A stretch of DNA of 64,000 nucleotides from Eubacterium sp. UBA3782 (lineage in GTDB: Bacteria; Bacillota; Clostridia; Lachnospirales; Lachnospiraceae): assembly GCA_002368795.1 (NCBI GenBank), contig DFFG01000003.1, forward strand, positions 1 to 64,000, given 5' to 3'. The position numbers were made by a program, and so were the translations under genes. Shown here in pieces: positions 1 to 64,000 of this stretch (positions are counted from its first letter, which is position 1; every line of letters starts with the position of its first letter). Under the pieces are notes generated by a model. That model did not search any database and was not told the DNA's origin. It saw only the letters and a program-made list of their open reading frames with translations.

Positions 1-815
1 CAGAAGCCGAGGCTGCTCGTATTGCAGAGGAAGAGCGTCTGGCAGCAGAAGCCGAGGAAGCCCGCATCGCAGAGGAAGAGCGCCTGGCAGCGGAGGCCGA
101 GGCAGCCCGCATCGCCGAGGAAGAACGTCAGAAAGCGGAAGCAGAAGCAGCTCGTATTGCGGAACAGGAGAGGCTGGCTGCGGAATCGGCCCGCCTTGCC
201 GAAGAGCGAGCCCGCATCGAGGCAGAGCGCGCAGCCCTGGCTGCAGAGCGTGAGCGGATGCTGGCCGAGATCGAGGAGACCAGAAGAAAGGCTGCAGCTG
301 CAGCACCGGCAGAGAACGGGATGGGCGGCAGCACACATAGGAAGGCAGCCCGGGCGCAGGAGACCGGTCGCCGTCCGGAGGCAGAACCGGTCAGAAACGA
401 AATGGGAACGCCCGTCCGCCTGAAGTTCTGTCCGAAGTGCGGCGCGAAGATCCGGGTTGGCGCAAGATTCTGTGTCACCTGTGGTTATGCCCTGGGCGCC
501 CGTCTGGATGCAGCACCTGGACAGGGAAGCCGGACGGAAGAGAGCGGGTTTACGGTGAAGACAAAAGGGGACCTGCGTCCCCGCACCCCCAAGGAGATGG
601 GGATCGAAAATATAGATGAGACGCAGTACGCCTGGACAGAGGAGGAGCGGTCCGCCAGAGATCAGGCAGAGCAGGAGGAATTCCGCCGCATGCTTGCGGA
701 GGACCGGGCCAGAGAATACCGGCAGAGGGAAAACGCCTCCGGAGCCAGGGGCTTTCGCACCGACCGGGTCGAGCGGCTTTCAAGAGGCGGAAAACGCGGC
801 AGAAATGAAGAGTGA
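1..815 (+). CDS. 5'-truncated CDS. Coiled-coil protein with tandem 15-aa ARIAEEERLAAEAEx repeats, a C4 zinc ribbon (CPKCGAKIRVGARFCVTCG) and a charged tail
   Basis: Frame 3 is open from nt 3 to the TGA at 813-815. The ORF track reports only the internal Met at 258, but the repeat-encoding frame continues to the window edge. A 45-nt DNA periodicity is visible at about 15-200. Confidence 0.6.
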   Translation, partial: EAEAARIAEEERLAAEAEEARIAEEERLAAEAEAARIAEEERQKAEAEAARIAEQERLAAESARLAEERARIEAERAALAAERERMLAEIEETRRKAAAAAPAENGMGGSTHRKAARAQETGRRPEAEPVRNEMGTPVRLKFCPKCGAKIRVGARFCVTCGYALGARLDAAPGQGSRTEESGFTVKTKGDLRPRTPKEMGIENIDETQYAWTEEERSARDQAEQEEFRRMLAEDRAREYRQRENASGARGFRTDRVERLSRGGKRGRNEE

Positions 816-889
816 TCCGGAACCGCCTGCAGCGGAGCCAGTATGTCAGACAGAGGACAGAAACAGGAGAAAGGAACGGGGGACAGGCT

Positions 890-2131
890 ATGGCAATAGC
901 AGAAGTAATCAAATTTGAAGGTGATCCGAATCAGCTGGTGTGGAAGCACCCAGCGGAGGATTTCAACACGACATCGCAGCTGATCGTCGATGAGACCCAT
1001 GAAGCACTTCTTGTGCTCAACGGCAATGCCGCGGATCTGTTCGGACCCGGCCGGCATACGCTGACGACGAACAATATCCCGATCCTGCGGAAGCTGCAGG
1101 AGATCCCCACCGGAGGGGCAACGCCGTTTCCGTGCAAGGTCTTCTTTATCAATAAGGTCCATCAGATGGATATGCTCTGGGGTACCCAGGGCGCGATCCC
1201 GCTGGAGGATCCGCTGTACGATATCTTCATGCATGTCATGCTTCACGGAAGCATTTCGGTGTCGGTGGATGATTCCAGGAAATTCCTCCTGAAGCTTGTC
1301 GGCTTCCGTGACCGGTTTGATGCCAATACACTGGTATCCAAATTCCGCGGGATCATTTCCAGCCAGGTAAAGGATGCTATCTCCAAGATCATGATCCGGG
1401 GCCAGCTCAGCTACTTTATGATCAGCTCAGAGCTTCTGGAGATCAGCGGTGTCGTCAAGGAAAGACTGGATGAAGTCTTTGACGAGTATGGCGTCCACAT
1501 CGAGTTCTTTAACATTGAAGCCATCGAGGTTCCGGACAAGGATTATGCCGAGATCTCGCAGGCCAAAAAGCTTCGTAGCAGCCGCCTGATCCAGGGCTAC
1601 ACCTGGCAGGAGGAGCGGCAGATGATGATCGCCGAAAAGTTTGCCGGCAATCAGGGCGCCATGGGAACCATCGGCGGGATGATGGGCGGCCTGGCCGGCG
1701 GCATTGCCATGGGCAGCACGATCGCAGAGGTGGCAAAGAATGCCCTGTCTGCAGACCGGATCCCCACACAGGCGCCACCAAAGAATGTGGCCGGAGCAGC
1801 TCCGGTCATGGGAGCAAATGCTCCCGGAGCGGCTGCAGGGCAGACGGTCGACGTATCCGCATTGCTGCGTCAGGGCGCAGGCGCTGCCCCTGCCCGGCCG
1901 GAAGTCCGGGAGGAGAGGATCAGTCCGGAGCAGATGCCGGAAAGGCAGCAGATGGAGGGTTACGGCAGAGAAGGAAAATTCTGTCCGGAATGCGGAAGTC
2001 CGGTTGCAGCCGGAGCAAAGTTCTGCTCTGAGTGCGGACACAAGATGGAAAGCAATGTCTGTCCGGGATGCGGCAGTCCCATCACGCCGGGCGCTAAATT
2101 CTGTTCCGAGTGCGGGACCCGTCTCATATAA
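890..2131 (+). CDS. SPFH/band-7-like protein of the YdjI type (COG4260, virion-core-protein-like) with a Gly/Met-rich linker and a C-terminal double zinc ribbon (three CPxCG..FCSECG modules)
   Basis: The ATG at 890 is preceded by GGGGGA. The N-terminus MAIAEVIKFEGDPNQLVWKHP...LVLNGNAADLFGPGRHTL has the YdjI-like shape. The C-terminus carries CPECGSPVAAGAKFCSECG, CPGCGSPITPGAKFCSECG. The upstream GTG at 812 is an alternative start. Confidence 0.6.
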   Translation: MAIAEVIKFEGDPNQLVWKHPAEDFNTTSQLIVDETHEALLVLNGNAADLFGPGRHTLTTNNIPILRKLQEIPTGGATPFPCKVFFINKVHQMDMLWGTQGAIPLEDPLYDIFMHVMLHGSISVSVDDSRKFLLKLVGFRDRFDANTLVSKFRGIISSQVKDAISKIMIRGQLSYFMISSELLEISGVVKERLDEVFDEYGVHIEFFNIEAIEVPDKDYAEISQAKKLRSSRLIQGYTWQEERQMMIAEKFAGNQGAMGTIGGMMGGLAGGIAMGSTIAEVAKNALSADRIPTQAPPKNVAGAAPVMGANAPGAAAGQTVDVSALLRQGAGAAPARPEVREERISPEQMPERQQMEGYGREGKFCPECGSPVAAGAKFCSECGHKMESNVCPGCGSPITPGAKFCSECGTRLI

Positions 2132-2284
2132 CTCACTCGGGGTGGCCCCGCCTCTATAGGCGGCAAGAACGCCAAGGCGTTCCTGAAGGATTTTTGAAAC
2201 ATGGAAAGACGGGCACAGCGGCCTGTCCGATAAGAGCAGCGGCCTGTTTCTGCTGCAGTAAAAGGAAAAGGAGAACGTAAAGGC

Positions 2285-2983
2285 ATGGCAAGAGTTACAA
2301 AAAAACGGACCGCCGGTATGATCGGCCTCATCTATCTGATTGCATTTGCAGTTTTCATTATGCTCGTTTTCTTTATCTTTAAAGACAGGAGCGGCGTCTT
2401 CTGGATGAGCTTTATCTTTGCGGTGATCGCCTTTGCCGTAAAGCTTGCCAGCACCTTCCTGGCGTTCCAGGCATTTGAAGTGGAAGCCGTCTTCTTTGGC
2501 ATTCCGCTGGCCTCGCTTTCTCTTTACTACTTTTTTGCCCAGGTGTTCTGTGCAGTCGTTTTCATGATCTTCCACAGCGCACCGGCCAAGCTGGCTTTCG
2601 CCCTTCAGGTGATCATTCTGGCAGTCTTTGCCATCGTCGCGATCATCACGCTGTTCACCAGAGATGCCATCCAGGATGTGGATGACAATATCAAGATCAG
2701 CACTACCGCCATCAAGACGATGCAGGCGGATGTGGAAAGCCTTCGCGATGCAGCAGGCGATCCGGAGCTGAAGAACCGTCTGCGCAAGCTGGCTGAGACG
2801 ATTAAGTATTCCGATCCGATGTCCAACGATGCGGTGCTGGATATTGAGGATCAGATCATGCAGTCGCTCTCTGAGCTGCGGATCTACTGTGAAGACAACG
2901 ACAAGGCAAATGCCATGCAGGCATGCAGAAACACGGAGATGCTGTTCCTCCAGAGAAACCGGACGCTCCGGGCAACAAAGTAA
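2285..2983 (+). CDS. Integral membrane protein (about 4 TM helices) with a C-terminal cytoplasmic coiled-coil segment. Hypothetical.
   Basis: Good RBS AAAGGAGAACG before the ATG. The N-terminal 120 aa are hydrophobic, followed by a charged helical tail. Confidence 0.6.
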   Translation: MARVTKKRTAGMIGLIYLIAFAVFIMLVFFIFKDRSGVFWMSFIFAVIAFAVKLASTFLAFQAFEVEAVFFGIPLASLSLYYFFAQVFCAVVFMIFHSAPAKLAFALQVIILAVFAIVAIITLFTRDAIQDVDDNIKISTTAIKTMQADVESLRDAAGDPELKNRLRKLAETIKYSDPMSNDAVLDIEDQIMQSLSELRIYCEDNDKANAMQACRNTEMLFLQRNRTLRATK

Positions 2984-2992
2984 GGACAGACT

Positions 2993-4996
2993 ATGGCTTC
3001 CAGTTACAAAAGTGTAAAATGTGACAGCTGCGGCGGTTCCCTGGTTTATTCCAGAGAAAAGAAGGTATGGATCTGCCGGTACTGCGGCAATGAGATCCGC
3101 CGGGAAGAGGAATACGACGGGCTGTATACGATCAAAAATGTCGTCCGGCAGACGATCACCGATACGGCGTACGGCAGGCTGGAGCAGGCCAGGCGCAACC
3201 TGGCCGAGTGCGAGAAGATCGATACCCGCTATGTGGGTACGCTGATCGCCAGGCTGTGCGTTCAGATGTTTACCCTGATCACGCCGGGCGAGTGTCCCCA
3301 GAGCGGGCAAAAGAGCCTGATCCGGCAGATCCGGCAGAACTATGAGGACCTGCAGAAGCTGGACCAGGGCATATCTGCAGAGGAAGAGGCGCTCTACGAA
3401 TCCTTCGACGGGAACGCAGATGTCTTTGCCGTTCTGGTCGTTGTGTTTGATTCCCTGGGCGACCGGGTGCATAAGGAATTTGCCGAAAACCTTCTGGATG
3501 CGGCAAAAGTATATTCAGAGCGGATCAATGACAGCCTCCTTCGGTATGCGATGCGCAGCAAAAAGCTGGAGCTGGCTGACCGGATCCTGGATAATGTGGA
3601 CAACATCCCCTGCAGGGCTGCTTTGCTGACCGTCCTTGCGGAATATCCGGATGGCGATAGCAAGCGGCAGCATGTGCGGGATCTGTTTCCGCGTGCCGGC
3701 CTTTCAAGGGATGAGAGAAAGGCAGTCGAGGGTTATCTGAAGACCACAAAGGACTGTCCGGAGACAAAGACAGCGGTCTATGCCGCCGGCGTCGAAGCTG
3801 GTGTACCGGCATCGATCACCTGTGTGGAGGAATATCTGCTGAAGGATCTCGGAGGCAGGATCGAAGACGTCCGAAAAGTGATCCGGCTGATCGCACAGGC
3901 AAAGCCGAACGATGCGGAGCTCTACCGGCTGATCACAGCGATCTTTACCGGACACAGCTTTCCGGTGGCCCAGGCGGAGCTTTCCGAGCTGGCATCCTCC
4001 GGATTGTATATCGTGGTCAACCCATCGGATATCCTCCGGATGCTGTCCAGACAGGAGCTTTCCCTTGATGAACGGCTGGCGCTGGTCGATCTGGCCCATC
4101 AGTTTAACAGCGACGCCCGCACAAATGATACGATCCTGGCAGAATATCTGAACCGGAACCGGGATGCGGCCGATATCCGTATTCCGGTGATCGAAAAGCT
4201 GCTCACCTATGTCCGGACGATCGCAACCGCGACGCTCAGCGAGTATGTGATACGGGTAACGACCGATGGGAAGCGAAAGCCCGAGGTCCTATCCAGGATC
4301 CTCGAGCTTGACCTGAACATGAGCTTTTTCCGGAGTCTGATGCAGCAGTACATGGCCGGATCCCAGGATCCGCCGGATGTAAAGGCAGAGATAACGGCGC
4401 TGCTTGGGCGCGCCGGGCTGACGGTCGATGCCGGCACGCTGCTGGATATGGCCTGCAGCTGCACACAGGAAAATGCCCTGGAGACGATCAACCTCGTCAA
4501 CCGGATGAAGCAGAGCGGCGTGCATATGCGGAGCGACGCACTGAGCATTTACTTGGAGAAGGCGGCGGGACGGCAGTATTATGCCGGGCTGATCTCCGCG
4601 CTGTATACCGAAGGATGCATCCTGTCCGGAAGGGCTGTGGCAAACTATGTGCTCTATGCCCGGATGAATGAGGAGGTAAAGCTCCGCAATCTGGAGACCT
4701 TTCTTGCAGCCTGCAGTGAGCCGGCAGGCAGCATAGCGGTTACCGTCAGTCATCTGGGACACCGGGTCGACTGCAGTCTGCTGCAGGCATACGTGCTGAC
4801 GGCAGGAGAAAGCCTCCCGACGGCCGGTCGGATCACCGACATGCTGAAGAGTACCGGTGCAAAGCTGAATGCAAACATCCAGGTGGACCAGGCAAATATG
4901 AAATTCAAAAAATACATCATGGACAACCGTCCGCAGCTTGGCGGCCAGACAGAGGCGCTGTGTGCGGACAACAAGGTGTTTTCCATGTTTTTCTAA
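2993..4996 (+). CDS. Hypothetical 667-aa protein with an N-terminal C4 zinc ribbon (CDSCGGS...CRYCGNE) and a large all-helical domain
   Basis: Uninterrupted ORF starting 9 nt after the previous stop. The cysteine pairs sit at the extreme N-terminus. Confidence 0.6.
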   Translation: MASSYKSVKCDSCGGSLVYSREKKVWICRYCGNEIRREEEYDGLYTIKNVVRQTITDTAYGRLEQARRNLAECEKIDTRYVGTLIARLCVQMFTLITPGECPQSGQKSLIRQIRQNYEDLQKLDQGISAEEEALYESFDGNADVFAVLVVVFDSLGDRVHKEFAENLLDAAKVYSERINDSLLRYAMRSKKLELADRILDNVDNIPCRAALLTVLAEYPDGDSKRQHVRDLFPRAGLSRDERKAVEGYLKTTKDCPETKTAVYAAGVEAGVPASITCVEEYLLKDLGGRIEDVRKVIRLIAQAKPNDAELYRLITAIFTGHSFPVAQAELSELASSGLYIVVNPSDILRMLSRQELSLDERLALVDLAHQFNSDARTNDTILAEYLNRNRDAADIRIPVIEKLLTYVRTIATATLSEYVIRVTTDGKRKPEVLSRILELDLNMSFFRSLMQQYMAGSQDPPDVKAEITALLGRAGLTVDAGTLLDMACSCTQENALETINLVNRMKQSGVHMRSDALSIYLEKAAGRQYYAGLISALYTEGCILSGRAVANYVLYARMNEEVKLRNLETFLAACSEPAGSIAVTVSHLGHRVDCSLLQAYVLTAGESLPTAGRITDMLKSTGAKLNANIQVDQANMKFKKYIMDNRPQLGGQTEALCADNKVFSMFF

Positions 4997-5033
4997 GCTT
5001 CGGGCGAATATTGCAGAAAAGGAGGGATAAAGC

Positions 5034-6800
5034 GTGACGCAGGAAGAATACGAGGCTGAGCAGGCCGAAATAGAATCGTTGATTAATCAGATCAATGCGC
5101 TGATCGCCGAAAACAACCGGCTGATCGATGAGATCAACAATGCACTGCATAATATTCAGATCCTGAAGAACAACGTCGGCGTGCTGGGCAGAAACATCGA
5201 GCCCAAGATGCGCAGCGTTTCCGGAGAAGTGGAGCTTGACGCAGACAAGACAAAAGCTGTCAGCAATGCGCTCCAGGAGATGACCGAACAGTACTTTACG
5301 TTCAAGACCCTGTCCTCGGCATCCAAGAATCTGTCCCAGTATACGGACGAGTATTATGCGAAATACCAGCATTACAACAAGCTCCGCCGGATCGCTCTTG
5401 GCTATGTGATCGGGCTGGACAACAATTTTGTTTCTGATGAGACCCTGCGCAAGGAGGTCGAGAAGATCTACCTCCAGAACACGGAATACTGGCTCGCCTA
5501 TGCGGCATCGGCCGTCATGCTCTGGGCCAGCGATGAAAAAGAGGCGGCAAAGCGTGCGCTGGACAAAGCCATTTTCATGGACGAGACCAAGGCCAGCCTG
5601 TATTTCATGCTGATCAACCTCCGGTTTGGCAGGGACAAGGTTGCCAGAGAGTGGTTCCTCTACTACATGGAGCGTGTGGATTCCGGCCATCTTCCCGAGG
5701 ACTGGAAGTATCTTCTGCAGGCCTATCTGACCGGAACCTTCGGGACAGATCCCGAATTCCAGAAGCTGGTCGCGACACGGATGAATGCCATGCTGGCCAA
5801 GGAGGAGGCCACAACGGTCGACTTCGGGAAAAAGTTCAGCAGCCGGGCGTACCAGTACATCGATACGCATCTGCACACCACCAGGGAGGCCTTCCCCTAC
5901 CTGAAACAGACCTGTGCGGATCATGGCCAGATGATGGAGATGCTCTCCGACGCAGAGAAGAATGCGGTCATTGCCGCCTGGTACAATGCGCTGGCCGAGG
6001 AAAAGGACGAGCAGTCCGGCTTCATCGCCCAGAGGATCGAGAATGTTCTTTATGCGCTGGTCAGCAGCTATGATGACGGAGAGCTGGAGATCGTCAAAAA
6101 GATCCGCTACAACGACTGTATCCTGACGGCAAAGGGCGATGTGGCCAGAGCCCAGGAAAAATACGAGCTGGAGTTCCCGCCAAAGAAGAGGACGACCTTT
6201 GGGGATCTGCTGGCAGACTGGGCTTTCCAGGAGGACAGCAACCTGACGCCGCTGCTGATCCGCCGGTTCGCCATCGATCTGATGAAGGACTGGATCTTCA
6301 AGGGCTACGAGCAGTTCAACCGTGACAATCTCCAGAAGGAGAAGAAGGAATACACCTTTGATATCGACGGCTGCGAGGTGACCACATCAGAGACCGGATA
6401 TGAACGGGCAAAGACCAGGGTCGACCAGTTTTTTGAGAAGAACAAATGGAAGAGCATAACCGCCGACAAATTCGCGCTGATCTTTATGCTGATGAGTGTA
6501 TGCGGTGTGCTTCTTTTGGGCATCATGGCAGTTACGGCTGTCGGCGCCCATGGATTTGGCACAGGAGCGAGGATCGCTCTGGTTACCGGTATCCTGCTGG
6601 TCCTTGCGGGTGTATTCCTGCTATGGCGGCGTATCGTAGAAGTGCTGGCGGCACTCCAGGAAAAGAAGCGGCTCGCTCTGCAGAAGCTGGCCCACTCCCT
6701 GGAGGAGCTGGGCAGATGGCGCGAGCTGTTCCATAAAGAAGCAGACAGGATCAGTGATCTGGAGAGGGCCGTGAGCGAATTCGGTCCATCCGCGCGGTAA
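5034..6800 (+). CDS. Paralog A of a triplicated family. It has an N-terminal coiled coil, a conserved core (YWLAYAASAVMLW...LINLRFGRDKVAREWFLYY), a C-terminal two-helix membrane hairpin and a short coiled tail.
   Basis: GTG start at 5034 with GGAGGG 7 nt upstream. The protein aligns by eye to the products of 6816-8417 and 10693-12390 over about 120 aa. Confidence 0.65.
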   Translation: MTQEEYEAEQAEIESLINQINALIAENNRLIDEINNALHNIQILKNNVGVLGRNIEPKMRSVSGEVELDADKTKAVSNALQEMTEQYFTFKTLSSASKNLSQYTDEYYAKYQHYNKLRRIALGYVIGLDNNFVSDETLRKEVEKIYLQNTEYWLAYAASAVMLWASDEKEAAKRALDKAIFMDETKASLYFMLINLRFGRDKVAREWFLYYMERVDSGHLPEDWKYLLQAYLTGTFGTDPEFQKLVATRMNAMLAKEEATTVDFGKKFSSRAYQYIDTHLHTTREAFPYLKQTCADHGQMMEMLSDAEKNAVIAAWYNALAEEKDEQSGFIAQRIENVLYALVSSYDDGELEIVKKIRYNDCILTAKGDVARAQEKYELEFPPKKRTTFGDLLADWAFQEDSNLTPLLIRRFAIDLMKDWIFKGYEQFNRDNLQKEKKEYTFDIDGCEVTTSETGYERAKTRVDQFFEKNKWKSITADKFALIFMLMSVCGVLLLGIMAVTAVGAHGFGTGARIALVTGILLVLAGVFLLWRRIVEVLAALQEKKRLALQKLAHSLEELGRWRELFHKEADRISDLERAVSEFGPSAR

Positions 6801-6815
6801 AGGGGGGAAGAAAAG

Positions 6816-8417
6816 ATGTCAAATGTTTCCGGTGCAATACAGGAGCTGAACGAGACGATCAACTCCTTTGAATCAAAGGTCGACGTACATGTACAGAATA
6901 TTCACCAGTCCAGCGTAAACGTGGATGCTGCTGCAGACCGGATCTACCAGAAGATCGTGCAGTTCCGGCAGGATATGGAGCATGGCGAGCAGAAGCAGCT
7001 TGCCCATGAGAACATCATCCGTATCGACCAGATCATCAAGGAGCAGTTCAGCAATTACGAGACGATCCGCCGTACCGTCATGGGCGTTGTGAGGGACTTC
7101 GATATCAATCTTGTCCGCAACACGACGATCCAGGAGCTCTCTGAGGAGCTCTGGATCACCAGCTCCCGCTACTGGCTGTCCTATGCGCTGATCGCCATCA
7201 CCGCATGGGTAAACAATTACCCGGAGGTGGCAAGAAACGCGCTGGCTGAGAGCGGACGGAAGGATGCCGTCAAGACGACGCTGTTTTTCTGCCTTCTCAA
7301 TCTGCGCTTCAACCGGATCGATACGGCGAAAAGCTGGTTCTATGAGTACCTCAAGACCCTGGATCCGACGATGCTCCAGCAGGAGACGGCTGTCATGCTG
7401 CAGGCGTTTCTCGCAGGGATCTTCGGCAAGGACCAGGAGCTGCAGCATGCGGTGATCGATGTCATCGACCAGTGGATCTCCATCATCAATGAGAGCCAGG
7501 AGATCTGCGATGAGCTGGTCGGCTCCTACGAGAGCTATATCCGCAACATCAATCCCATGGTCGACTTCAATTACGAGGCGATCCTTACCTACTGCACCAA
7601 TGCGGAGGAGCTGAAGCGCTCCTTTACCGATGTGTCGAAATACGCCAGCATTCTGGATCTTTTGGATTCCCTGAATGTGCAGGAGGTCACCCAGAGCAAC
7701 GACAACTATGCCGAGCGTGTGGATGCCGTGCTGATGAACCTGATCTCCAACTATGATGCAGAGGAGCTGGATCTTCGGAACCAGCAGGAGTATTTCAACC
7801 TGATCGTCCGCAACGAGGGACAGGTCGACCGTGCCGAGGCCCAGTATGCGGAAGAGATGGCACTGCAGAATGAAAACTTCAACATCGGCAAGCAGATGAT
7901 CAAATGGGCGATCTATGATGACAACGACACAACAGATCCCCATGTGCGCAAGTTCGGCTTCCAGAACACCAAACAGTGGTTCAAGAGCGCGCTGGACCGG
8001 TTCAGCGTATCCCTGCAGCAGCAATTCCCCATCGAGTATAATCTGTCCATCGACACCTGGACCGGTACGAGCAGCGGGGATGACCAGGAAGAGCTGACCG
8101 AGAACATGCGCAGCTACTTTGAGACAAATAAGTTCCACAATATGTATGTCAACACCATCAACATCGCCGCGCTGATCGTACTGATCGCATCTCTGGGCCT
8201 TGCGTTTGTCACGCTGTATGCCCTGGTCGCTTCCGTCGCGGCGGCGGCCGTACTGATCTACCGGGTCATCAAGGCAAACAAGGAATATCCGGCAAGAGTC
8301 AATGCGGCTCTGGAGGCGTTAAACCAGACGCTGCTGGAGATCGCCGACTTCCGGGATTACTTCGCGCAGTGCAGCCTGCAGAAGGATGAGATCCTCTCCA
8401 CCGTGGAATTCATCTGA
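6816..8417 (+). CDS. Paralog B of the triplicated family (core YWLSYALIAITAW...LLNLRFNRIDTAKSWFYEY, C-terminal TM hairpin)
   Basis: RBS GGGGGGAAG before the ATG. It shares the motif order with paralogs A and C. Confidence 0.65.
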   Translation: MSNVSGAIQELNETINSFESKVDVHVQNIHQSSVNVDAAADRIYQKIVQFRQDMEHGEQKQLAHENIIRIDQIIKEQFSNYETIRRTVMGVVRDFDINLVRNTTIQELSEELWITSSRYWLSYALIAITAWVNNYPEVARNALAESGRKDAVKTTLFFCLLNLRFNRIDTAKSWFYEYLKTLDPTMLQQETAVMLQAFLAGIFGKDQELQHAVIDVIDQWISIINESQEICDELVGSYESYIRNINPMVDFNYEAILTYCTNAEELKRSFTDVSKYASILDLLDSLNVQEVTQSNDNYAERVDAVLMNLISNYDAEELDLRNQQEYFNLIVRNEGQVDRAEAQYAEEMALQNENFNIGKQMIKWAIYDDNDTTDPHVRKFGFQNTKQWFKSALDRFSVSLQQQFPIEYNLSIDTWTGTSSGDDQEELTENMRSYFETNKFHNMYVNTINIAALIVLIASLGLAFVTLYALVASVAAAAVLIYRVIKANKEYPARVNAALEALNQTLLEIADFRDYFAQCSLQKDEILSTVEFI

Positions 8418-8484
8418 CCGGAAAGACAAAGGGAAAATATACAAGTGACCGGCAACGGGACAGACAGTGCAGAAAGGATAGATT

Positions 8485-8694
8485 ATGGAAAACGAATTCG
8501 GATTCAATGCATATGAAGAGCAGGACGGACAGGACAATCAGATGTCGGATTTTGAGTCCCTGATGGCGGAGCGTATTCAGTCCAACTTCGCGGCAGAGAG
8601 CGGAAGCCTTTCGGCGACGGATGAGCGGCTGCAGGAAATGAACAAGCGGCTGCCGGACTGGAGCCTTGAGCCGCCCTACAGCTTCCTGAAATAA
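8485..8694 (+). CDS. Small acidic protein of 69 aa. Hypothetical.
   Basis: RBS AAAGGATAG before the ATG. It lies in an operon context between paralog B and the next gene. Confidence 0.45.
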   Translation: MENEFGFNAYEEQDGQDNQMSDFESLMAERIQSNFAAESGSLSATDERLQEMNKRLPDWSLEPPYSFLK

Positions 8695-8697
8695 ACA

Positions 8698-9180
8698 ATG
8701 ACAGCAAAGGCACCTTCAAATTATCAGGAATGGATGGCCATTATGGACGCCCTTGCGGAGGGCAGGTCCGGACCCGAAAGCCTTTCCCTGATGGAGGAGG
8801 GGACGCTGCCGGAGGGCGCGTATGTCACCGGCCGTTTTCAGCAGCGGGTCACCGATACGGTCAACCGGATGCTCCGGCGGAGCATCCGCCGTTTTGAGCA
8901 GCGCTTTTCGGAGGCCCTTTCCGAGCGGGGGACAGACACTGTGCAGCTTCTTCTTGCACGGCTGCATAAGGAGCTTGCCCTGTGCTTTTTCTTCCGAAGG
9001 ATGCCGTTTCTGGATGAATGCTTTCGAAATGAGCTGGAGACTGCCCTTTTGGGGGAGATCCGGAAATTCTGGAGGCATGAGATCCGGGAGATCCGGCGCC
9101 TTGCCGAGCTGCCAGGCCATGCAGAACTTGAGGAAGTCATGTATTCCATGAAGCGATTCGCAAAGGAATACGGAGAGTAG
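8698..9180 (+). CDS. Hypothetical 160-aa helical protein
   Basis: Starts 4 nt after the previous stop, suggesting translational coupling. Uninterrupted frame, same strand. Confidence 0.5.
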   Translation: MTAKAPSNYQEWMAIMDALAEGRSGPESLSLMEEGTLPEGAYVTGRFQQRVTDTVNRMLRRSIRRFEQRFSEALSERGTDTVQLLLARLHKELALCFFFRRMPFLDECFRNELETALLGEIRKFWRHEIREIRRLAELPGHAELEEVMYSMKRFAKEYGE

Positions 9181-9181
9181 G

Positions 9182-10696
9182 ATGGGAAATTACAGCACGA
9201 CCAAAACCGAAATTAAAAACTATATCTTTGCCAGGGTGCCCCTCATCATCATTCAGTCGGCCGAGCGGGCCAGAGTGGAGCGGATGATCGCTGAGACAGC
9301 CAGGGAGATGCGGATCGAGGTGACCTGCTACTCGGATACAAAGCAGATCTACCGCCCGGGCCAGGACACGATCCGGGATGTGGAGAGCGATCCGATCCCC
9401 TTTGCCATGGAGCTGCTTCGCCGCAAGAGGGGAACGACCTTTGTGCTGGCAGATGTGCGCAGGGTCAGTGAGGAGAACCTGTACAGTCGGGAGATCGTCA
9501 ATCTCCTGTATCTGGCCGCAGAGATGGGAGGCACAGTGATCCTGATCACGCCGGATCCTGTGTGGGCAAGGATCGCCCGGATGGGCATGCTGACCAGGCT
9601 CGATCTTCCCGATATGGATGAGCGGACCGCCGAGATCCGTGAATTCGTCCGGCGGTATGGTTCGCGGTATTCCATCGCCTGGGATGAGAACGATATCCAG
9701 CGCGCATCTGCGCTCCTGAGGGGATTTACAGAGATCCAGATCGACAACATCCTGTCTTCCGCGCTGGTGGAAAACGGCGCGCTGGACCGGCGGCATATCT
9801 ATGAGCTGACGAGCCAGAAAAGCCGGATGTACGAGGCAGCCGCAGGCGTCCAGGAGGTCAGGGTCAGCGGGGACCTGCGGATCTCAGGCCTGGACAACCT
9901 GAAGCAGTGGCTGGCAGAAAAGAAGAGGATCTTTTTTGCATCAGAGGAGGAGCTGGCCGCGCGCGGCCTGCAGACGCCAAAGGGGATCCTTCTGGCCGGC
10001 ATCCCGGGATGCGGAAAATCCTTCTCCGCCCGGATGGTTGCCAGAGAGTGGGAACTTCCGCTGTTCAAGTTCGATATCGGCAGCATCTACGACAAATGGG
10101 TCGGAGAGAGTGAGCACCGGATGGCGGATGCCCTGCAGTTTATCGACAATGTTGCGCCCTGCATCGTATGGATCGATGAGATCGAGAAGGCTCTTTCGGT
10201 CTCGGACAGCAGCAACGATACCGGGCAGCGGGTGCTGGGCCAGTTCCTGTTCTGGCTTCAGGAGTCATCAAGCCGCGTATTTCTCGTGGCAACGGCAAAT
10301 GACATCCGAAAGCTGCCGCCGGAGCTGTTTCGCAAGGGCAGGTTCTCGGAGATGTTCTTTGTCGATCTGCCGACAGCAGTCGAGCGGGCGGAGGCCATCA
10401 CCCAGTACATGGAACAGTGCCTGCACAGGACGCCCGACGCGGGCAGCCTGCAGGAGCTGGTTGGAAGAACAAAGGGATTTTCCTATGCGGATATTGAATA
10501 TATGGTAAAGGAGGCTGCCCAGAAGGCACTTCTTTACGGGGATGATGCGGTCAGCAGCGATATGCTTCTGGAACTGACAGAGAAGGTCATCCCGTTTGCA
10601 GATACCAATCCGGACGTGGTCTCCCAGCTGAGAAGCTGGGGAAATTCGCGGGCAGCCGCAGCGTCGCTTCCGGAGAAGGGAGGAAATGAGGCATGA
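9182..10696 (+). CDS. Classical-clade AAA+ ATPase. The N-terminal ~230 aa look like a degenerate ATPase-like domain. The C-terminal module has Walker A GIPGCGKS, Walker B IVWIDEIE and an SRH ([29 protein letters not shown]).
   Basis: Motifs read directly from the translation. The KWVGESE segment after Walker A resembles the Vps4/spastin/katanin-type KW(M/V)GE(S/G)E. The stop overlaps the next start (ATGA at 10693-10696). Confidence 0.75.
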
Positions 10697-12390
10697 GCGA
10701 TATAGGCAGCCTGAGGGCAGAGCTGGCCAGGCAGGAAAGGATCAATGCGGAGCTGCGCAGCGATCTGTGGGAGCTGGAGAGCGGCGTCAGCAGCGCACAC
10801 AGCCGGCTGAATGAATTCCAGAATAAGACGAACAACACGCTTTCCGGAAGCACACAGCGGATGATCAGCTCTCATAACCGCATCGTGGAGGCCTACGAGA
10901 TCCAGGGCGAGATCGACCATCTGTATGAGCGCTTCAAGCAGGTCGAGCTGGCCAACAAAAAGATCCGTGCCTGCAACAATAAAAAATATTACGAGTTTGC
11001 CAATTACCGTACCGTGCGTAAGCTGGTCCAGGGCATCATGGACAATATGGACATGAACATGGTCTCGGATGAGGTGATCTACAAGTCGGTGGAGAAACAG
11101 CATCTGCAGACCCCAGACTACTGGCTCACCTGTGTGCTGATCAGCATCATGGCCTGGAAAAATGACGACAGGGAGCTGGCAGAACGGGCCATGGCCCGGG
11201 CGATCTCGCTGGACAAGAAGGACAGCGCGATCTTCTACATGCTGTTCCACCTGCGTCTGGGCCGTGAGGAGACGGCGCTCAAATGGTTCTATCTCTATCA
11301 GGAGTGCGACCTGAAGGGCAGCGATGAGCAGACCTTCCTGCTGCTGTTTTCCCTCATGACCAAGACCCTGGATGATTTCGTGGATGATCATACCAAGTAT
11401 GAGATCTACAGCTTTATCAACAAGGTGATCGCCATGAGTGCAAGATCGGCCGGCTTCTCCGAGGAGGAGATCATCCGGCAGATCGAAAACTATCTGATCG
11501 CCATGAAAGACACCGACAACCTTCAGCTCAATCTGCTGAAGCGGTGCATGGACGATTACGGCGAGATCGCCGAGACAGTGATCCTCGCTGAAAACAACAA
11601 AACGATCCTGCAGTTCCTCATGGACGTACGCAGCGTCACGGAGATCGAGAGAAACGCCTACATCAGCAAATTCATCGACGATGTGATCGCAAAGCCGAAC
11701 CAGACCGAGCAGGAGGTCTACGATGAGATCGAATACAACGAGTGCATCATCCGGTGCGACGGCTATGTCGACCAGGCAAAGGAGATGTACCTGAAGGAGC
11801 AGGAGCGCCGGAAAAAGGAGCTGAATCTCATCAAGGAGATGGTCCGCAGGGTGTACGAGAGCTCAGGTGAAGAGGTCAACGGACAGGTCAAAAAGAACAT
11901 GTTCGTCCTGACCGGAGGCCTGCAGCGGAAGGCGATCAGCCGTTATGCCGAGGATTACCGGTCCAGGGTGACAGATGTGCATCCGGTCTCTCTGGGAGAG
12001 TACAGGACGACCGCCGATTTCCGGGATCAGGCCGGCGAGCAGCGGAAGATCGAAGAATACTACGAAACCCAAAAGGCAGAGCAGCTGGCCCAGGTCAAGG
12101 ACTGGCCCGCCTTCGTCGGCTTTGCTCTGGCCGTCGCCTGTGCAGCAGGCGCAGCCTTCGTAAGCCTTATGCTGCTGGCAGGCACCGCGCTTGGACTGAT
12201 CTTCGGCTTCGTACGGCTGCTGATGAACAGCCGGCAGAGAAAGCAGATCGCCAGTGACTGTGCAGTCAATATCAGCAGCAAGACGGATCTTCTCGACCGT
12301 CTCTTTGCAGAATACGAGCAGCTAAAGACTATCTTTTATGAATACGATGCCTACCAGGAGCAGATCGCTGCCGAACTCGGCAAGTTCTGA
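10693..12390 (+). CDS. Paralog C of the triplicated family (core YWLTCVLISIMAW...LFHLRLGREETALKWFYLY, C-terminal TM hairpin)
   Basis: Start overlaps the AAA+ gene stop. Same motif order as paralogs A and B. Confidence 0.65.
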   Translation: MSDIGSLRAELARQERINAELRSDLWELESGVSSAHSRLNEFQNKTNNTLSGSTQRMISSHNRIVEAYEIQGEIDHLYERFKQVELANKKIRACNNKKYYEFANYRTVRKLVQGIMDNMDMNMVSDEVIYKSVEKQHLQTPDYWLTCVLISIMAWKNDDRELAERAMARAISLDKKDSAIFYMLFHLRLGREETALKWFYLYQECDLKGSDEQTFLLLFSLMTKTLDDFVDDHTKYEIYSFINKVIAMSARSAGFSEEEIIRQIENYLIAMKDTDNLQLNLLKRCMDDYGEIAETVILAENNKTILQFLMDVRSVTEIERNAYISKFIDDVIAKPNQTEQEVYDEIEYNECIIRCDGYVDQAKEMYLKEQERRKKELNLIKEMVRRVYESSGEEVNGQVKKNMFVLTGGLQRKAISRYAEDYRSRVTDVHPVSLGEYRTTADFRDQAGEQRKIEEYYETQKAEQLAQVKDWPAFVGFALAVACAAGAAFVSLMLLAGTALGLIFGFVRLLMNSRQRKQIASDCAVNISSKTDLLDRLFAEYEQLKTIFYEYDAYQEQIAAELGKF

Positions 12391-12504
12391 CAGGCCAAAG
12401 GATCCAGCCAGGACGCCGAGGCGTTCTTTAACCGAAGAACAGAAGCCTGGCGGAGAGAAAAACGCAACTCTTATGAAACGTTCATATTATGAGGAGGTAA
12501 CACC

Positions 12505-13026
12505 ATGAACGAAGTAATCAAGACATTGGAAACAAGAAGAAGCTGCCGGAATTTCAAGGATGATCCCATTCCCGAGGAGATTCTTGCACAGATCATCGAG
12601 GCAGGAACCTACGCCGCCACCGGCATGGGCAAACAGTCCCCGATCATCCTGGCCATCACAAATAAAGAGGTAAGAGATAAGCTGTCCGCAATGAACGCAC
12701 AGATCCTTGGCGCAAAGATCGATCCCTTCTACGGCGCACCGGTGATCCTGGTCGTCCTTGCCAAAAAGGATGTGCCCACCTACCAGTACGATGGCAGCCT
12801 TGTCATGGGCAATCTGATGAACGCAGCAAGATCCTTAGGGATCGCCAGCATCTGGATCCACCGGGCAAAAGAAGAGTTTGAGAGCGAAGAGGGCAAGGCA
12901 CTTCTTGCCAGCCTTGGCATCGAAGGCGAGTACGAAGGCATCGGCCACTGTGCACTCGGCTACGCCGCAAAAGCTCCGAAAAAGGCAGCTCCCAGAAAAG
13001 AGAATTACGTCTATTACATCCGCTGA
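12505..13026 (+). CDS. Nitroreductase-family NAD(P)H-dependent oxidoreductase
   Basis: The N-terminus TLETRRSCRNFKDDPIPEE is the nitroreductase signature. RBS GAGGAGG before the ATG. Confidence 0.75.
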   Translation: MNEVIKTLETRRSCRNFKDDPIPEEILAQIIEAGTYAATGMGKQSPIILAITNKEVRDKLSAMNAQILGAKIDPFYGAPVILVVLAKKDVPTYQYDGSLVMGNLMNAARSLGIASIWIHRAKEEFESEEGKALLASLGIEGEYEGIGHCALGYAAKAPKKAAPRKENYVYYIR

Positions 13027-13066
13027 CAGGCAGAGCCTTCAGAGGATCTTATCCATCAGTCATGAA

Positions 13067-13106
13067 CAGGCAGACATCTGTTGACAAGGCAGATGCCTGC
13101 CTTTTA
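13067..13106 (+). terminator. Hairpin GGCAGACATCTG...CAGATGCCTGCC followed by TTTT, downstream of the nitroreductase gene
   Basis: Inverted repeat with one mismatch, followed by a T-run. Confidence 0.45.
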
Positions 13107-13110
13107 TAAT
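13081..13110 (+). promoter_or_regulatory. Sigma-70-type promoter for metA: TTGACA, 18 nt spacer, TATAAT. The -35 box lies in the loop of the upstream hairpin.
   Basis: Consensus hexamers at 13081-13086 and 13105-13110, about 27 nt upstream of the metA start. Confidence 0.5.
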
Positions 13111-13136
13111 TTTGAATCAAATGGAGGTGATGCATT

Positions 13137-14060
13137 ATGCCGATCAAGATACAGCAGGACCTGCCCGTCCGTGAGAAACTGGAAGAAGAAAATATATTCG
13201 TTATGGACGAGGACCGCGCCCTGCATCAGGACATCCGCCCGCTGCAGATCCTGATCCTCAATCTGATGCCGCTCAAGGAAGCGACAGAGCTGCAGATCCT
13301 GCGCTGTCTGTCCAACTCCCCGCTGCAGGTGGATGTAACCTTCATGATGGTCACTTCCCACATCGTAAAAAACACATCCGTCAGTCACATCAACAAATTT
13401 TATGTGACCTTCAACGAGATAAAGAAAAAATACTTCGACGGCATGATCATCACCGGAGCACCCGTAGAATTCTACCGTTTCGAGGAAGTCGACTACTGGG
13501 CAGAGCTGACCATGATCATGAATTGGGCCGACAAACACGTGACATCCACCATGTACCAGTGCTGGGGAGCACAGGCCGCACTCTACTACTATTACGGCAT
13601 CCCCAAAAAACTTCTGGACCACAAAATGTTCGGATTGTTCGAGCACAAAGTCAACAACCGCCGCATCCCTCTGGTCCGCGGCTTCGATGACGTATTCATG
13701 GCACCCCATTCCCGCCACACCGAGGTCAATTTGGATGACATCCGCAAGGTAAAGGAGATCACCATCCTGTCAGAATCCGACGAAGCAGGTTTTTTGCTTG
13801 GCATGGCCAAAGAAGGACGCAGGATCTTCGTCCAGGGACATCCCGAATACGACAGGCTCACTCTGGACGCAGAATACCATCGCGACCTCGACAAATGCCT
13901 GGAGATCCAGATGCCCAAAAACTACTACCCAGGCGATGACCCCAACCAAAAGCCCATGCTCACCTGGCGGTCCATGTCCACCAATCTCTACAACAACTGG
14001 CTGAACTTCTACGTTTACCAGACGACTCCCTACGATCTCTACGGAGCACCTTCATTTTAA
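13137..14060 (+). CDS. metA: Homoserine O-acetyltransferase (MetA family)
   Basis: The classic MPIKI..DLP N-terminus and the ILNLMP...IITGAPVE motifs. RBS GGAGGTGA. Confidence 0.85.
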   Translation: MPIKIQQDLPVREKLEEENIFVMDEDRALHQDIRPLQILILNLMPLKEATELQILRCLSNSPLQVDVTFMMVTSHIVKNTSVSHINKFYVTFNEIKKKYFDGMIITGAPVEFYRFEEVDYWAELTMIMNWADKHVTSTMYQCWGAQAALYYYYGIPKKLLDHKMFGLFEHKVNNRRIPLVRGFDDVFMAPHSRHTEVNLDDIRKVKEITILSESDEAGFLLGMAKEGRRIFVQGHPEYDRLTLDAEYHRDLDKCLEIQMPKNYYPGDDPNQKPMLTWRSMSTNLYNNWLNFYVYQTTPYDLYGAPSF

Positions 14061-14099
14061 ATCCGCTGCTTACGCAGAGAAACGTTCCACCCAGAGAAG

Positions 14100-14189
14100 A
14101 AGCCCCTCCCGGGGAAAGACATTAAAGCGAACAATCTGCAGGCCGAAGGCCGAAGCCGTTCGCGTAATGCCTTTCCCCGGGAGGGGCTT
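14100..14189. repeat. R1 element, copy 1. A nested three-stem hairpin repeat with a variable 19-bp outer stem, core ACATTAAAGC(G/A)AACA.TCTGCAGGCC..GGCCGAAGCCGTT(C/T)GCGTAATGCC.
   Basis: Near-identical core also at 26466-26556 and 54549-54623. Outer and inner stems carry compensatory changes. Confidence 0.7.
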
Positions 14190-14202
14190 TAATAACGGAT
14201 CT

Positions 14203-14247
14203 AAAAATGTGCAAAAGGGTGGGGACACTGCAAATGCAGTGTCCCCT
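14203..14247 (-). terminator. Intrinsic terminator for the MFS gene (GGGGACACTGCA aat TGCAGTGTCCCC plus a T-rich tail on the minus strand)
   Basis: Perfect 12-bp stem. The minus-strand downstream sequence is ACCCTTTTGCACATTTTT. Confidence 0.6.
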
Positions 14248-14289
14248 GGTGTTATGCGTTTATGGATGTGTTTACATCTATGAGATGGC

Positions 14290-15657
14290 TTACTGCGGGG
14301 GCATGTTTGCCATCATGCGCTCAGCATTCTCTTTTGCATACTTGGCTGCCTCAGCATCTGTAATGCGGTAGAAGATAGCCATAATAGCTGCTGCTACAAT
14401 GAATACGATGCCAGGGAGCATGAAAGTAACTCTCATGAAGCTGTTTACCCAGTTTGCATCCGGAGTAAAGCCTGCAACGTATCCGGTGGAGGACAGAAGC
14501 ATCAGACCGATGGTTCCGCCGAGAGCCATACCGATCTTCATAGGCGGAGAAGCAAGGCCGGCAGCGATTGCACGGGTATCTTTTCCGGTCTTCCACAGGT
14601 AATACTCACCTGCATCAAGGAAGATCAGGACCATGTAAGGCATGTAGGTGTAGGTACCGAAGGCGGTGATCGCCATGCAGATGATATACAGGATCCAGCT
14701 CTTGGCTGCGATAAAGCTCAGGATGATCAGGCCGATACCGAAGGTTGCGAAACCAAATACACAGGAATTCTTCTTTCCGAGCTTAGCACCCACGCTGGGC
14801 ATGATCATGGCGGCTACGAAGCCGACAACAGCAGCGACCAGAGAAGCGACGGTCAGCTTTGTGAAGTCACCGACTACATAAATGAAGTAGTAGGTATAGT
14901 TGGACTGATACATGTAGGTTGCAACGTACATTACCGTAAAGGCAACGAATGCAGCCAGCATCTGCGGGTTCTTTACGATCGTACCGATCATATCACCGAC
15001 GGTGATGGTGGGACCGGAAGCATCCTTGTTGACCTGCGGATCCTTGCCGTCTGCCAGTGCAGAGATACGGCCCAGAGCCCAGGGCATCGGAATCATGAAG
15101 ACAAGTGCTACGACGAAGTAGTTCCAGCTTCCGAAGGGAAGGACAGTGACCAGCGTCGGAATGAAGGAACAGATGAGCGTGATGACGGTGGACTGACGGG
15201 TCATGTTGATGGACATTGCGTTTCTGTTCGCCATGTTCGCTCCGGCAACAGCTGCAAGTACACCGTAGTAACCAGTCTGGATCAGGTTCATTAAGCAGTT
15301 CAGAATCGTATAGGATACGGAAAGAACAGCTACACGAACGACCATAGGTGCTGTACTGGTGTTGCAGACCTCAAGGAGGATCATGACGGCCAGTACCCAG
15401 CGGCCATAGTACAGCCAGGTCTGGTTTTTGCCCTTGTTGCCGATCTTGACCTTCTCGATGATGGCACCGGCAAACAGGGAAACAATAAAGTCAATTGTCT
15501 TTGCGATACCCAGCGCAGCGGCCAGGGTCGCGGCAGGAATCAGAAGTACCTCAGTTGCGAAGGTATTCAGGTACATGAATCCAACCATGATGGCCAGGGT
15601 AAGGAGTGAATACGAACCCATGGTCCATATTTCTTTTTTGCTGCTTGTTACTTCCAT
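14290..15657 (-). CDS. MFS transporter, glycoside-pentoside-hexuronide (GPH):cation symporter family
   Basis: 12-TM profile. Start chosen at MEVTSSKKEIW with RBS GAGAGGAG. The longer ORF start at 15720 lacks an RBS. Confidence 0.7.
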   Translation of the reverse strand: MEVTSSKKEIWTMGSYSLLTLAIMVGFMYLNTFATEVLLIPAATLAAALGIAKTIDFIVSLFAGAIIEKVKIGNKGKNQTWLYYGRWVLAVMILLEVCNTSTAPMVVRVAVLSVSYTILNCLMNLIQTGYYGVLAAVAGANMANRNAMSINMTRQSTVITLICSFIPTLVTVLPFGSWNYFVVALVFMIPMPWALGRISALADGKDPQVNKDASGPTITVGDMIGTIVKNPQMLAAFVAFTVMYVATYMYQSNYTYYFIYVVGDFTKLTVASLVAAVVGFVAAMIMPSVGAKLGKKNSCVFGFATFGIGLIILSFIAAKSWILYIICMAITAFGTYTYMPYMVLIFLDAGEYYLWKTGKDTRAIAAGLASPPMKIGMALGGTIGLMLLSSTGYVAGFTPDANWVNSFMRVTFMLPGIVFIVAAAIMAIFYRITDAEAAKYAKENAERMMANMPPQ

Positions 15658-15820
15658 TTTTTTTCTCCTCTCTCTTGACAGGTTCTTAAAAACGCCAAAA
15701 CCCGCAGTAATTTCATGCAATTATTGTAACAAAAGCGAATAATTCAGACTATGTAAGGATAGTACAAAAACTGATGCGTAATTTCGAAAAATTTTATATT
15801 TGTCTGGCGGGTTCTGACTC

Positions 15821-15850
15821 TTGTAATGAATAGCATAAAAGTGATATAAT
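15821..15850 (+). promoter_or_regulatory. Candidate sigma-70 promoter (TTGTAA, 18 nt, TATAAT) in the AT-rich region upstream of the MATE gene
   Basis: Hexamers read directly from an AT-rich intergenic island. Confidence 0.3.
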
Positions 15851-15973
15851 AATTAATTACGAAAGCGGTATAACGCTGATACAGATCACCAAAGGGAAGG
15901 CAGGAGGAGCAGGATTTGCTCCTCCCTTTTTGTATATGGCAGGTTTCTTCCCTCCTGCCGGCAAGAGGTTTTT

Positions 15974-17479
15974 ATGGCAGAACAGGAAAAAAGGACGATA
16001 AAGACAGCGCTTGACCTTATTCCCTTTGGCAGCGGCGGGCCGGATCCTGCTGTGCTCAGGGAACGAAAGAGTGAGCTGCCATCCGGCGTGACACGCAGCA
16101 TGCTTCGAAGCGATGTGCTGATGATCACCCTGCCCAGTCTCTGTGAACTGGTTCTGACCCAGCTGACCAGTATGGCAGACCAGGTTATGGTCGGGCGGCT
16201 TCCGGGGGAGGAGGGCATCATGGCCCTCAGTGCGGTCGGGATCGCCATGCAGCCGAAGTTTTTGCTGATGACGATGGGCATGGCGATGAATGTAGGTGCT
16301 ACCGCGATGATCGCCCGGTACAGGGGAAAGCAGGACCGGCGGATGGCCAACCAGGCGTTTCGGCAGGCACTCTTTCTGAATCTTCTGCTTGGCCTGGCCT
16401 TTTCGGCCCTGGGGCTTGTGGGAGCAGAAGGGCTGATCCGGTTTATGGGAGGAGAAAACCTGGCGCCAGAGACCATGCAGGCCGGGATCCGCTATGTTCA
16501 GATCGCCATGTACGGCTTTCTGCCCCTGATGATGACCTTTACCATTACCGGCGCTCTGCGAGGGATCGGTGATTCCCGTACGCCTCTGATATACAATACG
16601 ATCGCCAATGTGGTGAATCTTATCTTTAATTATATGATGATCTACGGAAAGTTCGGGTTTCCGCGCATGGGTGTGGATGGCGCAGCCTGGGCGACGAATA
16701 TCGGGCAGATCGCCGCTTTTCTGATCGCCTTGGCGACTGTGTTTGGGAAGGACCGATATCTTCGCGTGGATCTCAGGGAGCCATTCCGCTTTGACTGGGA
16801 GCTGATGAAGGATATCGCATTGATAGGGATCCCGTCCATGATCGAACAGCTCTTTATGCGCACCGGCATCATTATCTATACGCGCTTTATCGTTGGCCTC
16901 GGAGATCTTTACTACGCAACGCATCAGATCCTGATGAGTGTGCAGGCCATGACCTTTATGACCGGACAGGGATTTGCGACGGCCAGCACTACGCTTATGG
17001 GGCAGAGCCTGGGGAAGCGGCGGTACGATATGGCGAAGCTGTACATGCAGACGACCAGGCAGCTTGGCTTCTGGGTTTCGATCCTGCTGGCACTTCTGAT
17101 GGTATTCTTTAACCGGACGATCATCGGCTTCTACAACAGTACGCCGGAGATCATTGCCGTCGGCAGCCAGATCATGATCCTGATGGCCGCAAGCCAGCCG
17201 ATCCAGAATTCCCAGTTCATCATCACCGGAGGCCTGCGGGGAGCAGGAGACACCCGGTACACGGCGGTTGTCATGGCCGTGACCGTCCTGGGTGTGCGCA
17301 CGGTTCTGGCCTGGTTTGCCATACGTGTGCTTGACCTTGGCATCTGGGGCGCATGGATCGCCCTGATCGCAGACCAGTGCCTCAGGTCTCTCCTTGTACT
17401 TCTCCGTTTCCGGTCCGGCCGGTGGGCTTTTATCCTTCCTCCGACCCAGGGCGGCGGCCAGGAAAGCCAGGAAGACTAA
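15974..17479 (+). CDS. MATE-family efflux transporter
   Basis: Typical MATE N-terminal stretch and 12 TM helices. The start at 15974 has AAGAGG. An alternative start MLRSDVLM at 16100 lacks an RBS. Confidence 0.7.
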   Translation: MAEQEKRTIKTALDLIPFGSGGPDPAVLRERKSELPSGVTRSMLRSDVLMITLPSLCELVLTQLTSMADQVMVGRLPGEEGIMALSAVGIAMQPKFLLMTMGMAMNVGATAMIARYRGKQDRRMANQAFRQALFLNLLLGLAFSALGLVGAEGLIRFMGGENLAPETMQAGIRYVQIAMYGFLPLMMTFTITGALRGIGDSRTPLIYNTIANVVNLIFNYMMIYGKFGFPRMGVDGAAWATNIGQIAAFLIALATVFGKDRYLRVDLREPFRFDWELMKDIALIGIPSMIEQLFMRTGIIIYTRFIVGLGDLYYATHQILMSVQAMTFMTGQGFATASTTLMGQSLGKRRYDMAKLYMQTTRQLGFWVSILLALLMVFFNRTIIGFYNSTPEIIAVGSQIMILMAASQPIQNSQFIITGGLRGAGDTRYTAVVMAVTVLGVRTVLAWFAIRVLDLGIWGAWIALIADQCLRSLLVLLRFRSGRWAFILPPTQGGGQESQED

Positions 17480-17607
17480 TTTTTGCTAATTGGGAATTTC
17501 ATCCTTTTATAAGGAGTGGTATAGTAAGAAAAGGGCAGCCGCATGAACTGCCTTATATGGCAGCTGCATTCGCCAAATTAAGATTTAACCGCACGGAGGA
17601 GTACGCA

Positions 17608-18879
17608 ATGAAACAGGAAACAAAATGCATACAGGCAGGATATGAGCCGAAAAACGGCGAGCCGAGAATGATCCCGATCATCCAGAGCACGACCTTTAAA
17701 TATGATACCAGCGAGGATATGGGAAAGCTCTTCGACCTTGAAGTCTCCGGCTATTTCTACACCCGGCTGCAGAACCCGACCAATGATATGGTCGCTGCAA
17801 AGATCTGTGCCCTCGAGGGCGGCACAGCTGCTATGCTGACCTCCTCCGGTCAGGCAGCTACTTTCTATGCCATCTTCAATCTGGCAGGTGCAGGAGACCA
17901 TGTGGTCGCCTCCTCCACGATCTATGGCGGAAGCTTTAACCTCTTTAATGTGACCATGCGCCGCATGGGCATCGAGTTTACCTTTGTGGATCCTGACTGC
18001 AGCGATGAAGAGCTGGAGGCAGCGTTCCGTCCGAATACAAAGGCAGTGTTCGGTGAGACCATCGCAAACCCGGCCCTTATTGTTTTTGATATCGAGCGTT
18101 TTGCCAAGGCTGCCCATGCCCACGGCGTTCCGCTGATCATCGACAACACCTTCGCCACACCCATCAACTGCCAGCCCTTCAAATGGGGCGCGGATATCGT
18201 CACCCATTCCACGACCAAATACATGGATGGCCATGACGCGACTGTGGGCGGCTGCATTGTTGATTCCGGCAATTTCGACTGGGCAGCCCATGCGGACAAG
18301 TTCCCTGGCCTTACGACGCCCGATGAGTCCTACCATGGCATCACCTATGTAGAGCGCTTTGGCAAGGAGGGTGCCTTCATCACAAAGGCGACCGCACAGC
18401 TGATGCGTGACCTTGGTGCGATCCCGTCTCCGATGAATGCCTATCTGCTGAACCTTGGCCTGGAATCTCTGGCTGTCCGCATGCAGCGGCATTGCGAGAA
18501 CGCACAGAAGTGCGCAGAGTTCCTGGAGGCCAGTGACAAGGTCGCCTGGGTCAATTTCCCCGGCCTTCCCGGAAACAAGTACTATGAGCGTGCGCAGAAG
18601 TATATGCCGAACGGCACCTGCGGCGTCATTTCCTTTGGAATTAAGGGCGGCAGACCCGCGGCGGAGAAATTTATGAAGAAGCTTCAGGTCGCCATCATCG
18701 CCACCCATGTGGCAGATGCTCATACCTGCGTCCTTCACCCGGCATCCTCTACCCATCGTCAGATGACGGACGAGGAACTGGCTGCTGCCGGCGTTCCGGC
18801 AGATCTGGTCAGACTGTCTGTGGGCATTGAGAACGTGGATGACATCATCGATGATCTCAGACAGGCACTGGCAGACTAA
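17608..18879 (+). CDS. metY: O-acetylhomoserine aminocarboxypropyltransferase / sulfhydrylase (PLP-dependent Cys/Met metabolism enzyme family)
   Basis: MKQETKCIQAGYEP...NPTN and the PLP-lysine region THSTTKYMDGH. RBS GGAGGA before the ATG at 17608. The ORF track extends upstream without support. Confidence 0.85.
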   Translation: MKQETKCIQAGYEPKNGEPRMIPIIQSTTFKYDTSEDMGKLFDLEVSGYFYTRLQNPTNDMVAAKICALEGGTAAMLTSSGQAATFYAIFNLAGAGDHVVASSTIYGGSFNLFNVTMRRMGIEFTFVDPDCSDEELEAAFRPNTKAVFGETIANPALIVFDIERFAKAAHAHGVPLIIDNTFATPINCQPFKWGADIVTHSTTKYMDGHDATVGGCIVDSGNFDWAAHADKFPGLTTPDESYHGITYVERFGKEGAFITKATAQLMRDLGAIPSPMNAYLLNLGLESLAVRMQRHCENAQKCAEFLEASDKVAWVNFPGLPGNKYYERAQKYMPNGTCGVISFGIKGGRPAAEKFMKKLQVAIIATHVADAHTCVLHPASSTHRQMTDEELAAAGVPADLVRLSVGIENVDDIIDDLRQALAD

Positions 18880-19081
18880 GAGAATATGACCGCAGCCCTT
18901 GCAGAAGGCGGGGCTGGCATACGGAAGGTTTTTTGAGAGAGCTGCCGTACCAGGCAGAACAGTACACGCCATACCGGAGAGGATATCCGCAGAGCGGAAG
19001 CCTTTCCTTTTGGAATGGGTGATGTATCCGCGGTCTGGTGTGACAGCTCTTTTATTTGCCTGCTCCGGCCTGTCCGGTGTA

Positions 19082-19110
19082 TTGACATAGCGGCATCTTT
19101 CTCTTAAAAT
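19082..19110 (+). promoter_or_regulatory. Sigma-70 promoter (TTGACA, 17 nt, TAAAAT) upstream of the helicase gene
   Basis: Consensus -35 and a near-consensus -10 about 70 nt upstream of the start. Confidence 0.4.
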
Positions 19111-19178
19111 AAAACAGAACATATGTACGAGAAGATTTCCGGTCGGTGTGCAGATCCGGACAGGCAGGAGGAAGAGGC

Positions 19179-21398
19179 ATGGAGCTGGACAGAATAAGAG
19201 CAGAGGCGGCAGAAGCGGAGGATATGGACGATATGCTGCCAGAGGGCGGCGATCTTCTGGAAGGTCTGAACGATGCCCAGAAGGAAGCTGTCACGACGAC
19301 AGAAGGCTTTGTCCGCGTGATCGCAGGAGCAGGATCCGGCAAGACGCGCGCCCTGTCGCGCCGATTTGCCTATCTGGTAAATGAGCTGGGCATCATGCCC
19401 GGAAACATCCTGTGTGTGACCTTTACCAACAAGGCGGCAAACGAGATGCGCCAGCGGATCCACAATCTGACCGGGGACAACGATACCGGCTATGTCAACA
19501 CCTTCCACGGCTTCTGCGTTTCCGTCCTTCAGGAGGACAGCTACGCGGTATCCTATCCAAAAAGTTTTCTGGTCCTGGACAATTCCGACATCGATTCCAT
19601 GCTGAAGATCATCTACGAAGAGAGGGGGCTGACGCTGCGGGATATGACCTTCAGCCAGGCTCGCGACCAGATCGAGATCTATAAGCTCCTGAAGCACCCG
19701 GACTATTATCTGGACATGATCGGCATGTCCATCGAAGTACTGCACAGGAAGTATATGGAGGCGGCAGAGGTGATGGACATCATCTTTTACGGCTACCTCT
19801 ACCAGGAAAAAAAGTGCTTTGGTCTGGATTATAACGACCTGATCAAGTTTACCCTGTACATTTTTGAACAGAACGAGGAGATCCGCCTCAAGTGGCAGCA
19901 GAGGCTGGAGTATATCATGATCGATGAGTTTCAGGATATCGACCAGCTCCAGTACGATCTGATGCGGGTGCTCTGCGGCTGGCACAAAAACCTGTTCATC
20001 GTGGGCGATCCGGATCAGACGATCTATACGTGGCGGGGGGCGAACGTGGCCTTCCTAAATGATTTTGACCGGCATTTTCCGGATGTCCGGACGATCATGA
20101 TGATGCAGAATTACCGATCCGCTCCCCAGATCCTGCAGACAGCGAACAGTCTGATCGAAAAGAACCGCAGCCGGATCCCCAAGGAGCTGATCCCCATGCT
20201 GCCGGATGGTGAGAAGACGGTCTGCTTCTTTTCGGATACTCCGAAAAAAGAGGCGGAATGGATCGCCGGGGAGATCCTGCGCCTGCACGACGCGGGTGTG
20301 CCCTTCAGGGACATCACGGTCCTCTACCGGGCCCACTATGTCACCAGAACGCTGGAAGAGGTCTTCATGAAACAGGAGCTTCCCTTTACGATCTACAGCG
20401 GCGTTCCCTTCTTTGGCAGGATGGAGATCAAGGATGCGCTCTGCTATCTCCGTATGATCGCCTTTGCAGACGACCTCTCATTTCTCCGGATCGCCAATGT
20501 GCCCAAGCGCAATCTTGGCGAGAGAAGAATGCGTTTTCTGCAGGAATACGCGGCAGAGAAGGGCTGCAGCCTTTATCAGGCCTTGAAGGAGAACCTGGAC
20601 CAGGAGATCTTCCAGAGGACAAAGGCAGCGGCATTTGTAAAGCTGATCGACCGTTTTTCCGCCGACTATGCAGGACGTCCGATATCCGAGCTGCTGTCAG
20701 ATATCCTGGACAAGAGCGGGTATGAACAGATGCTGCGGACCGAGGGCAGCCAGGAGCGGCTGGACAATCTGGCCGAGCTCAAGCAGGCGGTCTATGAATA
20801 CGAGACGACCTGCGGCGAGGAGGCTGTCCTTGAGGATTATCTGAAGCACGTCGCCCTGTTTACCAATACCGATCTGGAAGACCGCTCCGACAAGGTAAAG
20901 ATGATGACGGTCCACAGCGCAAAGGGACTGGAATTTCCCTATGTGTTTCTCTGTGAGATGAATGAGGGGATCTTCCCCTCCCGGAAGACTTCCACCATCG
21001 AGGCCATGGAGGAGGAGCGCAGGCTGGCTTTTGTTGCCGTGACCAGGGCAGAGCGTCAGCTGTTTCTCTCTGAGGCAGCCGGCAGGAATTTTGACGGGTC
21101 TCCCCGCTATCCCTCCAGATTTATCCTGGATATCGATCCGGACTGCCTGGTCATCCTCGGCGCGCCGGAGGAGGGGCTGATCCGGGAGACCAGAGAATAC
21201 ATCCGGCTGACAGAGCGGCTGATGCGGGCCGATGCCGGCAGAGAGGTCTTTGCCGAGGGGCAGCGGGTCCGGCATGCCGTATTTGGCGACGGCACGGTCA
21301 TGGCCGTGGATAATGAGCGGATGGCCTACCGCATCAAATTTGACGATATGCCAACAGAGCGGAGCATTACCTTCCGCGTAAAGCTAAAACCGCTTTAA
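19179..21398 (+). CDS. UvrD/PcrA/Rep-family ATP-dependent DNA helicase
   Basis: Walker A AGAGSGKTRAL, helicase motifs, and the start MELDRIR with RBS AGGAGGAAGAGG. Confidence 0.85.
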   Translation: MELDRIRAEAAEAEDMDDMLPEGGDLLEGLNDAQKEAVTTTEGFVRVIAGAGSGKTRALSRRFAYLVNELGIMPGNILCVTFTNKAANEMRQRIHNLTGDNDTGYVNTFHGFCVSVLQEDSYAVSYPKSFLVLDNSDIDSMLKIIYEERGLTLRDMTFSQARDQIEIYKLLKHPDYYLDMIGMSIEVLHRKYMEAAEVMDIIFYGYLYQEKKCFGLDYNDLIKFTLYIFEQNEEIRLKWQQRLEYIMIDEFQDIDQLQYDLMRVLCGWHKNLFIVGDPDQTIYTWRGANVAFLNDFDRHFPDVRTIMMMQNYRSAPQILQTANSLIEKNRSRIPKELIPMLPDGEKTVCFFSDTPKKEAEWIAGEILRLHDAGVPFRDITVLYRAHYVTRTLEEVFMKQELPFTIYSGVPFFGRMEIKDALCYLRMIAFADDLSFLRIANVPKRNLGERRMRFLQEYAAEKGCSLYQALKENLDQEIFQRTKAAAFVKLIDRFSADYAGRPISELLSDILDKSGYEQMLRTEGSQERLDNLAELKQAVYEYETTCGEEAVLEDYLKHVALFTNTDLEDRSDKVKMMTVHSAKGLEFPYVFLCEMNEGIFPSRKTSTIEAMEEERRLAFVAVTRAERQLFLSEAAGRNFDGSPRYPSRFILDIDPDCLVILGAPEEGLIRETREYIRLTERLMRADAGREVFAEGQRVRHAVFGDGTVMAVDNERMAYRIKFDDMPTERSITFRVKLKPL

Positions 21399-21444
21399 AC
21401 AGACGGATGAAATATAAAAACAGAAAAAGGATGGGACGGACAAG

Positions 21445-21687
21445 ATGAGACTTCCCCGCGTACAGGCATTTTTAAAGGAAAAGAATATTACATTTAGTTA
21501 TACGGAGGAGGATGGCTGCGCCAGCATCGATTTTATCCTCCGGGGACTGGAGTATCATATCTGGGAGTTTGCCGACGGGGACGAGCCCTGCGGCGCGGAA
21601 ACAAATCTGATGCATGCCGGGCATATGGAGGATGTGACCGGCGCTTATGAGGACGAGCTGCTGCGGATGCTGGAGATCATAGCCTAA
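21445..21687 (+). CDS. Small hypothetical protein of 80 aa
   Basis: Intergenic ORF with RBS AAGGATGG. No recognisable motif. Confidence 0.35.
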   Translation: MRLPRVQAFLKEKNITFSYTEEDGCASIDFILRGLEYHIWEFADGDEPCGAETNLMHAGHMEDVTGAYEDELLRMLEIIA

Positions 21688-21836
21688 GTGCCGGAGATTC
21701 CAGACGAAAAAATATAGAGCAGGGGATGTCCGGAGCGTGCGGACAGGCAAAGCAGCCGGGTCACACGAGGATTCCGGATAGAACTGCCAAAGAAGCCGAT
21801 GACAGGATGACAAGGACCGGAGAAAGGAGAGAGGCA

Positions 21837-23249
21837 ATGGAACATTGTATTTTCCATGTGGACGTCAATTCCGCATTCCTCTCCTGGAGTGCGGTCAAAC
21901 GCCTGGAGGAGGACCCTACCGCAGTCGACCTGCGGACGATCCCTTCGGCGGTGGGCGGAGATGTGAAGACACGGCACGGCGTAATCACAGCCAAGTCGAT
22001 CCCTGCAAAAAAGTATAAGATCCAGACCGGTGAGCCGGTGGTCAAGGCGCTGCAGAAATGTCCGCAGCTGGTGCTGGTTCCTTCTGATTTCCAGACCTAC
22101 CGCAGATTTTCACGGCAGTTTATCGCGATCCTGCACAAGTATGCAGAAACCATCGAGCAGGTCTCTATCGATGAGGCCTACATGGACATGACGGAAGCTG
22201 TCTGCCTCGATGCGTCTCTTTCCGGGGAAACACCTGGGGAAACAGAGGTGCGGCAGAGGGCCAGGGCAATCGAGATCGCCGGCAGGATCCGGGATGAGAT
22301 CCGGGATACCCTGGGTTTTACCGTCAATGTGGGAATATCCAGCAACCGGCTGCTGGCCAAGATGGCCAGCGATTTCCAGAAACCGGACCGGACCCACACC
22401 CTTTATCCGGAGGAGGTTCCGGACAAGATGTGGCCTCTGCCGCTCCGCGAATTGCACGGCTGCGGCGGCGCGACCAGTGAAAAGCTCAGCCGGGTCGGCA
22501 TCCGGACGATCGGCGATGCCGCCCACAGCGATCCGGAGCTGCTCCGTTCCCTGATCGGAGACAAGGCCGGCGACTATATCCATATGAGTGCCAACGGGAT
22601 CAGCCGGACGACGGTTACGGATGAGGACGAGCCGGCCAAGAGCTATTCCAATGAGACGACCACTTCGGAGGATATCACCGGGGAGAATTTTGAAACGATG
22701 GCCATCCCCATCGTCCGGCGCCTTTCGGAGAAGGTCGCGGACCGGATGAAGAGGGACCAGGTCAAGGCTTTTACCATCACCATCAGTGTAAAGACCGAGC
22801 TGTTCCGCCGGCATTCCCGGCAGACCAGACTTAGAAATTCGACCAATGATGCAGATACGATCTGCCAGACAGCGCTTTTGCTCCTGCACGAGCTGACCGA
22901 TGGAGAGGATGGTCTCTTTGCGAGGGGGCATGCTCTGCGGCTGATCGGTGTAGGCGGATCCTCGCTGGACGACGGGAGCTATGAGCAGGTCAGCCTATTT
23001 GACTGGGCGGTACAGAACCAGGAGAGAGAACAGGAGCTGGCCAGAGAAGCTGCCCGCAGGGCAGAGGAGGCACGCGTCCGGGAAGCAGCAGAAGCAGCGC
23101 GCAGGACCCGCGAGGCTGAGGAAGCTGCCCGAAGGCAGGAACAGGAACATAAGGCTGCCCAAAAGAGAGAGAAGGCGGCGCGGCTGCAGAAAATGCTGGA
23201 GGATGCCGGAAGCAGATTCGGAAAGGACAGCATAAGAAAAGGCTTATAG
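21837..23249 (+). CDS. dinB: Y-family DNA polymerase IV (DinB/UmuC family) with an unusual C-terminal Arg/Glu/Ala-rich helical extension of about 80 aa
   Basis: MEHCIFHVDVNSAFLS...IDEAYMDMT signature. RBS AAAGGAGAGAGG before the ATG at 21837. Confidence 0.8.
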   Translation: MEHCIFHVDVNSAFLSWSAVKRLEEDPTAVDLRTIPSAVGGDVKTRHGVITAKSIPAKKYKIQTGEPVVKALQKCPQLVLVPSDFQTYRRFSRQFIAILHKYAETIEQVSIDEAYMDMTEAVCLDASLSGETPGETEVRQRARAIEIAGRIRDEIRDTLGFTVNVGISSNRLLAKMASDFQKPDRTHTLYPEEVPDKMWPLPLRELHGCGGATSEKLSRVGIRTIGDAAHSDPELLRSLIGDKAGDYIHMSANGISRTTVTDEDEPAKSYSNETTTSEDITGENFETMAIPIVRRLSEKVADRMKRDQVKAFTITISVKTELFRRHSRQTRLRNSTNDADTICQTALLLLHELTDGEDGLFARGHALRLIGVGGSSLDDGSYEQVSLFDWAVQNQEREQELAREAARRAEEARVREAAEAARRTREAEEAARRQEQEHKAAQKREKAARLQKMLEDAGSRFGKDSIRKGL

Positions 23250-23260
23250 GGAGAAGCGCA

Positions 23261-23446
23261 ATGGAATATGAATTTGATTATGTCATTTCATCCAGCTGCA
23301 TCGTATGCGGGAAATGCCTGAGTGCATGTCCCGAGCACTGCATCGATGTGCTGAAGCATCCCTGCGTGATCGATCAGGAAAAATGTGTGCACTGCGGAAG
23401 CTGTGCAGAGATCTGCCCGGTGGGGGCCGTGGCGAAGATGGACTGA
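23261..23446 (+). CDS. 2x[4Fe-4S] ferredoxin
   Basis: CIVCGKCLSACP and CVHCGSCAEICP cysteine clusters. Confidence 0.8.
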   Translation: MEYEFDYVISSSCIVCGKCLSACPEHCIDVLKHPCVIDQEKCVHCGSCAEICPVGAVAKMD

Positions 23447-23604
23447 CAGGTTCCAGGGAAATGACGACCGCCTTCCGGCAAACAAATATATGTGTATTGC
23501 TGGAATTCATCTACAAGATGTAGTATGATGGGAGAAAGCTCAGGAATACCAGATATTTCTGGCCTTTATCAGCGGTTTTTTAGGGGTTTATAAGGGGAAT
23601 ATAA

Positions 23605-25461
23605 ATGAAAGAAAACAGGGAAAACGGGTTTCCAGCTGAGGACAACGGGTTAAAGGAGATCCTTCCCATCGAAGAGCCGGAAGAGGGACAGGCTGCGGCA
23701 GAGGACAGTTCTGCCGTATCAGACGGCACCATCGAAGAAAAGGATGGCGGAGCTGCGGAGAATGCGATTGTGCAGGCGTCTTCGGAAGGCGGTCCGGCAG
23801 ACAGCAAGGCTCCTTCCGGAAATGAGACAGAGGAAAAAACATCCGGCCTCCGGATGCCGGAGTGGTTCCCAATGAGAGATGTTTTTGCGCCTGCTGCCGG
23901 CGGGGGCGGCGAAAAAGCCGCCGACAGGAAGGCTTTTCTCCGGCGGGAATGGTGGACGCCTGCAAAGATCATAGCGGCCACCGTGGCCGGTGCGGCGGTC
24001 ATCGCCGCGGCTGCGGGAATCGCCGCCTACCACAGGCATGCGGTCTTTTACGATACGCATTTTTTTGAAGGTACGATAATCAACGGAATCGATGTTTCCG
24101 GCATGACAGCAGAGGAGGTTGAGACGCTGATCCGGAATGAGACCGAGGACTATGCCCTCGCGCTTACCTTCCGCGGCGGCGACCGGGAGGTCCTCACGGC
24201 TTCCGACCTTGGGTACGCCTATGTCTCCGACGGGTCGGTCGGGGAGATGATGGACAGCCAGAACGGGATGCTGTGGCTGTTTGCAAACAGTGAAAAGAAG
24301 GATGGTGTGACCGTACAGAAAGCCGTATCATTTGACCGGGAGACGGCCAAAGCGGCGCTGGAGGGTCTGCAGGAATGCCAGAAGTCCGGTATGGAGGCGC
24401 CGGAGGATGCGGCGCTGACATGGGACGGGCAGAAGTACATCATCACGCCTGAGGTGCAGGGAACCACACTAGATACAGAAAAGGTCTTTACAGCAGTCTG
24501 TGACGCGGTCGACAACGGCACCGAAACGCTGGATATTGAAAAGATTGACGGTGCCTATGCCGCTCCGAAGGTCTATGCAGATGACGAAAAGCTGAACCGG
24601 GAGGAAGAGCAGCTGAACGAGCTGCTGACAGCGCATGTTACGCTTGACCTGCCGGAGGGCAAAAGGGTGCTGGACGGCAGCACGATGAAAGACTGGCTGG
24701 CGGTCGACGACGAGGGGAATTACTACAGGGACGAGACGCTCTGGCAGGAGAAGATCGACAGCTTTATCGAAGACCTGGAGAAAGATGTCAATACCATCGA
24801 TCGTGACCGGACCTTTACCACGACTGAGGCCGGGACAGTAACGATTATCGGCAATGATTATTATGGCTGGGAGATCGATACGGCTTCCGAGCACTACCAG
24901 CTGCCTGCAGATCTGGAATCGGAGGAGCCCGTCGAGCGCGAGCCCTTCTACCTTTCTACCGAGGTGGCAAAGAAGGATGATCACGACGGCGTCGGACCGA
25001 ATTATGTGGAGGCAGATCTGACAGCACAGCATGTCTGGCTGTATATTGATGGCAAGATGGTCTATGACTCGGACCTGGTCTCCGGCGATATGGTCGACGC
25101 AAAATATACGCCGGAGGGCGTCTACCCGCTGATGTCCAAGCAGGAAAATGCTGTCCTTGTCGGCAACAGCTATGGCGATGGCGTTTATGAGTACATGACC
25201 AGGGTAAATTACTGGATGCCCTTTACCCGCACGGGCATCGGTCTGCACGATGCGACCTGGCGGAGTGCCTTTGGCGGTGACATCTATATGACCGACGGCT
25301 CCCACGGCTGTCTGAATCTGCCCCTGGAGGCAGCAAAGACGATCTACGGCTATGTGGAAAAGGGCATGCCTGTTGTCGTCTATTACTCAGACGGCAATCC
25401 GCTGGAAACCAGGATGACCGAAGCTGAGAAGGCAGAAAAGGAAGCGGAACAAAACGGATAA
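23605..25461 (+). CDS. Membrane-anchored L,D-transpeptidase family protein (YkuD catalytic domain, HGCLNL)
   Basis: Acidic N-terminal region, one TM helix, and a C-terminal YkuD domain with the catalytic Cys. Confidence 0.7.
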   Translation: MKENRENGFPAEDNGLKEILPIEEPEEGQAAAEDSSAVSDGTIEEKDGGAAENAIVQASSEGGPADSKAPSGNETEEKTSGLRMPEWFPMRDVFAPAAGGGGEKAADRKAFLRREWWTPAKIIAATVAGAAVIAAAAGIAAYHRHAVFYDTHFFEGTIINGIDVSGMTAEEVETLIRNETEDYALALTFRGGDREVLTASDLGYAYVSDGSVGEMMDSQNGMLWLFANSEKKDGVTVQKAVSFDRETAKAALEGLQECQKSGMEAPEDAALTWDGQKYIITPEVQGTTLDTEKVFTAVCDAVDNGTETLDIEKIDGAYAAPKVYADDEKLNREEEQLNELLTAHVTLDLPEGKRVLDGSTMKDWLAVDDEGNYYRDETLWQEKIDSFIEDLEKDVNTIDRDRTFTTTEAGTVTIIGNDYYGWEIDTASEHYQLPADLESEEPVEREPFYLSTEVAKKDDHDGVGPNYVEADLTAQHVWLYIDGKMVYDSDLVSGDMVDAKYTPEGVYPLMSKQENAVLVGNSYGDGVYEYMTRVNYWMPFTRTGIGLHDATWRSAFGGDIYMTDGSHGCLNLPLEAAKTIYGYVEKGMPVVVYYSDGNPLETRMTEAEKAEKEAEQNG

Positions 25462-25506
25462 CCGCGCCGGATACGGAAACTAAAAGGCGCAGGGAGATGG
25501 CAGATA

Positions 25507-26331
25507 ATGACACCGGAAACGGAAACCATACAGCAGTATAAGGATTATATCGGAGTCTTTGACTCCGGAGTCGGCGGGATCAGCGTGCTTGGCGAGCTGA
25601 TCCGGGAGCTCCCGGAGGAAGATTTCTATTTCTTCGGAGACTCCGCAAACGCCCCCTATGGCGAAAAAACGATCGATGAAGTCAGAGAACTGACGCTCCG
25701 TGCAGCCGAAAGGATGGCGGAAAACGGCGTAAAGGCACTCGTGATCGCATGCAACACGGCTACAAGCGCCGCGGTAAAGCAGATCCGGGAGCGCTACAGC
25801 ACCCACATGCCGGTCATCGGGATCGAGCCGGCACTCAAGCCGGCGGCAGAGGGGATGGACCACGGCAGGATCCTGGTCATGGCAACAGCAATTACGCTGA
25901 AGCTGGAAAAATATCATGAGCTGTCCCACCGGCTGGAAAATCAGGCGGAGTTTATTCCGCTGGAGTGCAGCGGACTGGCCGCACGGATCGAAAAGGGAGA
26001 TCTGGATGGAGAGGATCTTAAAAGACTGCTCCGCGGACTTCTTGGTCCATATATTGGAAAGGTGGATGGCGTTGTGCTGGGATGTACCCATTATCCATTC
26101 GTCCGCAAGCAGATCCGGGAGATCATGGGGGATATCCCCCTGTATGACGGGGCAAAGGGAACAGCGAGAGAGCTGCACAGACAGCTGAAAAAGAGGGGGC
26201 TTAAAAAACCCGGGACCGGGAAGAAGGGACAGGTCGTTCTGGACTCCAGCCGGCATACCCCCGAGACCATGGCGGTCTATGAGGAGCTATGCCGCGCGGC
26301 GGCAGCCGGACTTTCCTCGGACTGCAGTTGA
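25507..26331 (+). CDS. murI: Glutamate racemase
   Basis: YIGVFDSGVGGISVL and VIACNTATSAAV motifs. Confidence 0.85.
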   Translation: MTPETETIQQYKDYIGVFDSGVGGISVLGELIRELPEEDFYFFGDSANAPYGEKTIDEVRELTLRAAERMAENGVKALVIACNTATSAAVKQIRERYSTHMPVIGIEPALKPAAEGMDHGRILVMATAITLKLEKYHELSHRLENQAEFIPLECSGLAARIEKGDLDGEDLKRLLRGLLGPYIGKVDGVVLGCTHYPFVRKQIREIMGDIPLYDGAKGTARELHRQLKKRGLKKPGTGKKGQVVLDSSRHTPETMAVYEELCRAAAAGLSSDCS

Positions 26332-26366
26332 TTCTTCAGCAGAGCTAAGAGCAGATCGAAACAAAA

Positions 26367-26434
26367 AAAGAACCGGAGACAGGTCGGAATGCATGCTGCA
26401 CCAGGACCTGACAGTCTCCGGTTCTTTGTTTTGG
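26367..26434. terminator. Strong hairpin (GAACCGGAGACAGGTC ... GACCTGACAGTCTCCGGTTC) flanked by A7 upstream and TTTGTTTT downstream. Probably the murI terminator.
   Basis: 16-19 bp inverted repeat with a T-run on the plus strand and an A-run (a T-run on the minus strand) on the other side. Confidence 0.55.
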
Positions 26435-26465
26435 GGACGAGAGATGTAATCGGTTAGCCAAGAAA

Positions 26466-26556
26466 GCACCTGCTCCCTGGAAGACATTAAAGCAAACATT
26501 CTGCAGGCCCGACAGGGCCGAAGCCGTTTGCGTAATGCCTTCCAGGGAGCAGGTGC
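26466..26556. repeat. R1 element, copy 2 (outer stem GCACCTGCTCCCTGGAAG / CTTCCAGGGAGCAGGTGC)
   Basis: Same conserved core as copy 1. The inner stems differ with compensating bases (GCAAAC/GTTTGC versus GCGAAC/GTTCGC). Confidence 0.7.
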
Positions 26557-26571
26557 TGTCCGGCAATCTTA

Positions 26572-26591
26572 GGAAGACATTAAAGCAAACA
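26572..26591. repeat. R1 fragment (GGAAGACATTAAAGCAAACA) next to copy 2, followed by a GGCCTG..CAGGCC hairpin that may terminate deoD
   Basis: 20-nt exact match to the 5' part of the R1 core. Confidence 0.5.
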
Positions 26592-26628
26592 GCAGGCCTG
26601 CGGTTTGACAGGCCAGCTGCAGTTTTGT

Positions 26629-27357
26629 TTATACAGCAGTGACAGCTGTCTTCAGTGCGATCTCCATCATCTCGTGGAAGGAGGTCCGGATCTCTGCCGG
26701 AGAGAGGTGGTCACCGGTAAAGATATGGTCAGAGATCGACAGGATGCTCAGGGCTTTTTTGTGGGCATACATGGCCTCAGCATACAGGCCTGCGGTTTCC
26801 ATCTCCACAGCCAGAAGGCCGGCTTCCTTGACCTTGCGGTTGACCTCAGGATCCGGATAATAGAAGAAATCCGAGGTGTATACGCTGCCGACGGAGGTGT
26901 GAACGCCCATCTCGTCTGCGATTCCGGCAGCTGTCCGCAGCATGCCCCAGTCGGCTGTCGGCGCGATCTGTCCGGGCAGACCATAGCGGGAGGGTACCGC
27001 AGAATTTGTGGAGGCGGACATGGCAAGGAGCACATCTCTGACCTTTACCTCGTCGGCGATGGCGCCGGCGCTGCCTATACGGATGATGGCCTCAACACCG
27101 AAGAAGGTGAAGAGCTCGTGCGCGTAAAGCACCATGGAGGGCACGCCCATTCCGCTTCCCATGACGGATACCTCGGTCCCCTGGTAGGTGCCGGTGTAGC
27201 CAAGCATATTGCGGACGTCGTTAAAGCATACAACATTTTCCAGATAATTGTCCGCGACAAATTTCGCGCGGAGCGGATCGCCGGGCATCAGGACAACCTT
27301 GGCGACATGTGTGCCATCTTTGATCTCGATGCAGGCAGAGGGTGAGGGTGTTCCCAT
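26629..27357 (-). CDS. deoD: Purine nucleoside phosphorylase, DeoD type
   Basis: The N-terminus ...VVLMPGDPLRAKF and SGMGVPS align to E. coli DeoD. RBS AAAGGAGAAAAC. Confidence 0.85.
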   Translation of the reverse strand: MGTPSPSACIEIKDGTHVAKVVLMPGDPLRAKFVADNYLENVVCFNDVRNMLGYTGTYQGTEVSVMGSGMGVPSMVLYAHELFTFFGVEAIIRIGSAGAIADEVKVRDVLLAMSASTNSAVPSRYGLPGQIAPTADWGMLRTAAGIADEMGVHTSVGSVYTSDFFYYPDPEVNRKVKEAGLLAVEMETAGLYAEAMYAHKKALSILSISDHIFTGDHLSPAEIRTSFHEMMEIALKTAVTAV

Positions 27358-27560
27358 AGCGTTTTCTCCTTTGCGGTCTATTCTATCTCATGCATACCGG
27401 CGCAGAAGTGTATGTCATACAGGCCGGCTGTGTTCTCTTATCATAGCATATTTTGCCGGATGCCGGACAACGGTTTTTGCATGAGACTGCCGTCTGTGCT
27501 ACAATTACGGAAAAGTGGGAAAACAGCAGTCTGGCGGAAGATCAGGATGAAGGCAGGGGA

Positions 27561-28880
27561 ATGATGCAAAACAGGAAGGGCAGAAGAATACAGATATGGA
27601 CGCTGGGCATCCTGATGTCTGCCGTCATGCTTGCAGCCTGCGGGCTTAATACTCCGAACCTTTACGAGGATACAAAGCTTGTGGCGGTGTCTGAGGTGCA
27701 GACTGGCGCCGGGACAAAAGAGCAGCAGGAAGGAGCGGCCCCTGGGACGCAGGATGTGCTTCCAACTGAACCGGGGACAGGTATCTCGCTTGAGCCTGCA
27801 GCTGACAGCGCCTTCACAGACCATCTTTCCGAAAAGGAATCCCTGTTCATCAACGGGGCCGGGCTGTTTTACTATTACACCCAGCTGGCCGAAGAAGAAC
27901 AGCAGCTGTACGATGCGCTCCATGCAGTGGCCATGGATCCCACCTCGACGGAGTATCACAAGACCGTCCATGTCACGGAAGATCCCTCCTCGAATGCCTT
28001 TATGCAGGAACTGACCATCGCCTATGAAGCGCTGATCTATGATCATCCGGAGCTGTTCTGGTTCCGGCAGAACGGCGGGAATTTCAAATTCTATTACGCG
28101 GGAGCGGAACCTGAGGACGGCTATTATACCGTGGCGGTCGGGCTGAGTGCTGTCTATGAGCGGTATGAGGAGGAAATGACCGCCTTCAACGCGGCGGCGG
28201 ACAGTTTTCTGGCCGGGATCGACATGACCCAGAGTAAGCCTTACATCGCTCTTGAGATCCACGACCGCCTGATCGAGCTGGTCAGCTATGACGATGAACT
28301 GGCGGCCATCTATGCTTCGGATCAGAGCTATGATTACGGATATTCTGCCTACGGCGCACTGGTGGAAAACAGCCGGGGCCAGGCGAACAAAGCCGTGTGT
28401 GATGGCTATTCCTATGCCTACCAGTACCTGCTGCAGCAAGCGGGGATCGATGCAGTCCGGGTGGGCGGCTATGCGGGCAATGAGACAGACGGCCTGCTTC
28501 CGCATTCCTGGAATCTGGTGTGCCTGGATGGGGAATGGTACGAGACGGATCCCACCTGGGATGACCGGGATCCGGAGATCGATACCGAACAGTACGGGGC
28601 GGATATCCTGATGCAGGCAGCCGCCGATGAGGAATTCTGGGACCGGATCCGCCACTACATGTATGGCCGCACGACGGCTGAGATAGAGAATTTTGTTCCT
28701 GACTGGACCTACACCTACTACACGGCAGGCGGGTATGTATCCTTCCTTGGACCGTCGGTCCACATTCGCGGCACAGTTCAGGGAGAAGAGGGGATGGTTG
28801 ACCTGCTTTCGGCTCTTGCCCCTGTGGCAGAGGGAACCAAATACAGCTACGAACATCTGACAGGAAACGGGAGGCCCTGA
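27561..28880 (+). CDS. Lipoprotein with a transglutaminase-like cysteine-protease core (Cys..His..Asp: CDGYSYAY, HSWNLV, DPTWDD)
   Basis: Signal peptide with lipobox LAACG. Start chosen at MMQNRKGRR rather than the ORF-track 27453. Confidence 0.65.
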   Translation: MMQNRKGRRIQIWTLGILMSAVMLAACGLNTPNLYEDTKLVAVSEVQTGAGTKEQQEGAAPGTQDVLPTEPGTGISLEPAADSAFTDHLSEKESLFINGAGLFYYYTQLAEEEQQLYDALHAVAMDPTSTEYHKTVHVTEDPSSNAFMQELTIAYEALIYDHPELFWFRQNGGNFKFYYAGAEPEDGYYTVAVGLSAVYERYEEEMTAFNAAADSFLAGIDMTQSKPYIALEIHDRLIELVSYDDELAAIYASDQSYDYGYSAYGALVENSRGQANKAVCDGYSYAYQYLLQQAGIDAVRVGGYAGNETDGLLPHSWNLVCLDGEWYETDPTWDDRDPEIDTEQYGADILMQAAADEEFWDRIRHYMYGRTTAEIENFVPDWTYTYYTAGGYVSFLGPSVHIRGTVQGEEGMVDLLSALAPVAEGTKYSYEHLTGNGRP

Positions 28881-28882
28881 CA

Positions 28883-29395
28883 ATGGCAGCTTTAAGCACA
28901 CTGTGTCATCTGAGAAAAGACGGAAAATATCTGATGCTTCACCGGACTGTGAAGAAAAATGATGTGAATCATGATAAATGGATCGGGATCGGCGGACATT
29001 TTGAGGCGGATGAGAGTCCGGAGGAATGTCTGCTCCGTGAGGTGAAGGAGGAGACCGGCTATACGCTGACCTCCTGGAAGTTCCGCGGCATCGTGACCTT
29101 TATCTCAGGAAACGGTGTAACGGAATATATGCACCTGTTTGATGCCGATGGCTTTGAAGGGGAACCCATTTCCTGCGACGAGGGCCAGCTCGAGTGGGTC
29201 GACATCGACAAGATCATGAGCCTGAACATCTGGGCAGGGGACAAGATCTTTTTCAAACTTCTGCATGAAGGGGCGCCTTTCTTTTCCCTGAAGCTCGTGT
29301 ATGACGGAAAAGACGGGCTCGTGTCGGCTGCGCTGGATGGCAGGCCCCTGGATCTGTCCCTGTATTTCAATCCTGACGGGAGCTGGAAGGCTTAG
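28883..29395 (+). CDS. NUDIX hydrolase (MutT-like)
   Basis: Nudix box GIGGHFEADESPEECLLREVKEETG. Confidence 0.75.
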   Translation: MAALSTLCHLRKDGKYLMLHRTVKKNDVNHDKWIGIGGHFEADESPEECLLREVKEETGYTLTSWKFRGIVTFISGNGVTEYMHLFDADGFEGEPISCDEGQLEWVDIDKIMSLNIWAGDKIFFKLLHEGAPFFSLKLVYDGKDGLVSAALDGRPLDLSLYFNPDGSWKA

Positions 29396-30008
29396 CATAG
29401 CCTTCAAGCAGCTGGTGGATCGCTCTGTGCAGATGGGGCAGATACTCTTCCAGCGGGGCAGGCGTCTCATAAAGGATACAGCTGTAGCAGGTGGAATTGA
29501 CCAGCTCGATGATCATGAAAAGGAGGATCTCCGGATCGCTGCATTCCAGATCGGGAGAGGAGTCAAGCAGGGAGAGGTAGAGCTGGTAGAACTCGGAGAG
29601 ATCTGCATACTCTGCCTTGCCTTCTGTTTTTACTGCACGGCGGAAAAAGCCCCAGGACAGGTTTTTGCTGATGAAGCGAAGCAGCATATGGTTTTCCTGC
29701 AGAGAACTTAGGATATAGTCGATCATGGCGGTCAGATACGCCTCAAGCGTGTCCGGGATCGCCCCTTTTGCGTTCTGGATGGACTGATGGGCTTCCAGCA
29801 GCAGCTGGGCAGACTTACGGGCGACCAGTTCGTCCCGCAGGTCATATTTATCTTTGAAATACAGGTAGAAGGTCCCCTTGGCCAGCCCGGAGCGCTGGGC
29901 AATGTCCGCGATCGTTGTTTTGGCGAATCCCCGGTCAGTGAACAGCTCATAGGCGCTGCGCAGCAGGGAGGACCTTTTGTTTTGTTTGTTGATCTCTACT
30001 TTTCCCAT
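29367..30008 (-). CDS. TetR/AcrR-family transcriptional regulator
   Basis: N-terminal HTH ...FAKTTIADIAQRSGLAKGTFYLYF. Its 3' end overlaps the Nudix gene convergently by 29 nt. Confidence 0.8.
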   Translation of the reverse strand: MGKVEINKQNKRSSLLRSAYELFTDRGFAKTTIADIAQRSGLAKGTFYLYFKDKYDLRDELVARKSAQLLLEAHQSIQNAKGAIPDTLEAYLTAMIDYILSSLQENHMLLRFISKNLSWGFFRRAVKTEGKAEYADLSEFYQLYLSLLDSSPDLECSDPEILLFMIIELVNSTCYSCILYETPAPLEEYLPHLHRAIHQLLEGYAKPSSSRQD

Positions 30009-30541
30009 GAAATCTACCTTTATGATTTGATCCGGATTGTCATTCTTCCGTCCGGTCCCGGCATGCTCTCCTTATTGTGAGAGCCCATCCGGCGGATCGC
30101 AGATGCGCACAGCAGAAGGTGCTTACGCACCGAGCGCGTCGCGGCAGGAACGCCAGGACAAAGGCTCTGTATAGTTTCTATATTCTGCCATTGTCACGAA
30201 AAATGCAAGAAGAAGAGGAGAAACTGCAGGGAGGAAGATGAAACCCCGCGGTACGAAAAACGAAAAAATTGCGGGCTTGATCTGTCCCAAAAGGGAGGAT
30301 TTAGAGGGCGAAAATTAAAAAACCACATGATGAAAATTAAAAACCACAAAGACAGAAAAAAGGTGCTGCGCCAAATGACGAAAACCGCTCCGTATTTCGC
30401 CGGAAGAATGCATTTATTTTGACGCAAACGCACAAATCTGGGTCTTTTTTATCCAAAAACCATGTTTTTCCGTTGTGAATGGCAGGAAGATGAATTATAA
30501 TGACAAGGATAAGCAAATGTCAATCAGGGAGGTATTAAAAA

Positions 30542-32515
30542 ATGACAGCCATTATCCCCGTGATCGCCATCATCGCCCTTGTATTTGCGGCGATCATGGC
30601 ATCATCCGTCAGGAAGGCAGAAGTTGGAACGGACAGGATGCGGGAGATCTCTGAGGCGATCCATGAGGGCGCCCAGGCTTTCCTTATGTCTGAGTACAAG
30701 GTCCTGGTCATCTTCGTTGTCGTCCTGTTCATCGTGATCGGTGTAGGCCTTAGAAACTGGGTTACAGCGATCTGCTTCGTCGTCGGTGCAGTATTCTCTA
30801 CGCTGGCCGGATACTTTGGCATGAGCGTAGCGACCCAGGCCAATGTCAGAACGTCTAACGCAGCTAGAACTTCCGGTATGGCCGCAGCACTCTCCGTTGC
30901 CTACCACGGCGGAGCAGTCATGGGCTTCTGCGTCGTTGGTCTTGGCCTTCTCGGCGTAAGCGCGATCTACTTTATCACCGGCAATGCGGACGTGCTCTTT
31001 GGCTACAGCCTTGGCGCTTCCTCTGTTGCTCTGTTCTCCCGTGTCGGCGGCGGTATTTATACCAAGGCAGCCGATGTCGGCGCTGACCTTGTCGGCAAGG
31101 TCGAGAACAACATCCCCGAGGATGACCCGAGAAACCCGGCCGTTATCGCTGATAACGTCGGCGACAATGTCGGTGACGTTGCCGGTATGGGCGCAGACCT
31201 GTTCGAGTCCTATGTCGGTGCCATCGTTTCTGCGATCACCCTGGGCATCGTTGCCTATGAGCAGAGCGGCGCTATGTATGCACTGGCTCTGGCTGCAGTC
31301 GGCATCGTTGCATCCATGATCGGTACCTTCTTTGTCCGGGGAACCGAGGGCGGCAATCCCCAGAAAGCCCTGAACATGGGCAGCTATGTTGCGTATGTCA
31401 TCGTGATCATCGCATCCATCGTCCTCAGCATTATGATGCTCGGAACTGTCATGCCGGCAGTTGCCGTTATCTTCGGCCTGGCCGTCGGCTTTGTGATCGG
31501 TCAGATCACCGAGATGTACACCTCCGATAAATATGCATCTGTAAAGCGTATTGCTCAGCAATCTGAGACCGGAGCAGGTACGAACATCATCACCGGCCTG
31601 GCCGTTGGTATGCGTTCCACCGTTATCCCGATCGTCTGCATCGCAGTCGGCATCTTCGCTGCCTATCGTGCAGCAGGCCTGTTCGGCATCGCTCTGGCAG
31701 CCGTCGGTATGCTGGCAACCACCGGAAGCACTATCGCTGTCGACGCATACGGCCCGATCGCCGATAATGCCGGCGGTATCGCTGAGATGTCCGGTCTGGA
31801 TGAGAGCGTCCGTGAGATCACCGATACCCTTGACTCTGTCGGAAATACCACAGCTGCCATCGGCAAGGGCTTTGCCATCGGCTCTGCGGCTCTGACCGCT
31901 CTGGCTCTGTTCGTTTCCTACGCACAGGCTGTCAAGCTGGAGTCCATCGATATTCTGGATCCCAGAGTTATCATCGGTCTCTTTATCGGTGGTATGCTTC
32001 CGTTCCTGTTCTCCGCGATCACTATGGAGTCTGTTTCCAAGGCTGCCTACAAGATGATCGAGGAGGTTCGCCGTCAGTTCCATGAGGACAGCGGCATCCT
32101 GGCAGGCACCAGCCGTCCGGATTACAAGAGCTGCGTAGGTATCTCCACAGTTGCAGCTCTGCACGAGATGATTGTTCCCGGCGTTATCGCAGCAGCAGCT
32201 CCGATCGTTGTCGGCATCATCCTTGGCACCGACGCTCTTGGCGGTATGCTTGCAGGCTCTCTGGTCACTGGTGTTCTTCTGGCGATCTTCATGTCCAACG
32301 CAGGCGGTGCCTGGGACAATGCGAAGAAGTATATCGAGACCGGCCATCACGGCGGAAAGGGCAGCGAGGCCCATCATGCAGCCGTTGTCGGCGATACAGT
32401 CGGCGATCCCTTCAAGGATACCTCTGGTCCGTCGATCAACATCCTGATCAAGCTGATGACCGTCGTTTCTCTGGTCTTCGCACCGCTGTTCATCGCCTTT
32501 GGCGGACTGCTTTAA
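30542..32515 (+). CDS. hppA: Membrane-bound proton/sodium-translocating pyrophosphatase
   Basis: [19 protein letters not shown] and [21 protein letters not shown] motifs across 16 TM helices. Confidence 0.9.
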
Positions 32516-32575
32516 TTTAAAATGGTCATTTCCTGCTGTGGCAGGAGAAGACAAACAGAATCAATAGCCATTGCA

Positions 32576-32605
32576 GGCGGGATCTTCGGATCCCGCCTTT
32601 TTGTG
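32576..32605 (+). terminator. Intrinsic terminator of hppA (GGCGGGATC ttcg GATCCCGCC TTTTTGTG)
   Basis: Perfect 9-bp GC-rich stem, a tetraloop and a T-run. Confidence 0.7.
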
Positions 32606-32620
32606 TACAAAAGCGAAGGT

Positions 32621-32689
32621 TAAAAAATGACCAAAATTCATTTTTGAAAGGCACAAGATTTGTGAAAAGTGATAATTGACCATTGGTCA
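32621..32689. promoter_or_regulatory. Two operator-like palindromes upstream of the MMPL gene (AAAAATGA-N7-TCATTTTT at ~32623-32645 and TGACCA-T-TGGTCA at 32677-32689)
   Basis: Perfect dyad symmetry read directly from the sequence. Confidence 0.35.
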
Positions 32690-32721
32690 TTTTTGGACTA
32701 TTCTTTTCACAAAATTTCAAG

Positions 32722-34860
32722 ATGAATCAGGAGATGATAGATGTGATACAGACTGGGAAATGGATCGCACGGCACAGGATACTGATCCTGGCCATCGGGA
32801 TCTTTCTTCTGCTGCCTTCGGTCTGGGGTATGGTGCATATGCGGACAAATTACGATCTGCTGACCTACCTGCCGGAGAGTATTGAGACGGTGAGCGGGCA
32901 GCAGACGATCATTGACGAGTATGGCATGGGTGCCTTTTCCATGATCGTAGTGGAGAACAAGGCGCTGAAGGATGTGGCAGAACTGGAGGCGGACCTCGAG
33001 GATCTGGAGCACGTAAAGGATGTCCTTTGGTACGACGATGCTGCGGATATCAGCCTTCCGGTGGAGATGCTGCCTGCCGACCTGAGAGAAAAGTTTTTCC
33101 ACGGGGACGCAACGATGATGCTCGTTCTCCTGGATGAAGGCACCTCTTCGGACGCTTCGATGGACACGATTGCTGAAATACGCGGCATCTGCGATGAGGA
33201 CTGCTATGTGGGAGGCATGACGGCGATCCTGAGTGATCTGAGAGATCTGGCTGACCGGGAGGTACCGATCTACGTTACCATCGCCGTGCTTCTTTCGCTG
33301 GTCGTGATGCAGCTGCTCTGCGATTCCTTTCTGGTTCCGTTCCTGTTCCTCGCAGACATTGGGTTTGCGATCATCTATAACCTTGGGACGAACTTTATGT
33401 TTGGGGAGATCTCCTATATTACCAAGGCAGTAGCAGCTGTTCTGCAGCTGGGCGTCACGATGGATTATTCTATTTTCCTTCTGGGCAGCTACCGGGAATA
33501 CAAGGAAAAGTATCCGGAGGACAGTGAACGGGCGATGGGACATGCGATCGCCAGCACCTTCCGGTCTGTTGTGGGAAGTTCGGTCACAACGATCGCCGGG
33601 TTTATTGCACTTTGCTTTATGACATTTACCCTGGGGCTTGATATGGGCATCGTTATGGCAAAGGGCGTTATTTTCGGCGTGATCTGCTGTCTGACGATCC
33701 TTCCTGCACTGATCCTGCTGTTTGAGCGGGCCATTGAAAAAACGACACACCGGCCGCTTCTGGGGGATCTGCAGAAGCTGTCCGATTTTATTACTTCCCA
33801 CAGCCGGCTGTGGATCCTGCTTTTTGTCATCCTGTTTATCCCGGCCCTATGGGGACAGAATCATCTGGAGGTCTATTATGATATGGCGGCGTCTCTTCCG
33901 GAGTCGCTTCCGTCCAAGATCGCGATCCGGAAGACGGAGGAGGATTTTGGAAGCACGACCATCCATATGATCCTGATGGACGCAGACCTTCCGGCAAAGG
34001 ACAAGAAGGCAATGCTCGATGAGATCAGCCAGGTGGACGGCGTGACCTGGTGCCTGGGCCTGAACTCCCTGATAGGCACGAGCGTACCGGAGGAAGTCAT
34101 TCCGGAAAACGTAAAGAGCATGCTGCAGAGCGGCGAGCATGAGCTTGCCTTTATCAGCACAGGATATTATGACGGATCAGAAGAGGTAAATGCCCAGATC
34201 GATGAGATCAACGCGGTCATGGACCGCTATGACGATGGTGCAGTGCTGATCGGAGAGGCTCCTCTGACAAAGAATCTGATGGAGATCACCGATGTGGATT
34301 TTATGCACGTAAATACGATCTCCATCGGAATCATCTTTGTGATCATTCTTCTGCTGTTCCGGTCGATCAGCCTTCCGGTACTCCTGGAGACGGCAATTGA
34401 GTTTGCCATTATGGTCAATCTGGCGATTCCGTATTATATGGGGACCAAGCTTCCCTTCGTGGCCAGCATTATCCTGGGTACGGTACAGCTGGGATCGACT
34501 GTGGACTATGCGATCCTGATGACCACCCGGTACCAGAAGGAGAGACAGCGGGGACTGGACAAAGCAGATGCCGTACAGATCATGCATCGGACCTGCATGC
34601 CGTCGATCATCACCAGCGGCGCGGCCTTCTTTGCCGCAACCTTTGGCGTGGCAGTATATTCTGAGATCGATGTGATCCGCTCGATCTGTCTGCTCCTTGC
34701 CCGTGGAGCACTGATCAGTATGGTAGTCGTTATTCTTGTTCTGCCGGGTATGTTTTTGATCTTTGACTGGTTGATCTGCAGGACATCGGCAGACTTTTTG
34801 GGAAGGAAAAAGAAAAAAGACAGAGTGGAAATGATAGAAGAAAGAGGCGAAGCATCATGA
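32722..34860 (+). CDS. MMPL/RND-superfamily transporter (two 6-TM halves with ...DYSIFLL / ...DYAILM motifs)
   Basis: Start uncertain. The ORF-track Met at 32683 lacks an RBS, 32722 (MNQEM) and a GTG at 32743 after AGGAG are alternatives. The stop overlaps the next gene (ATGA). Confidence 0.7.
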   Translation: MNQEMIDVIQTGKWIARHRILILAIGIFLLLPSVWGMVHMRTNYDLLTYLPESIETVSGQQTIIDEYGMGAFSMIVVENKALKDVAELEADLEDLEHVKDVLWYDDAADISLPVEMLPADLREKFFHGDATMMLVLLDEGTSSDASMDTIAEIRGICDEDCYVGGMTAILSDLRDLADREVPIYVTIAVLLSLVVMQLLCDSFLVPFLFLADIGFAIIYNLGTNFMFGEISYITKAVAAVLQLGVTMDYSIFLLGSYREYKEKYPEDSERAMGHAIASTFRSVVGSSVTTIAGFIALCFMTFTLGLDMGIVMAKGVIFGVICCLTILPALILLFERAIEKTTHRPLLGDLQKLSDFITSHSRLWILLFVILFIPALWGQNHLEVYYDMAASLPESLPSKIAIRKTEEDFGSTTIHMILMDADLPAKDKKAMLDEISQVDGVTWCLGLNSLIGTSVPEEVIPENVKSMLQSGEHELAFISTGYYDGSEEVNAQIDEINAVMDRYDDGAVLIGEAPLTKNLMEITDVDFMHVNTISIGIIFVIILLLFRSISLPVLLETAIEFAIMVNLAIPYYMGTKLPFVASIILGTVQLGSTVDYAILMTTRYQKERQRGLDKADAVQIMHRTCMPSIITSGAAFFAATFGVAVYSEIDVIRSICLLLARGALISMVVVILVLPGMFLIFDWLICRTSADFLGRKKKKDRVEMIEERGEAS

Positions 34861-37800
34861 ATAAAAGCAACAGAAATTCCGGCATACAAAGCCATGCAAA
34901 TGCGGCACTGGCGGTCTCGATGGCTGCTTTTCTGGGACTGCTGCCGGCAGCTCCGGCAATGGCTGCTGAGACAAAGGAAGATGTGCACAAGGACGAGACG
35001 GTATATGTGGTTGCCGACCCGGCCGGGGAAGCCAGGGACATCATTGTTTCCGATCATCTGGTCAATGACGGGGGACTGAAGGAAATCAAAGATCAGTCCT
35101 CGCTCTCGGACATTGAGAACACAAAGGGAGATGAGACCTTCAGCGGTCCGGAAGCCTCCATGACCTGGTCGGCAGACGGGAAGGATATTTATTATGAAGG
35201 AACCTCAGACAACAGCCTGCCGGTGGGCGTAAGCCTGAAGTATTATCTGGACGGACAGGAGATCACGGCAGAAGAGCTGGCAGGAAAAAGCGGCAGACTG
35301 ACCATTGAGATCCACTACGCCAACAATACCGGGAAACAGATGAAGATCGGCAGCCGCACAGAGGATATGAAGAGTCTCTTTGTCATGATGACCGGGATGC
35401 TGCTTCCCGATGATGTTTTCTCCAATGTAACGGTCGATAACGGCAAGGTCATTGATGACGGCAGCCGTCAGATCGCTCTGGCCTTCGGAGTGCCGGGACT
35501 TCGGGAATCCCTGAACCTGGAGGAGACGGCCGGAAAACTTGCAAAGGAAACAGAGAAAGAAAGCAAAGACGGCAGCATGAAAGAGATCAGCCGCCTTCTG
35601 TCCGGAGAAGGACTCACGGATACGGTGAAGATTACTGCGGATGTGAAGGATTTTTCCATGGGACAGACCATAACGGTGGCGGTATCCGACCTGTTCAATG
35701 ATCTGGATCTTTCCGACGAAGACAGCCTGGAGGACCTGTCCAAAGGCATAGACGAGCTTGAGACGGCGACCCGCCAGCTGGTAGATGGAAGCGGAGAGCT
35801 TCTGGAGGGTACCAGGACACTGAAAGACAAATATGGTGAGCTCGACAGCGGGATCGGGACGCTGAAAAACGGGATCGATACGGCTGCCGATGGCGCCGGG
35901 GCTGCCGCAGATGGAGCGGAGCGTCTGAGCAAGGGAGCAGAAGAGCTGAATACCGGTGCCAAAACAGCCCGGAAAGGCGCGAAGTCCCTGGCCGGAGGTG
36001 TAAAGGATTATACCGATGGTACACAGAAGATCCAGGCAGGTGCGGAGAAGGTGAAGGATGGAACAGCCTCTGCAGCAGAAGGGGCAGAGACACTGGCCGA
36101 AGGGATCCATGCCTACACAGGAGGCGTGGCAGAACTTGCCGGGGGAACCGGAACCCTGAAGGAAGGTGCCGATAATGCCGGGAAGGGTGCCGCAGATCTG
36201 TCGTCCGGAATCACGGCTTACACGGATGGTGTATCGTCGCTATCTGCAGGCGCCAAATCCCTGAGCACGGGCGCCGCAGGCCTGTCGGAGGGCATCGAAA
36301 ACTATTCCGCCGGTGTGGACAGTCTGGCGGACGGCATACATACCTATGTGGACGGGATCAGCCAGCTGACCGGCGCAGATACCGGAGAAAAGCTGCAGAC
36401 GCTGGTCGAGGGACTGGATGGCCTGGCTGCTGGCATGGAAGCGCTGGACAAGGAGGTATCCTCCGACGAAGGAAGTCTGTCTGCCATCGAGGATAGCGCT
36501 TCAAAGCTTGCAGAGGCTGCCGCATCACTGGATGCCGGAGCCGAAGCATTGGTCGGTACCATTGAAAGCACGGAAACCGGGACCGGCAGCCTGGAGACGC
36601 TGAAGACGTCCATAGGTCAGGCAAAAGGCGCCGTACAGGGACTGCAGAAAAGTCTGGCAGGACAGCAGGCGGCGATGGAAGCCCAGATCCGCACAGCAGC
36701 AGCCCAGGCGGCTACTTCAGCAGCTCAGAATGCCGTATCCGGTGCATATAGCACTGCCGCAGGCAGCGCAGCTTCTGCTGCCGCCACTTCAGCCGTATCT
36801 GAGAAATATGCAGCAGCACAAAGTGCAGTCAGCCAGCAGATCAGCAGCCTTCAGGCGCAGAGAGATGCGCTGGCAGCAGATAACACCGATGGCAAAAACG
36901 ACAGTGCCATCGCTGCCCTTGACAGTGCGGTAAGCGGTCTGAACAGCCTGCAGGGCAGTTTTGGAGATCCGAGCGTAAATGTTTCCGTGAGTGTGGATGC
37001 ATCTGCCGTCAATGTAGGATCTGAGGCATTTTCCGGGCTGAGCCTGGCAGACACCTTCAGCAGCCTGAATGCCAGCCTGTCCGGTATCAGCGGCAGCCTG
37101 GAGACGATCGAAGGACAGATCAAGGCTCCGGATCAGACCGGCAGTGCAAAAGCGGATCCAGGCGAAGCCCTGAAACAGCTAAAGGATGGCACCTCTGCGC
37201 TGAGCAGTCAGATGGCAGCTCTTGCCCAGGGTATTTCCGGATACAGAAGCGGGCTCTCCCAGAACACAGGAGAACTGAGCAAAGGAGCCAGGACACTGAG
37301 CACATCAGCAGAAGAAGGCATCGGCAGTCTGACAGAAGGAATGGAATCTCTCAGCCAGGGAGGTACAGCCCTGAAGGATGGTGCTGACAAGCTTGTTGGT
37401 GCGGGTGCGGACCTCAAAGCCGGCACAGCAGCGGTGACCGGCGGTGTATCCACGCTCCAGGAAGGAGCAGCAGCTCTGGAAGCCAATTCTCCGGCCCTGA
37501 AGGAAGGCGCAAAAACGCTTGCCGGCGGACTCCTGGATCTGTCAGCGGGCATCGGTCAGCTGAAGGACGGAGCAGATAAGCTGGATGGCAATTCTGAAAA
37601 ACTGAACGCCGGAGCGGATGCGCTGAAGACCGGAGCCTCCGAGCTGAAAACAGGGGCATCGGATCTGTATAAAGGATGCCAGACGCTGAACGAAAACGCA
37701 CCTGCCCTGACCTCGGGCGCAAATGAGCTTGCCGGTGGACTGCTGGATCTGTCCGAAGGGACAGCCACACTGAAAAAGGGTGCGGATGCGCTTTCTTCCG

Positions 37801-38126
37801 GAAATAGCACCCTGAGCAGCGGCATGGATCAGCTGGCCGGCGGAGCAGCTGCCCTCAAGGAGGGAAGCGGCAAGGTCACCGAAGGGATCGGAGCCCTGGA
37901 AAGTGGTGCTGAGCAGCTGTCTGATGGAATGGAAAAATACCAGGAGGAAGCGATCCTGTCTCTGACAGATGTGCTTCGGACCATCAGTACAGATTACGAG
38001 GAAGCAAAGGAACGGCTGCTGGCACTGACCTCAGACGAACTTACCTATACAAATTACAGCGGGATCCCGGATGGAATGGATGGAAGCGTGAAATTCATTA
38101 TCACGACAGAAGAGATCGGAAGCTGA
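34857..38126 (+). CDS. Secreted YhgE/Pip-like surface protein built from dozens of L-x-x-G-x-x-x heptad repeats
   Basis: Signal peptide, then about 700 aa of ...LSKGAEELNTGAKTARKGAKSLAGGVKDYTDG... repeats. Confidence 0.7.
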   Translation: MNKSNRNSGIQSHANAALAVSMAAFLGLLPAAPAMAAETKEDVHKDETVYVVADPAGEARDIIVSDHLVNDGGLKEIKDQSSLSDIENTKGDETFSGPEASMTWSADGKDIYYEGTSDNSLPVGVSLKYYLDGQEITAEELAGKSGRLTIEIHYANNTGKQMKIGSRTEDMKSLFVMMTGMLLPDDVFSNVTVDNGKVIDDGSRQIALAFGVPGLRESLNLEETAGKLAKETEKESKDGSMKEISRLLSGEGLTDTVKITADVKDFSMGQTITVAVSDLFNDLDLSDEDSLEDLSKGIDELETATRQLVDGSGELLEGTRTLKDKYGELDSGIGTLKNGIDTAADGAGAAADGAERLSKGAEELNTGAKTARKGAKSLAGGVKDYTDGTQKIQAGAEKVKDGTASAAEGAETLAEGIHAYTGGVAELAGGTGTLKEGADNAGKGAADLSSGITAYTDGVSSLSAGAKSLSTGAAGLSEGIENYSAGVDSLADGIHTYVDGISQLTGADTGEKLQTLVEGLDGLAAGMEALDKEVSSDEGSLSAIEDSASKLAEAAASLDAGAEALVGTIESTETGTGSLETLKTSIGQAKGAVQGLQKSLAGQQAAMEAQIRTAAAQAATSAAQNAVSGAYSTAAGSAASAAATSAVSEKYAAAQSAVSQQISSLQAQRDALAADNTDGKNDSAIAALDSAVSGLNSLQGSFGDPSVNVSVSVDASAVNVGSEAFSGLSLADTFSSLNASLSGISGSLETIEGQIKAPDQTGSAKADPGEALKQLKDGTSALSSQMAALAQGISGYRSGLSQNTGELSKGARTLSTSAEEGIGSLTEGMESLSQGGTALKDGADKLVGAGADLKAGTAAVTGGVSTLQEGAAALEANSPALKEGAKTLAGGLLDLSAGIGQLKDGADKLDGNSEKLNAGADALKTGASELKTGASDLYKGCQTLNENAPALTSGANELAGGLLDLSEGTATLKKGADALSSGNSTLSSGMDQLAGGAAALKEGSGKVTEGIGALESGAEQLSDGMEKYQEEAILSLTDVLRTISTDYEEAKERLLALTSDELTYTNYSGIPDGMDGSVKFIITTEEIGS

Positions 38127-38194
38127 GAATGCTTGACATTTATGTCAGGGGGAATATAATTAGCAGTGGAGGAAGGTTCCTCCGGAGAATTTCA

Positions 38195-38365
38195 TAACTG
38201 ATCTTCAGGGCGGGGTGCAATTCCCCACTGGCGGTAAAGTCCGCGAACCGAAAGGCCGAACCGGTGAAACTCCGGTACCAACAGTACAGTCTGGATGAAA
38301 GAAGATACCAAATTTGTTTTTAAATTTTGCAATGCCCTGGATCTTTGATTCGGGGCATTTTTCTG
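38195..38365 (+). promoter_or_regulatory. FMN riboswitch (RFN element) with an intrinsic terminator expression platform
   Basis: CTTCAGGGCGGGGTGCAATTCCCCACTGGCGGTAAAGTCCGCGA...GGTGAAACTCCGGTACCAACAGTACAGTCTGGATGAAAGAAGAT matches the RFN consensus. Terminator ATGCCC..GGGGCAT TTTTT at about 38330-38362. Confidence 0.85.
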
Positions 38366-38385
38366 TCCCGGGAGAGGAGAGAAAC

Positions 38386-39009
38386 ATGAGTGACACAACA
38401 ATGACCACAAGAGCAGCGGGAAAAACAGGCAACATCCGGTATATCGCCGTGACCGGCCTTCTGGCGGCAGCAGCCTATGTGCTGATGCTGATCGAGATTC
38501 CGGTCCCCATGCTGATGCCAAGCTTCATCAAATTTGACCTGTCTGATCTGCCCGCGCTGATAGGCGCCTTTGCCATGGGACCGCTGTGCGGCGTTCTGGT
38601 CGAGCTGATCAAGAACCTGCTCCATGTTCTGGTGACCCAGAGCTTTGGTGTGGGAGAGATCTCCAACTTCTTGCTGGGCGCAGTCTTCGCAGGGACGGCG
38701 GGAATGGTCTACCGGCTGAATCGGACAAAGAAGGGAGCCGTTGCAGGTGCCTTCATCGGCGCTCTGGTCATGGCCCTGATCTCGCTTCCGTCAAACTACT
38801 TTATTGTGTATCCGGTCTACTACAACTTCATGCCCGAGGATGTGATCCTTCAGGCTTATCAGGCCATTATCCCGTCCATGAAGAGCATCTTCCAGTGCCT
38901 GCTGTGCTTTAACGTACCCTTCACCTTTGTCAAGGGCATGATCGACGTGGTGATCACCTTCGTGATCTACAAGCACATCTCGCCGATCCTGAAAGGCACA
39001 GCCAAATAA
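38386..39009 (+). CDS. ribU: ECF-transporter substrate-specific (S) component, probably the riboflavin transporter
   Basis: About 200 aa with 6 TM helices immediately downstream of the FMN riboswitch. RBS GGAGAGGAGAG. Confidence 0.75.
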   Translation: MSDTTMTTRAAGKTGNIRYIAVTGLLAAAAYVLMLIEIPVPMLMPSFIKFDLSDLPALIGAFAMGPLCGVLVELIKNLLHVLVTQSFGVGEISNFLLGAVFAGTAGMVYRLNRTKKGAVAGAFIGALVMALISLPSNYFIVYPVYYNFMPEDVILQAYQAIIPSMKSIFQCLLCFNVPFTFVKGMIDVVITFVIYKHISPILKGTAK

Positions 39010-39042
39010 ACAAAGAAAAAGAAACAAAACAGAACGCACAGA

Positions 39043-39081
39043 GCTGCCGCACCCTATGCCAGGGGCGGCAGTTTCTTTTTG
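39043..39081 (+). terminator. ribU terminator (GCTGCCGCACCC tatgccag GGGGCGGCAG TTTCTTTTTG)
   Basis: GC-rich stem and a T-run. The stem shares the CTGCCGCAC motif with other terminators here. Confidence 0.6.
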
Positions 39082-39240
39082 CGCGATAAGACAGGAGAGG
39101 CGTTCTTGAATCTGCCCATTCGGCTGCGGAAATTTGCACTTGAAGAAAATAAATAGTATACTGTCAACGTAAGTCCGGGAAGGGATAGAAGGCACCAATT
39201 TTGGCTGCAGCACAGGCTTTCCGGCGGAAAGAGAAGAAGT

Positions 39241-39861
39241 ATGGCTGATATTGAAAAAATTACGAAGCTGACCGATGGCCGGTTCCTGAACATGTATCTG
39301 GTCCAGGGGCACAACAGCAAGGGCCATCACAGCAATTATTATGTGGCCTCCCGTGCAGAACAGATCGAGGATCTCAAGATCACGACGCGCCGGAACGATC
39401 CGGACGGGGTCGTTATCTACAGCCTTTACGGACCAGAGCGGGACAAGGTGATCCTGATCCGTCAGTATCGTTATCCCATCGATGATTTTGTTTACGAAAT
39501 GCCGGCAGGCCTGGTTGAAGCCGGAGAGGATTTCCATACGGCGGCCGTGCGGGAGATGCATGAGGAGACAGGCCTTATCTTTCACCCGGTCGAGGCAGAT
39601 CCGATGTTTGAAGAACCCAGATTCACCACCATAGGTCTGACGGATGAGTCCTGCGCGACGGTCTACGGCTGGTCCGATGGGGAGATCAGCGATGCCTTTC
39701 TGGAGCAGAGCGAGGAGCTTTCCGTGGTCGTTGCCGACAGGGCAGAGGCAGCACGGATCCTGCGGGAGGAGAAGGTTGCCCTGATCTGCGCTTATCACCT
39801 GATGCATTTTATACACGATCAGGAGCCGTTTGCTTTTCTGGAAGAGGGGAAAAGAGACTGA
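39241..39861 (+). CDS. NUDIX hydrolase (ADP-ribose pyrophosphatase-like)
   Basis: Nudix box AGLVEAGEDFHTAAVREMHEETGL. Confidence 0.75.
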   Translation: MADIEKITKLTDGRFLNMYLVQGHNSKGHHSNYYVASRAEQIEDLKITTRRNDPDGVVIYSLYGPERDKVILIRQYRYPIDDFVYEMPAGLVEAGEDFHTAAVREMHEETGLIFHPVEADPMFEEPRFTTIGLTDESCATVYGWSDGEISDAFLEQSEELSVVVADRAEAARILREEKVALICAYHLMHFIHDQEPFAFLEEGKRD

Positions 39862-40064
39862 CCGGCATGGCGTTCCTGGCAGGCAGGAGATGAGAAGCAG
39901 AGGCCGTGCATAGGAAAAGCCCGGACCTGGCAGATGACATCACGCCGGGATCTGGCAAATGGCGCATGACGGAGCCTGGCAGATGGCTCTGGCCTTGAGA
40001 TAATTAGCCATAAGTGGTATAATATTTTGTCGAATTTGTGAATACGTCCGTTAAGGAGATACAC

Positions 40065-41420
40065 ATGCAGATCATTATCATCGGCTGCGGCAAGGTCGGA
40101 AGGACCCTGATCGCCCAGCTGTCCAAAGAAGACAACAATCTTACAGTTATCGATCACAATGCAGAGCTTGTGCGAGACGTCTCCACGATCTATGACGTCA
40201 TGGGAATCGTTGGAAACGGCACCAGCTACAACGTCCTCAAGGAGGCTGATCTGGAGCATACGGATATGCTGATCGCCGTTACCCAGAGCGACGAAGTCAA
40301 TCTTCTGTGCTGCGTGATCGCAAAGCAGAAGGCAAACTGCCACACAATTGCCCGTGTGCGGAATCCGATCTACTCGACCGAGCGGCATTTCCTCCGCACA
40401 GAGCTCAAGCTTTCCATGATCATCAATCCCGAGCAGGAGGCAGCCCAGGAGATCGCCCGGCTGCTGCGCAATCCGAACGCCATCGAGGTCGATACCTTTG
40501 CAAAGGAAAGGATCGATCTTCTCCGGTTCCGCGTTCCCAATGATTCGATGATGATCGGCAAGGCGCTTCGCGACCTGACACAGCAGATCAACATGAATGT
40601 TCTGGTCTGCATTGCCGAGCGGAACAACATGGTCACCATCCCCAACGGCGATTACGTGGTGGAGCAGGGCGATATCCTGACCGTGATTTCTATGCCGGAT
40701 CAGGTGGACCGGCTGTTTCGGACCATCGGTGTCAAATCGAACCGGGTCAGCAGCTGCATGGTCGTCGGCGGCGGCGAGCTCACCTACTATCTGACAGAAT
40801 ATCTGCTCCGCATGGGTATTGATGTCAAGATCATCGAGAACAACAGAAAGCGCTGCGAAGAACTCAACGAGATGTTCCCGGATGCGACCATCGTCTGCGG
40901 AGACGGCAGCGATCAGGAGGTCCTCAACGAGGAACGGATCGAGAACATGGATGCCTTTGTCTCCTGTACAGGCATCGATGAGGTCAATGCCATCCTTTCC
41001 ATGTATGCCCAGAAAAAGGTGAAGAAGAAGGTAGTCACCAAGCTGAATCATGTGGAGTTCAACGAGGTAATCCAGAGCCTTGAGCTGGACAGTGTGATCA
41101 ATCCCAAGCAGCTGACGGCCCAGCGGATCATCCGCTACGTCCGTGCGACCAGAAATGTGGTCGGCAGCAATGTGGAGACGCTGTACCGTCTGATGAATGA
41201 CCGGGTCGAGGCCATCGAGTTCCTTATCAGCCCGGGATCAACGATCACCGGTATCTGCCTCAAGGATATGAAGATGAAGAACAATGTCCTGATCGCCGGT
41301 ATCGTCCGGAACGGCAGGCTGATCATCCCCCGCGGCACGACGACCTTCGAGGAGAATGACTCCGTTATCGTGGTCACGACGCATCTCGGGTTCAGTGAGA
41401 TCTACGATATCCTTCGTTAA
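40065..41420 (+). CDS. trkA: Trk-system potassium uptake NAD-binding protein
   Basis: MQIIIIGCGKVG Rossmann start, two RCK halves, RBS AAGGAG. Confidence 0.85.
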   Translation: MQIIIIGCGKVGRTLIAQLSKEDNNLTVIDHNAELVRDVSTIYDVMGIVGNGTSYNVLKEADLEHTDMLIAVTQSDEVNLLCCVIAKQKANCHTIARVRNPIYSTERHFLRTELKLSMIINPEQEAAQEIARLLRNPNAIEVDTFAKERIDLLRFRVPNDSMMIGKALRDLTQQINMNVLVCIAERNNMVTIPNGDYVVEQGDILTVISMPDQVDRLFRTIGVKSNRVSSCMVVGGGELTYYLTEYLLRMGIDVKIIENNRKRCEELNEMFPDATIVCGDGSDQEVLNEERIENMDAFVSCTGIDEVNAILSMYAQKKVKKKVVTKLNHVEFNEVIQSLELDSVINPKQLTAQRIIRYVRATRNVVGSNVETLYRLMNDRVEAIEFLISPGSTITGICLKDMKMKNNVLIAGIVRNGRLIIPRGTTTFEENDSVIVVTTHLGFSEIYDILR

Positions 41421-41462
41421 TCCATTCTATTTGAAAAACTGTTTTGGAAAGGCAATCTGGCC

Positions 41463-42905
41463 GTGAATTACAGAGTTGTAGGTTTTATATTGGCATGGGT
41501 GTTCCGTGTCGTGGGCATGCTGATGCTTTTGCCCTGTCTGATCGCCCTGGTCTACCGGGAGAGTGAGGGCTGGATCTATCTGCTCCTTGCCCTGATCGCG
41601 CTGGCAGCAGGCAGTCTTATGTCTATGTGGAAGCCAAAGAACATGGCGATCTATCAGAAGGAAGGCTATATCGCCGTCGGACTGTCCTGGCTGCTGATGG
41701 GTGCATACGGTGCCATCCCATTTGTCCTGACGGGGGAGATCCCCTTCTATATCGATGCGCTCTTTGAGATCGTCTCCGGCTTTACCACCACCGGATCCTC
41801 CATCCTGACGGATGTGGAAGCCCTGTCCCATGTGTCACTGTTCTGGAGAAGTTTCTCCCACTGGATCGGCGGCATGGGTGTTCTGGTCTTCATTCTGATG
41901 ATGATCCCCTCCGGAAACGGCGGATCTCACATGAATCTGATGAAAGCGGAAAGCCCGGGTCCGGATGTGTCCAAATTCGTTCCCAGAGTGCGGAATACGG
42001 CAATGATCCTTTACCGGATCTACCTGATCATGACGATCATGGAGATCGCCATTCTGCTGCTGTCGGGCATGCACTGGTTCGATACCCTGTGTCTGACCTT
42101 TGGCTCCGCCGGCACAGGTGGCTTCGGTATTCTGAACACCAGTGTCGCGTCCTACACCCCGCTTCAGCAGTGGATCATCACGATATTTATCACAGCTTTT
42201 GGCGTAAACTTCAGCTTTTATTATCTGATCCTGACGAAGAAATACCTTGACGCCTTCCGGATGGAAGAGGTGCGTACCTATCTGCTCATCGTCCTTGCAG
42301 CAGGCCTGGTGATCATGTGGGATCTCCGCGGCATGTACCGGACCATTGAGGAGACCGCCCGGGCATCCTTTTTCCAGGTGGCCAGCATCATCACGACGAC
42401 CGGTTTTTCTACGGTTGATTTCAACCAGTGGCCGGCAGTCTCAAAGACGGTTCTGGTCGCACTGATGGTCATCGGAGCCTGTGCGGGCAGTACTGGCGGC
42501 GGAGTAAAGGTAAGCCGTGTTATCATCGTGTTTAAATCCATCAAAGAGGAGCTTCACACCCTGGTCCATCCCAGAAGTGTGCGGCACCTGCGTATGGACG
42601 GCCACGTGATCCCGGAAAAAACGGTGCGCTCGACTTACGTATTCTTTATCACGTATTTCCTGATTTTTGCCCTGTCGATCCTGTTGATCAGCTTCAACGG
42701 ATTTTCCTTCGAGACGAATTTCACCGCGGTATGCGCGACGCTGAACAACATTGGTCCTGGACTTGATATGGTCGGCCCCGCCGCCAACTTCAGCCTTTTC
42801 CATCCCCTGGCAAAGGTCGTCCTGATCTTCGATATGCTGGCCGGCCGCCTGGAGCTGCTGCCCATGCTGATCGTCTTTTACCCGGGCGCATGGAAAAAGC
42901 ATTAG
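41463..42905 (+). CDS. trkH: Trk/Ktr-family potassium transporter membrane subunit
   Basis: 480-aa polytopic protein with TrkH-like selectivity-loop glycines (TTGFS, GSAGTGGFG, TTTGFST, GSTGGGVK). Confidence 0.85.
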   Translation: MNYRVVGFILAWVFRVVGMLMLLPCLIALVYRESEGWIYLLLALIALAAGSLMSMWKPKNMAIYQKEGYIAVGLSWLLMGAYGAIPFVLTGEIPFYIDALFEIVSGFTTTGSSILTDVEALSHVSLFWRSFSHWIGGMGVLVFILMMIPSGNGGSHMNLMKAESPGPDVSKFVPRVRNTAMILYRIYLIMTIMEIAILLLSGMHWFDTLCLTFGSAGTGGFGILNTSVASYTPLQQWIITIFITAFGVNFSFYYLILTKKYLDAFRMEEVRTYLLIVLAAGLVIMWDLRGMYRTIEETARASFFQVASIITTTGFSTVDFNQWPAVSKTVLVALMVIGACAGSTGGGVKVSRVIIVFKSIKEELHTLVHPRSVRHLRMDGHVIPEKTVRSTYVFFITYFLIFALSILLISFNGFSFETNFTAVCATLNNIGPGLDMVGPAANFSLFHPLAKVVLIFDMLAGRLELLPMLIVFYPGAWKKH

Positions 42906-42953
42906 ACAAAAAGAAGCAAAGCAATACACCAGGCAGTCATGGAGGTAGTAAGG

Positions 42954-44012
42954 ATGGCCGACTGGAGAGATAATGTAAGGCGCGTCGTGCCCTATGTGGC
43001 AGGAGAGCAGCCAAACTGGCCGGACATGGTCAAGCTGAATACAAATGAAAACCCCTACCCGCCTGCACCTGGGGCGGCAGAGGTGCTGAAAAACATGAAT
43101 ACGGAGCAGATGCGTCTGTATCCGGATCCCACAGCCGGTGATCTGGTGAAGGCCATCGCGGCGTACTACGGCGTCGATCCGGAGCAGGTCTTTGTGGGCG
43201 TCGGCTCAGATGATGTCATCGCCATGGCCTTTATGACCTTCTTCAATTCTGACAAGCCGATCCTGTTTCCGGACATCAGCTATTCCTTCTACGAGGTCTG
43301 GGCTGACTGCTTCCGGATCCCATACCGGCAGGTGCCGCTGGATGCAGATTTCAAGCTGCAGCCGGCAGACTATTCTGCAGAAAACGGAGGCATCATCTTC
43401 CCAAATCCCAATGCCCCCACCGGCATCGCCCTGGAGCCGGATGCCGTGGAATCAATCGTCCGCAGCAATCCCGGTTCGGTCGTCATCGTAGATGAGGCCT
43501 ATGTGGATTTTGGAACGGCATCCGCCCTTCCTCTTCTGGAGAAATATGACAATCTCCTGGTCGTACAGACCTTCTCGAAATCACGGTCCATGGCCGGCAT
43601 GCGGATCGGTTTTGCCATCGGCAGCCGTGAGCTGATCGCCTGTATGCAGGACGTCAAGTACTCCGTCAATTCCTACACAATGAACCGGCCGTCGATCCTG
43701 ATGGGAAAGGCCGTGATGGAGGATGAGGCATACTTCAGGGAGACCTGTAAAAAGATCATCCAGACCCGCGAGTGGGCAAAGGAAGAACTGGAAAAGCTTG
43801 GCTTTACGCTCACGGATTCCAAAACAAATTTCCTGTTCGCGTCCCACAGAAGCGTCCCTGCAAAGAAGCTCTTCCAGATGCTGAGAGAGAAGCACATCTT
43901 TGTCCGGTACTTCGACCGGCCGCGGATCGACAATTATCTGAGGATCACCATCGGCACAAAAGAAGAGATGGAGATCCTGCTGGCGGCCCTCCGCACATAT
44001 CTGAACAAATAA
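42954..44012 (+). CDS. hisC: Histidinol-phosphate aminotransferase
   Basis: LNTNENPYPP and FSKSRSMAGMRIGF (PLP Lys). GGAGG sits 9 nt before the ATG at 42954. Confidence 0.85.
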   Translation: MADWRDNVRRVVPYVAGEQPNWPDMVKLNTNENPYPPAPGAAEVLKNMNTEQMRLYPDPTAGDLVKAIAAYYGVDPEQVFVGVGSDDVIAMAFMTFFNSDKPILFPDISYSFYEVWADCFRIPYRQVPLDADFKLQPADYSAENGGIIFPNPNAPTGIALEPDAVESIVRSNPGSVVIVDEAYVDFGTASALPLLEKYDNLLVVQTFSKSRSMAGMRIGFAIGSRELIACMQDVKYSVNSYTMNRPSILMGKAVMEDEAYFRETCKKIIQTREWAKEELEKLGFTLTDSKTNFLFASHRSVPAKKLFQMLREKHIFVRYFDRPRIDNYLRITIGTKEEMEILLAALRTYLNK

Positions 44013-44017
44013 AAGCA

Positions 44018-44199
44018 GGGGCTGCCGCACCACGAAGAGAAAAGCGTGCATAAACATTCTGAAGGGAACATCCGCAGTGCCGGTACTTGGAGGAATCCTT
44101 TTTTAGGAGTCTGACGTAGTACCGCTGCACTTTGGACAGAGCGGGAGCGTTTCCCGAAAGAATATTTATGCACGTTATACTTCGCGGTGCGGCAGCCCC
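44018..44199. repeat. R2 element, copy 1 (reverse orientation). About 150-nt core with ~20-bp TIRs (AAAGCGTGCATAAAYATTCT), nested inside a 14-bp inverted repeat GGGGCTGCCGCACC/GGTGCGGCAGCCCC.
   Basis: Core shared with 46972-47147 and 57847-58014. The flanking stems differ per copy but are always complementary. Confidence 0.75.
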
Positions 44200-44267
44200 T
44201 GATTCATTTTCATGGATTGCGAGCTGTCGGATACGTTTTATGCTGCTGTGCAGCAGGTCTGCCGGAC

Positions 44268-44918
44268 CTAGTTGTGGTGGCCGATGCGGACGATGTGGCT
44301 GTGGCGCAGGCCGGTGATCCAGTCAACGTCATCGGTGAACCAGCTCATGATCTCCAGCATGCGCTTTTCCCATGCGATGGAGCTCTCCTTGTCCGCCTCT
44401 GTCGGCTCAGTCTCCATGGTCACGTCGATCTCGTCATAGCCAAAGATATATTCGCCGGCATTCCAGATGGAGAAGTTGCTGTCGGGACCAACAGTGATCT
44501 TGTCTCCGCGGGCCTCAACAAGAGCGTCGTGGCGGCGTTTGTATTCTTCCTGTGCACCGGGGATCAGCTTTGTGGCAAAGACACGATGGCGGATCAGCTC
44601 CTTGTTAGGACGGACGATGCCGAAATCCTGGTACATCAGGCGCATCTCTTCCATGGGAGAGGAGATCCATTCAAAGGTATCCCCCATGCGTTCCACCAGA
44701 TGGGTATATTCTTCCTTCTGGGCGGCGGAAGGACGCGGAGTAAAAATATCATCTTCATAATAGCCAAAGACCAGGTCGTCGATCTGCCACAGGCTGAAAT
44801 TGGAAAACTCCAGGTCGTCCATCAGATGAGTCAGATCGTTCCAGATCTTTCCGAGACCGGAACGGAAATCGTTGAATTTGCCGGGCTTGATCTTGAGCGC
44901 AAAGGCATGTCTTTCCAT
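44268..44918 (-). CDS. Tandem-domain L-rhamnose mutarotase-family protein (two about 100-aa RhaM-like repeats)
   Basis: The second repeat RHRVFATKLIPGAQEEYKRRHD resembles the E. coli YiiL N-terminus [22 protein letters not shown]. The first repeat is analogous. Confidence 0.55.
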   Translation of the reverse strand: MERHAFALKIKPGKFNDFRSGLGKIWNDLTHLMDDLEFSNFSLWQIDDLVFGYYEDDIFTPRPSAAQKEEYTHLVERMGDTFEWISSPMEEMRLMYQDFGIVRPNKELIRHRVFATKLIPGAQEEYKRRHDALVEARGDKITVGPDSNFSIWNAGEYIFGYDEIDVTMETEPTEADKESSIAWEKRMLEIMSWFTDDVDWITGLRHSHIVRIGHHN

Positions 44919-45190
44919 AGCGTTAATCCTTTCTTCCTCAGCAGATATGAAAAAGATCAGAGAGCTTTTCGAGTGCCGGCATCCGGCAGGAAGCCGCTGA
45001 TCATATGCCTATTATACTGCCCGCAGACCGGGGAAATCAAGGAGATATGGCCTCTTTCCACTGATGGCGGGAGATGATATACTAAGATGACGGCACAGAT
45101 GTTCCCACCTTCCGGGAAACGCAGAAATGGCTGTGTGCCGGCCGTATGACCGGCCGAAAAGAATGAAACAAACAGAAAGCAGAAATAAAA

Positions 45191-46081
45191 ATGGATAATG
45201 AACTGAAATTTGCGATCCTGATCGACGCAGATAATGTGACCGATAAATATATCAAGATTATATTGGAGGAGACCGCGAACTATGGCATCGCGACCTACAA
45301 GCGGATCTACGGCGACTGGACCAGCACCAGGATGAAGTCCTGGAAGCCGGTGCTTCTGGATAATTCGATCATACCGATCCAGCAGTACAGCTACACCACG
45401 GGAAAGAATGCGACGGATTCGGCGATGATCATCGATGCGATGGATATCCTGTATTCCAATACGGTGGACGGGTTCTGCATCGTATCTTCCGACAGCGATT
45501 TTACCCGCCTTGTCGCCCGTCTGAGGGAGGACGGCAAGCAGGTCATCGGCATGGGCGAGAGCAAGACGCCGCAGCCCTTTGTTTCGGCCTGCAACCAGTT
45601 TAAATACCTGGACATGCTCTACGAGCAGAGGCAGCAGGAGGCAGCCGAGGAGGCAGCGGCAGAGGAAGCGGCGGCAGCGGCAGCAGCGGCGGAGGAAGCA
45701 AAGACCACCACCCGCCGGACTTCAAAGAAGAAGACGGCCGCGTCAACGGCAAAGACAAAGGAACAGAAGGAAAAGGAGCAGAAGGAGAAGAAGGAGCTGG
45801 AAAAGAAGCGGCAGAAGGACCTGAACCGTGTCAGGAACACTCTGAATGCAACCATCGAAAAGTTCTCTGACGAGGATGGATGGATCTTCTCCGGAAAGCT
45901 GGGTGACCAGCTGGCCAAGCGTATGCCGGAATTTGATGTCCGGAACTTTGGCTTCAACAAATTCACCTCCTTTATCAAGTCTCTGGGAACCTATGAGTTT
46001 ACTTCCAGGAACGATTCCAACGGACAGAAACAGATCTACTTCCGCCTGAAGACAAAGGGTGACAAGGGCGAACAGAAATAA
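45191..46081 (+). CDS. NYN-domain (LabA-like) protein with a Lys/Glu/Ala low-complexity linker and a C-terminal OST-HTH/LOTUS-like domain
   Basis: AILIDADNV...CIVSSDSDF, characteristic of NYN nucleases. Confidence 0.65.
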   Translation: MDNELKFAILIDADNVTDKYIKIILEETANYGIATYKRIYGDWTSTRMKSWKPVLLDNSIIPIQQYSYTTGKNATDSAMIIDAMDILYSNTVDGFCIVSSDSDFTRLVARLREDGKQVIGMGESKTPQPFVSACNQFKYLDMLYEQRQQEAAEEAAAEEAAAAAAAAEEAKTTTRRTSKKKTAASTAKTKEQKEKEQKEKKELEKKRQKDLNRVRNTLNATIEKFSDEDGWIFSGKLGDQLAKRMPEFDVRNFGFNKFTSFIKSLGTYEFTSRNDSNGQKQIYFRLKTKGDKGEQK

Positions 46082-46094
46082 GGAAATACGAAAT

Positions 46095-46934
46095 ATGAAA
46101 TTTACCAAGATGCAGGGCTGCGGAAATGACTATGTCTATGTGAACTGTTTTGAGGAGACGGTGGAGGATCCGGCAGCTGCCGCGATCCGTGTGAGCGACC
46201 GCCACTTCGGCATTGGCTCAGACGGGCTGATCCTGCTCAAACCCTCAGATATCGCCGACTGCGAGATGGATATGTACAATCTGGACGGCTCCAGAGGCGC
46301 GATGTGCGGAAACGGGATCCGCTGTGTGGCCAAGCTGGCCTACGACAGCGGCTGCGTCAGAAAGGAGCGGATGTCCATCGCCACGATGAGCGGGATCAAG
46401 ATCATCGATCTGACCGTCGAAAATGGCCGGGCGGTGGCAGCCCGGGTAAATATGGGTGCGCCGATTCTCGAGCCGGAGAAGATCCCCGTGCTGACAGAAG
46501 GCCGGACAGCGATCAATGTGCCGATCACGGTAGATGACAAAGAATACCGTTTTACCGGTGTATCGATGGGCAATCCCCATGCCGTGATCTTTATGGACGG
46601 GATCCGCGCATTAAAGCTGGAGGAGTTCGGCCCGAAATTCGAATGCCACCCGCTGTTCCCGGACCGGGTCAATACAGAGTTCATTGAGGTCGTGGACAGA
46701 CACACCCTCAATATGCGGGTATGGGAAAGGGGCTCAGGAGAGACCCTTGCCTGCGGCACCGGCGCCTGCGCAGCTGCCGTTGCGGCCATACTGAACGGAA
46801 AAGTCGATGGAGACTGCCCGGTGAAGGTCCGCCTGCTCGGCGGCGAGCTGACGATCGAGTGGGACCGCAGCGAAAATACGGTCTACATGACCGGACCGGC
46901 AGTCACAGTCTTCACCGGAGAGATCGAACTGTAA
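46095..46934 (+). CDS. dapF: Diaminopimelate epimerase
   Basis: MKFTKMQGCGNDYV and GAMCGNGIRC catalytic-cysteine motifs. Confidence 0.85.
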   Translation: MKFTKMQGCGNDYVYVNCFEETVEDPAAAAIRVSDRHFGIGSDGLILLKPSDIADCEMDMYNLDGSRGAMCGNGIRCVAKLAYDSGCVRKERMSIATMSGIKIIDLTVENGRAVAARVNMGAPILEPEKIPVLTEGRTAINVPITVDDKEYRFTGVSMGNPHAVIFMDGIRALKLEEFGPKFECHPLFPDRVNTEFIEVVDRHTLNMRVWERGSGETLACGTGACAAAVAAILNGKVDGDCPVKVRLLGGELTIEWDRSENTVYMTGPAVTVFTGEIEL

Positions 46935-46971
46935 AGGCAGCCGCATATAAGGGCAGTATGCCCCAAAAAAA

Positions 46972-47147
46972 GGAGCTGCCGCACGGAAAATAAGATGGGC
47001 ATAAATATTCTTACGGGAAACGCTCTCGCTCTGTCCTCGTGCAGCGGTACTACGTCGGAATCCTAAAAAGGATTCCTCCAAGTACCGGCACTGCGGATGT
47101 TCCCTTCAGAATGTTTATGCCCTCTCTCGTTTCCGTGCGGCAGCCCC
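46972..47147. repeat. R2 element, copy 2 (forward orientation), inside the stem GGAGCTGCCGCACGG / CCGTGCGGCAGCCCC. The stem is flanked by A7 on one side and TTTT on the other, so it acts as a bidirectional terminator.
   Basis: Central hairpin GGAATCCtaaaaaGGATTCC. The TIRs are GGGCATAAATATTCT and AGAATGTTTATGCCC. Confidence 0.75.
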
Positions 47148-47150
47148 TTT

Positions 47151-48287
47151 TCAGTCGTAGTCATCCAGAAAACTGTGGCGCACACCGCCCTGTTTATAGC
47201 CCAGGACGGCGTCCAGATGAATGTTTTCCATGCTGCGGAAGATGTTGCCCTCCACGTTTTCATTTGTTTTCTTCAGCTGGGCGATCAGCTGCTTGGCTTC
47301 GATCCGCTTGGAACTGCTGTCTCCGGACGCCTCGTGGGCGATCGTCTCTGTGAAGTGGCAGGCACAGCGGATAAAATGCAGATCGTTTTCGTCCCGCCAG
47401 CGCTTGATGTCGTCCTCCCGGATGAGGTACATCGGGCGGATCAGCTCCATGCCCTCAAAATTCATGCTGTGGAGTTTGGGCATCATGGTCTGGGTCTGGC
47501 CGCTGTATAGGATGCTCATGAGGGTCGTCTCGATGACATCATCATAATGGTGCCCGAGGGCGATCTTGTTGCAGCCCAGTTCCTTTGCCTTGCTGTAGAG
47601 ATACCCCCTGCGCATGCGGGCACAGATGTAGCAGGGTGAGTGGGGGATCGTGTCGACCGCATCGAAGATGCGGGAGGAAAACATGGTCAGCGGGATGCCG
47701 AGCAGACGTGCGTTTTCCTGAATCATGCCAAGCGTCGCCGGGCTGTAGCCGGGGTCCATGCAGAGAAATACCGTCTCAAAGTTAAACTTGTTCCGGCGGC
47801 GGATCTCCTGGAAGAGTTTGGCCATCAGCATGGAGTCCTTGCCTCCGGAAATGCAGACGGCGACACGATCGCCGGGGGAGAGCAGTTCATAGTCGGAGAT
47901 CGCTTTTACAAAGCGGCTGGTGATCCGCTTGGAAAAACGTTTGCGAAGACTTTTTTCGATGAGCTCTCTGCGTTCCTCTACATCGGTGATCTGCTGAAGC
48001 TGTCCCACCAGCCACTGACCGTAGCCGCCGGACAGGTGCCAGACCGACAGATCGCCATCCTGGAGCTTTTCTGCAGTGCGCAGAGACATTCCGCCAAACA
48101 TGCAGAAAATGACAGGCTTTTTGCCGGCAGGAAGAGCAGCACGGTCGCTTTCCAGTTCTTCCCGGGTGATGTGGACCGCTCCCGGAAGACTGCCCTGGCG
48201 GAAGGATTCCTCATCCCGGATATCGATAAGTATATATTCCGAAGGATCCCAGCTTTGCAGCTCCTCCGGTGACACAGACTGGATCAT
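47151..48287 (-). CDS. Fusion of a rhodanese (sulfurtransferase) domain to a TtcA/TilS-like PP-loop tRNA thiolation enzyme (tRNA 2-thiocytidine synthetase-like)
   Basis: N-terminal rhodanese region. PP-loop SGGKDS and the TtcA-type C-terminal CxxC pairs. Start chosen at MIQSVSPEEL with RBS GAGGTG. Confidence 0.7.
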   Translation of the reverse strand: MIQSVSPEELQSWDPSEYILIDIRDEESFRQGSLPGAVHITREELESDRAALPAGKKPVIFCMFGGMSLRTAEKLQDGDLSVWHLSGGYGQWLVGQLQQITDVEERRELIEKSLRKRFSKRITSRFVKAISDYELLSPGDRVAVCISGGKDSMLMAKLFQEIRRRNKFNFETVFLCMDPGYSPATLGMIQENARLLGIPLTMFSSRIFDAVDTIPHSPCYICARMRRGYLYSKAKELGCNKIALGHHYDDVIETTLMSILYSGQTQTMMPKLHSMNFEGMELIRPMYLIREDDIKRWRDENDLHFIRCACHFTETIAHEASGDSSSKRIEAKQLIAQLKKTNENVEGNIFRSMENIHLDAVLGYKQGGVRHSFLDDYD

Positions 48288-48496
48288 AGAGAGACACCTC
48301 ACACCCGCATGCCCTGCGGGCTTTTTCATATGCATTAGAAATATGCTTATTATAGCGGCCGTGCCTGAGAATTGCAACCAGCCGGGAGGCCAATATACAA
48401 CCAGTGGGAATGCCTTGGCCAGATGTTTCCCAGGTATCGCCAATTATGGTATAATCAATTGAATTTATGTGTTTTGCCACACAGGAGGATTTTGAT

Positions 48497-48904
48497 ATGA
48501 GTAAGTATGTGGAACGGGCAAAGGAGCTTCGCGCGATCGTATCGCCCCATTATAACTGTGCCCAGTCTGTGGTCGTCCCCTTCGCGGCCGCTGCCGGTGT
48601 CCCGGAAGAGACGGCCCTGCGGTTTGCCGACGGCTTTGGCGGCGGAATGCGGCGGGCTTCCGTCTGCGGTGCGGTCACCGGAGGGATCATGGCGCTGGGG
48701 CTGTTTGGTCTGGGTGATCCGAAAACACTGGGGGCCTATCACAGGCGCCTGAAGGAACGTCACGATGGTATGCTGGACTGCGCGGATCTTCTGCGGGTCA
48801 ATGCAGCGGCAGGCAGGGAAAAGAAGCCCCATTGCGATGCTATGGTCTTTGAGTGTGTGGAGCTTGTGGAAGAGATCCTCAGAGAAAACGGAAAGCTGCA
48901 GTAA
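48497..48904 (+). CDS. C_GCAxxG_C_C-family putative redox protein
   Basis: Cysteine spacing YNCAQSV...CGAVTGG...C..C. RBS GGAGGA before the ATG. Confidence 0.5.
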   Translation: MSKYVERAKELRAIVSPHYNCAQSVVVPFAAAAGVPEETALRFADGFGGGMRRASVCGAVTGGIMALGLFGLGDPKTLGAYHRRLKERHDGMLDCADLLRVNAAAGREKKPHCDAMVFECVELVEEILRENGKLQ

Positions 48905-49122
48905 GGCTAAAACACTCTGGAGTATACGGACGCGAAATATACGGATCAAAAACTGCTTGAGTTTTTCACAGACAAATGATATACTCTCTATACTTTCAGG
49001 AAGAACAGACCGCTGTTCTGCGGTCTTCCTGAAAGCCGCGGCAGCATCTGCCGCATCTGCCGGGTTTCCCGGAATCTTTTATCCATTTTTTTATCTCACA
49101 TCAATCATCAGGAGCATGCGCA

Positions 49123-50865
49123 ATGTCAGCCAGGATCGGTCAGATCATCCATGGCCGCTACCGGGTGCTCAGCCAGATCGGAAAGGGCGGTATGTCTGCC
49201 GTTTATCTGGTGCAGGATCTCCGCTCCGGAGAGAAATTTGCCATGAAGGAAATCCTGCAAAATGACAGATATTACAGTCAAAATGCAGCCGCATTGCCGC
49301 AAAATGAAGGAAATTGCCTTGGCTTTGCTGAGGCAGAGCTTCTTTCCGGCCTGGATCATCCGGCTTTTCCCAAAATTCATGAGGTTATCCGGGACGCGGA
49401 AGGCACAGTATTCATCATTCGTGAATATGTGGAGGGAGAGTCGCTCGATCGCCTTCTGAGAAGGGGGCCCTTTTCTCCGGAAGCGGTCCGCCAGTGCGGG
49501 ATCGCCCTGGGCGAAGCCCTGAACTATCTGCACAGCCAGGATCCTCCGGTCATTTATCGGGACATGAAGCCTGCAAACATCATCCGCCGGCCGGATGGGC
49601 AGCTGGTTCTCATTGATCTGGGGATCTCCGGAAGCCGCAGCCTGAATAGGGACGCTGGTGGAAATGCAGGAACACGAGGGTATGCTGCACCCGAGCAGTA
49701 CAGTTCAGGAGGGGAAGACATTTCCTCCGACATTTATGCGCTTGGTATTTCCCTGTTTGAACTGCTTACCGGGATCCCTCCGCGGGAGGATCCGTGGGCA
49801 TACCGGTTTCATCCGATCCGCCGGATACGGCCCGATTGCCCGGAAGAGCTCGAGCGGGTGATCAACCAGTGCATACGCTTCGTACCAGAGGATCGTTATC
49901 CGGACTGCAGCTGTTTGCTTGAGGAACTGCGTGCTGTGCCGGCAATGACGTCAGAAACGACAGGCAGAACCAGGAGGCCCAGGCGATGGCAGAGATGGCC
50001 TTCGAGCATTCGTTTACAGGGGATCATAATTGTCCTGTTGGCGGTCCTTCTGGCTGCTGTTCCGGTTTCTGTTTTGACGGCAAAAGCTTTGGCTGGTGCA
50101 GAGTACCGCCAGCTGATTGCCGGGACAGAGAGCGGCAGCCTGGAGGAGCAGGAAGCGTGCTTTGCGAAAGGATTCCAGAGCGAAATGGCAGATGCTTCTC
50201 TCTATGAGCGATATCTGGACTGGTGTGAGAAAAACGAACGGTTTGGAAGCAGGCAGCTTGCCCTGCTGACCACAAGCTGGGAGAGGGATCAGGGAAAACT
50301 GGAGAGGGACAGCCGATGCGGATCGCTGGGCATGCAGGCCGGCCGGCTCTGCCTGTTTGCTGAAACGGAAGAATGGAGCATGCAGACCCGGGCGGCGGAA
50401 GCGGCAGCCTGGTTTGATCTGGCAGCAGCGAAGGGAGAGGCGGATGCCGGTCTGTACTGCCGCATCTGCAGCTTTTTCCAGAACTATGGAGCCGTTCGTA
50501 CACAGGGACAGAGCCAAGCCCCGGAGGACCTGTCAGCTATGCTGCAGGAGGCACAAGAATGGCTGACAGAAGCAGCCAGAACGCCAGAGCTGAATGATGA
50601 GCAGAAGCTGCTCCTTGCCGGGGAACTTGCCGATCTGGTGAACGTGCATCGGAAGGCGCTGGCAGAGGGAGGGATCTTCAAAGACCAGGTACTCCTCCTG
50701 TATGGGCAGATCAGGGATCTGTACAGCTCTTCTGACAGCGTTGAGGCCAGCAGGAAAGAAGAGTTGGAGATGCGGCTGGACAGGTACATGGACAACCTGG
50801 AAAGAGTCTATGAAAACATGGAAAAGCGAGTGGCAGCAGACAACGAAAGGAGAGTCGGAAAATGA
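49123..50865 (+). CDS. Membrane-spanning Ser/Thr protein kinase with an extracellular helical (non-PASTA) domain. Catalytic-loop YRDMKPAN and DLG are non-canonical.
   Basis: GKGGMSAVY glycine loop, AMKEI Lys, APE motif, and one TM at about residue 300. Confidence 0.75.
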   Translation: MSARIGQIIHGRYRVLSQIGKGGMSAVYLVQDLRSGEKFAMKEILQNDRYYSQNAAALPQNEGNCLGFAEAELLSGLDHPAFPKIHEVIRDAEGTVFIIREYVEGESLDRLLRRGPFSPEAVRQCGIALGEALNYLHSQDPPVIYRDMKPANIIRRPDGQLVLIDLGISGSRSLNRDAGGNAGTRGYAAPEQYSSGGEDISSDIYALGISLFELLTGIPPREDPWAYRFHPIRRIRPDCPEELERVINQCIRFVPEDRYPDCSCLLEELRAVPAMTSETTGRTRRPRRWQRWPSSIRLQGIIIVLLAVLLAAVPVSVLTAKALAGAEYRQLIAGTESGSLEEQEACFAKGFQSEMADASLYERYLDWCEKNERFGSRQLALLTTSWERDQGKLERDSRCGSLGMQAGRLCLFAETEEWSMQTRAAEAAAWFDLAAAKGEADAGLYCRICSFFQNYGAVRTQGQSQAPEDLSAMLQEAQEWLTEAARTPELNDEQKLLLAGELADLVNVHRKALAEGGIFKDQVLLLYGQIRDLYSSSDSVEASRKEELEMRLDRYMDNLERVYENMEKRVAADNERRVGK

Positions 50866-53297
50866 GAGAACAGGAACTGAACAAACGCATCTGCAGGACC
50901 AGACAGAGAATCAGGATCGTATCCGCAGGCATTCTGGCAGTACTTCTCTTGGGCCAGGCGCTGTACCGGCCGGTATATGCCGGGGAAGATGCCAGGAAAC
51001 AGAAAAGCAATGCGGCACAACAGGAGGCGGGATCGTCAACGGCAGAACTCCCGGATGATAAAAAAGAGACAGAAGAGCAGCTTCCGGTCCGCATCGTGCT
51101 CCGTCCGGTAAAAACAGAGGGAGAGGCAGATCCCGATCTTACCGGAGAGATCAAAAAGCAGGTGCAGGCTGCCATTGATGCCGGAACCAAGGATAAGGAT
51201 ATTCCGGAAAAGAATGCGGAGCCCGCACCTGCTGTTGGAGGAGAAAAAGCAGAGCAAGTTGAAACGTCAGAAAGGCTGCAGTCCAAAGAGGCTGAAATCT
51301 CCTGGCAGGAAACGAAAGAAACGCAAACGCCAGAGCCTGAAACTGAAGCGCCGGGATCAGAAGAGACGGATACGCCAGACGCAGAAGCGAAAGTGACAGA
51401 AACAGAAAAGACAGAAACACCGGAGACAGAAACAGAAGAGGCAGATACCACGGGGACCGGATCAGAAGGAACAAAAACAACGGATACGGAAGGGCTGGAA
51501 ACGGAAGGAACAGAAGAGACAGAAACCGAACCTGCAGAAGAGGAGATTTCTCTGCAGGAGTGGATCTGCAGCCTGATCAGCTGGAGCTATACATACGATG
51601 ACCAGGTAGAAGCGCCGGGATACAGCAGGCCGGCAGGCACCTCGCCCATCCTTCTTCAGTTCAAGGAAGATCTCCGCATCCGCTTTAATCCAGATGACGG
51701 GGAGGACAGCCAGAGCTTTCTGACCACCTTGCCTCGTGAAAATGGCGGAAATGATGAAGAAAACCAGCCGCAGGATGGTGAGAAACCATCGGGCGGAAAC
51801 AATGGCGGCAGTGATGGAAAAGAAGATGGCGGCCATGAGAATCCGGATAAGACCGGCGGACACGAAAGTGGGGAACAAAACGATAAAAATACGGAAGATA
51901 GTAACAAGAGTGGAGATAACAACACTGATAATGATGAGAATAATGACAGTAATGGAGACAAAACCCAAAATAATCAGGAAACTGGTCAGGGTTCAGGGAC
52001 ATTTTATGATCTAAGTGGAGGGGAATCCCAATCTGGTCCGGGAAGTATGAGTGGGGAAGATCCGTCCGGTGAGGGCGGCGAGGAAGGAGGAGCTCCGGAG
52101 ACTTCTGGCGAAACGGGGCCTGGACTGGATGAACAGCGTCTGCTGGAGGAAACCATCATCGATGGCGTCGAGGATGGACATTCCTATACCGGAGATGTAC
52201 AGCCGCAGGTCACGCTGTCAGAGGGAGGATATGCCAGTGCCGATGTCACATTGCGCCGCTCACGCATGGGTGAAGTGGAGGATGTGACGGGTAGTCTGGT
52301 ACTGACAGGAGAAAGCAGCGGACAAAAGGCGCAGGCCGAAGCACTAACCGCTGTTCCGGAAAATGACGGTCTGTACACTCTGGAGGTTACCTATCGGGAC
52401 GATTCCGGCAACGAGGTAAAAAAAGAAGTTTCTTTTACAGTCAACCGCTTTGGTTCCGTCTATGCGTACAACGATGCACTCCAGAACATCAAAGATGCCT
52501 GGGTCCGAAGCGTGACCGAGCCCCTGATTATATCGGAATACAATCCGGATCCGCTTCTGGAGGACTCACTGGAGATAGAGATCACCCGTGATGGCGTTCC
52601 GCTGAAAAATGTCCGGTATTCTGCAGAACAGGCAGAACGCTCTTCGGAGGGCAGGACCGGCGGATGGTATCGGTATGATTACACGATCGATCCGGCAAAT
52701 TTCCGTAAGGACGGTACCTACCGGATCTCCGTTTCTTCAAAGGATGCCGCAGGAAACCGTCCAGACTCCATCAGCAGCGAAAGCGGAGAGATCCTCTTTC
52801 GGGTGGATTCTGCCGCCCCGACGATCCGGAGCATTTCCGGCCTGGAGATGCCCTTTGTGCGGGCAGAAAGCCAGAAGGTGCGTTTTATCGTCCGCGACAA
52901 TATGGGCCTGGCCTCCGTGACGGTCTGGCTGGATGATGCGATCCTGCTTCAGGTGACGAGCTTTGAAGATCCAGGCAGCTATCATGGCGAATTTACGATC
53001 GATGAAGGAACGGAACATCATGTACGGATCATCGCATGTGATCTGGCTGGAAATATACTGGATACAGACCGCAGGGACAGAGACGGCAGGTACCTGTTTG
53101 CTCCCATATCACCCTTTGTGCGGGAGATTACGGTATCGGATAATCTTCTGGCGTTCTTCATCCAGACAGGCCAGGGGCGGCTGATCTTTGCCGCAGCCGG
53201 GATAATCATGTCTTTGGCGGCTTTGCTGATCTTCCTGGGGATCCGGGCATGGAGAACGGGCAGATACCGGGAGGAACCAACAAGATGGCTGCGCTAA
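50862..53297 (+). CDS. Cell-surface protein of 811 aa. It has an N-terminal signal-anchor, a Thr/Glu-rich acidic repeat region, an Asn/Asp/Gly-rich low-complexity region, beta-rich Ig-like domains and a C-terminal TM.
   Basis: Start overlaps the kinase stop (ATGA). RBS GGAGAG. Hydrophobic segments sit at both ends. Confidence 0.6.
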   Translation: MREQELNKRICRTRQRIRIVSAGILAVLLLGQALYRPVYAGEDARKQKSNAAQQEAGSSTAELPDDKKETEEQLPVRIVLRPVKTEGEADPDLTGEIKKQVQAAIDAGTKDKDIPEKNAEPAPAVGGEKAEQVETSERLQSKEAEISWQETKETQTPEPETEAPGSEETDTPDAEAKVTETEKTETPETETEEADTTGTGSEGTKTTDTEGLETEGTEETETEPAEEEISLQEWICSLISWSYTYDDQVEAPGYSRPAGTSPILLQFKEDLRIRFNPDDGEDSQSFLTTLPRENGGNDEENQPQDGEKPSGGNNGGSDGKEDGGHENPDKTGGHESGEQNDKNTEDSNKSGDNNTDNDENNDSNGDKTQNNQETGQGSGTFYDLSGGESQSGPGSMSGEDPSGEGGEEGGAPETSGETGPGLDEQRLLEETIIDGVEDGHSYTGDVQPQVTLSEGGYASADVTLRRSRMGEVEDVTGSLVLTGESSGQKAQAEALTAVPENDGLYTLEVTYRDDSGNEVKKEVSFTVNRFGSVYAYNDALQNIKDAWVRSVTEPLIISEYNPDPLLEDSLEIEITRDGVPLKNVRYSAEQAERSSEGRTGGWYRYDYTIDPANFRKDGTYRISVSSKDAAGNRPDSISSESGEILFRVDSAAPTIRSISGLEMPFVRAESQKVRFIVRDNMGLASVTVWLDDAILLQVTSFEDPGSYHGEFTIDEGTEHHVRIIACDLAGNILDTDRRDRDGRYLFAPISPFVREITVSDNLLAFFIQTGQGRLIFAAAGIIMSLAALLIFLGIRAWRTGRYREEPTRWLR

Positions 53298-53405
53298 GGC
53301 AGCACCGGCAATACTTCTTGAGCAAAAACTCTTTCAACAGGTTTTACTGGGATAAGAAATCCATGGAAAAAGGAAGAAAAGCCGGAAGAATCCTCTTGGG
53401 TGTGG

Positions 53406-53434
53406 TTGACAAAGAAAGGGAATACCGGTATACT
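53406..53434 (+). promoter_or_regulatory. Sigma-70 promoter for trxB (TTGACA, 17 nt, TATACT)
   Basis: Consensus hexamers about 48 nt upstream of the start. Confidence 0.45.
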
Positions 53435-53481
53435 TTGTATAGATTGTACAAAATCAAATTTTCCACAACCAGGAGGTCGCG

Positions 53482-54396
53482 ATGGCTGGAGTACAGAGTG
53501 TTGATATTTTGATCATTGGCGGCGGAACAGCAGGTTTGACCGCGGCTATTTATGCAGTTCGTGCTGGAAAGAGCGCGCTGATCCTTGAAGCAAAGGCTTA
53601 TGGCGGCCAGATCGTCAATACGCCGGATATCGAGAATTATCCCGGCATGGCGCATGTGTCCGGTTTTGATTTTGCCACCGGCCTCTATGAGCAGGCGATC
53701 GGTCTTGGTGCAAAGCTGAAATACGAGAAGGCCCTGTCCATCGAGGATAACGGCAAAACAAAGCTGGTAAAAACCAGAAGACATACCTATGAGTGCAAGG
53801 CAGTTATCCTGGCAACAGGGGCCAAGAACCGTACCCTTGGTCTGGACCGGGAAGAGCAGTTCACCGGAAGCGGAGTTTCCTACTGCGCAACATGTGACGG
53901 TTCCTTCTTCAAGGGAAAGACAGTCGCGGTAAACGGCGGCGGAAACACGGCCATCGAGGATGCGCTCTATCTGTCAGATATCTGCGAGAAGGTTTATGTG
54001 ATCCACAGAAGAGATGAATTCCGCGGAGATGCTGCCGATGTGGAGAAGATGCGCGCCAGAGACAACATCGAATTCATTCTGAATGCAAACGTTACAGCCT
54101 TGATTGGCGACCAGAAGGTGGAAGCTATCGAGGTTACGGACAAGAATACCGGCGAGAAGAGAGAAGTAAAGGTCGACGGTCTGTTTATCGCGGTCGGTCA
54201 GGTTCCTGATAATATCGCCTTTGAAAATGTGGTCGAGCTTTCCTCCGGTTATATCGCAGCCGGCGAAGACTGCAAAACCGCTACACCGGGCATATTCACC
54301 GCCGGTGACTGCCGGACGAAGAATGTCCGTCAGCTCACGACAGCCGCTGCAGATGGCGCTGTGGCAGCCCTTGCCGCTTGCGCATACATCAAATAA
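53482..54396 (+). CDS. trxB: Thioredoxin-disulfide reductase
   Basis: FAD motif ILIIGGGTAGLTAA and redox centre CATCDG. Confidence 0.9.
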   Translation: MAGVQSVDILIIGGGTAGLTAAIYAVRAGKSALILEAKAYGGQIVNTPDIENYPGMAHVSGFDFATGLYEQAIGLGAKLKYEKALSIEDNGKTKLVKTRRHTYECKAVILATGAKNRTLGLDREEQFTGSGVSYCATCDGSFFKGKTVAVNGGGNTAIEDALYLSDICEKVYVIHRRDEFRGDAADVEKMRARDNIEFILNANVTALIGDQKVEAIEVTDKNTGEKREVKVDGLFIAVGQVPDNIAFENVVELSSGYIAAGEDCKTATPGIFTAGDCRTKNVRQLTTAAADGAVAALAACAYIK

Positions 54397-54428
54397 GAGC
54401 TGAAAAAAATCAAACACAAAGAAAAAGA

Positions 54429-54506
54429 CTGCCGCACCAGGCAAGACCATGCAGGATCGTAAAAAGGGATCCACGCAAAAGCTGTCTGGTGCGGCAGCCT
54501 TTTTTG
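54429..54506 (+). terminator. trxB terminator. Stem CTGCCGCACCAG/CTGGTGCGGCAG plus CCTTTTTT, with an unusually long 44-nt loop holding an internal GGATC..GATCC hairpin.
   Basis: 12-bp perfect stem followed by a T6 run. Confidence 0.55.
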
Positions 54507-54548
54507 TGAGCGATAAAACAAAAATTGTTGGCAGCCTTGAAAGCACAA

Positions 54549-54623
54549 GCCCCGGAAGACATTTAAGCAAACAATCTGCAGGCCTGATAAGGCCGAAGCC
54601 GTTTGCGTAATGCCTTACGGGGC
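54549..54623. repeat. R1 element, copy 3 (outer stem GCCCCGGAAG/CTTACGGGGC)
   Basis: Core ACATTTAAGCAAACAATCTGCAGGCC..GGCCGAAGCCGTTTGCGTAATGCC. Confidence 0.7.
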
Positions 54624-54629
54624 ATATTG

Positions 54630-55313
54630 TTATGCTTCTTCCGAGGCGGCAGAGACGAGGATGATCTCCCCATCGGCCACTCGGAACCGGATCTCCAGCC
54701 CGGCGTACCGCATGCCATATATGCGTTTGGGGTCATCCTGATAGGATGGCCGGGGGTCCTGGGTCAGAATCTCCAGAAGGGCAGCTCGCTTTTCTTCCGG
54801 TACCGTCAGCATACATTCCTTCTTATCCACCACCTGGAGCGGCTTTTTTCTGGAGCGGGCGGTGAAGCCTGCCAGAGCCTCCGGATGGCTGTCTGCGTAA
54901 GGAATATAAGGTTTGATATCGTAGATCGGTGTTCCATCCATGAGATCAGCACCGACGACAGTCAGAACGGGTCCTTCGGGACGAAGCTCGACAGAGCGCA
55001 GGCGGACACAGGAAAGTCCGAGATGGTTTGGCCGGAAGGGAGAGCGGGTGGCAAATACGCCTACCCGCTCATTTCCTCCAAGCACCGGCGGCCGGACCGT
55101 TGGGTGCCAGGCCTTGTCTGCATTCGCCGAGAACTGCCAGATCAGCCAGATGTGGGAAAATTCTTCCAGGCCTCTGACGGCTTCGGCGGATGCATATGCC
55201 GGCTCAAACCGGATCTCCGAGACCGTTTCCGCCAGTCCGCTCTGCCGGGGGATCCCGAACTTGTCGGGAAAATCTGAGTGGATATAGGCGATCGGCTGCA
55301 GTTCCATGGTCAT
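54630..55313 (-). CDS. tsaA: tRNA (adenine37-N6)-methyltransferase, TsaA/YaeB family
   Basis: IAYIHSDFPDKFGIPRQ...VFATRSPFRPN signature. Confidence 0.8.
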   Translation of the reverse strand: MTMELQPIAYIHSDFPDKFGIPRQSGLAETVSEIRFEPAYASAEAVRGLEEFSHIWLIWQFSANADKAWHPTVRPPVLGGNERVGVFATRSPFRPNHLGLSCVRLRSVELRPEGPVLTVVGADLMDGTPIYDIKPYIPYADSHPEALAGFTARSRKKPLQVVDKKECMLTVPEEKRAALLEILTQDPRPSYQDDPKRIYGMRYAGLEIRFRVADGEIILVSAASEEA

Positions 55314-57676
55314 CCTTTCTGTTCTGTTCCGGCAGGAGCTGCCGCAAACAGGTTGGTATTCATCGCCGGAAGCTCGATTCCCAGTGCATGGCGGATCACA
55401 TCATTGACGGTATCCACCGGGACGATCTCCAGCGTCTTTTTCACTTCATCCGGCACATCGGTCAGATCTCTCTGGTTCTCTCTGGGGATCAGCACCTTCT
55501 TTACGCCGGCCCGCTGAGCAGCCATCAGTTTTTCCGGAAGGCCGCCGATGGGCAGTACGTTTCCTCTCAGCGAGATCTCACCGGTCATGGCGAGGTCAGG
55601 TGCCACGCTCTTTCCGGTCACCAGGGAGACCAGGGCTGTAAACATGGTCACACCAGCGGAGGGCCCGTCCTTGGGAACAGCGCCGGAGGGGACGTGGATG
55701 TGGATATCCTTGTCCTTGAAATCCAGCTTGTCCGAGATAAACAGGGATCTTACCAGACTGGATGCAATCTCTGCTGATTCCTTCATAACATCGCCCAGCT
55801 GGCCGGTCAGCAGCACATGGCCGCTGCCGTGCATGGCAGTGGATTCGATAAACAGGATCTCACCGCCGGCCTGGGTCCAGGCGAGACCTGTGACGACCCC
55901 TGGCGGGTTGCTCTTCTGGATGCGGTCATGGATGATACCCTTGTTTCCGAGCATCTCCGGGACTTCCTTGCCGGTGACTGTGACCGGGTGATGGCCGTTT
56001 TCAACAAAATCTGCTGCCACATGCCGGCACAGGCGGTCGAGCTGCTTTTTCAGTCCGCGGACGCCAGCCTCCATGGTGTACTCGCTGACGATCCTCCGGA
56101 TCGCTCCGTCGGTCACCTTCAGTTCACCCTTCTGCAGGCCGGTATCCCGCATGGCTGCAGGGAGCAGATGCTTCCTGGCGATGTGGACCTTGTCGACTGG
56201 TGTGTAGCCGGAGAGCTGGATCACCTCCATACGGTCAAGCAGCGGCTGCGGAATCGTATCGGTCGTGTTTGCCGTGCAGATAAACAGGACGTTGGACAGA
56301 TCGTAGGGGATGTTCATGTAATGATCCGTAAAGGTATTGTTCTGTTCCGGATCCAGGACCTCCAGCAGGGCGCTGGAAGGATCGCCGGAAAAGCCGCCGG
56401 CCATCAGCTTGTCCACCTCATCCAGGACGACGACCGGGTTCATGGAGCCGGAGCGTTTGATTCCGTCCATGATGCGGCCGGGCATGGCGCCCACATAGGT
56501 CCGGCGGTGACCGCGGATCTCAGCCTCGTCACGTACACCGCCCAGGCTGATCCGCACATATTTGCGGTCCAGTGCGTCCGCGATGCTGTGTCCCATACTG
56601 GTCTTGCCCGTGCCGGGCGCACCGACAAACAGCAGGATCGAGCCGGCCTGCTCGTTTTTCAGCGTCATAACGGCGATATGCTCCAGGATACGTTCCTTGA
56701 CTTTGTCCAGGCCATAGTGATCCCGGTTCAGGATACGGCGTGCCTTCTTCAGGTCAGCCGGCTTTGTGTCATCGATCCGCCATTTCAGCGCAGTCACGAA
56801 ATCCAGATAATTCTCCATCGTGCTCCGCTCAGGGTCATTTGGCTGGGCGTCAAGATAGCGTTTCAGGACCCGGTCGACCTCTTTGCGGGCTTCCTCGGGC
56901 ATGCCGCTGGCTTCAATCTTGGACTGGTAGTCGTCTTCCTCCTGTTTTCCCTCCGGATCCATCGCATCCAGCTCATCCTGCAGCAGGCCGATCTGCTTGC
57001 GGATCGCGGCCTTCTTATAGCTGTTTCCTTCGGTCTCGTTGTACCGGGTGTTGAGGTCCTCCTGCATGCGGATCGTTCCCTGGAAGCGCATGAGAGCATC
57101 CTTGATCATCAGGCCCCTCTCGCGGAGCGAGTCAGTTTCAAGCAGCTGATATTTTTCCTCCAGCGTCATATCGATGAAGGGGCAGAACATAGCGCCAAAC
57201 TCGTTGATGGAGCTGCAGCGCTGGATATAGGTCAGCGCAAGCTCGGCACCCTGGAAATGCTTGGTCAGTTCGGTGATGGTCTTTTTCAGGCTGTCCAGAA
57301 GCTCTTTCTCACCCTTCTCGGTAATGTCGGAGACTTCATCTCTGGTATAGAACCTGCCCTCAAGGATCGAGTCAAAGAGGGAGACATCTGCAATCTGGAC
57401 CTTTTCTCTGGTCTGGCAGTGTACCCTTGTGCCTGCGTGTGTTTTCTGAATGCTGACGATATCCGCCAGGACGCCGGCGCCGAAAAAGCTGTCGACATTC
57501 ACTTCCCCCCTGGTGACTGGTGCCTTCAGCGGAAGCAGCACGGCCTTGTTGCCGTCTATTTTGAGCCGGCTCAGCTCTTCGGATTCAAAGGGCTCTGTGC
57601 CAAGCTGGTAATCCACATCCGGAAGGATCACTGTGTCATATACCGGGATGATCATATACGTTTTTAAATTATCCAT
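55310..57676 (-). CDS. lon: ATP-dependent Lon protease (endopeptidase La)
   Basis: Walker A GAPGTGKTS and catalytic DGPSAG. Start chosen at MDNLKTYMIIPVYD with GGGAGG. The stop overlaps the tsaA start (ATGA). Confidence 0.85.
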   Translation of the reverse strand: MDNLKTYMIIPVYDTVILPDVDYQLGTEPFESEELSRLKIDGNKAVLLPLKAPVTRGEVNVDSFFGAGVLADIVSIQKTHAGTRVHCQTREKVQIADVSLFDSILEGRFYTRDEVSDITEKGEKELLDSLKKTITELTKHFQGAELALTYIQRCSSINEFGAMFCPFIDMTLEEKYQLLETDSLRERGLMIKDALMRFQGTIRMQEDLNTRYNETEGNSYKKAAIRKQIGLLQDELDAMDPEGKQEEDDYQSKIEASGMPEEARKEVDRVLKRYLDAQPNDPERSTMENYLDFVTALKWRIDDTKPADLKKARRILNRDHYGLDKVKERILEHIAVMTLKNEQAGSILLFVGAPGTGKTSMGHSIADALDRKYVRISLGGVRDEAEIRGHRRTYVGAMPGRIMDGIKRSGSMNPVVVLDEVDKLMAGGFSGDPSSALLEVLDPEQNNTFTDHYMNIPYDLSNVLFICTANTTDTIPQPLLDRMEVIQLSGYTPVDKVHIARKHLLPAAMRDTGLQKGELKVTDGAIRRIVSEYTMEAGVRGLKKQLDRLCRHVAADFVENGHHPVTVTGKEVPEMLGNKGIIHDRIQKSNPPGVVTGLAWTQAGGEILFIESTAMHGSGHVLLTGQLGDVMKESAEIASSLVRSLFISDKLDFKDKDIHIHVPSGAVPKDGPSAGVTMFTALVSLVTGKSVAPDLAMTGEISLRGNVLPIGGLPEKLMAAQRAGVKKVLIPRENQRDLTDVPDEVKKTLEIVPVDTVNDVIRHALGIELPAMNTNLFAAAPAGTEQKG

Positions 57677-57846
57677 AATACCTCCCGAACAGGGACCAGA
57701 TCCGTGATCCCTGTAAAAAACAATGGTTGTCAGATCAAGCTTATCAGCACTCACAAAATCCGAGTGCTAATTAGCTTGTACACAAAGTATATGAGCATTT
57801 CCCACAAATGTCAAGAGGGGCAGAGATTAATTCGGGCAAAGAAAAA

Positions 57847-58014
57847 GGGGCTGTCGCATTAAACAAAGCGTGCATAAATATTCTTGCGGGAAGCGCTCGC
57901 GCTCTGTCCGCACGCAGCGGTACTAAGTCGGAATGTTCCATTCCTCCAAGTACCGGCTGAGGGCTGTTCCCTCCAGAATGTTTATGCACGCTTTTTTCTT
58001 AATGCGACAACCCC
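57847..58014. repeat. R2 element, copy 3 (forward orientation), inside the stem GGGGCTGTCGCATTAA/TTAATGCGACAACCCC, between the lon start and the upstream gene end
   Basis: Central hairpin GGAATgttccATTCC, compensatory relative to copy 2. TIRs AAAGCGTGCATAAATATTCT and AGAATGTTTATGCACGCTTT. Confidence 0.75.
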
Positions 58015-58026
58015 GGCTTAAGATCC

Positions 58027-59295
58027 TTACTTCCAGACGAACCAGATGAACAGATAGCCGCAGGTTACGGCGGTCAGTGTAAAGGGTACGCCGATCCGGG
58101 CAAAGCTTTTGAAATCTACCTCGTAGCCTTCCTTTTTCAGAAGTCCGGAGGCGGCGATGTTTGCCGATGCACCGATCGGGGTCAGGTTTCCGCCGAGGGT
58201 CGCTCCGGTCAGCAGTCCGAAATACAGAAGATAGGGCTCGATGCCCAGCTTCAGGCAGATGCTGGTGATGACCGGCAGCATGGTCGCTACGTAGGGAATG
58301 TTGTCGATAAAGGCCGACGCGGCGACGGATACCCAGACGATGATCGTGTAGAGAAGGAAGATCCTGTTTCCGCCTGCAGCCACGATCAGATCGGCAATAT
58401 CCTCGATCAGTCCGACATTTGTGATGCCGCCGATGACGATGAAGAGGCCCGTAAGCATCAGGAGCGTTTCCAGGTCAATGCTGAGCGCTGCACGCTTTGC
58501 GTGTGCGTGCTCTTTGGTACGGAAAAAGTCGGAGAGGACAGCGATCAGCGCGTAGATGCAGCAGATCACACCGTTGGTCACCTCTGGCTTGTTCTTGTTG
58601 AAGGAGGCAATGATCAGGGAGACGACCATGGCAAGAAGGAGAACCGTCGGGAGAAAGTCTTTGACTTCGGTCCGGGTCTCCACTGACACGGGATCCTTGT
58701 CCTTGCGGAACAGGAACATCATGATCGGGATCGTTGCAATAGCGCCGAGCTCGACTGCAAAGAACATGCCGGGACGGCCGTTCATCCAGAAGAAGTCTGT
58801 GAAATCCATCTTTGCGTAAGCGGCAAGCATGATGGAGGTGGTATCACCTACCAGCGTTGCGGCACCCTGAAGGTTGGAGGAGACCGCAATGCTCAGGATC
58901 ATCGAAACCGGAGAGATCTTCAGCCGCCGGCAGATGGCAAGGCCGACCGGAGCGACCATCAGAACGGTGGCGACATTGTCGATGAAGGCCGAGATCAGTC
59001 CGGCAAACAGGGACATGAGGATCGTCACCCACATGACATTGGGTGCCAGATCCAGCAGCATGTCCGCGATGCGCATGGGCATCTGGGATGCGATGAAATA
59101 GTCCACCAGAACCATGGTGCCGGTGATCATCAGCAGGACATTCCAGTCGATGACGCCGGGGATCTCAGCAAAGGGAAGAACGCCTGAGACCAGAAACACA
59201 ACGGCGGTGGCAAGAACGATCCACACGCGGCGCTTCATAAACAGGATCATCAGGGCGTACATGGCAATAAAGGTGATCAGTGCAAATGTTTTCAA
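58027..59295 (-). CDS. ArsB/NhaD-superfamily anion permease (putative)
   Basis: Polytopic protein with two repeated halves. The start at 59295 is TTG preceded by AAGAGG. A downstream ATG is an alternative. Confidence 0.55.
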   Translation of the reverse strand: MKTFALITFIAMYALMILFMKRRVWIVLATAVVFLVSGVLPFAEIPGVIDWNVLLMITGTMVLVDYFIASQMPMRIADMLLDLAPNVMWVTILMSLFAGLISAFIDNVATVLMVAPVGLAICRRLKISPVSMILSIAVSSNLQGAATLVGDTTSIMLAAYAKMDFTDFFWMNGRPGMFFAVELGAIATIPIMMFLFRKDKDPVSVETRTEVKDFLPTVLLLAMVVSLIIASFNKNKPEVTNGVICCIYALIAVLSDFFRTKEHAHAKRAALSIDLETLLMLTGLFIVIGGITNVGLIEDIADLIVAAGGNRIFLLYTIIVWVSVAASAFIDNIPYVATMLPVITSICLKLGIEPYLLYFGLLTGATLGGNLTPIGASANIAASGLLKKEGYEVDFKSFARIGVPFTLTAVTCGYLFIWFVWK

Positions 59296-59320
59296 GGGTA
59301 AATGCCTCTTTCTTTTGTGT

Positions 59321-60739
59321 TTATTCTCCGTAAAGCCAGCTCTTTAGATAGCTGCGGTTTGCTTCCAGGTCGACAGACAGGACGGCGGCACCGTCGATGA
59401 AGTCGGCGCTGTAGGTTCCCTCAGCCGGGATCTGGTAGCTCTTCATATCTGATGTGTCAGCCAGCAGGCCGGAAAGGCCGGCGGTGATCAGATTCAGTGT
59501 ATTCATGTCGGTCGTCAGGCTTGCCGCTACCGAGGAAAGGACCCGGAACTGGGTAAGCGGATCGCTCTGCCGGAATTTTGCGATCGCGGCGGACAGGAAG
59601 TTCCGCTGCCGGAGCGTGCGGTCCCAGTCGGAATTGCCGACCTCCCGCATGCGGCAGTAACATAGCGCCTGCTCTGGCGTCAGGGAGTTTGTGCCGGCAG
59701 TCAGGGCCCAGGCATCGATCTGGGTAAATTCGTCCGGATCTGTCGACATGCCAAGTCCCGGGTTGGCGTTCATGTAGTCGGCTTCTTCCTGCGTCAGCTC
59801 GATCTCCACGTTGCCGACACCGGTCATGGCAGCGATAAAGCCGTCCAGATCAACGATGCAGTTTCCGTTCAGATCGATGCCGAAGTCCTCCTGGATGGTG
59901 ACATCCAGAAGCTCCATGCCGCCATAGACATAGGCTGCGTTCAGCCGGTCATAGCCATAGCCGGGGATTGGTACATAGGAATCCCGCATCAGTGAGACCA
60001 GGGATACCTGCCGTGTGCCGCGGTCGATGCTGCAGATGATCATGCTGTCCGTGCGTGTCTGTTCCTCACCGGACCGGGCATCCTGTCCGATCAGAAGGAT
60101 GTTGGTTACCAGGGGACTGCTCATGGTCGTATAACCGTCTGCTGCGGTGATGGTATCTGCCGAGGCGTCAGCTACCGGGTCGACATGGCCGATCCGCGCC
60201 AGCGCCGCATACAGAACGCCGCAGACCAGAAGCAGCAGACAAAGGAGCAGAAGAAACAGGGTCCGCAGCGGATGACTCTTTTTTTTGTGCTTCTTTTTGC
60301 TGCCGGAGGAAGCTTTGGCTGTGTGTTTCTTTTTCCTGCGCCGGCCGCCCATACCGAAATCATAGTCATCGCCCGGGCCTTCTTCATATTCCTCAGGAGA
60401 AATATCACGGCCATACCGGCGATCCTCATCGTAACGGTAGTCGTCGTCATCCTCGTAGCTGTCATCGTCATCATAGAATCCGGGATCATCATAGGCAGAG
60501 GCGTTGTACCTGCTGCCAGGCGTACGGCTTCCGGGCGGCCTGTAGCCGTCGGGATCTGCCTGCTGACCGGATTCGGCATCATGCTTTGCCTGCATGACCC
60601 GCTGATAGTAATTTAGGTTCTGCCCGCCCGCCGGGGCGCTCCAGGCTTCCGCATCCTCAAGGGATACATCATACTCAGGGACAGATATGCCCCTGTTTCG
60701 GGCTTCGCGGTCATAAAGATCCGTGTCGTGTCTGCTCAT
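59321..60739 (-). CDS. LytR-CpsA-Psr (LCP) family protein with an unusually long N-terminal cytoplasmic region rich in Asp, Tyr and Lys
   Basis: LCP core LIGQDARSGEE.RTDSMIICSI...RLNAAY. Start chosen at MSRHDTDLYD with RBS AGGAGAG. The longer ORF-track start lacks support. Confidence 0.7.
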   Translation of the reverse strand: MSRHDTDLYDREARNRGISVPEYDVSLEDAEAWSAPAGGQNLNYYQRVMQAKHDAESGQQADPDGYRPPGSRTPGSRYNASAYDDPGFYDDDDSYEDDDDYRYDEDRRYGRDISPEEYEEGPGDDYDFGMGGRRRKKKHTAKASSGSKKKHKKKSHPLRTLFLLLLCLLLLVCGVLYAALARIGHVDPVADASADTITAADGYTTMSSPLVTNILLIGQDARSGEEQTRTDSMIICSIDRGTRQVSLVSLMRDSYVPIPGYGYDRLNAAYVYGGMELLDVTIQEDFGIDLNGNCIVDLDGFIAAMTGVGNVEIELTQEEADYMNANPGLGMSTDPDEFTQIDAWALTAGTNSLTPEQALCYCRMREVGNSDWDRTLRQRNFLSAAIAKFRQSDPLTQFRVLSSVAASLTTDMNTLNLITAGLSGLLADTSDMKSYQIPAEGTYSADFIDGAAVLSVDLEANRSYLKSWLYGE

Positions 60740-61150
60740 ATGCTCTCCTGTCGGCAGCCTTGCAGCTGGCATCATACAGCACCAGCTTTTGAATGCCGCC
60801 AATATCCATATTTTACACTCTGTTCCATGATTGTAGCGGGACGGGAAGGGATTGTCAACCATACCGATAAGAGCGGAAAAACAATGCATTATATCCTGGA
60901 TTCTCATAAATGCTCGGTAATCCTCGTGATTCTGTGTATGTGTGCGTTTGGCCGGGCGGTTTTGCACAGAAACAGGAGTATGTGGGGATATAAAAAGGTA
61001 TCTCTGCAGGCTGCACATATTTTCACAGATTTTTGATTGGCCCTATGCTATAATAGGCAAAGACACGCGAGATACAGATGCGAAAACCTGCTCCGGCCAT
61101 ATGTACATGCTTCCGGAGAAGGAGCGCCGCCACCAGACTGAGGATCTTTT

Positions 61151-61852
61151 ATGGCATATATTTCAGCAAAAGACGTAACAAAAATCTACCATATGGGTGA
61201 AGTGCAGATCAGGGCCTGTGACGGGATCAGTTTTGAGATCGAAAAGGGTGAATTCGTGATCATTGTCGGGCCTTCCGGCGCCGGAAAGACCACGGTATTG
61301 AATATTTTGGGCGGTATGGATACGCTGACGGACGGAGAGGTGATCGTCGACGGGACGGACATCAGCCGGCTGAAAGGGCGCCAGATGGCGGAATACCGCC
61401 GGGAGGATGTCGGCTTTGTCTTTCAGTTCTACAATCTGATGCAGAATCTGACCGCTCTGGAAAATGTTGAGCTGGCCATGCAGATCTGCCGGGAGCCGAT
61501 GGATCCCGCGGAGGTGCTGCGGGAGGTCGGGCTGGGCGACCGGATGGGAAATTTCCCTGCACAGCTTTCCGGCGGCGAGCAGCAGCGAGTGGCGATTGCC
61601 AGGGCACTGGCAAAAAATCCAAAGCTGCTGCTGTGTGATGAGCCGACCGGAGCGCTGGATTATGTGACCGGAAAGTCGATCCTGGGACTTTTGCAGGATA
61701 TGTGCCGCAGGAAGGGAATGACCGTGATCGTCATCACACACAACAGTGCGCTTACGCCTATGGCCGACCGGGTCATCAAGATCCGCAGCGGAAGAGTCAG
61801 CAAGATGGAGCTTAATCCGGATCCCACGCCGGTAGAAGAGATCGAGTGGTAA
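61151..61852 (+). CDS. ABC transporter ATP-binding protein (FtsE/MacB-like)
   Basis: Walker [10 protein letters not shown], signature LSGGEQQR, Walker [13 protein letters not shown]. Confidence 0.85.
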
Positions 61853-61857
61853 CAGAC

Positions 61858-64000
61858 ATGAAGAATGCCGTGTGGAAGGATTTCTTCCGGGATATAAAAA
61901 AGAATAAGGGAAGATTTCTGTCCATCTTCTGCATCGTCATGCTCGGAACGGCTTTTTTTGCCGGCCTCAGGTCCACCGGGTACGATATGAAGTACTCGGC
62001 TGACCGGTACTATGATGATACCCGTCTGATGGATATCCGGGTGATCAGCACGCTGGGCCTGTCGGAGGAGGATATTGAGGATCTCCGGCAGATCGAGGGG
62101 GTATCCCTTGCCGCAGGAGGCAAAACAAAGGACGTGATCCTTCAGACGGAGGATGCCTCGCTGGTGATCCGCACCATCGCCATGACCGACGGAGTCAACG
62201 ACCCGGTGACAGCGGAAGGCAGGCTGCCTTCTGCCAGCGGGGAATGCTTTGTCGATATGAACGTGTTTCCGGACCGGGGCTATAAGGTCGGTGATACGAT
62301 CACATTCCTTTCCGGAGACGGGGAGGAGCTTTCGGAATCCTTAACATCCGATACCTTTACCATTGTGGGCATGGGGTATCTTCCTTATTATACTGACCTG
62401 ACCAGGGGCACCGGCCAGATCGGCGACGGATCTGTCGATGCCTTTGTGCTCCTTGATCCGGATGCCTATGCCATCGACTACTATACGGAAGCCTATCTTC
62501 TGGTCGATGGTGCTGCAAAGGAGATGACGTTCAGCAGCCGCTATGATGAACTGGTGGATGCGGTTTCTGATCGTGTGGACGAGCTGGCAGGGACGGCGGT
62601 TGTCCGCAGATATGAGGCCGTGAAGCGCGAGGCAGAGGACTCGATCGCCGACGCGAAGCAGCAGGTCGAGGATGGCGAAAAGGAGCTTGCCGACGCAGAG
62701 AAGGAGCTTGCTGACGGTTGGGCAGAGATCAGCGATGCCCAGGCGGAGATCGCCGATAAGGAGAAGGAGCTTGCCGACGGCAAAAAGGAGCTGCAGGACG
62801 CAGAGCAGGAGATCAGCGATGCCTGGCAGGAGGTAAATGATGGCTGGGCAGCTATTTTTGATGCTCAGGCACAGACCGAGGCGGGAAAGGCTGAGCTGGA
62901 TCAGGCGCGCGCGGAGCTTGCGGCCGGGCAGAAGGCCTATGAGGAAGGCCTTGCCCAGTACGAGGAGAACTGCAAAAAGCTGCAGGATGCCGAAGCTGAG
63001 ATCGAAGCGAAGACGGCGGAACTTTCAGCTGGTGAAAAGCAGTATGAAGAAGGCCTTGCCCAGTACCGCGAGGGAGCGGCCGCGGCAAAAGAAGGCAGAA
63101 AGCAGTATGAAGCCGGGCGGAAGGCATTTGAAGAAGGGAAGGCCCAGTACGATGAAGGGCTGGCCCAGTACGAAGAAGGCCTTGCCCAGTATGAAGAGCT
63201 TACCTCTCAGTACGAGGCCGGAAAGGCCCAGTATGAGGAGGGGCTTGCCCAGACCCAGGCGGGCAGAGCCGCCCTGGAGGCCGGGCGGGCAGAGTATGCG
63301 GCCGGGAAGGCAGCACTTGATGACGGGCTGGCCCGTTACAGCGCAGGCATAGCCCAACTGCAGACACAGGAAGCCGAATATCAGGCCGGAAAAGCTGCCA
63401 TGGAGCAGCTTAGCGCACAGCTGGAGCGCCTGCAGGCAGAGAGAGCTGCCGGTGAGGAAACCATGACCGAGGAAGAACTGGCAGCTCTGGACCGCCAGAT
63501 CGCGGAGGTATCCGCTGCGCTGGAGCAGGCCAGTGCAGGGGTCGCCGCTTATGAGAGCGCCCTTGCAGAGCTTCAGGCGACGAAGGCTATGCTCGACCAG
63601 CAGGAGGCGGCGCTCGCCCAGGCCAAGGCCGAGATGGACAGCCAGGAGACCCTTCTTGCAGAGGCAGAGGCCATGCTGCAGGAGAAAGCCGGAGAGCTGG
63701 CAGAAGCTGAGGCCGGCCTGCAGGTCATGAAATCTGCCCTGGATGAAGCAAAGCAGGCGCTGGATGAAAAGGCGCCGGAGATTGAGGCTGCCGGGAAACA
63801 GCTGGAGGATTCCGATGCAGAGTTGACGGCGGCAGAGGAAGAGCTGGCAGCCGGCAAGAAAGCTTTGGACGAAAATGCGGCCCGGATCGCATCCGGCCGG
63901 CAGCAGCTGGCCGCGGCAAAGACACTGCTGGAGAGCGGGAAGGCTGAACTCGAAAAAGGAAAAAAGACGCTGGAGGACAGCAGAAAGCAGCTCGCAGATG
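61858..64000 (+). CDS. FtsX-like ABC permease with a very long extracellular coiled-coil insert of (E/K)EGLAQYEE-type repeats. It is 3'-truncated by the window edge.
   Basis: Frame 1 is open from the ATG at 61858 to the window end. FtsX N-terminus MKNAVWKDFFRDIKKNKGRFLSIF. Not listed in the ORF track because no stop is reached. Confidence 0.65.
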   Translation, partial: MKNAVWKDFFRDIKKNKGRFLSIFCIVMLGTAFFAGLRSTGYDMKYSADRYYDDTRLMDIRVISTLGLSEEDIEDLRQIEGVSLAAGGKTKDVILQTEDASLVIRTIAMTDGVNDPVTAEGRLPSASGECFVDMNVFPDRGYKVGDTITFLSGDGEELSESLTSDTFTIVGMGYLPYYTDLTRGTGQIGDGSVDAFVLLDPDAYAIDYYTEAYLLVDGAAKEMTFSSRYDELVDAVSDRVDELAGTAVVRRYEAVKREAEDSIADAKQQVEDGEKELADAEKELADGWAEISDAQAEIADKEKELADGKKELQDAEQEISDAWQEVNDGWAAIFDAQAQTEAGKAELDQARAELAAGQKAYEEGLAQYEENCKKLQDAEAEIEAKTAELSAGEKQYEEGLAQYREGAAAAKEGRKQYEAGRKAFEEGKAQYDEGLAQYEEGLAQYEELTSQYEAGKAQYEEGLAQTQAGRAALEAGRAEYAAGKAALDDGLARYSAGIAQLQTQEAEYQAGKAAMEQLSAQLERLQAERAAGEETMTEEELAALDRQIAEVSAALEQASAGVAAYESALAELQATKAMLDQQEAALAQAKAEMDSQETLLAEAEAMLQEKAGELAEAEAGLQVMKSALDEAKQALDEKAPEIEAAGKQLEDSDAELTAAEEELAAGKKALDENAARIASGRQQLAAAKTLLESGKAELEKGKKTLEDSRKQLAD

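Follow-up and report, generated by a model that had tools for sequence, protein, structure and literature searches.

The window, a stretch of 64,000 nucleotides, contains three full copies and a 20-nt fragment of a hairpin-forming repeat, R1 (Table 1). An earlier note had located these elements, and reading of the sequence gave the same positions within 1 nt. As that note also stated, all three copies lie between convergent genes, whose Pfam domains are HTS (metA) and MFS_2 for copy 1, Asp_Glu_race (murI) and PNP_UDP_1 (deoD) for copy 2, and Pyr_redox_2 (trxB) and TrmO (= tsaA) for copy 3, where the TrmO stop is 7 nt from the repeat. In addition to the terminators of trxB and MFS, terminator hairpins of murI and deoD are present beside R1.

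Table 1. R1 copies, their parts and neighbouring features in the window (MFE of the RNA fold in kcal/mol).
Feature	Position	Strand	Remarks
MetA gene (metA), beside copy 1	13137-14060	+	
R1 copy 1	14100-14189	+	MFE -65.1, z -8.7; 96.4 bits (covariance model)
Copy 1, left arm	14100-14118	+	AAGCCCCTCCCGGGGAAAG, then A.C junction
Copy 1, core	14119-14170	+	G-type: GCGAAC/GTTCGC, apical GGCC-GAA-GGCC
Copy 1, right arm	14171-14189	+	
MFS canonical terminator	14221-14246		
MFS gene, beside copy 1	14290-15657	-	
murI, beside copy 2	25507-26331	+	
Optional left module of the R1 family	26436-26464	+	window version GACGAGAGATGTAATCGGTTAGCCAAGAA; family consensus TTGATGAGAAC..CGATTAG.CAAGAAAG
R1 copy 2	26465-26557	+	MFE -66.3, z -11.1; 108.2 bits (covariance model)
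Copy 2, left arm	26465-26483	+	AGCACCTGCTCCCTGGAAG
Copy 2, core	26484-26538	+	A-type: GCAAAC/GTTTGC, apical GGCCC-GACA-GGGCC
Copy 2, right arm	26539-26557	+	
Copy 2, right linker and fragment	26558-26591	+	linker GTCCGGCAATCTTA; 20-nt fragment GGAAGACATTAAAGCAAACA at 26572-26591
Candidate degenerate older R1 unit	26572-26634	+	GGAAGACATTAAAGCAAACA-GCAGGCC-loop-GGCC-AGCTGCAGTTTTGTTTATAC
deoD, beside copy 2	26629-27357	-	
trxB, beside copy 3	53482-54396	+	
trxB own terminator	54481-54498		
R1 copy 3	54549-54623	+	MFE -37.2, z -5.7; 85.1 bits (covariance model)
Copy 3, short left arm	54549-54558	+	GCCCCGGAAG; one mismatch between the arms
Copy 3, core	54559-54613	+	A-type, apical GGCCT-GATA-AGGCC
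Copy 3, short right arm	54614-54623	+	CTTACGGGGC
TrmO gene, beside copy 3	54630-55313	-	

Each copy folds into the nested hairpin that had been described, in which an outer stem is followed by CATTA/TAATG, GCRAAC/GTTYGC and apical GGCC(C)/(G)GGCC stems (z from -5.7 to -11.1). With DNA folding parameters, the z values were -9.4, -11.3, and -5.1 for copies 1, 2, and 3, respectively. The 24-mer GGCCGAAGCCGTTTGCGTAATGCC matched the window three times at ≤1 mismatch, compared to 0.00 expected, and GACATTAAAGCAAACA matched four times at ≤1 mismatch and six times at ≤3 mismatches, the latter compared to 0.36 expected. A covariance model of the kind proposed in the note, built from 36 R1 copies and run on the window, recovered as full copies exactly the three already known.

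The fragment behind copy 2 repeats the left part of the R1 core in direct orientation, and the same layout of linker and fragment also opens the next unit in R1 tandem arrays (L007, L011, L013, L015, L026, and L033). A partial nhmmer match was obtained at 26572–26600 (E 0.0097), and terminator-like sites were seen on the - strand. Judged from the sequence and with low confidence, the candidate unit in Table 1 is probably an older, degenerate R1 unit, whose central hairpin (26592–26625) may now be the terminator-like hairpin of deoD on the - strand.

R1 is a genuine multi-copy repeat, as had been claimed. In the 384 kb searched, which comprised the window and rumen metagenome contigs picked for carrying R1, approximately 60 nhmmer matches were found, with 45 exact core matches across 33 metagenome loci; therefore, the window copies are not the only ones. 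The copies are dispersed over many unrelated intergenic sites, dozens of them as single copies, and lie close to 3' ends in gaps between convergent genes. Gaps of this convergent type accounted for 19 of 27 R1 sites, as opposed to 44 of the 248 gaps in the background (odds ratio 11, p = 3e-8). Tandem arrays are direct, with periods of 74–116 nt, and only one inverted pair (L014) was seen. The orientation of R1 agreed with the sign of the GC skew in 16 cases and opposed it in 24, indicating no replication-strand orientation bias. The G+C content of R1 is 57%.

The exact core 22-mer was found in none of 185,579 GTDB species genomes, nor in viral contigs, and no similar DNA was detected in 72,556 plasmids, 50,697 phages or viral contigs. 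A profile search of the 1.3 Mb surrounding pcrA in 80 Clostridia genomes gave no match either, and R1 was not present in the closest deoD relative found (deoD 79% identical). The expectation that R1 matches no described family was borne out: at the Rfam gathering threshold the whole window yielded an FMN riboswitch only, a permissive Rfam scan of 26420–26640 yielded generic long-hairpin (miRNA precursor) matches far below threshold, and a literature search for the R1 sequence gave no match. Neither a transposase nor a HUH/RAYT-like gene was detected among the window ORFs scanned with Pfam, and no repeat longer than 300 nt with R1 ends was found among the loci. These results indicate that R1 is a real family of DNA repeats, ~90 nt long and hairpin-forming, which had not been described before and which belongs to an uncultured Clostridia bacterium of the sheep rumen. 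The core identity described below, together with the absence of R1 from the closest relative found, suggests a recent spread within one lineage.

The family has a modular anatomy, consisting of an optional left module, a variable arm, an asymmetric apical core of ~60 nt, a second variable arm, a linker, and a partial direct repeat. Across 36 copies, the pairwise identity was 94% in the core, a value partly inflated because an exact 22-mer of the right core half had served to retrieve the metagenome loci, and 39–44% in the distal arms. In the other core half, which played no part in this retrieval, the unpaired bases A27, A28, A35, T37, G40, C41, and A42 are invariant. The arms, 14–22 bp long, are complementary within a copy (0.72) to a greater extent than between copies (0.41), and contain 534 Watson–Crick, 36 wobble-type, and 10 mismatched pairs. 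The compensating changes that had been noted in the window were found at every stem level: 88% of the cells in the 36 copies were paired, double-sided changes occurred in 190 cells compared to 71±7 in shuffles and 49–60 with slid partners, and the covariation score was 0.306 compared to 0.10. The arms also show compensated indels and G-C to C-G flips.

Of the earlier statement that the outer stems are entirely different yet complementary, the complementarity within each copy holds, whereas the arms are not entirely different, since they share a loose consensus of an A-run and GCACACGCCCCYGGAAG and form subfamilies. These subfamilies recur across loci, and arm words of at least 10 nt (10–11 nt) were common to different loci in 6 pairs, compared to 0.17 in shuffles. 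In the 384 kb, no CACACGCCCC-type arms, including core-less palindromes, were found without a core, and the left module occurred in non-coding sequence only 15–31 nt upstream of R1 cores and in the same orientation. The sharing of subfamilies between loci and the absence of arm and flank modules without a core indicate that the arms are carried with the element.

With respect to strand, the non-Watson–Crick arm pairs comprised 13 G.T (G.U) and 23 A.C, an asymmetry that is not significant. The RNA fold of the complementary strand is more stable by 3–4 kcal/mol. An A-tract lies to the left of the stem in 22 of the 36 copies and a T-tract to the right in 9 (p = 0.005); correspondingly, at least 5 of the 8 nucleotides after the stem are U in 22 of 36 copies on the complementary strand and in 9 of 36 on the written strand. 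A terminator consensus scan of the window copies flagged copy 1 alone, and only via a sub-hairpin. The ends of the core are inverted repeats (GGAAGACATTAAAGCAAAC versus GTTTGCGTAATGCCTTCC), and the palindrome runs on past these candidate termini into the variable arms. No target-site duplication was seen at R1, where the flanks are reverse complements (e.g., CCTGG...CCAGG); the sole direct repeat, AGCAC(AT) at the murI/deoD indel, is the start of the arm itself.

When orthologous gaps were compared, as the earlier note had advised, strains with flanks at least 99% identical differed in the number and orientation of R1 copies, whereas the copy between trxB and TrmO was kept. The murI/deoD gap contains no copy, one on the + strand, or two on the - strand. 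The hairpin-less alleles also lack the R1 arms and still keep the R1 flank modules, and may be deletion products rather than virgin sites; no clean pair of filled and empty sites was found. The left module at this gap is far more diverged between strains than the DNA around it. The metA/MFS gap contains 1, 2, or 3+ tandem 74-nt units depending on the strain, and its arms show a compensated T->G / A->C change that occurred in situ between strains. Arrays with hybrid arms were also seen, which point to unequal crossover. Of 9 other strain contigs, 8 carry the trxB/TrmO copy and one ends upstream of it. In all five strain contigs that reach the right arm of this copy, the arm reads CTTCCG..., indicating that the arm mismatch of copy 3 is private to the window strain. 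In the comparison of L032 and L036 as a diverged orthologous pair, the element region lies inside a 100% identical block. The allele differences at the murI/deoD and metA/MFS gaps show R1 to be a dispensable and dynamic element.

These results suggest that R1 is probably a lineage-specific, small, non-coding interspersed palindromic repeat, similar to REP/BIME, SPRITE/BOX/RUP or MITE elements, with a terminator-like side effect. R1 would spread and turn over at the DNA level, by way of a mobilising enzyme, of ectopic recombination among its copies, or of both. The core, nearly invariant even at its unpaired bases, would be held so as a sequence-specific recognition site for propagation; in keeping with this reading, R1 shares a 14-nt motif, AAACAWTCTGNAGG, exclusively with a second repeat family, R2. 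The arms, needing complementarity only, would drift fast, and could be re-perfected by hairpin selection at the level of the replicator and/or by template switching at quasipalindromes, which are known to be corrected in this manner (PMC7202029). R1 would build up between convergent genes because such gaps tolerate insertions. SPRITE, RUP, and BOX are likewise over-represented there, and have been interpreted either as parasitic mobile elements or as terminators that have been co-opted (PMC3049150); in E. coli, convergent gaps contain ~60% of the REPs (bioRxiv 10.64898/2026.03.23.713779). The ~45-bp hairpin would likely have the side effect of a terminator or a 3'-end block. On the other hand, the diversity of R1 alleles could be explained by recombination alone, without true transposition, and the retention of the trxB/TrmO copy in every contig reaching it is also expected of a useful element.

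A rather unlikely alternative is that R1 is primarily a structured RNA selected by the host, either as a module of 3'-UTRs or as a bidirectional terminator. A protein or RNase would then bind the invariant apical core, selection on the transcript would maintain the pairing of the basal stem, and the multiplicity of R1 would reflect recruitment to many gene ends. The strong covariation at all stem levels, the invariant unpaired core nucleotides, the A-tract/U-tract polarity with the more stable complementary-strand fold, the proximity to convergent 3' ends, and the constancy of the trxB/TrmO copy would all be accounted for, and such action has been proposed for REPs and SPRITE (bioRxiv 10.64898/2026.03.23.713779; PMC3049150). 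However, the alleles with 0, 1 (+) or 2 (-) copies in the murI/deoD gap and the varying number at metA/MFS indicate that a given R1 copy is dispensable and orientation-free, and canonical terminators already lie beside R1 at trxB, MFS, murI, and deoD. Stepwise RNA-level compensation does not easily produce compensated indels and G-C to C-G flips, and R1 is absent from the nearest relative found. The absence of significant strand asymmetry between G.U and A.C pairs and the dispensability between near-identical strains favour a cause at the level of the DNA or the replicator over a locus-specific RNA function.

It is improbable that R1 is a non-mobile hypervariable minisatellite, arising by VNTR-like local duplication, with dispersed copies that are old segmental remnants homogenised by gene conversion alone. 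The strain-dependent tandem arrays, the hybrid arms indicative of unequal crossover, and the lack of both a target-site duplication and a detected transposase fit this explanation, whereas the dozens of single copies with a 94% identical core in unrelated intergenic contexts, the opposite orientations at the same site in different strains, and the absence from the closest relative found do not.

The alternative raised in the earlier note, insertion into pre-existing palindromes, is highly improbable; under it, a mobile core of ~60 nt would have entered the loops of intrinsic terminators between convergent genes, and the outer stems would be host sequence. Precedents exist in IS1397/ISKpn1, which insert in REP loops, and in class C group II introns, which insert after terminators. 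Furthermore, R1 is located at convergent gene ends, its distal arms share only ~40% identity between copies, and the arms resemble bidirectional terminators in their A-run, C-rich 5' arm, G-rich 3' arm, and occasional T-run. Nevertheless, the arm words shared between loci, the confinement of arms and flank modules to the neighbourhood of cores, the lack of core-less palindromes, the hairpin-less murI/deoD alleles without arms, and the arm changes in situ argue against it, as do arms exceeding the stems of ordinary terminators next to genes that have separate terminators. By inspection, three further candidates were rejected: a hammerhead-like reading of CUGCAGGCC...GGCCGAAG and the left module UUGAUGAG, in which the invariant C3/A of CUGANGA and the GAAA do not match and for which Rfam gave no match; a K-turn or C/D-box, whose motifs (UGAUGA from the left module and CUGA from the right linker) are present in only a minority of copies and without a terminal stem; and an attC-like site, with a misfit to the R''/R' consensus and no integron context.

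Among known systems, the REP/BIME elements (REPINs) of Enterobacteria and Pseudomonas resemble R1 in being high-copy extragenic imperfect palindromes, mostly between the 3' ends of convergent or tandem genes, with mosaic arrays with linkers, compensating changes that keep pairing, strain variation, and proposed side effects as terminators or mRNA stabilisers. The REPs of P. syringae are also biased towards gene 3' ends (PMC3184786). In contrast to R1, which is ~90 nt long with a conserved apex and a variable base, the REP unit is 20–40 nt long, with a conserved stem and a 5' GTAG, and often occurs in inverted pairs. REPs are mobilised by a single-copy RAYT (Y1 HUH transposase), whereas for R1 no such gene was detected among the window ORFs scanned; the R1 arrays are direct rather than alternating, and its host is a Firmicute (Clostridia).

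SPRITE is, like R1, a Firmicute interspersed repeat of ~100 nt near 3' ends, with a long stem that far exceeds ordinary terminators and leads into a U-rich tract, such as 22 of 36 R1 copies have on the complementary strand; it occurs in a single species group, with no target-site duplication or empty site established, and is the repeat with the strongest enrichment between convergent genes (PMC3049150). BOX shares with R1 a modular structure with tandem modules. SPRITE is, however, AT-rich (28% GC), has AAAA/TTTT termini and ~30 copies, and is set apart from R1, which is GC-richer and far denser, by description; unlike SPRITE, R1 combines a sequence-invariant asymmetric apical core with hypervariable arms. 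MITEs (Correia, Nezha, bcr1) are likewise short, highly base-paired and non-coding, have inverted repeats at their ends (candidate ends GGAAGACATTA...TAATGCCTTCC in R1), and are dispersed, strain-polymorphic, and subject to compensatory hairpin changes (bcr1, PMC3184786). However, the target-site duplication that defines MITEs is missing from R1, whose flanks are inverted complements rather than direct repeats. A parent IS sharing its ends was not detected among the R1 loci or in the plasmid, phage, and viral collections, and the palindrome varies in its outermost part instead of being conserved there. Hotspots of template switching at quasipalindromes offer a DNA-level route from imperfect to perfect inverted repeats, producing paired substitutions and indels without RNA selection (PMC7202029); this is a mutational mechanism rather than an element family, and it would act on R1 only by our inference. 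IS200/IS605-derived (PATE-like) elements transpose as single-stranded DNA with a replication-strand bias, which R1 does not exhibit.

R1 therefore adds a further member to a well-known class of elements and does not reveal biology of a new kind. Palindromic repeats of this small, interspersed type have been studied in depth in Proteobacteria and pneumococci and hardly in gut and rumen Clostridia. At the ends of many convergent genes, R1 probably contributes hairpins that resemble terminators. It breaks short-read assemblies, many contigs of which end within it, and provides a ready-made strain-typing (VNTR) marker. Since the apex of R1 is constrained in sequence and its stem co-evolves freely, R1 is a natural test bed for RNA-level compensation versus DNA-level palindrome correction, and it warns that covariation in a repeat alone is no proof of a functional RNA.

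Together with R2, R1 shows that such repeats form a dense, active family in this uncultured rumen lineage. To our knowledge, no REP/RAYT-type system has been characterised in the phylum of the R1 host. As a speculation that we consider doubtful, R1 and R2 might be substrates of one undiscovered hairpin-specific mobilisation/recombination system of rumen Clostridia, which would recognise the asymmetric apical motif (AAACAWTCTGNAGG + CGAAGCCGTTYGCGTAATG) and not the base of the hairpin, accept basal stems of any sequence as long as they are complementary, and position or invert the core in either direction at the same site. If so, the system would be a REPIN-like replicator with an inverted recognition logic. 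The 14-nt AAACAWTCTGNAGG occurs 37 times in the 384 kb, 28 times in R1, 9 times in R2, and nowhere else, and R1 adjoins R2 in 5 loci.

Reading the sequence bore out the positions that an earlier note had given for three copies and one fragment of R1, a ~90-nt nested-hairpin repeat (table), and its core strings occur in the window far above the shuffle expectation, every copy lying on the + strand, as R1 was first written. RNA folding of copies 1, 2, and 3 reproduced the nested architecture proposed in that note (-65.1, -66.3, and -37.2 kcal/mol; z = -8.7, -11.1, and -5.7, respectively), as did folding with DNA parameters. The RNA of the complementary strand is more stable by 3-4 kcal/mol, because an A.C junction and several internal mismatches turn into G.U. 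The gene pairs described as convergent around the copies (metA/MFS, murI/deoD, and trxB/TrmO) are all so arranged. The fragment is the beginning of the next tandem R1 unit and probably continues into an old copy that has degenerated; the present terminator-like hairpin of deoD is probably the central hairpin of that copy.

Features of the window and of the metagenome loci (L-numbers, rumen contigs carrying R1)
Feature	Position	Strand	Description
R1 copy 1	14100-14189	+	arms 19 bp, perfect; between metA and MFS
R1 copy 2	26465-26557	+	arms 19 bp, perfect; between murI and deoD
R1 copy 3	54549-54623	+	arms 10 bp, one mismatch; between trxB and TrmO
R1 fragment	26572-26591	+	second occurrence of GGAAGACATTAAAGCAAACA
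Terminator-like hairpin	14221-14246		long, GGGGACACTGCA-AA-TGCAGTGTCCCC; between R1 copy 1 and MFS stop
Terminator-like hairpin	26363-26431		long, GAACCGGAGACAGGTC...GACCTGACAGTCTCCGGTTC and T-run; 3' of murI
Terminator-like hairpin	54481-54498		
Hairpin, ~85 nt	54421-54505		arms GACTGCCGCAC...GTGCGGCAGCC and T-run; directly 3' of trxB
R2	44005-44215	+	
R2	46955-47160	-	
R2	57831-58027	-	
R2 in loci	L019 6885-7083; L021 7044-7240; L035 5639-5821; L029 1918-2100; L010 2383-2564; others		
ORF	45191-46081	+	NYN-domain and OST-HTH/LOTUS protein, predicted RNase-type fold; between two R2 copies
FMN riboswitch	38197-38310	+	RF00050, 109.9 bits, E 1e-24
Long ORF	1427-3472	-	
Long ORF	5034-6800	+	
Long ORF	6816-8417	+	

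In an alignment of 36 single R1 copies, the ~60-nt core showed a pairwise identity of 94%, and the 15 nt at the distal end of each arm showed a between-copy identity of just 39-44%. The arms, 14-22 bp long in most copies, were complementary (Watson-Crick, ungapped) at 72% within a copy versus 41% between copies, with 534 Watson-Crick, 13 G.T, 23 A.C, and 10 other pairs. The covariation claimed from the first few copies stood well above both controls, shuffled and slid partners: 88% of the cells were paired (shuffled, 76%; slid, 33-46%), 190 were changed on both sides (71±7 and 49-60), and the covariation score was 0.306 (0.10 and 0.05-0.10). The pair that varies in GCRAAC/GTTYGC was A-U in 23 copies and G-C in the other 13, with no mismatch, and the apical stem exhibited independent compensations (GACCC/GGGTC, GGCAC/GTGCC, and CGC/GCG variants). 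Invariance in the right half of the core is partly a matter of ascertainment, since that half was the fishing pattern. This worry is limited by the left half, which was not fished with and is equally conserved, unpaired bases included, and by CGAAGCCGTTYGCGTAATG, which is kept in copies found by the profile only, even those with an altered apical stem.

R1 is longer and more modular than was first seen. In many copies there is a right linker (..GCTGTATGCAATCT..), after which GGAAGACATTAAAGCAAACA occurs a second time, and about ten have a left module, TTGATGAGAAC..CGATTAG.CAAGAAAG; both were found solely beside cores. Tandem arrays with a unit of 74-116 nt are common. Some of their units are hybrids, in which the left arm of an element is combined with the right arm of the adjacent one, indicating unequal crossover.

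The earlier note had also considered insertion into pre-existing palindromes, which predicts that the arms of different loci are unrelated and that empty sites already have them; we observed neither. Different loci shared 6 pairs of identical arm words of at least 10 nt (0.17 in shuffles, maximum 1) and 16 pairs of at least 8 nt (3.2 in shuffles), examples of sharers being window copy 1 and L018, L022 and L029, and L026, L015, and L016 mutually. In addition, no CACACGCCCC-type arm without a core was found, and the murI/deoD alleles that lack the hairpin also lack the arms. The arms thus belong to the element, move along with it, and diverge fast.

The three window gaps were recovered from strains of the same population by exact-protein look-ups. 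For the metA/MFS gap, the number of 74-nt R1 units was 1, 2, or 3+, depending on the strain. In one strain group (left arm GCCCCGCCCAGGG, first right arm CCCCGGGCGGGGC), a T to G change relative to the window is compensated by A to C opposite, and an intermediate strain combines the old left arm with the new right arm.

For the murI/deoD gap, at least four alleles were observed despite flanks that are ~99.5% identical: allele A, without a hairpin (186-nt spacer, five contigs); allele B, the window type, with one copy (+); allele C, also with one copy (+), differing by one base in an arm and having another linker; and allele D, with two cores (77 and 46 bits) on the minus strand in a 400-nt spacer. 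The indel between A and C/D is bounded by a direct repeat, AGCAC(AT), which also forms the first bases of the R1 arm. Because of this coincidence, deletion between tandem units and homology-guided integration both fit; a conventional TSD does not.

For the trxB/TrmO gap, a single copy was found in each of the eight strain contigs extending to the site (a ninth stops upstream), and the arm mismatch of window copy 3 is a private mutation. The polymorphism among strains indicates that single R1 copies are dispensable, orientation-free, and fast-changing. Such dynamics, typical of selfish or recombinogenic repeats, fit poorly with a locus-specific RNA function.

When the same crude ORF calling was applied to every gap, R1 was found in 19 convergent gaps versus 8 others, against a background of 44 versus 204 (odds ratio 11, p = 3e-8). 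Its orientation bore no relation to the sign of GC skew (16 same, 24 opposite). Of the 36 copies, 22 have an A-tract (≥5/8) ahead of the left arm, whereas just 9 have a T-tract beyond the right arm (asymmetry p = 0.005); on the strand complementary to that first written, most copies thus resemble a very long intrinsic terminator. Ordinary terminator-like hairpins already flank R1 at three places in the window, so that it is at most an extra block; given the hairpin 3' of murI and that between R1 copy 1 and the MFS stop, the neighbouring genes need no R1 for a hairpin. Terminator or 3'-end-protecting activity would be a likely by-product.

The exact core 22-mer GGCCGAAGCCGTTYGCGTAATG had no match in 185,579 GTDB species genomes or in IMG/VR, and had 45 matches at 33 metagenome loci, almost all from one assembly set (sheep rumen, AUXO01/SHIW14; Shi et al. 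2014, PMC4158751). The core profile found ~60 copies in the 384 kb of the window and those loci. As the loci were selected for having R1, an unbiased density comes from the window alone: 3 copies/64 kb. Many contigs with the window's own genes terminate within R1, which is how multi-copy repeats usually show up in short-read assemblies. The collections searched contained no close relative of the host: the best identities elsewhere were ≤74% for PcrA and ≤80% for DeoD, with all matches in Clostridia. The profile found nothing in 1.3 Mb around pcrA from 80 Clostridia genomes or in the 20-kb loci of the nearest DeoD relative. Plasmid and phage collections contained no similar DNA, Rfam no family for R1, and the searchable literature no mention of its sequence.

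R1 is dispersed, modular, arrayed, and polymorphic among strains; its arms belong to the element, its apex is constrained, and its base co-varies. We infer that the apex is a sequence-specific site required for propagation, and that pairing may be the sole requirement on the arms. Pairing could be upheld by selection that favours copies able to form the hairpin, as has been proposed for REPINs, and/or by template-switch correction. The latter, described for quasipalindromes (PMC7202029), would also account for paired indels and for G-C/C-G flips in R1. Convergent gaps would be landing zones that tolerate R1, as argued for SPRITE, RUP, and BOX (PMC3049150).

In its behaviour R1 is like REP/BIME and SPRITE, and it also resembles a MITE, yet it belongs to none of these. 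It is ~90 nt long with a conserved apex, unlike the conserved-stem type, its arrays are direct, and it lacks a TSD as well as any known RAYT or parent IS; the window ORFs scanned gave no transposase-type Pfam match. R1 represents a new family within a kind of element that is already known. Its interest for rumen genomics and strain typing is moderate, and it offers a clean case in which covariation in a repeat need not imply a functional RNA.

R2, a second nested-hairpin repeat of ~190 nt (RNA MFE -107.6 kcal/mol, z -12), is sited in intergenic gaps, with ~20 sites in the loci, and has terminator-like outer arms, AAAAGGGGCTGCCGCAC...GTGCGGCAGCCCCTTTT. The 384 kb contain 37 occurrences of the 14-nt motif AAACAWTCTGNAGG, all of them within R1 (28) or R2 (9); the window accounts for 6, versus 0.2 expected. 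Beyond the motif, the alignment of the two consensuses is modest (score 63.8 versus 43±5 in shuffles), and R1 directly adjoins R2 in five loci. R1 and R2 may have a common origin or a common recognising protein. The arms of the ~85-nt hairpin 3' of trxB resemble those of R2 over ~9-11 nt each; its centre is short and unrelated, and the R2 profile gave no significant match. This hairpin may be an internally deleted R2 that now serves as the trxB terminator.

The long ORFs in window 1-8400 had no Pfam match at E≤1e-5, and the gene models there are uncertain, since two longest-ORF calls elsewhere are not recorded as genes. Finally, L032 (1-1900) and L036 (1117-3000) are 100% identical over ~2.4 kb, R1 copy included, and identity falls to ~68% across the upstream gene, a pattern suggestive of either a hypervariable gene, possibly for a surface protein, or a recombination boundary.

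Follow-up and report, generated by a model that had tools for sequence, protein, structure and literature searches.

R2 is a previously undescribed dispersed repeat, although the kind of small bacterial repeat to which it belongs is already known. Its copies reached many sites in a recent expansion that left no target-site duplications, and compensatory changes have preserved the hairpin that it forms. We consider that R2 is probably a mobile or recently amplified repeat of the SPRITE/REPIN/ERIC-like type, which supplies predicted bidirectional intrinsic terminators. Few dispersed repeats of terminator-like form are on record; R2 extends their list by a well-defined family rich in covariation, from the little-studied uncultured Lachnospiraceae of the rumen, and is a candidate case of a spreading repeat supplying terminators.

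Architecture and fold of the R2 unit

The window, a 64-kb stretch of DNA that was analysed over its whole length, contains the three copies reported in the preliminary description at exactly the positions given there, each of them a whole palindromic unit: c1 at 44018-44199 on the minus strand, and c2 at 46972-47147 and c3 at 57847-58014 on the plus strand. Their recurrence is far above chance; the core 18-mer ATTCCTCCAAGTACCGGC has three exact occurrences in the window against 0.08 expected, and the arm motif GCATAAATATTCTT has six occurrences, with up to two mismatches, against 0.22 expected, with neither count reached in any of 100 shuffles. No fourth copy was found in the 64-kb window by profile search, and a candidate at 55072 proved to be a chance match within the trmO coding sequence. 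The terminal inverted arms (GTGCATAAATATTCTT / AGAATGTTTATGCAC) and the compensatory variants of the central hairpin (GGAATCC..GGATTCC versus GGAATG..CATTCC) are also as originally described.

The R2 unit is about 170 bp long (~165-185 bp) and forms, as a whole, one imperfect hairpin flanked by A- and T-tracts. Its base is a GC-rich stem of 12-13 bp, GGGGCTGYCGCA / TGCGRCAGCCCC; in c2 the 5' arm GGAGCTGCCGCA (46972-46983) pairs with the 3' arm TGCGGCAGCCCC (47136-47147), directly after which comes TTTT, and these arms correspond to 44018-44029/44188-44199 in c1 and to 57847-57858/58003-58014 in c3. On each arm, a variable spacer of around 10 nt follows this stem and leads to a subterminal block of invariant sequence, GTGCATAAAYATTCTnnnGGGAA. 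On the plus strand of c2 the left block is GGGCATAAATATTCTTACGGGAA (46997-47019) and the right block TTCCCTTCAGAATGTTTATGCCC (47100-47122); the corresponding blocks are 57870-57892 and 57967-57989 in c3, and the reverse complements of 44151-44173 and 44046-44068 in c1. The GGGAA/TTCCC motif and most of the TIR are constant across copies, and the fact that these positions never vary suggests sequence-specific recognition. A conserved insert, CGCTCTCGCTCTGTCC, is present in the left arm only (47021-47036 in c2, on the plus strand; 57894-57909 in c3; 44134-44149 in c1) and gives R2 a definable orientation. Inside the blocks lie an inner helix, GCAGCGGTACT / AGTACCGGC in c2, and a variable apical hairpin (47041-47089, plus strand). 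This region displays the clearest compensatory changes as well as variable or nested inserts, the latter being accepted in the apical loop of the copies at loci L053, L054 and L084. We rejected the L053 copy as an autonomous R2 element, its long interior being a nested copy of another small repeat. The variants of the TIR, inner helix and apical region combine across copies in a mosaic-looking fashion. R2 has no conserved ORF, as previously claimed, and the variable length of the apical region breaks every reading frame.

Each of the three copies folds as one long hairpin of -94 to -108 kcal/mol, with z-scores of -9.9 to -14.9 and none of 200 shuffles equally stable. In the family alignment 94.2% of cells are paired in this hairpin, and 27 of its 48 pairs have changed on both sides, compared with 12.4 in shuffles (0/500 as high) and with 6-11 in slid controls.

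Gene-end position and spread of the family

Copy c1 lies between the convergent hisC (plus strand, stop 44012) and a rhaM-like gene (minus strand, stop 44268), and c2 between the convergent dapF (plus strand, stop 46934) and a PP-loop/rhodanese gene (minus strand, stop 47151). The placement of copies between convergent genes in the preliminary description is correct for these two but not for c3, which is flanked by tandem genes, both on the minus strand; it is downstream of the CitMHS transporter gene (stop 58027), which ends 13 nt away, and upstream of the lon promoter on its other side, with the minus-strand transcript ending in UUUUU. When 26 sites are considered, eight are convergent and the rest tandem, with R2 in both orientations; its orientation relative to the gene reading in is random (around 7 sense, 5 antisense and 8 convergent). 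At 22 of these sites a long ORF terminates no more than about 38 nt from R2. The terminator-like context at gene ends that had been proposed is supported.

To the left R2 is flanked by A-rich sequence and to the right by T-rich sequence. Exit sides contain a mean of 4.8 U in 8 nt, and the richness of the A- and T-tracts does not differ between exit and entry sides. Because an A-tract borders one side and a T-tract the other, a transcript entering from either direction carries the GC-rich stem and then a U-run. R2 thus displays the features of a bidirectional terminator, namely the GC-rich stem of 12-13 bp, a U-tract on both strands and a stop codon nearby. In effect, each copy is a ready-made predicted bidirectional intrinsic terminator and 3'-end hairpin, and we infer that the copies truly end transcription.

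The family comprises around 40 copies, 24 of them complete, which share 69-100% identity and come mostly from one rumen-type metagenome assembly; the family lives in an uncultured lineage of rumen Lachnospiraceae that has Blautia, Bilifractor and Eubacterium as relatives. At least eight sites with unrelated flanks hold copies that are 97.6% or more identical to c3, and no target-site duplication, in the form of direct repeats flanking these near-identical copies of the c3 subfamily, was seen. R2 is fixed in five strains of the species at ~99% identity, with no presence/absence polymorphism among them. Within the species, SNPs are at least as dense inside copies (1-1.5%) as in the DNA around them, so that strong constraint on individual copies is not apparent. 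The family is absent from ~45 kb of relatives' sequence. Among species-representative genomes the core 18-mer gave only seven chance matches of 18-20 nt in unrelated phyla; scanning of viral contigs with the same 18-mer gave no match, and plasmid and phage collections contained no match to R2.

Several metagenome contigs break inside R2 copies, and some are probably chimeric at these copies, which weakens the analysis of paired flanks. A perfect 2x93-nt palindrome in contig OCTX012255995.1 was treated as a probable assembly chimera rather than as biology. A repeat that breaks metagenome assemblies and can generate chimeric contigs should be masked or modeled during annotation of these genomes, and should not be taken for the gene of a structured RNA.

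The outer stem, mobility and alternative explanations

The preliminary description presented the outer stems as locus-specific, complementary and belonging to resident terminators, with the repeat nested in their loops. The stems are complementary and do differ slightly between sites; however, they are not independent terminators, as nearly all of the ~40 copies carry a homologous outer stem, with a majority base frequency of 0.83 compared to 0.42 in the flanks. Ten of eleven basal pairs covary, so that what looked like different stems that stay complementary is covariation within a single homologous helix. Similarity between copies breaks off exactly at GGGG/CCCC. Stem variants follow the core subfamilies (Mantel r = 0.38, with about 2% of permutations as high), and in the young c3 subfamily the block of at least 97.6% identity found at eight or more different sites takes in the stem and the adjacent spacer. 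As read from the aligned copies, GGGGCTGYCGCA…TGCGRCAGCCCC is R2's own homologous basal stem, inherited with the core, and not a separate resident terminator.

Comparison with relatives did not reveal the same terminator without the insert. In a sister species with 78% HisC identity the hisC/rhaM synteny is kept and R2 is absent, with an unrelated hairpin terminator in its place, in intergenic DNA too diverged for reconstruction of the exact empty site. A relative with 85% DapF identity lacks both c2 and the adjoining PP-loop gene, and in another with 77% CitMHS identity the locus has undergone rearrangement and holds a plain terminator of 23 bp. No base-exact empty site was found at these HisC, DapF and CitMHS loci in the three relatives compared.

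These observations bear on the originally proposed model, which we consider improbable, whereby a core of ~120-150 nt, from TIR to TIR, inserts in the loops of pre-existing terminator hairpins, with the GGGGCTGCCGCA stems as the target in the manner of a REP-type palindromic unit hit by an IS1397-type or HUH-type insertion. Hairpin terminators that lack the core but share the GCTGCCGC(AC) basal stem with R2 are indeed found, both in the window (39044-39071 and 54429-54497) and elsewhere (L052:6608-6637, L076:3352-3445 and L076:7915-8004). The first of those in the window belongs to a simple terminator with the stem GCTGCCGCACC…GGCGGCAG (39040-39071), which may be related to the R2 basal stem or resemble it by convergence; the other belongs to a possibly related hairpin terminator of ~70 nt (54427-54499), which has the same CTGCCGCACC basal stem as R2 and a different interior, lies between the convergent Pyr_redox and trmO genes and is not detected as R2 by the profile. 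Within R2, variability is highest in the spacers that separate stem and TIR, and the nested inserts in the apical loops of L053, L054 and L084 are likewise in keeping with insertion into loops. Against this, spacer variants as well as stem variants travel with the core subfamilies, the identical block of the c3 subfamily spans both at its different sites, and at orthologous or nearby sites relatives have either an unrelated terminator or none at all, and in no case the same stem closed by a short loop. The alternative that R2 is an immobile, old terminator family, homogenized by gene conversion or recombination, with arm-to-arm correction mimicking compensatory change, could draw on the mosaic-looking combinations of variants and on the lack of target-site duplication, transposase and strain polymorphism. 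Yet gene conversion requires homologous copies that already exist and leaves new sites unexplained; the unrelated hairpin at the syntenic site of the sister species, the absence of the family from relatives' sequence and the sharp, identical GGGG/CCCC boundaries, which fit the copying of a defined unit, also speak against it, and we regard it as the least probable of the explanations considered here.

A structured RNA family had been put forward as an alternative, and R2 might accordingly be a multicopy non-coding RNA with a strand-specific function, regulatory or protein-binding, and not primarily a DNA repeat or terminator. The strong covariation in the hairpin would suit such an RNA, as would the conserved unpaired segment of the left arm, which gives a strand asymmetry in profile scores (160-190 bits for forward matches, 40-60 bits for reverse matches), and the excess of G·U over A·C cells on the aligned strand (55 versus 27), where G·U also reaches higher frequencies per column. 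However, this excess is kept in antisense contexts, independent of the local direction of transcription, and so follows descent rather than the transcribed strand; neither the G·U test nor the tract test separates constraint at the RNA level from constraint at the DNA level. No promoter-like site is found inside or upstream of the copies, and we likewise rejected a reading of R2 as an internal promoter, as the copies contain no such site. The random orientation relative to transcription disfavors a trans-acting structured RNA, the occurrence of near-identical copies at many sites, with contigs breaking inside them, is what a proliferating repeat produces, and the species shows no reduction in SNP density within copies. 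Rfam has no family for R2, either in a gathering-score scan of the whole window or in an E-value scan of 43950-47250, and the best sub-threshold matches on R2, to models of plant and animal miRNA hairpins, are attributed to chance. With this balance of evidence we judge a non-coding RNA to be very unlikely. The sole gathering-level Rfam match in the window is an FMN riboswitch.

We return to the reading of R2 as a mobile or recently amplified repeat. The copied unit would be the entire hairpin, comprising the basal stem, spacer, subterminal blocks, inner helix and apical hairpin. The invariant blocks would form the putative site recognized by an enzyme that acts in trans from a gene located elsewhere, most plausibly on folded single-stranded DNA, as in REPIN/RAYT or IS200/IS605 systems, and the copies, which sit just past stop codons, would act there as putative two-way terminators. 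No transposase is present in the 64-kb window or beside atypical R2 copies; an IS200/IS605 or REP-associated (RAYT/Y1) transposase is missing from the window plus scattered host loci, and our search for a parent element, with R2 ends more than 200 bp apart, found none in the window or beside such copies. A bolder form of the mobile reading, which we think unlikely as a whole, is that R2 is a REPIN-like system in Clostridia, in which folded single-stranded DNA is moved by an unrecognized, probably single-copy host enzyme with the invariant GCATAAAYATTCTnnnGGGAA blocks as its recognition sequence; as the element spread, it would seed ready-made two-way terminators, and the shorter terminators with GCTGCCGC stems in the same genomes would be its decayed or collapsed descendants. 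The invariant subterminal blocks offer a handle for finding an enzyme that moves duplication-free hairpin elements in Firmicutes.

Comparison with known repeat systems

The description of R2 as MITE-like is apt insofar as R2 is a non-coding, TIR-bearing, hairpin-forming dispersed repeat; the proposed targeting of hairpin loops is not supported, and the window contains no IS200/IS605-type transposase. Like classical IS-derived MITEs such as RUP and Correia, it is small, multicopy and intergenic, and these elements also form stable RNA hairpins when co-transcribed. Classical MITEs, in contrast, duplicate their target site and share TIRs with a parent IS, whereas we saw neither a duplication nor a parent element for R2 in the loci examined. 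The host genome does contain a genuine MITE, with an 8-bp duplication and between-strain polymorphism. The Tn3-derived miniature elements (TIMEs) have a 38-bp inverted repeat that starts with GGGG and ends with TAAG, and a 5-bp target duplication. We rejected a TIME as the identity of R2, since only the GGGG start is in common and there is no 5-bp duplication. An integron attC site was also rejected; there are no RYYYAAC/GTTRRRY core sites of the kind arranged in cassette arrays, and the copies, in either orientation, are dispersed among housekeeping genes.

ERIC/IRU and related enterobacterial sequences are imperfect palindromes of ~127 bp found in transcribed intergenic regions at gene 3' ends (Delihas, 2011, PMC3184786, citing Wilson and Sharp, 2006), and can be likened to R2 in their internal insertions at fixed points and in an RNA hairpin that affects mRNA fate (PMC3184786). 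They differ from it in having TA flanks and target duplications, neither of which marks R2, and in being confined to the Enterobacteriaceae; R2, for its part, has the build of a terminator, complete with A- and T-tracts. REPINs are REP doublets that form hairpins and are mobilized by RAYT transposases (Bertels and Rainey, 2011, PMC3116915). Both they and R2 have two conserved inverted blocks around a less conserved middle, form a long hairpin with compensatory changes, lack target-site duplication, are extragenic and persist as within-lineage populations (PMC3116915). R2 is about twice as long, and its blocks are not mini-palindromes of the REP type, as GTGCATAAATATTCTTnCGGGAA is self-complementary only at the 6-mer AATATT; furthermore, REPIN/RAYT systems are known mainly from Proteobacteria, and there is no RAYT/Y1 gene, which in those systems is single-copy and flanked by the repeat, among the host loci examined.

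SPRITE, described from pneumococcus, is a dispersed Firmicutes repeat of ~105 bp with an 18-bp duplex and 28% GC (2011, PMC3049150). Like R2 it has no established target-site duplication and no known cognate IS, is dispersed in Firmicutes, lies near the 3' ends of coding sequences with enrichment between convergent genes, and folds into a stem with a U-rich tract after it and AAAA/TTTT at its ends (PMC3049150). Homology in sequence between the two is very unlikely given their hosts and their composition, SPRITE being AT-rich and the R2 stem GC-rich. R2 is distinguished from SPRITE by its length of ~170 bp, by arms that are paired over nearly their full length and by its invariant subterminal blocks.

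R2 in the window and the extent of the unit

The palindromic repeat R2 is found at three sites in the window. Copy c1 (44018-44199, reverse) lies between the convergent hisC and rhaM-like genes, c2 (46972-47147, plus strand) between the convergent dapF and PP-loop/rhodanese genes, and c3 (57847-58014, plus strand) between two minus-strand genes, 13 nt from the end of the CitMHS-type transporter gene; the siting between convergent genes given in the preliminary description is thus correct for c1 and c2 and wrong for c3. A near-consensus lon promoter begins around 30 nt past c3 on the CitMHS-distal side, giving the order gene end, hairpin with UUUUU, lon promoter. The window contains three occurrences of the 18-nt core, against 0.08 expected, and six of the arm motif at up to two mismatches, against 0.22 expected; these counts establish the three homologous copies as real. 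No fourth copy was detected in the window with a profile built from many copies, and a core match with two mismatches at 55072, within the trmO coding sequence, was rejected as chance. The original description holds for the sequences of the inverted arms (TIRs), for both variants of the central hairpin and for the complementarity of the outer stems. Each copy folds on either strand into one long imperfect hairpin (-94 to -108 kcal/mol, z = -9.9 to -14.9).

Alignment of 25 complete copies defines the layout of the unit. An A-rich flank is followed by the basal stem GGGGCTGYCGCA, a variable spacer of around 10 nt, the invariant block GTGCATAAAYATTCTTnCGGGAA, a conserved insert, CGCTCnCGCTCTGTCC, that is confined to the left arm, and an inner helix, GCAGCGGTACT / AGTACCGGC, enclosing a variable apical hairpin; the right arm mirrors the left and terminates in TGCGRCAGCCCC and a T-rich flank. 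The majority base reaches a frequency of 0.99-1.00 in GGGAA/TTCCC, 0.87-0.89 in the TIRs and 0.83 in the basal stem, with 0.63-0.68 in the spacers, 0.45 in the apical loop and 0.42 in the flanks. The conservation of the basal stem across copies, compared with the flanks, shows that the outer stem is part of R2 rather than a series of resident terminators unrelated to one another. Basal-stem distances correlate with core distances (Mantel r = 0.38; about 2% of permutations as high), and particular core subfamilies have their own variants of stem and spacer (GGGGCTGTCGCATTAAACAAAGC or GGGGCTGTCGCACTAAGCATTTG, for instance). The youngest subfamily (97.6% identity or more to c3) carries an identical block, bounded exactly by GGGG and CCCC, at a minimum of eight sites with unrelated flanks. 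The proposal that R2 is nested in the loops of pre-existing terminators is not borne out, as the stem is conserved, covaries in descent with the core and lies inside the identical block.

A wider superfamily with a modular or nested history may nevertheless lie behind the unit, since terminators exist whose basal stem is the GCTGCCGC(AC) of R2, with A- and T-tracts, but whose interiors are different (30, 69, 90 and 94 nt). These are found at gene ends in the window (39040-39071 and 54427-54499) and at two loci outside it (L052:6608-6637; L076:3352-3445 and 7915-8004), and could be decayed relatives, members of such a superfamily or convergent forms. An FMN riboswitch (Rfam RF00050, 109.9 bits) is located at 38197-38310 on the plus strand, and the transcription unit under its control appears to end at the terminator at 39044-39071. 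A further gene-end hairpin at 26367-26427 (AAAGAACCGGAGAC, 33-nt loop, GTCTCCGGTTCTTT, with A- and T-tracts) is unrelated to R2 in sequence and has no other copy in the window or the collected loci.

Constraint on the fold and terminator form

Of the cells at 48 consensus pairs in R2, 94.2% form standard pairs. Changes on both sides are seen in 27 of these pairs, compared with 12.4 ± 1.9 in shuffles (none of 500 as high) and 6-11 in slid controls; GGTACT/AGTACC, for example, alternates with GGTTCT/AGAACC and GGCACT/AGTGCC. In the basal stem 10 of 11 pairs covary, as in the exchange of C-G for U-A at the CTG(C/T)CGC position. The 'different but complementary' outer stems were therefore correctly observed, but represent covariation within one stem and not separate terminators. 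The apical hairpin is wholly replaced by unrelated hairpins in two copies outside the window (L054 and L084). GGGAA/TTCCC and most TIR positions show zero variation; this invariance points to a putative sequence-specific recognition added to the folding constraint.

A discrete trans-acting RNA is argued against as the basis of this constraint. G·U cells exceed A·C cells on the aligned strand (55 vs 27), also in per-column frequency; however, the excess is just as present (9 to 1) at copies whose aligned strand runs antisense to the incoming gene, which implies that it follows descent or the intrinsic strand and not locally transcribed RNA. Furthermore, the orientation of R2 is random, no promoter-like site was found for it, and the density of SNPs within the species is not reduced in its copies. 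The pattern is compatible with two alternatives: a folded single strand that is under selection while the element is copied, on the model put forward for REPINs (PMC3116915), or a terminator hairpin that is only loosely required.

At 22 of 26 distinct sites, R2 lies no more than about 38 nt from the end of a long ORF. Eight sites are convergent; at the others, which are tandem, R2 may point either way (around seven sense and five antisense to the incoming gene). On both strands a GC-rich stem of 12-13 bp is directly followed by a U-run, and we infer termination from this form: R2 is a predicted bidirectional intrinsic terminator. The A-rich and T-rich flanks are present whichever side transcription leaves by, and the mean number of U in 8 nt is 4.8 on exit sides and 4.25 on entry sides (background around 2); this similarity indicates that the tracts belong to R2 or its preferred target and are not tuned locally.

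Distribution and probable mobility

Proteins flanking R2 point to an uncultured member of the Lachnospiraceae, with the best named relatives (around 70-77% identity) being Blautia, Bilifractor and Eubacterium MAGs. A sheep-rumen metagenome scaffold is identical to the window, and c1 and c2 are kept in place in four further strains (about 99% identity). A scan with a degenerate arm motif recovered around 40 genuine copies from metagenome contigs, 24 of them complete, with identities of 69% to 100%; nearly all belong to a single assembly (OCTX01, with ODAI01) that matches the window in G+C content, and none of these loci overlaps c1, c2 or c3. One-genome-per-species representatives lack the core (seven chance matches only), as do viral contigs and the plasmid and phage collections.

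We infer that R2 is mobile from near-identical copies at many different sites, from contigs that break within copies and from the lack of R2 in around 45 kb of related species' sequence; several short contigs of the species terminate within c1, c2 or c3, as expected of a repeat that breaks assemblies. Contig OCTX012255995.1 carries a perfect 2x93-nt palindrome of two right R2 halves with differing outer flanks (end of L076 and start of L085, junction 8867/8868). This palindrome most likely arose as a chimera when the repeat was assembled, and it calls for caution in contig-based analysis of context. Directly outside the complete copy at L055:10714-10890, an additional R2-like right end stands alone (L055:10660-10730; TGTGCGCTTAGTGCGGCAGCC, then TTCTTTT); it is either what is left of an older copy or a sign that R2 lands beside or within earlier ones.

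The comparison with relatives, suggested as a search for empty sites, also speaks for mobility: R2 is absent there, with an unrelated or plain terminator at the c1 and c3 loci, but no base-exact empty site was recovered among them. A sister species (HisC 78% identical) keeps the TrkA-TrkH-hisC/rhaM-NYN synteny around the c1 site, and between these two genes it carries an unrelated hairpin terminator (10-bp stem, loop of about 40 nt) where R2 would be expected from c1. At the c2 site (L012:1624-1661 vs window 46934-48490) it has dapF, 36 nt and then a C_GCAxxG gene; the PP-loop/rhodanese gene is missing, which places c2 at an indel boundary. In a 77% relative a plain terminator of 23 bp is found at the c3 gene; this relative also differs from the window by a rearrangement of the genes around c3 (Pyr_redox, trmO-lon, CitMHS). 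On the other side of the argument, the copies are present in all five strains, with no presence/absence polymorphism. No target-site duplication was found at R2 copies, and no transposase in the window or beside atypical copies. Elsewhere in the window, co-directional long ORFs (588, 533, 160 and 565 aa; 5034-12390, plus strand), without a Pfam match at E <= 1e-5, surround an AAA+ ATPase gene (9182-10696).

Comparison with known families

A second small repeat in the same genomes, with the core CTCACTCGGGGTGTCCCCCGCCTCTATAGGCGGCAAGAACGCC and unrelated to R2, is a classical MITE. It occurs at 2130-2190 in the window and, outside it, at L030:62-92, L019:4298-4325, L074:8268-8292, L053:8985-9109 and several times in L045; the apical loop of one R2 copy contains a nested example. 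At L087:7320-7410, in one strain (99% identity), an insertion of about 83 nt is flanked on both sides by the 8-bp direct repeat GGAATGCC, and it is absent from the empty site at window 48405-48415. R2, unlike this repeat, displays neither target duplication nor, among the five strains, presence/absence polymorphism, and both a classical MITE and a Tn3-derived element were rejected for it on the duplication test. The wider designation of a hairpin-forming, MITE-like repeat is upheld.

The proposed Rfam check places R2 in no Rfam family. In the literature searched, no such family is described from Lachnospiraceae, which does not prove its absence. The closest functional counterpart of R2 is SPRITE of S. 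pneumoniae, which has a terminator-like fold and AAAA/TTTT ends, lies near the 3' ends of coding sequences and is enriched between convergent genes, and for which target-site duplication and a parent IS were not found (PMC3049150); R2 shares the terminator-like form, A/T-tract ends and gene-end siting without duplication. The closest architectural counterpart is the REPIN (PMC3116915), with two conserved inverted blocks, a hairpin and compensatory changes, again without duplication, and ERIC-type palindromes (PMC3184786) resemble R2 in their 3'-UTR siting and internal insertion points. R2 belongs to none of these by sequence. It adds a new family to a known kind of element, the terminator-like dispersed palindromic repeats.
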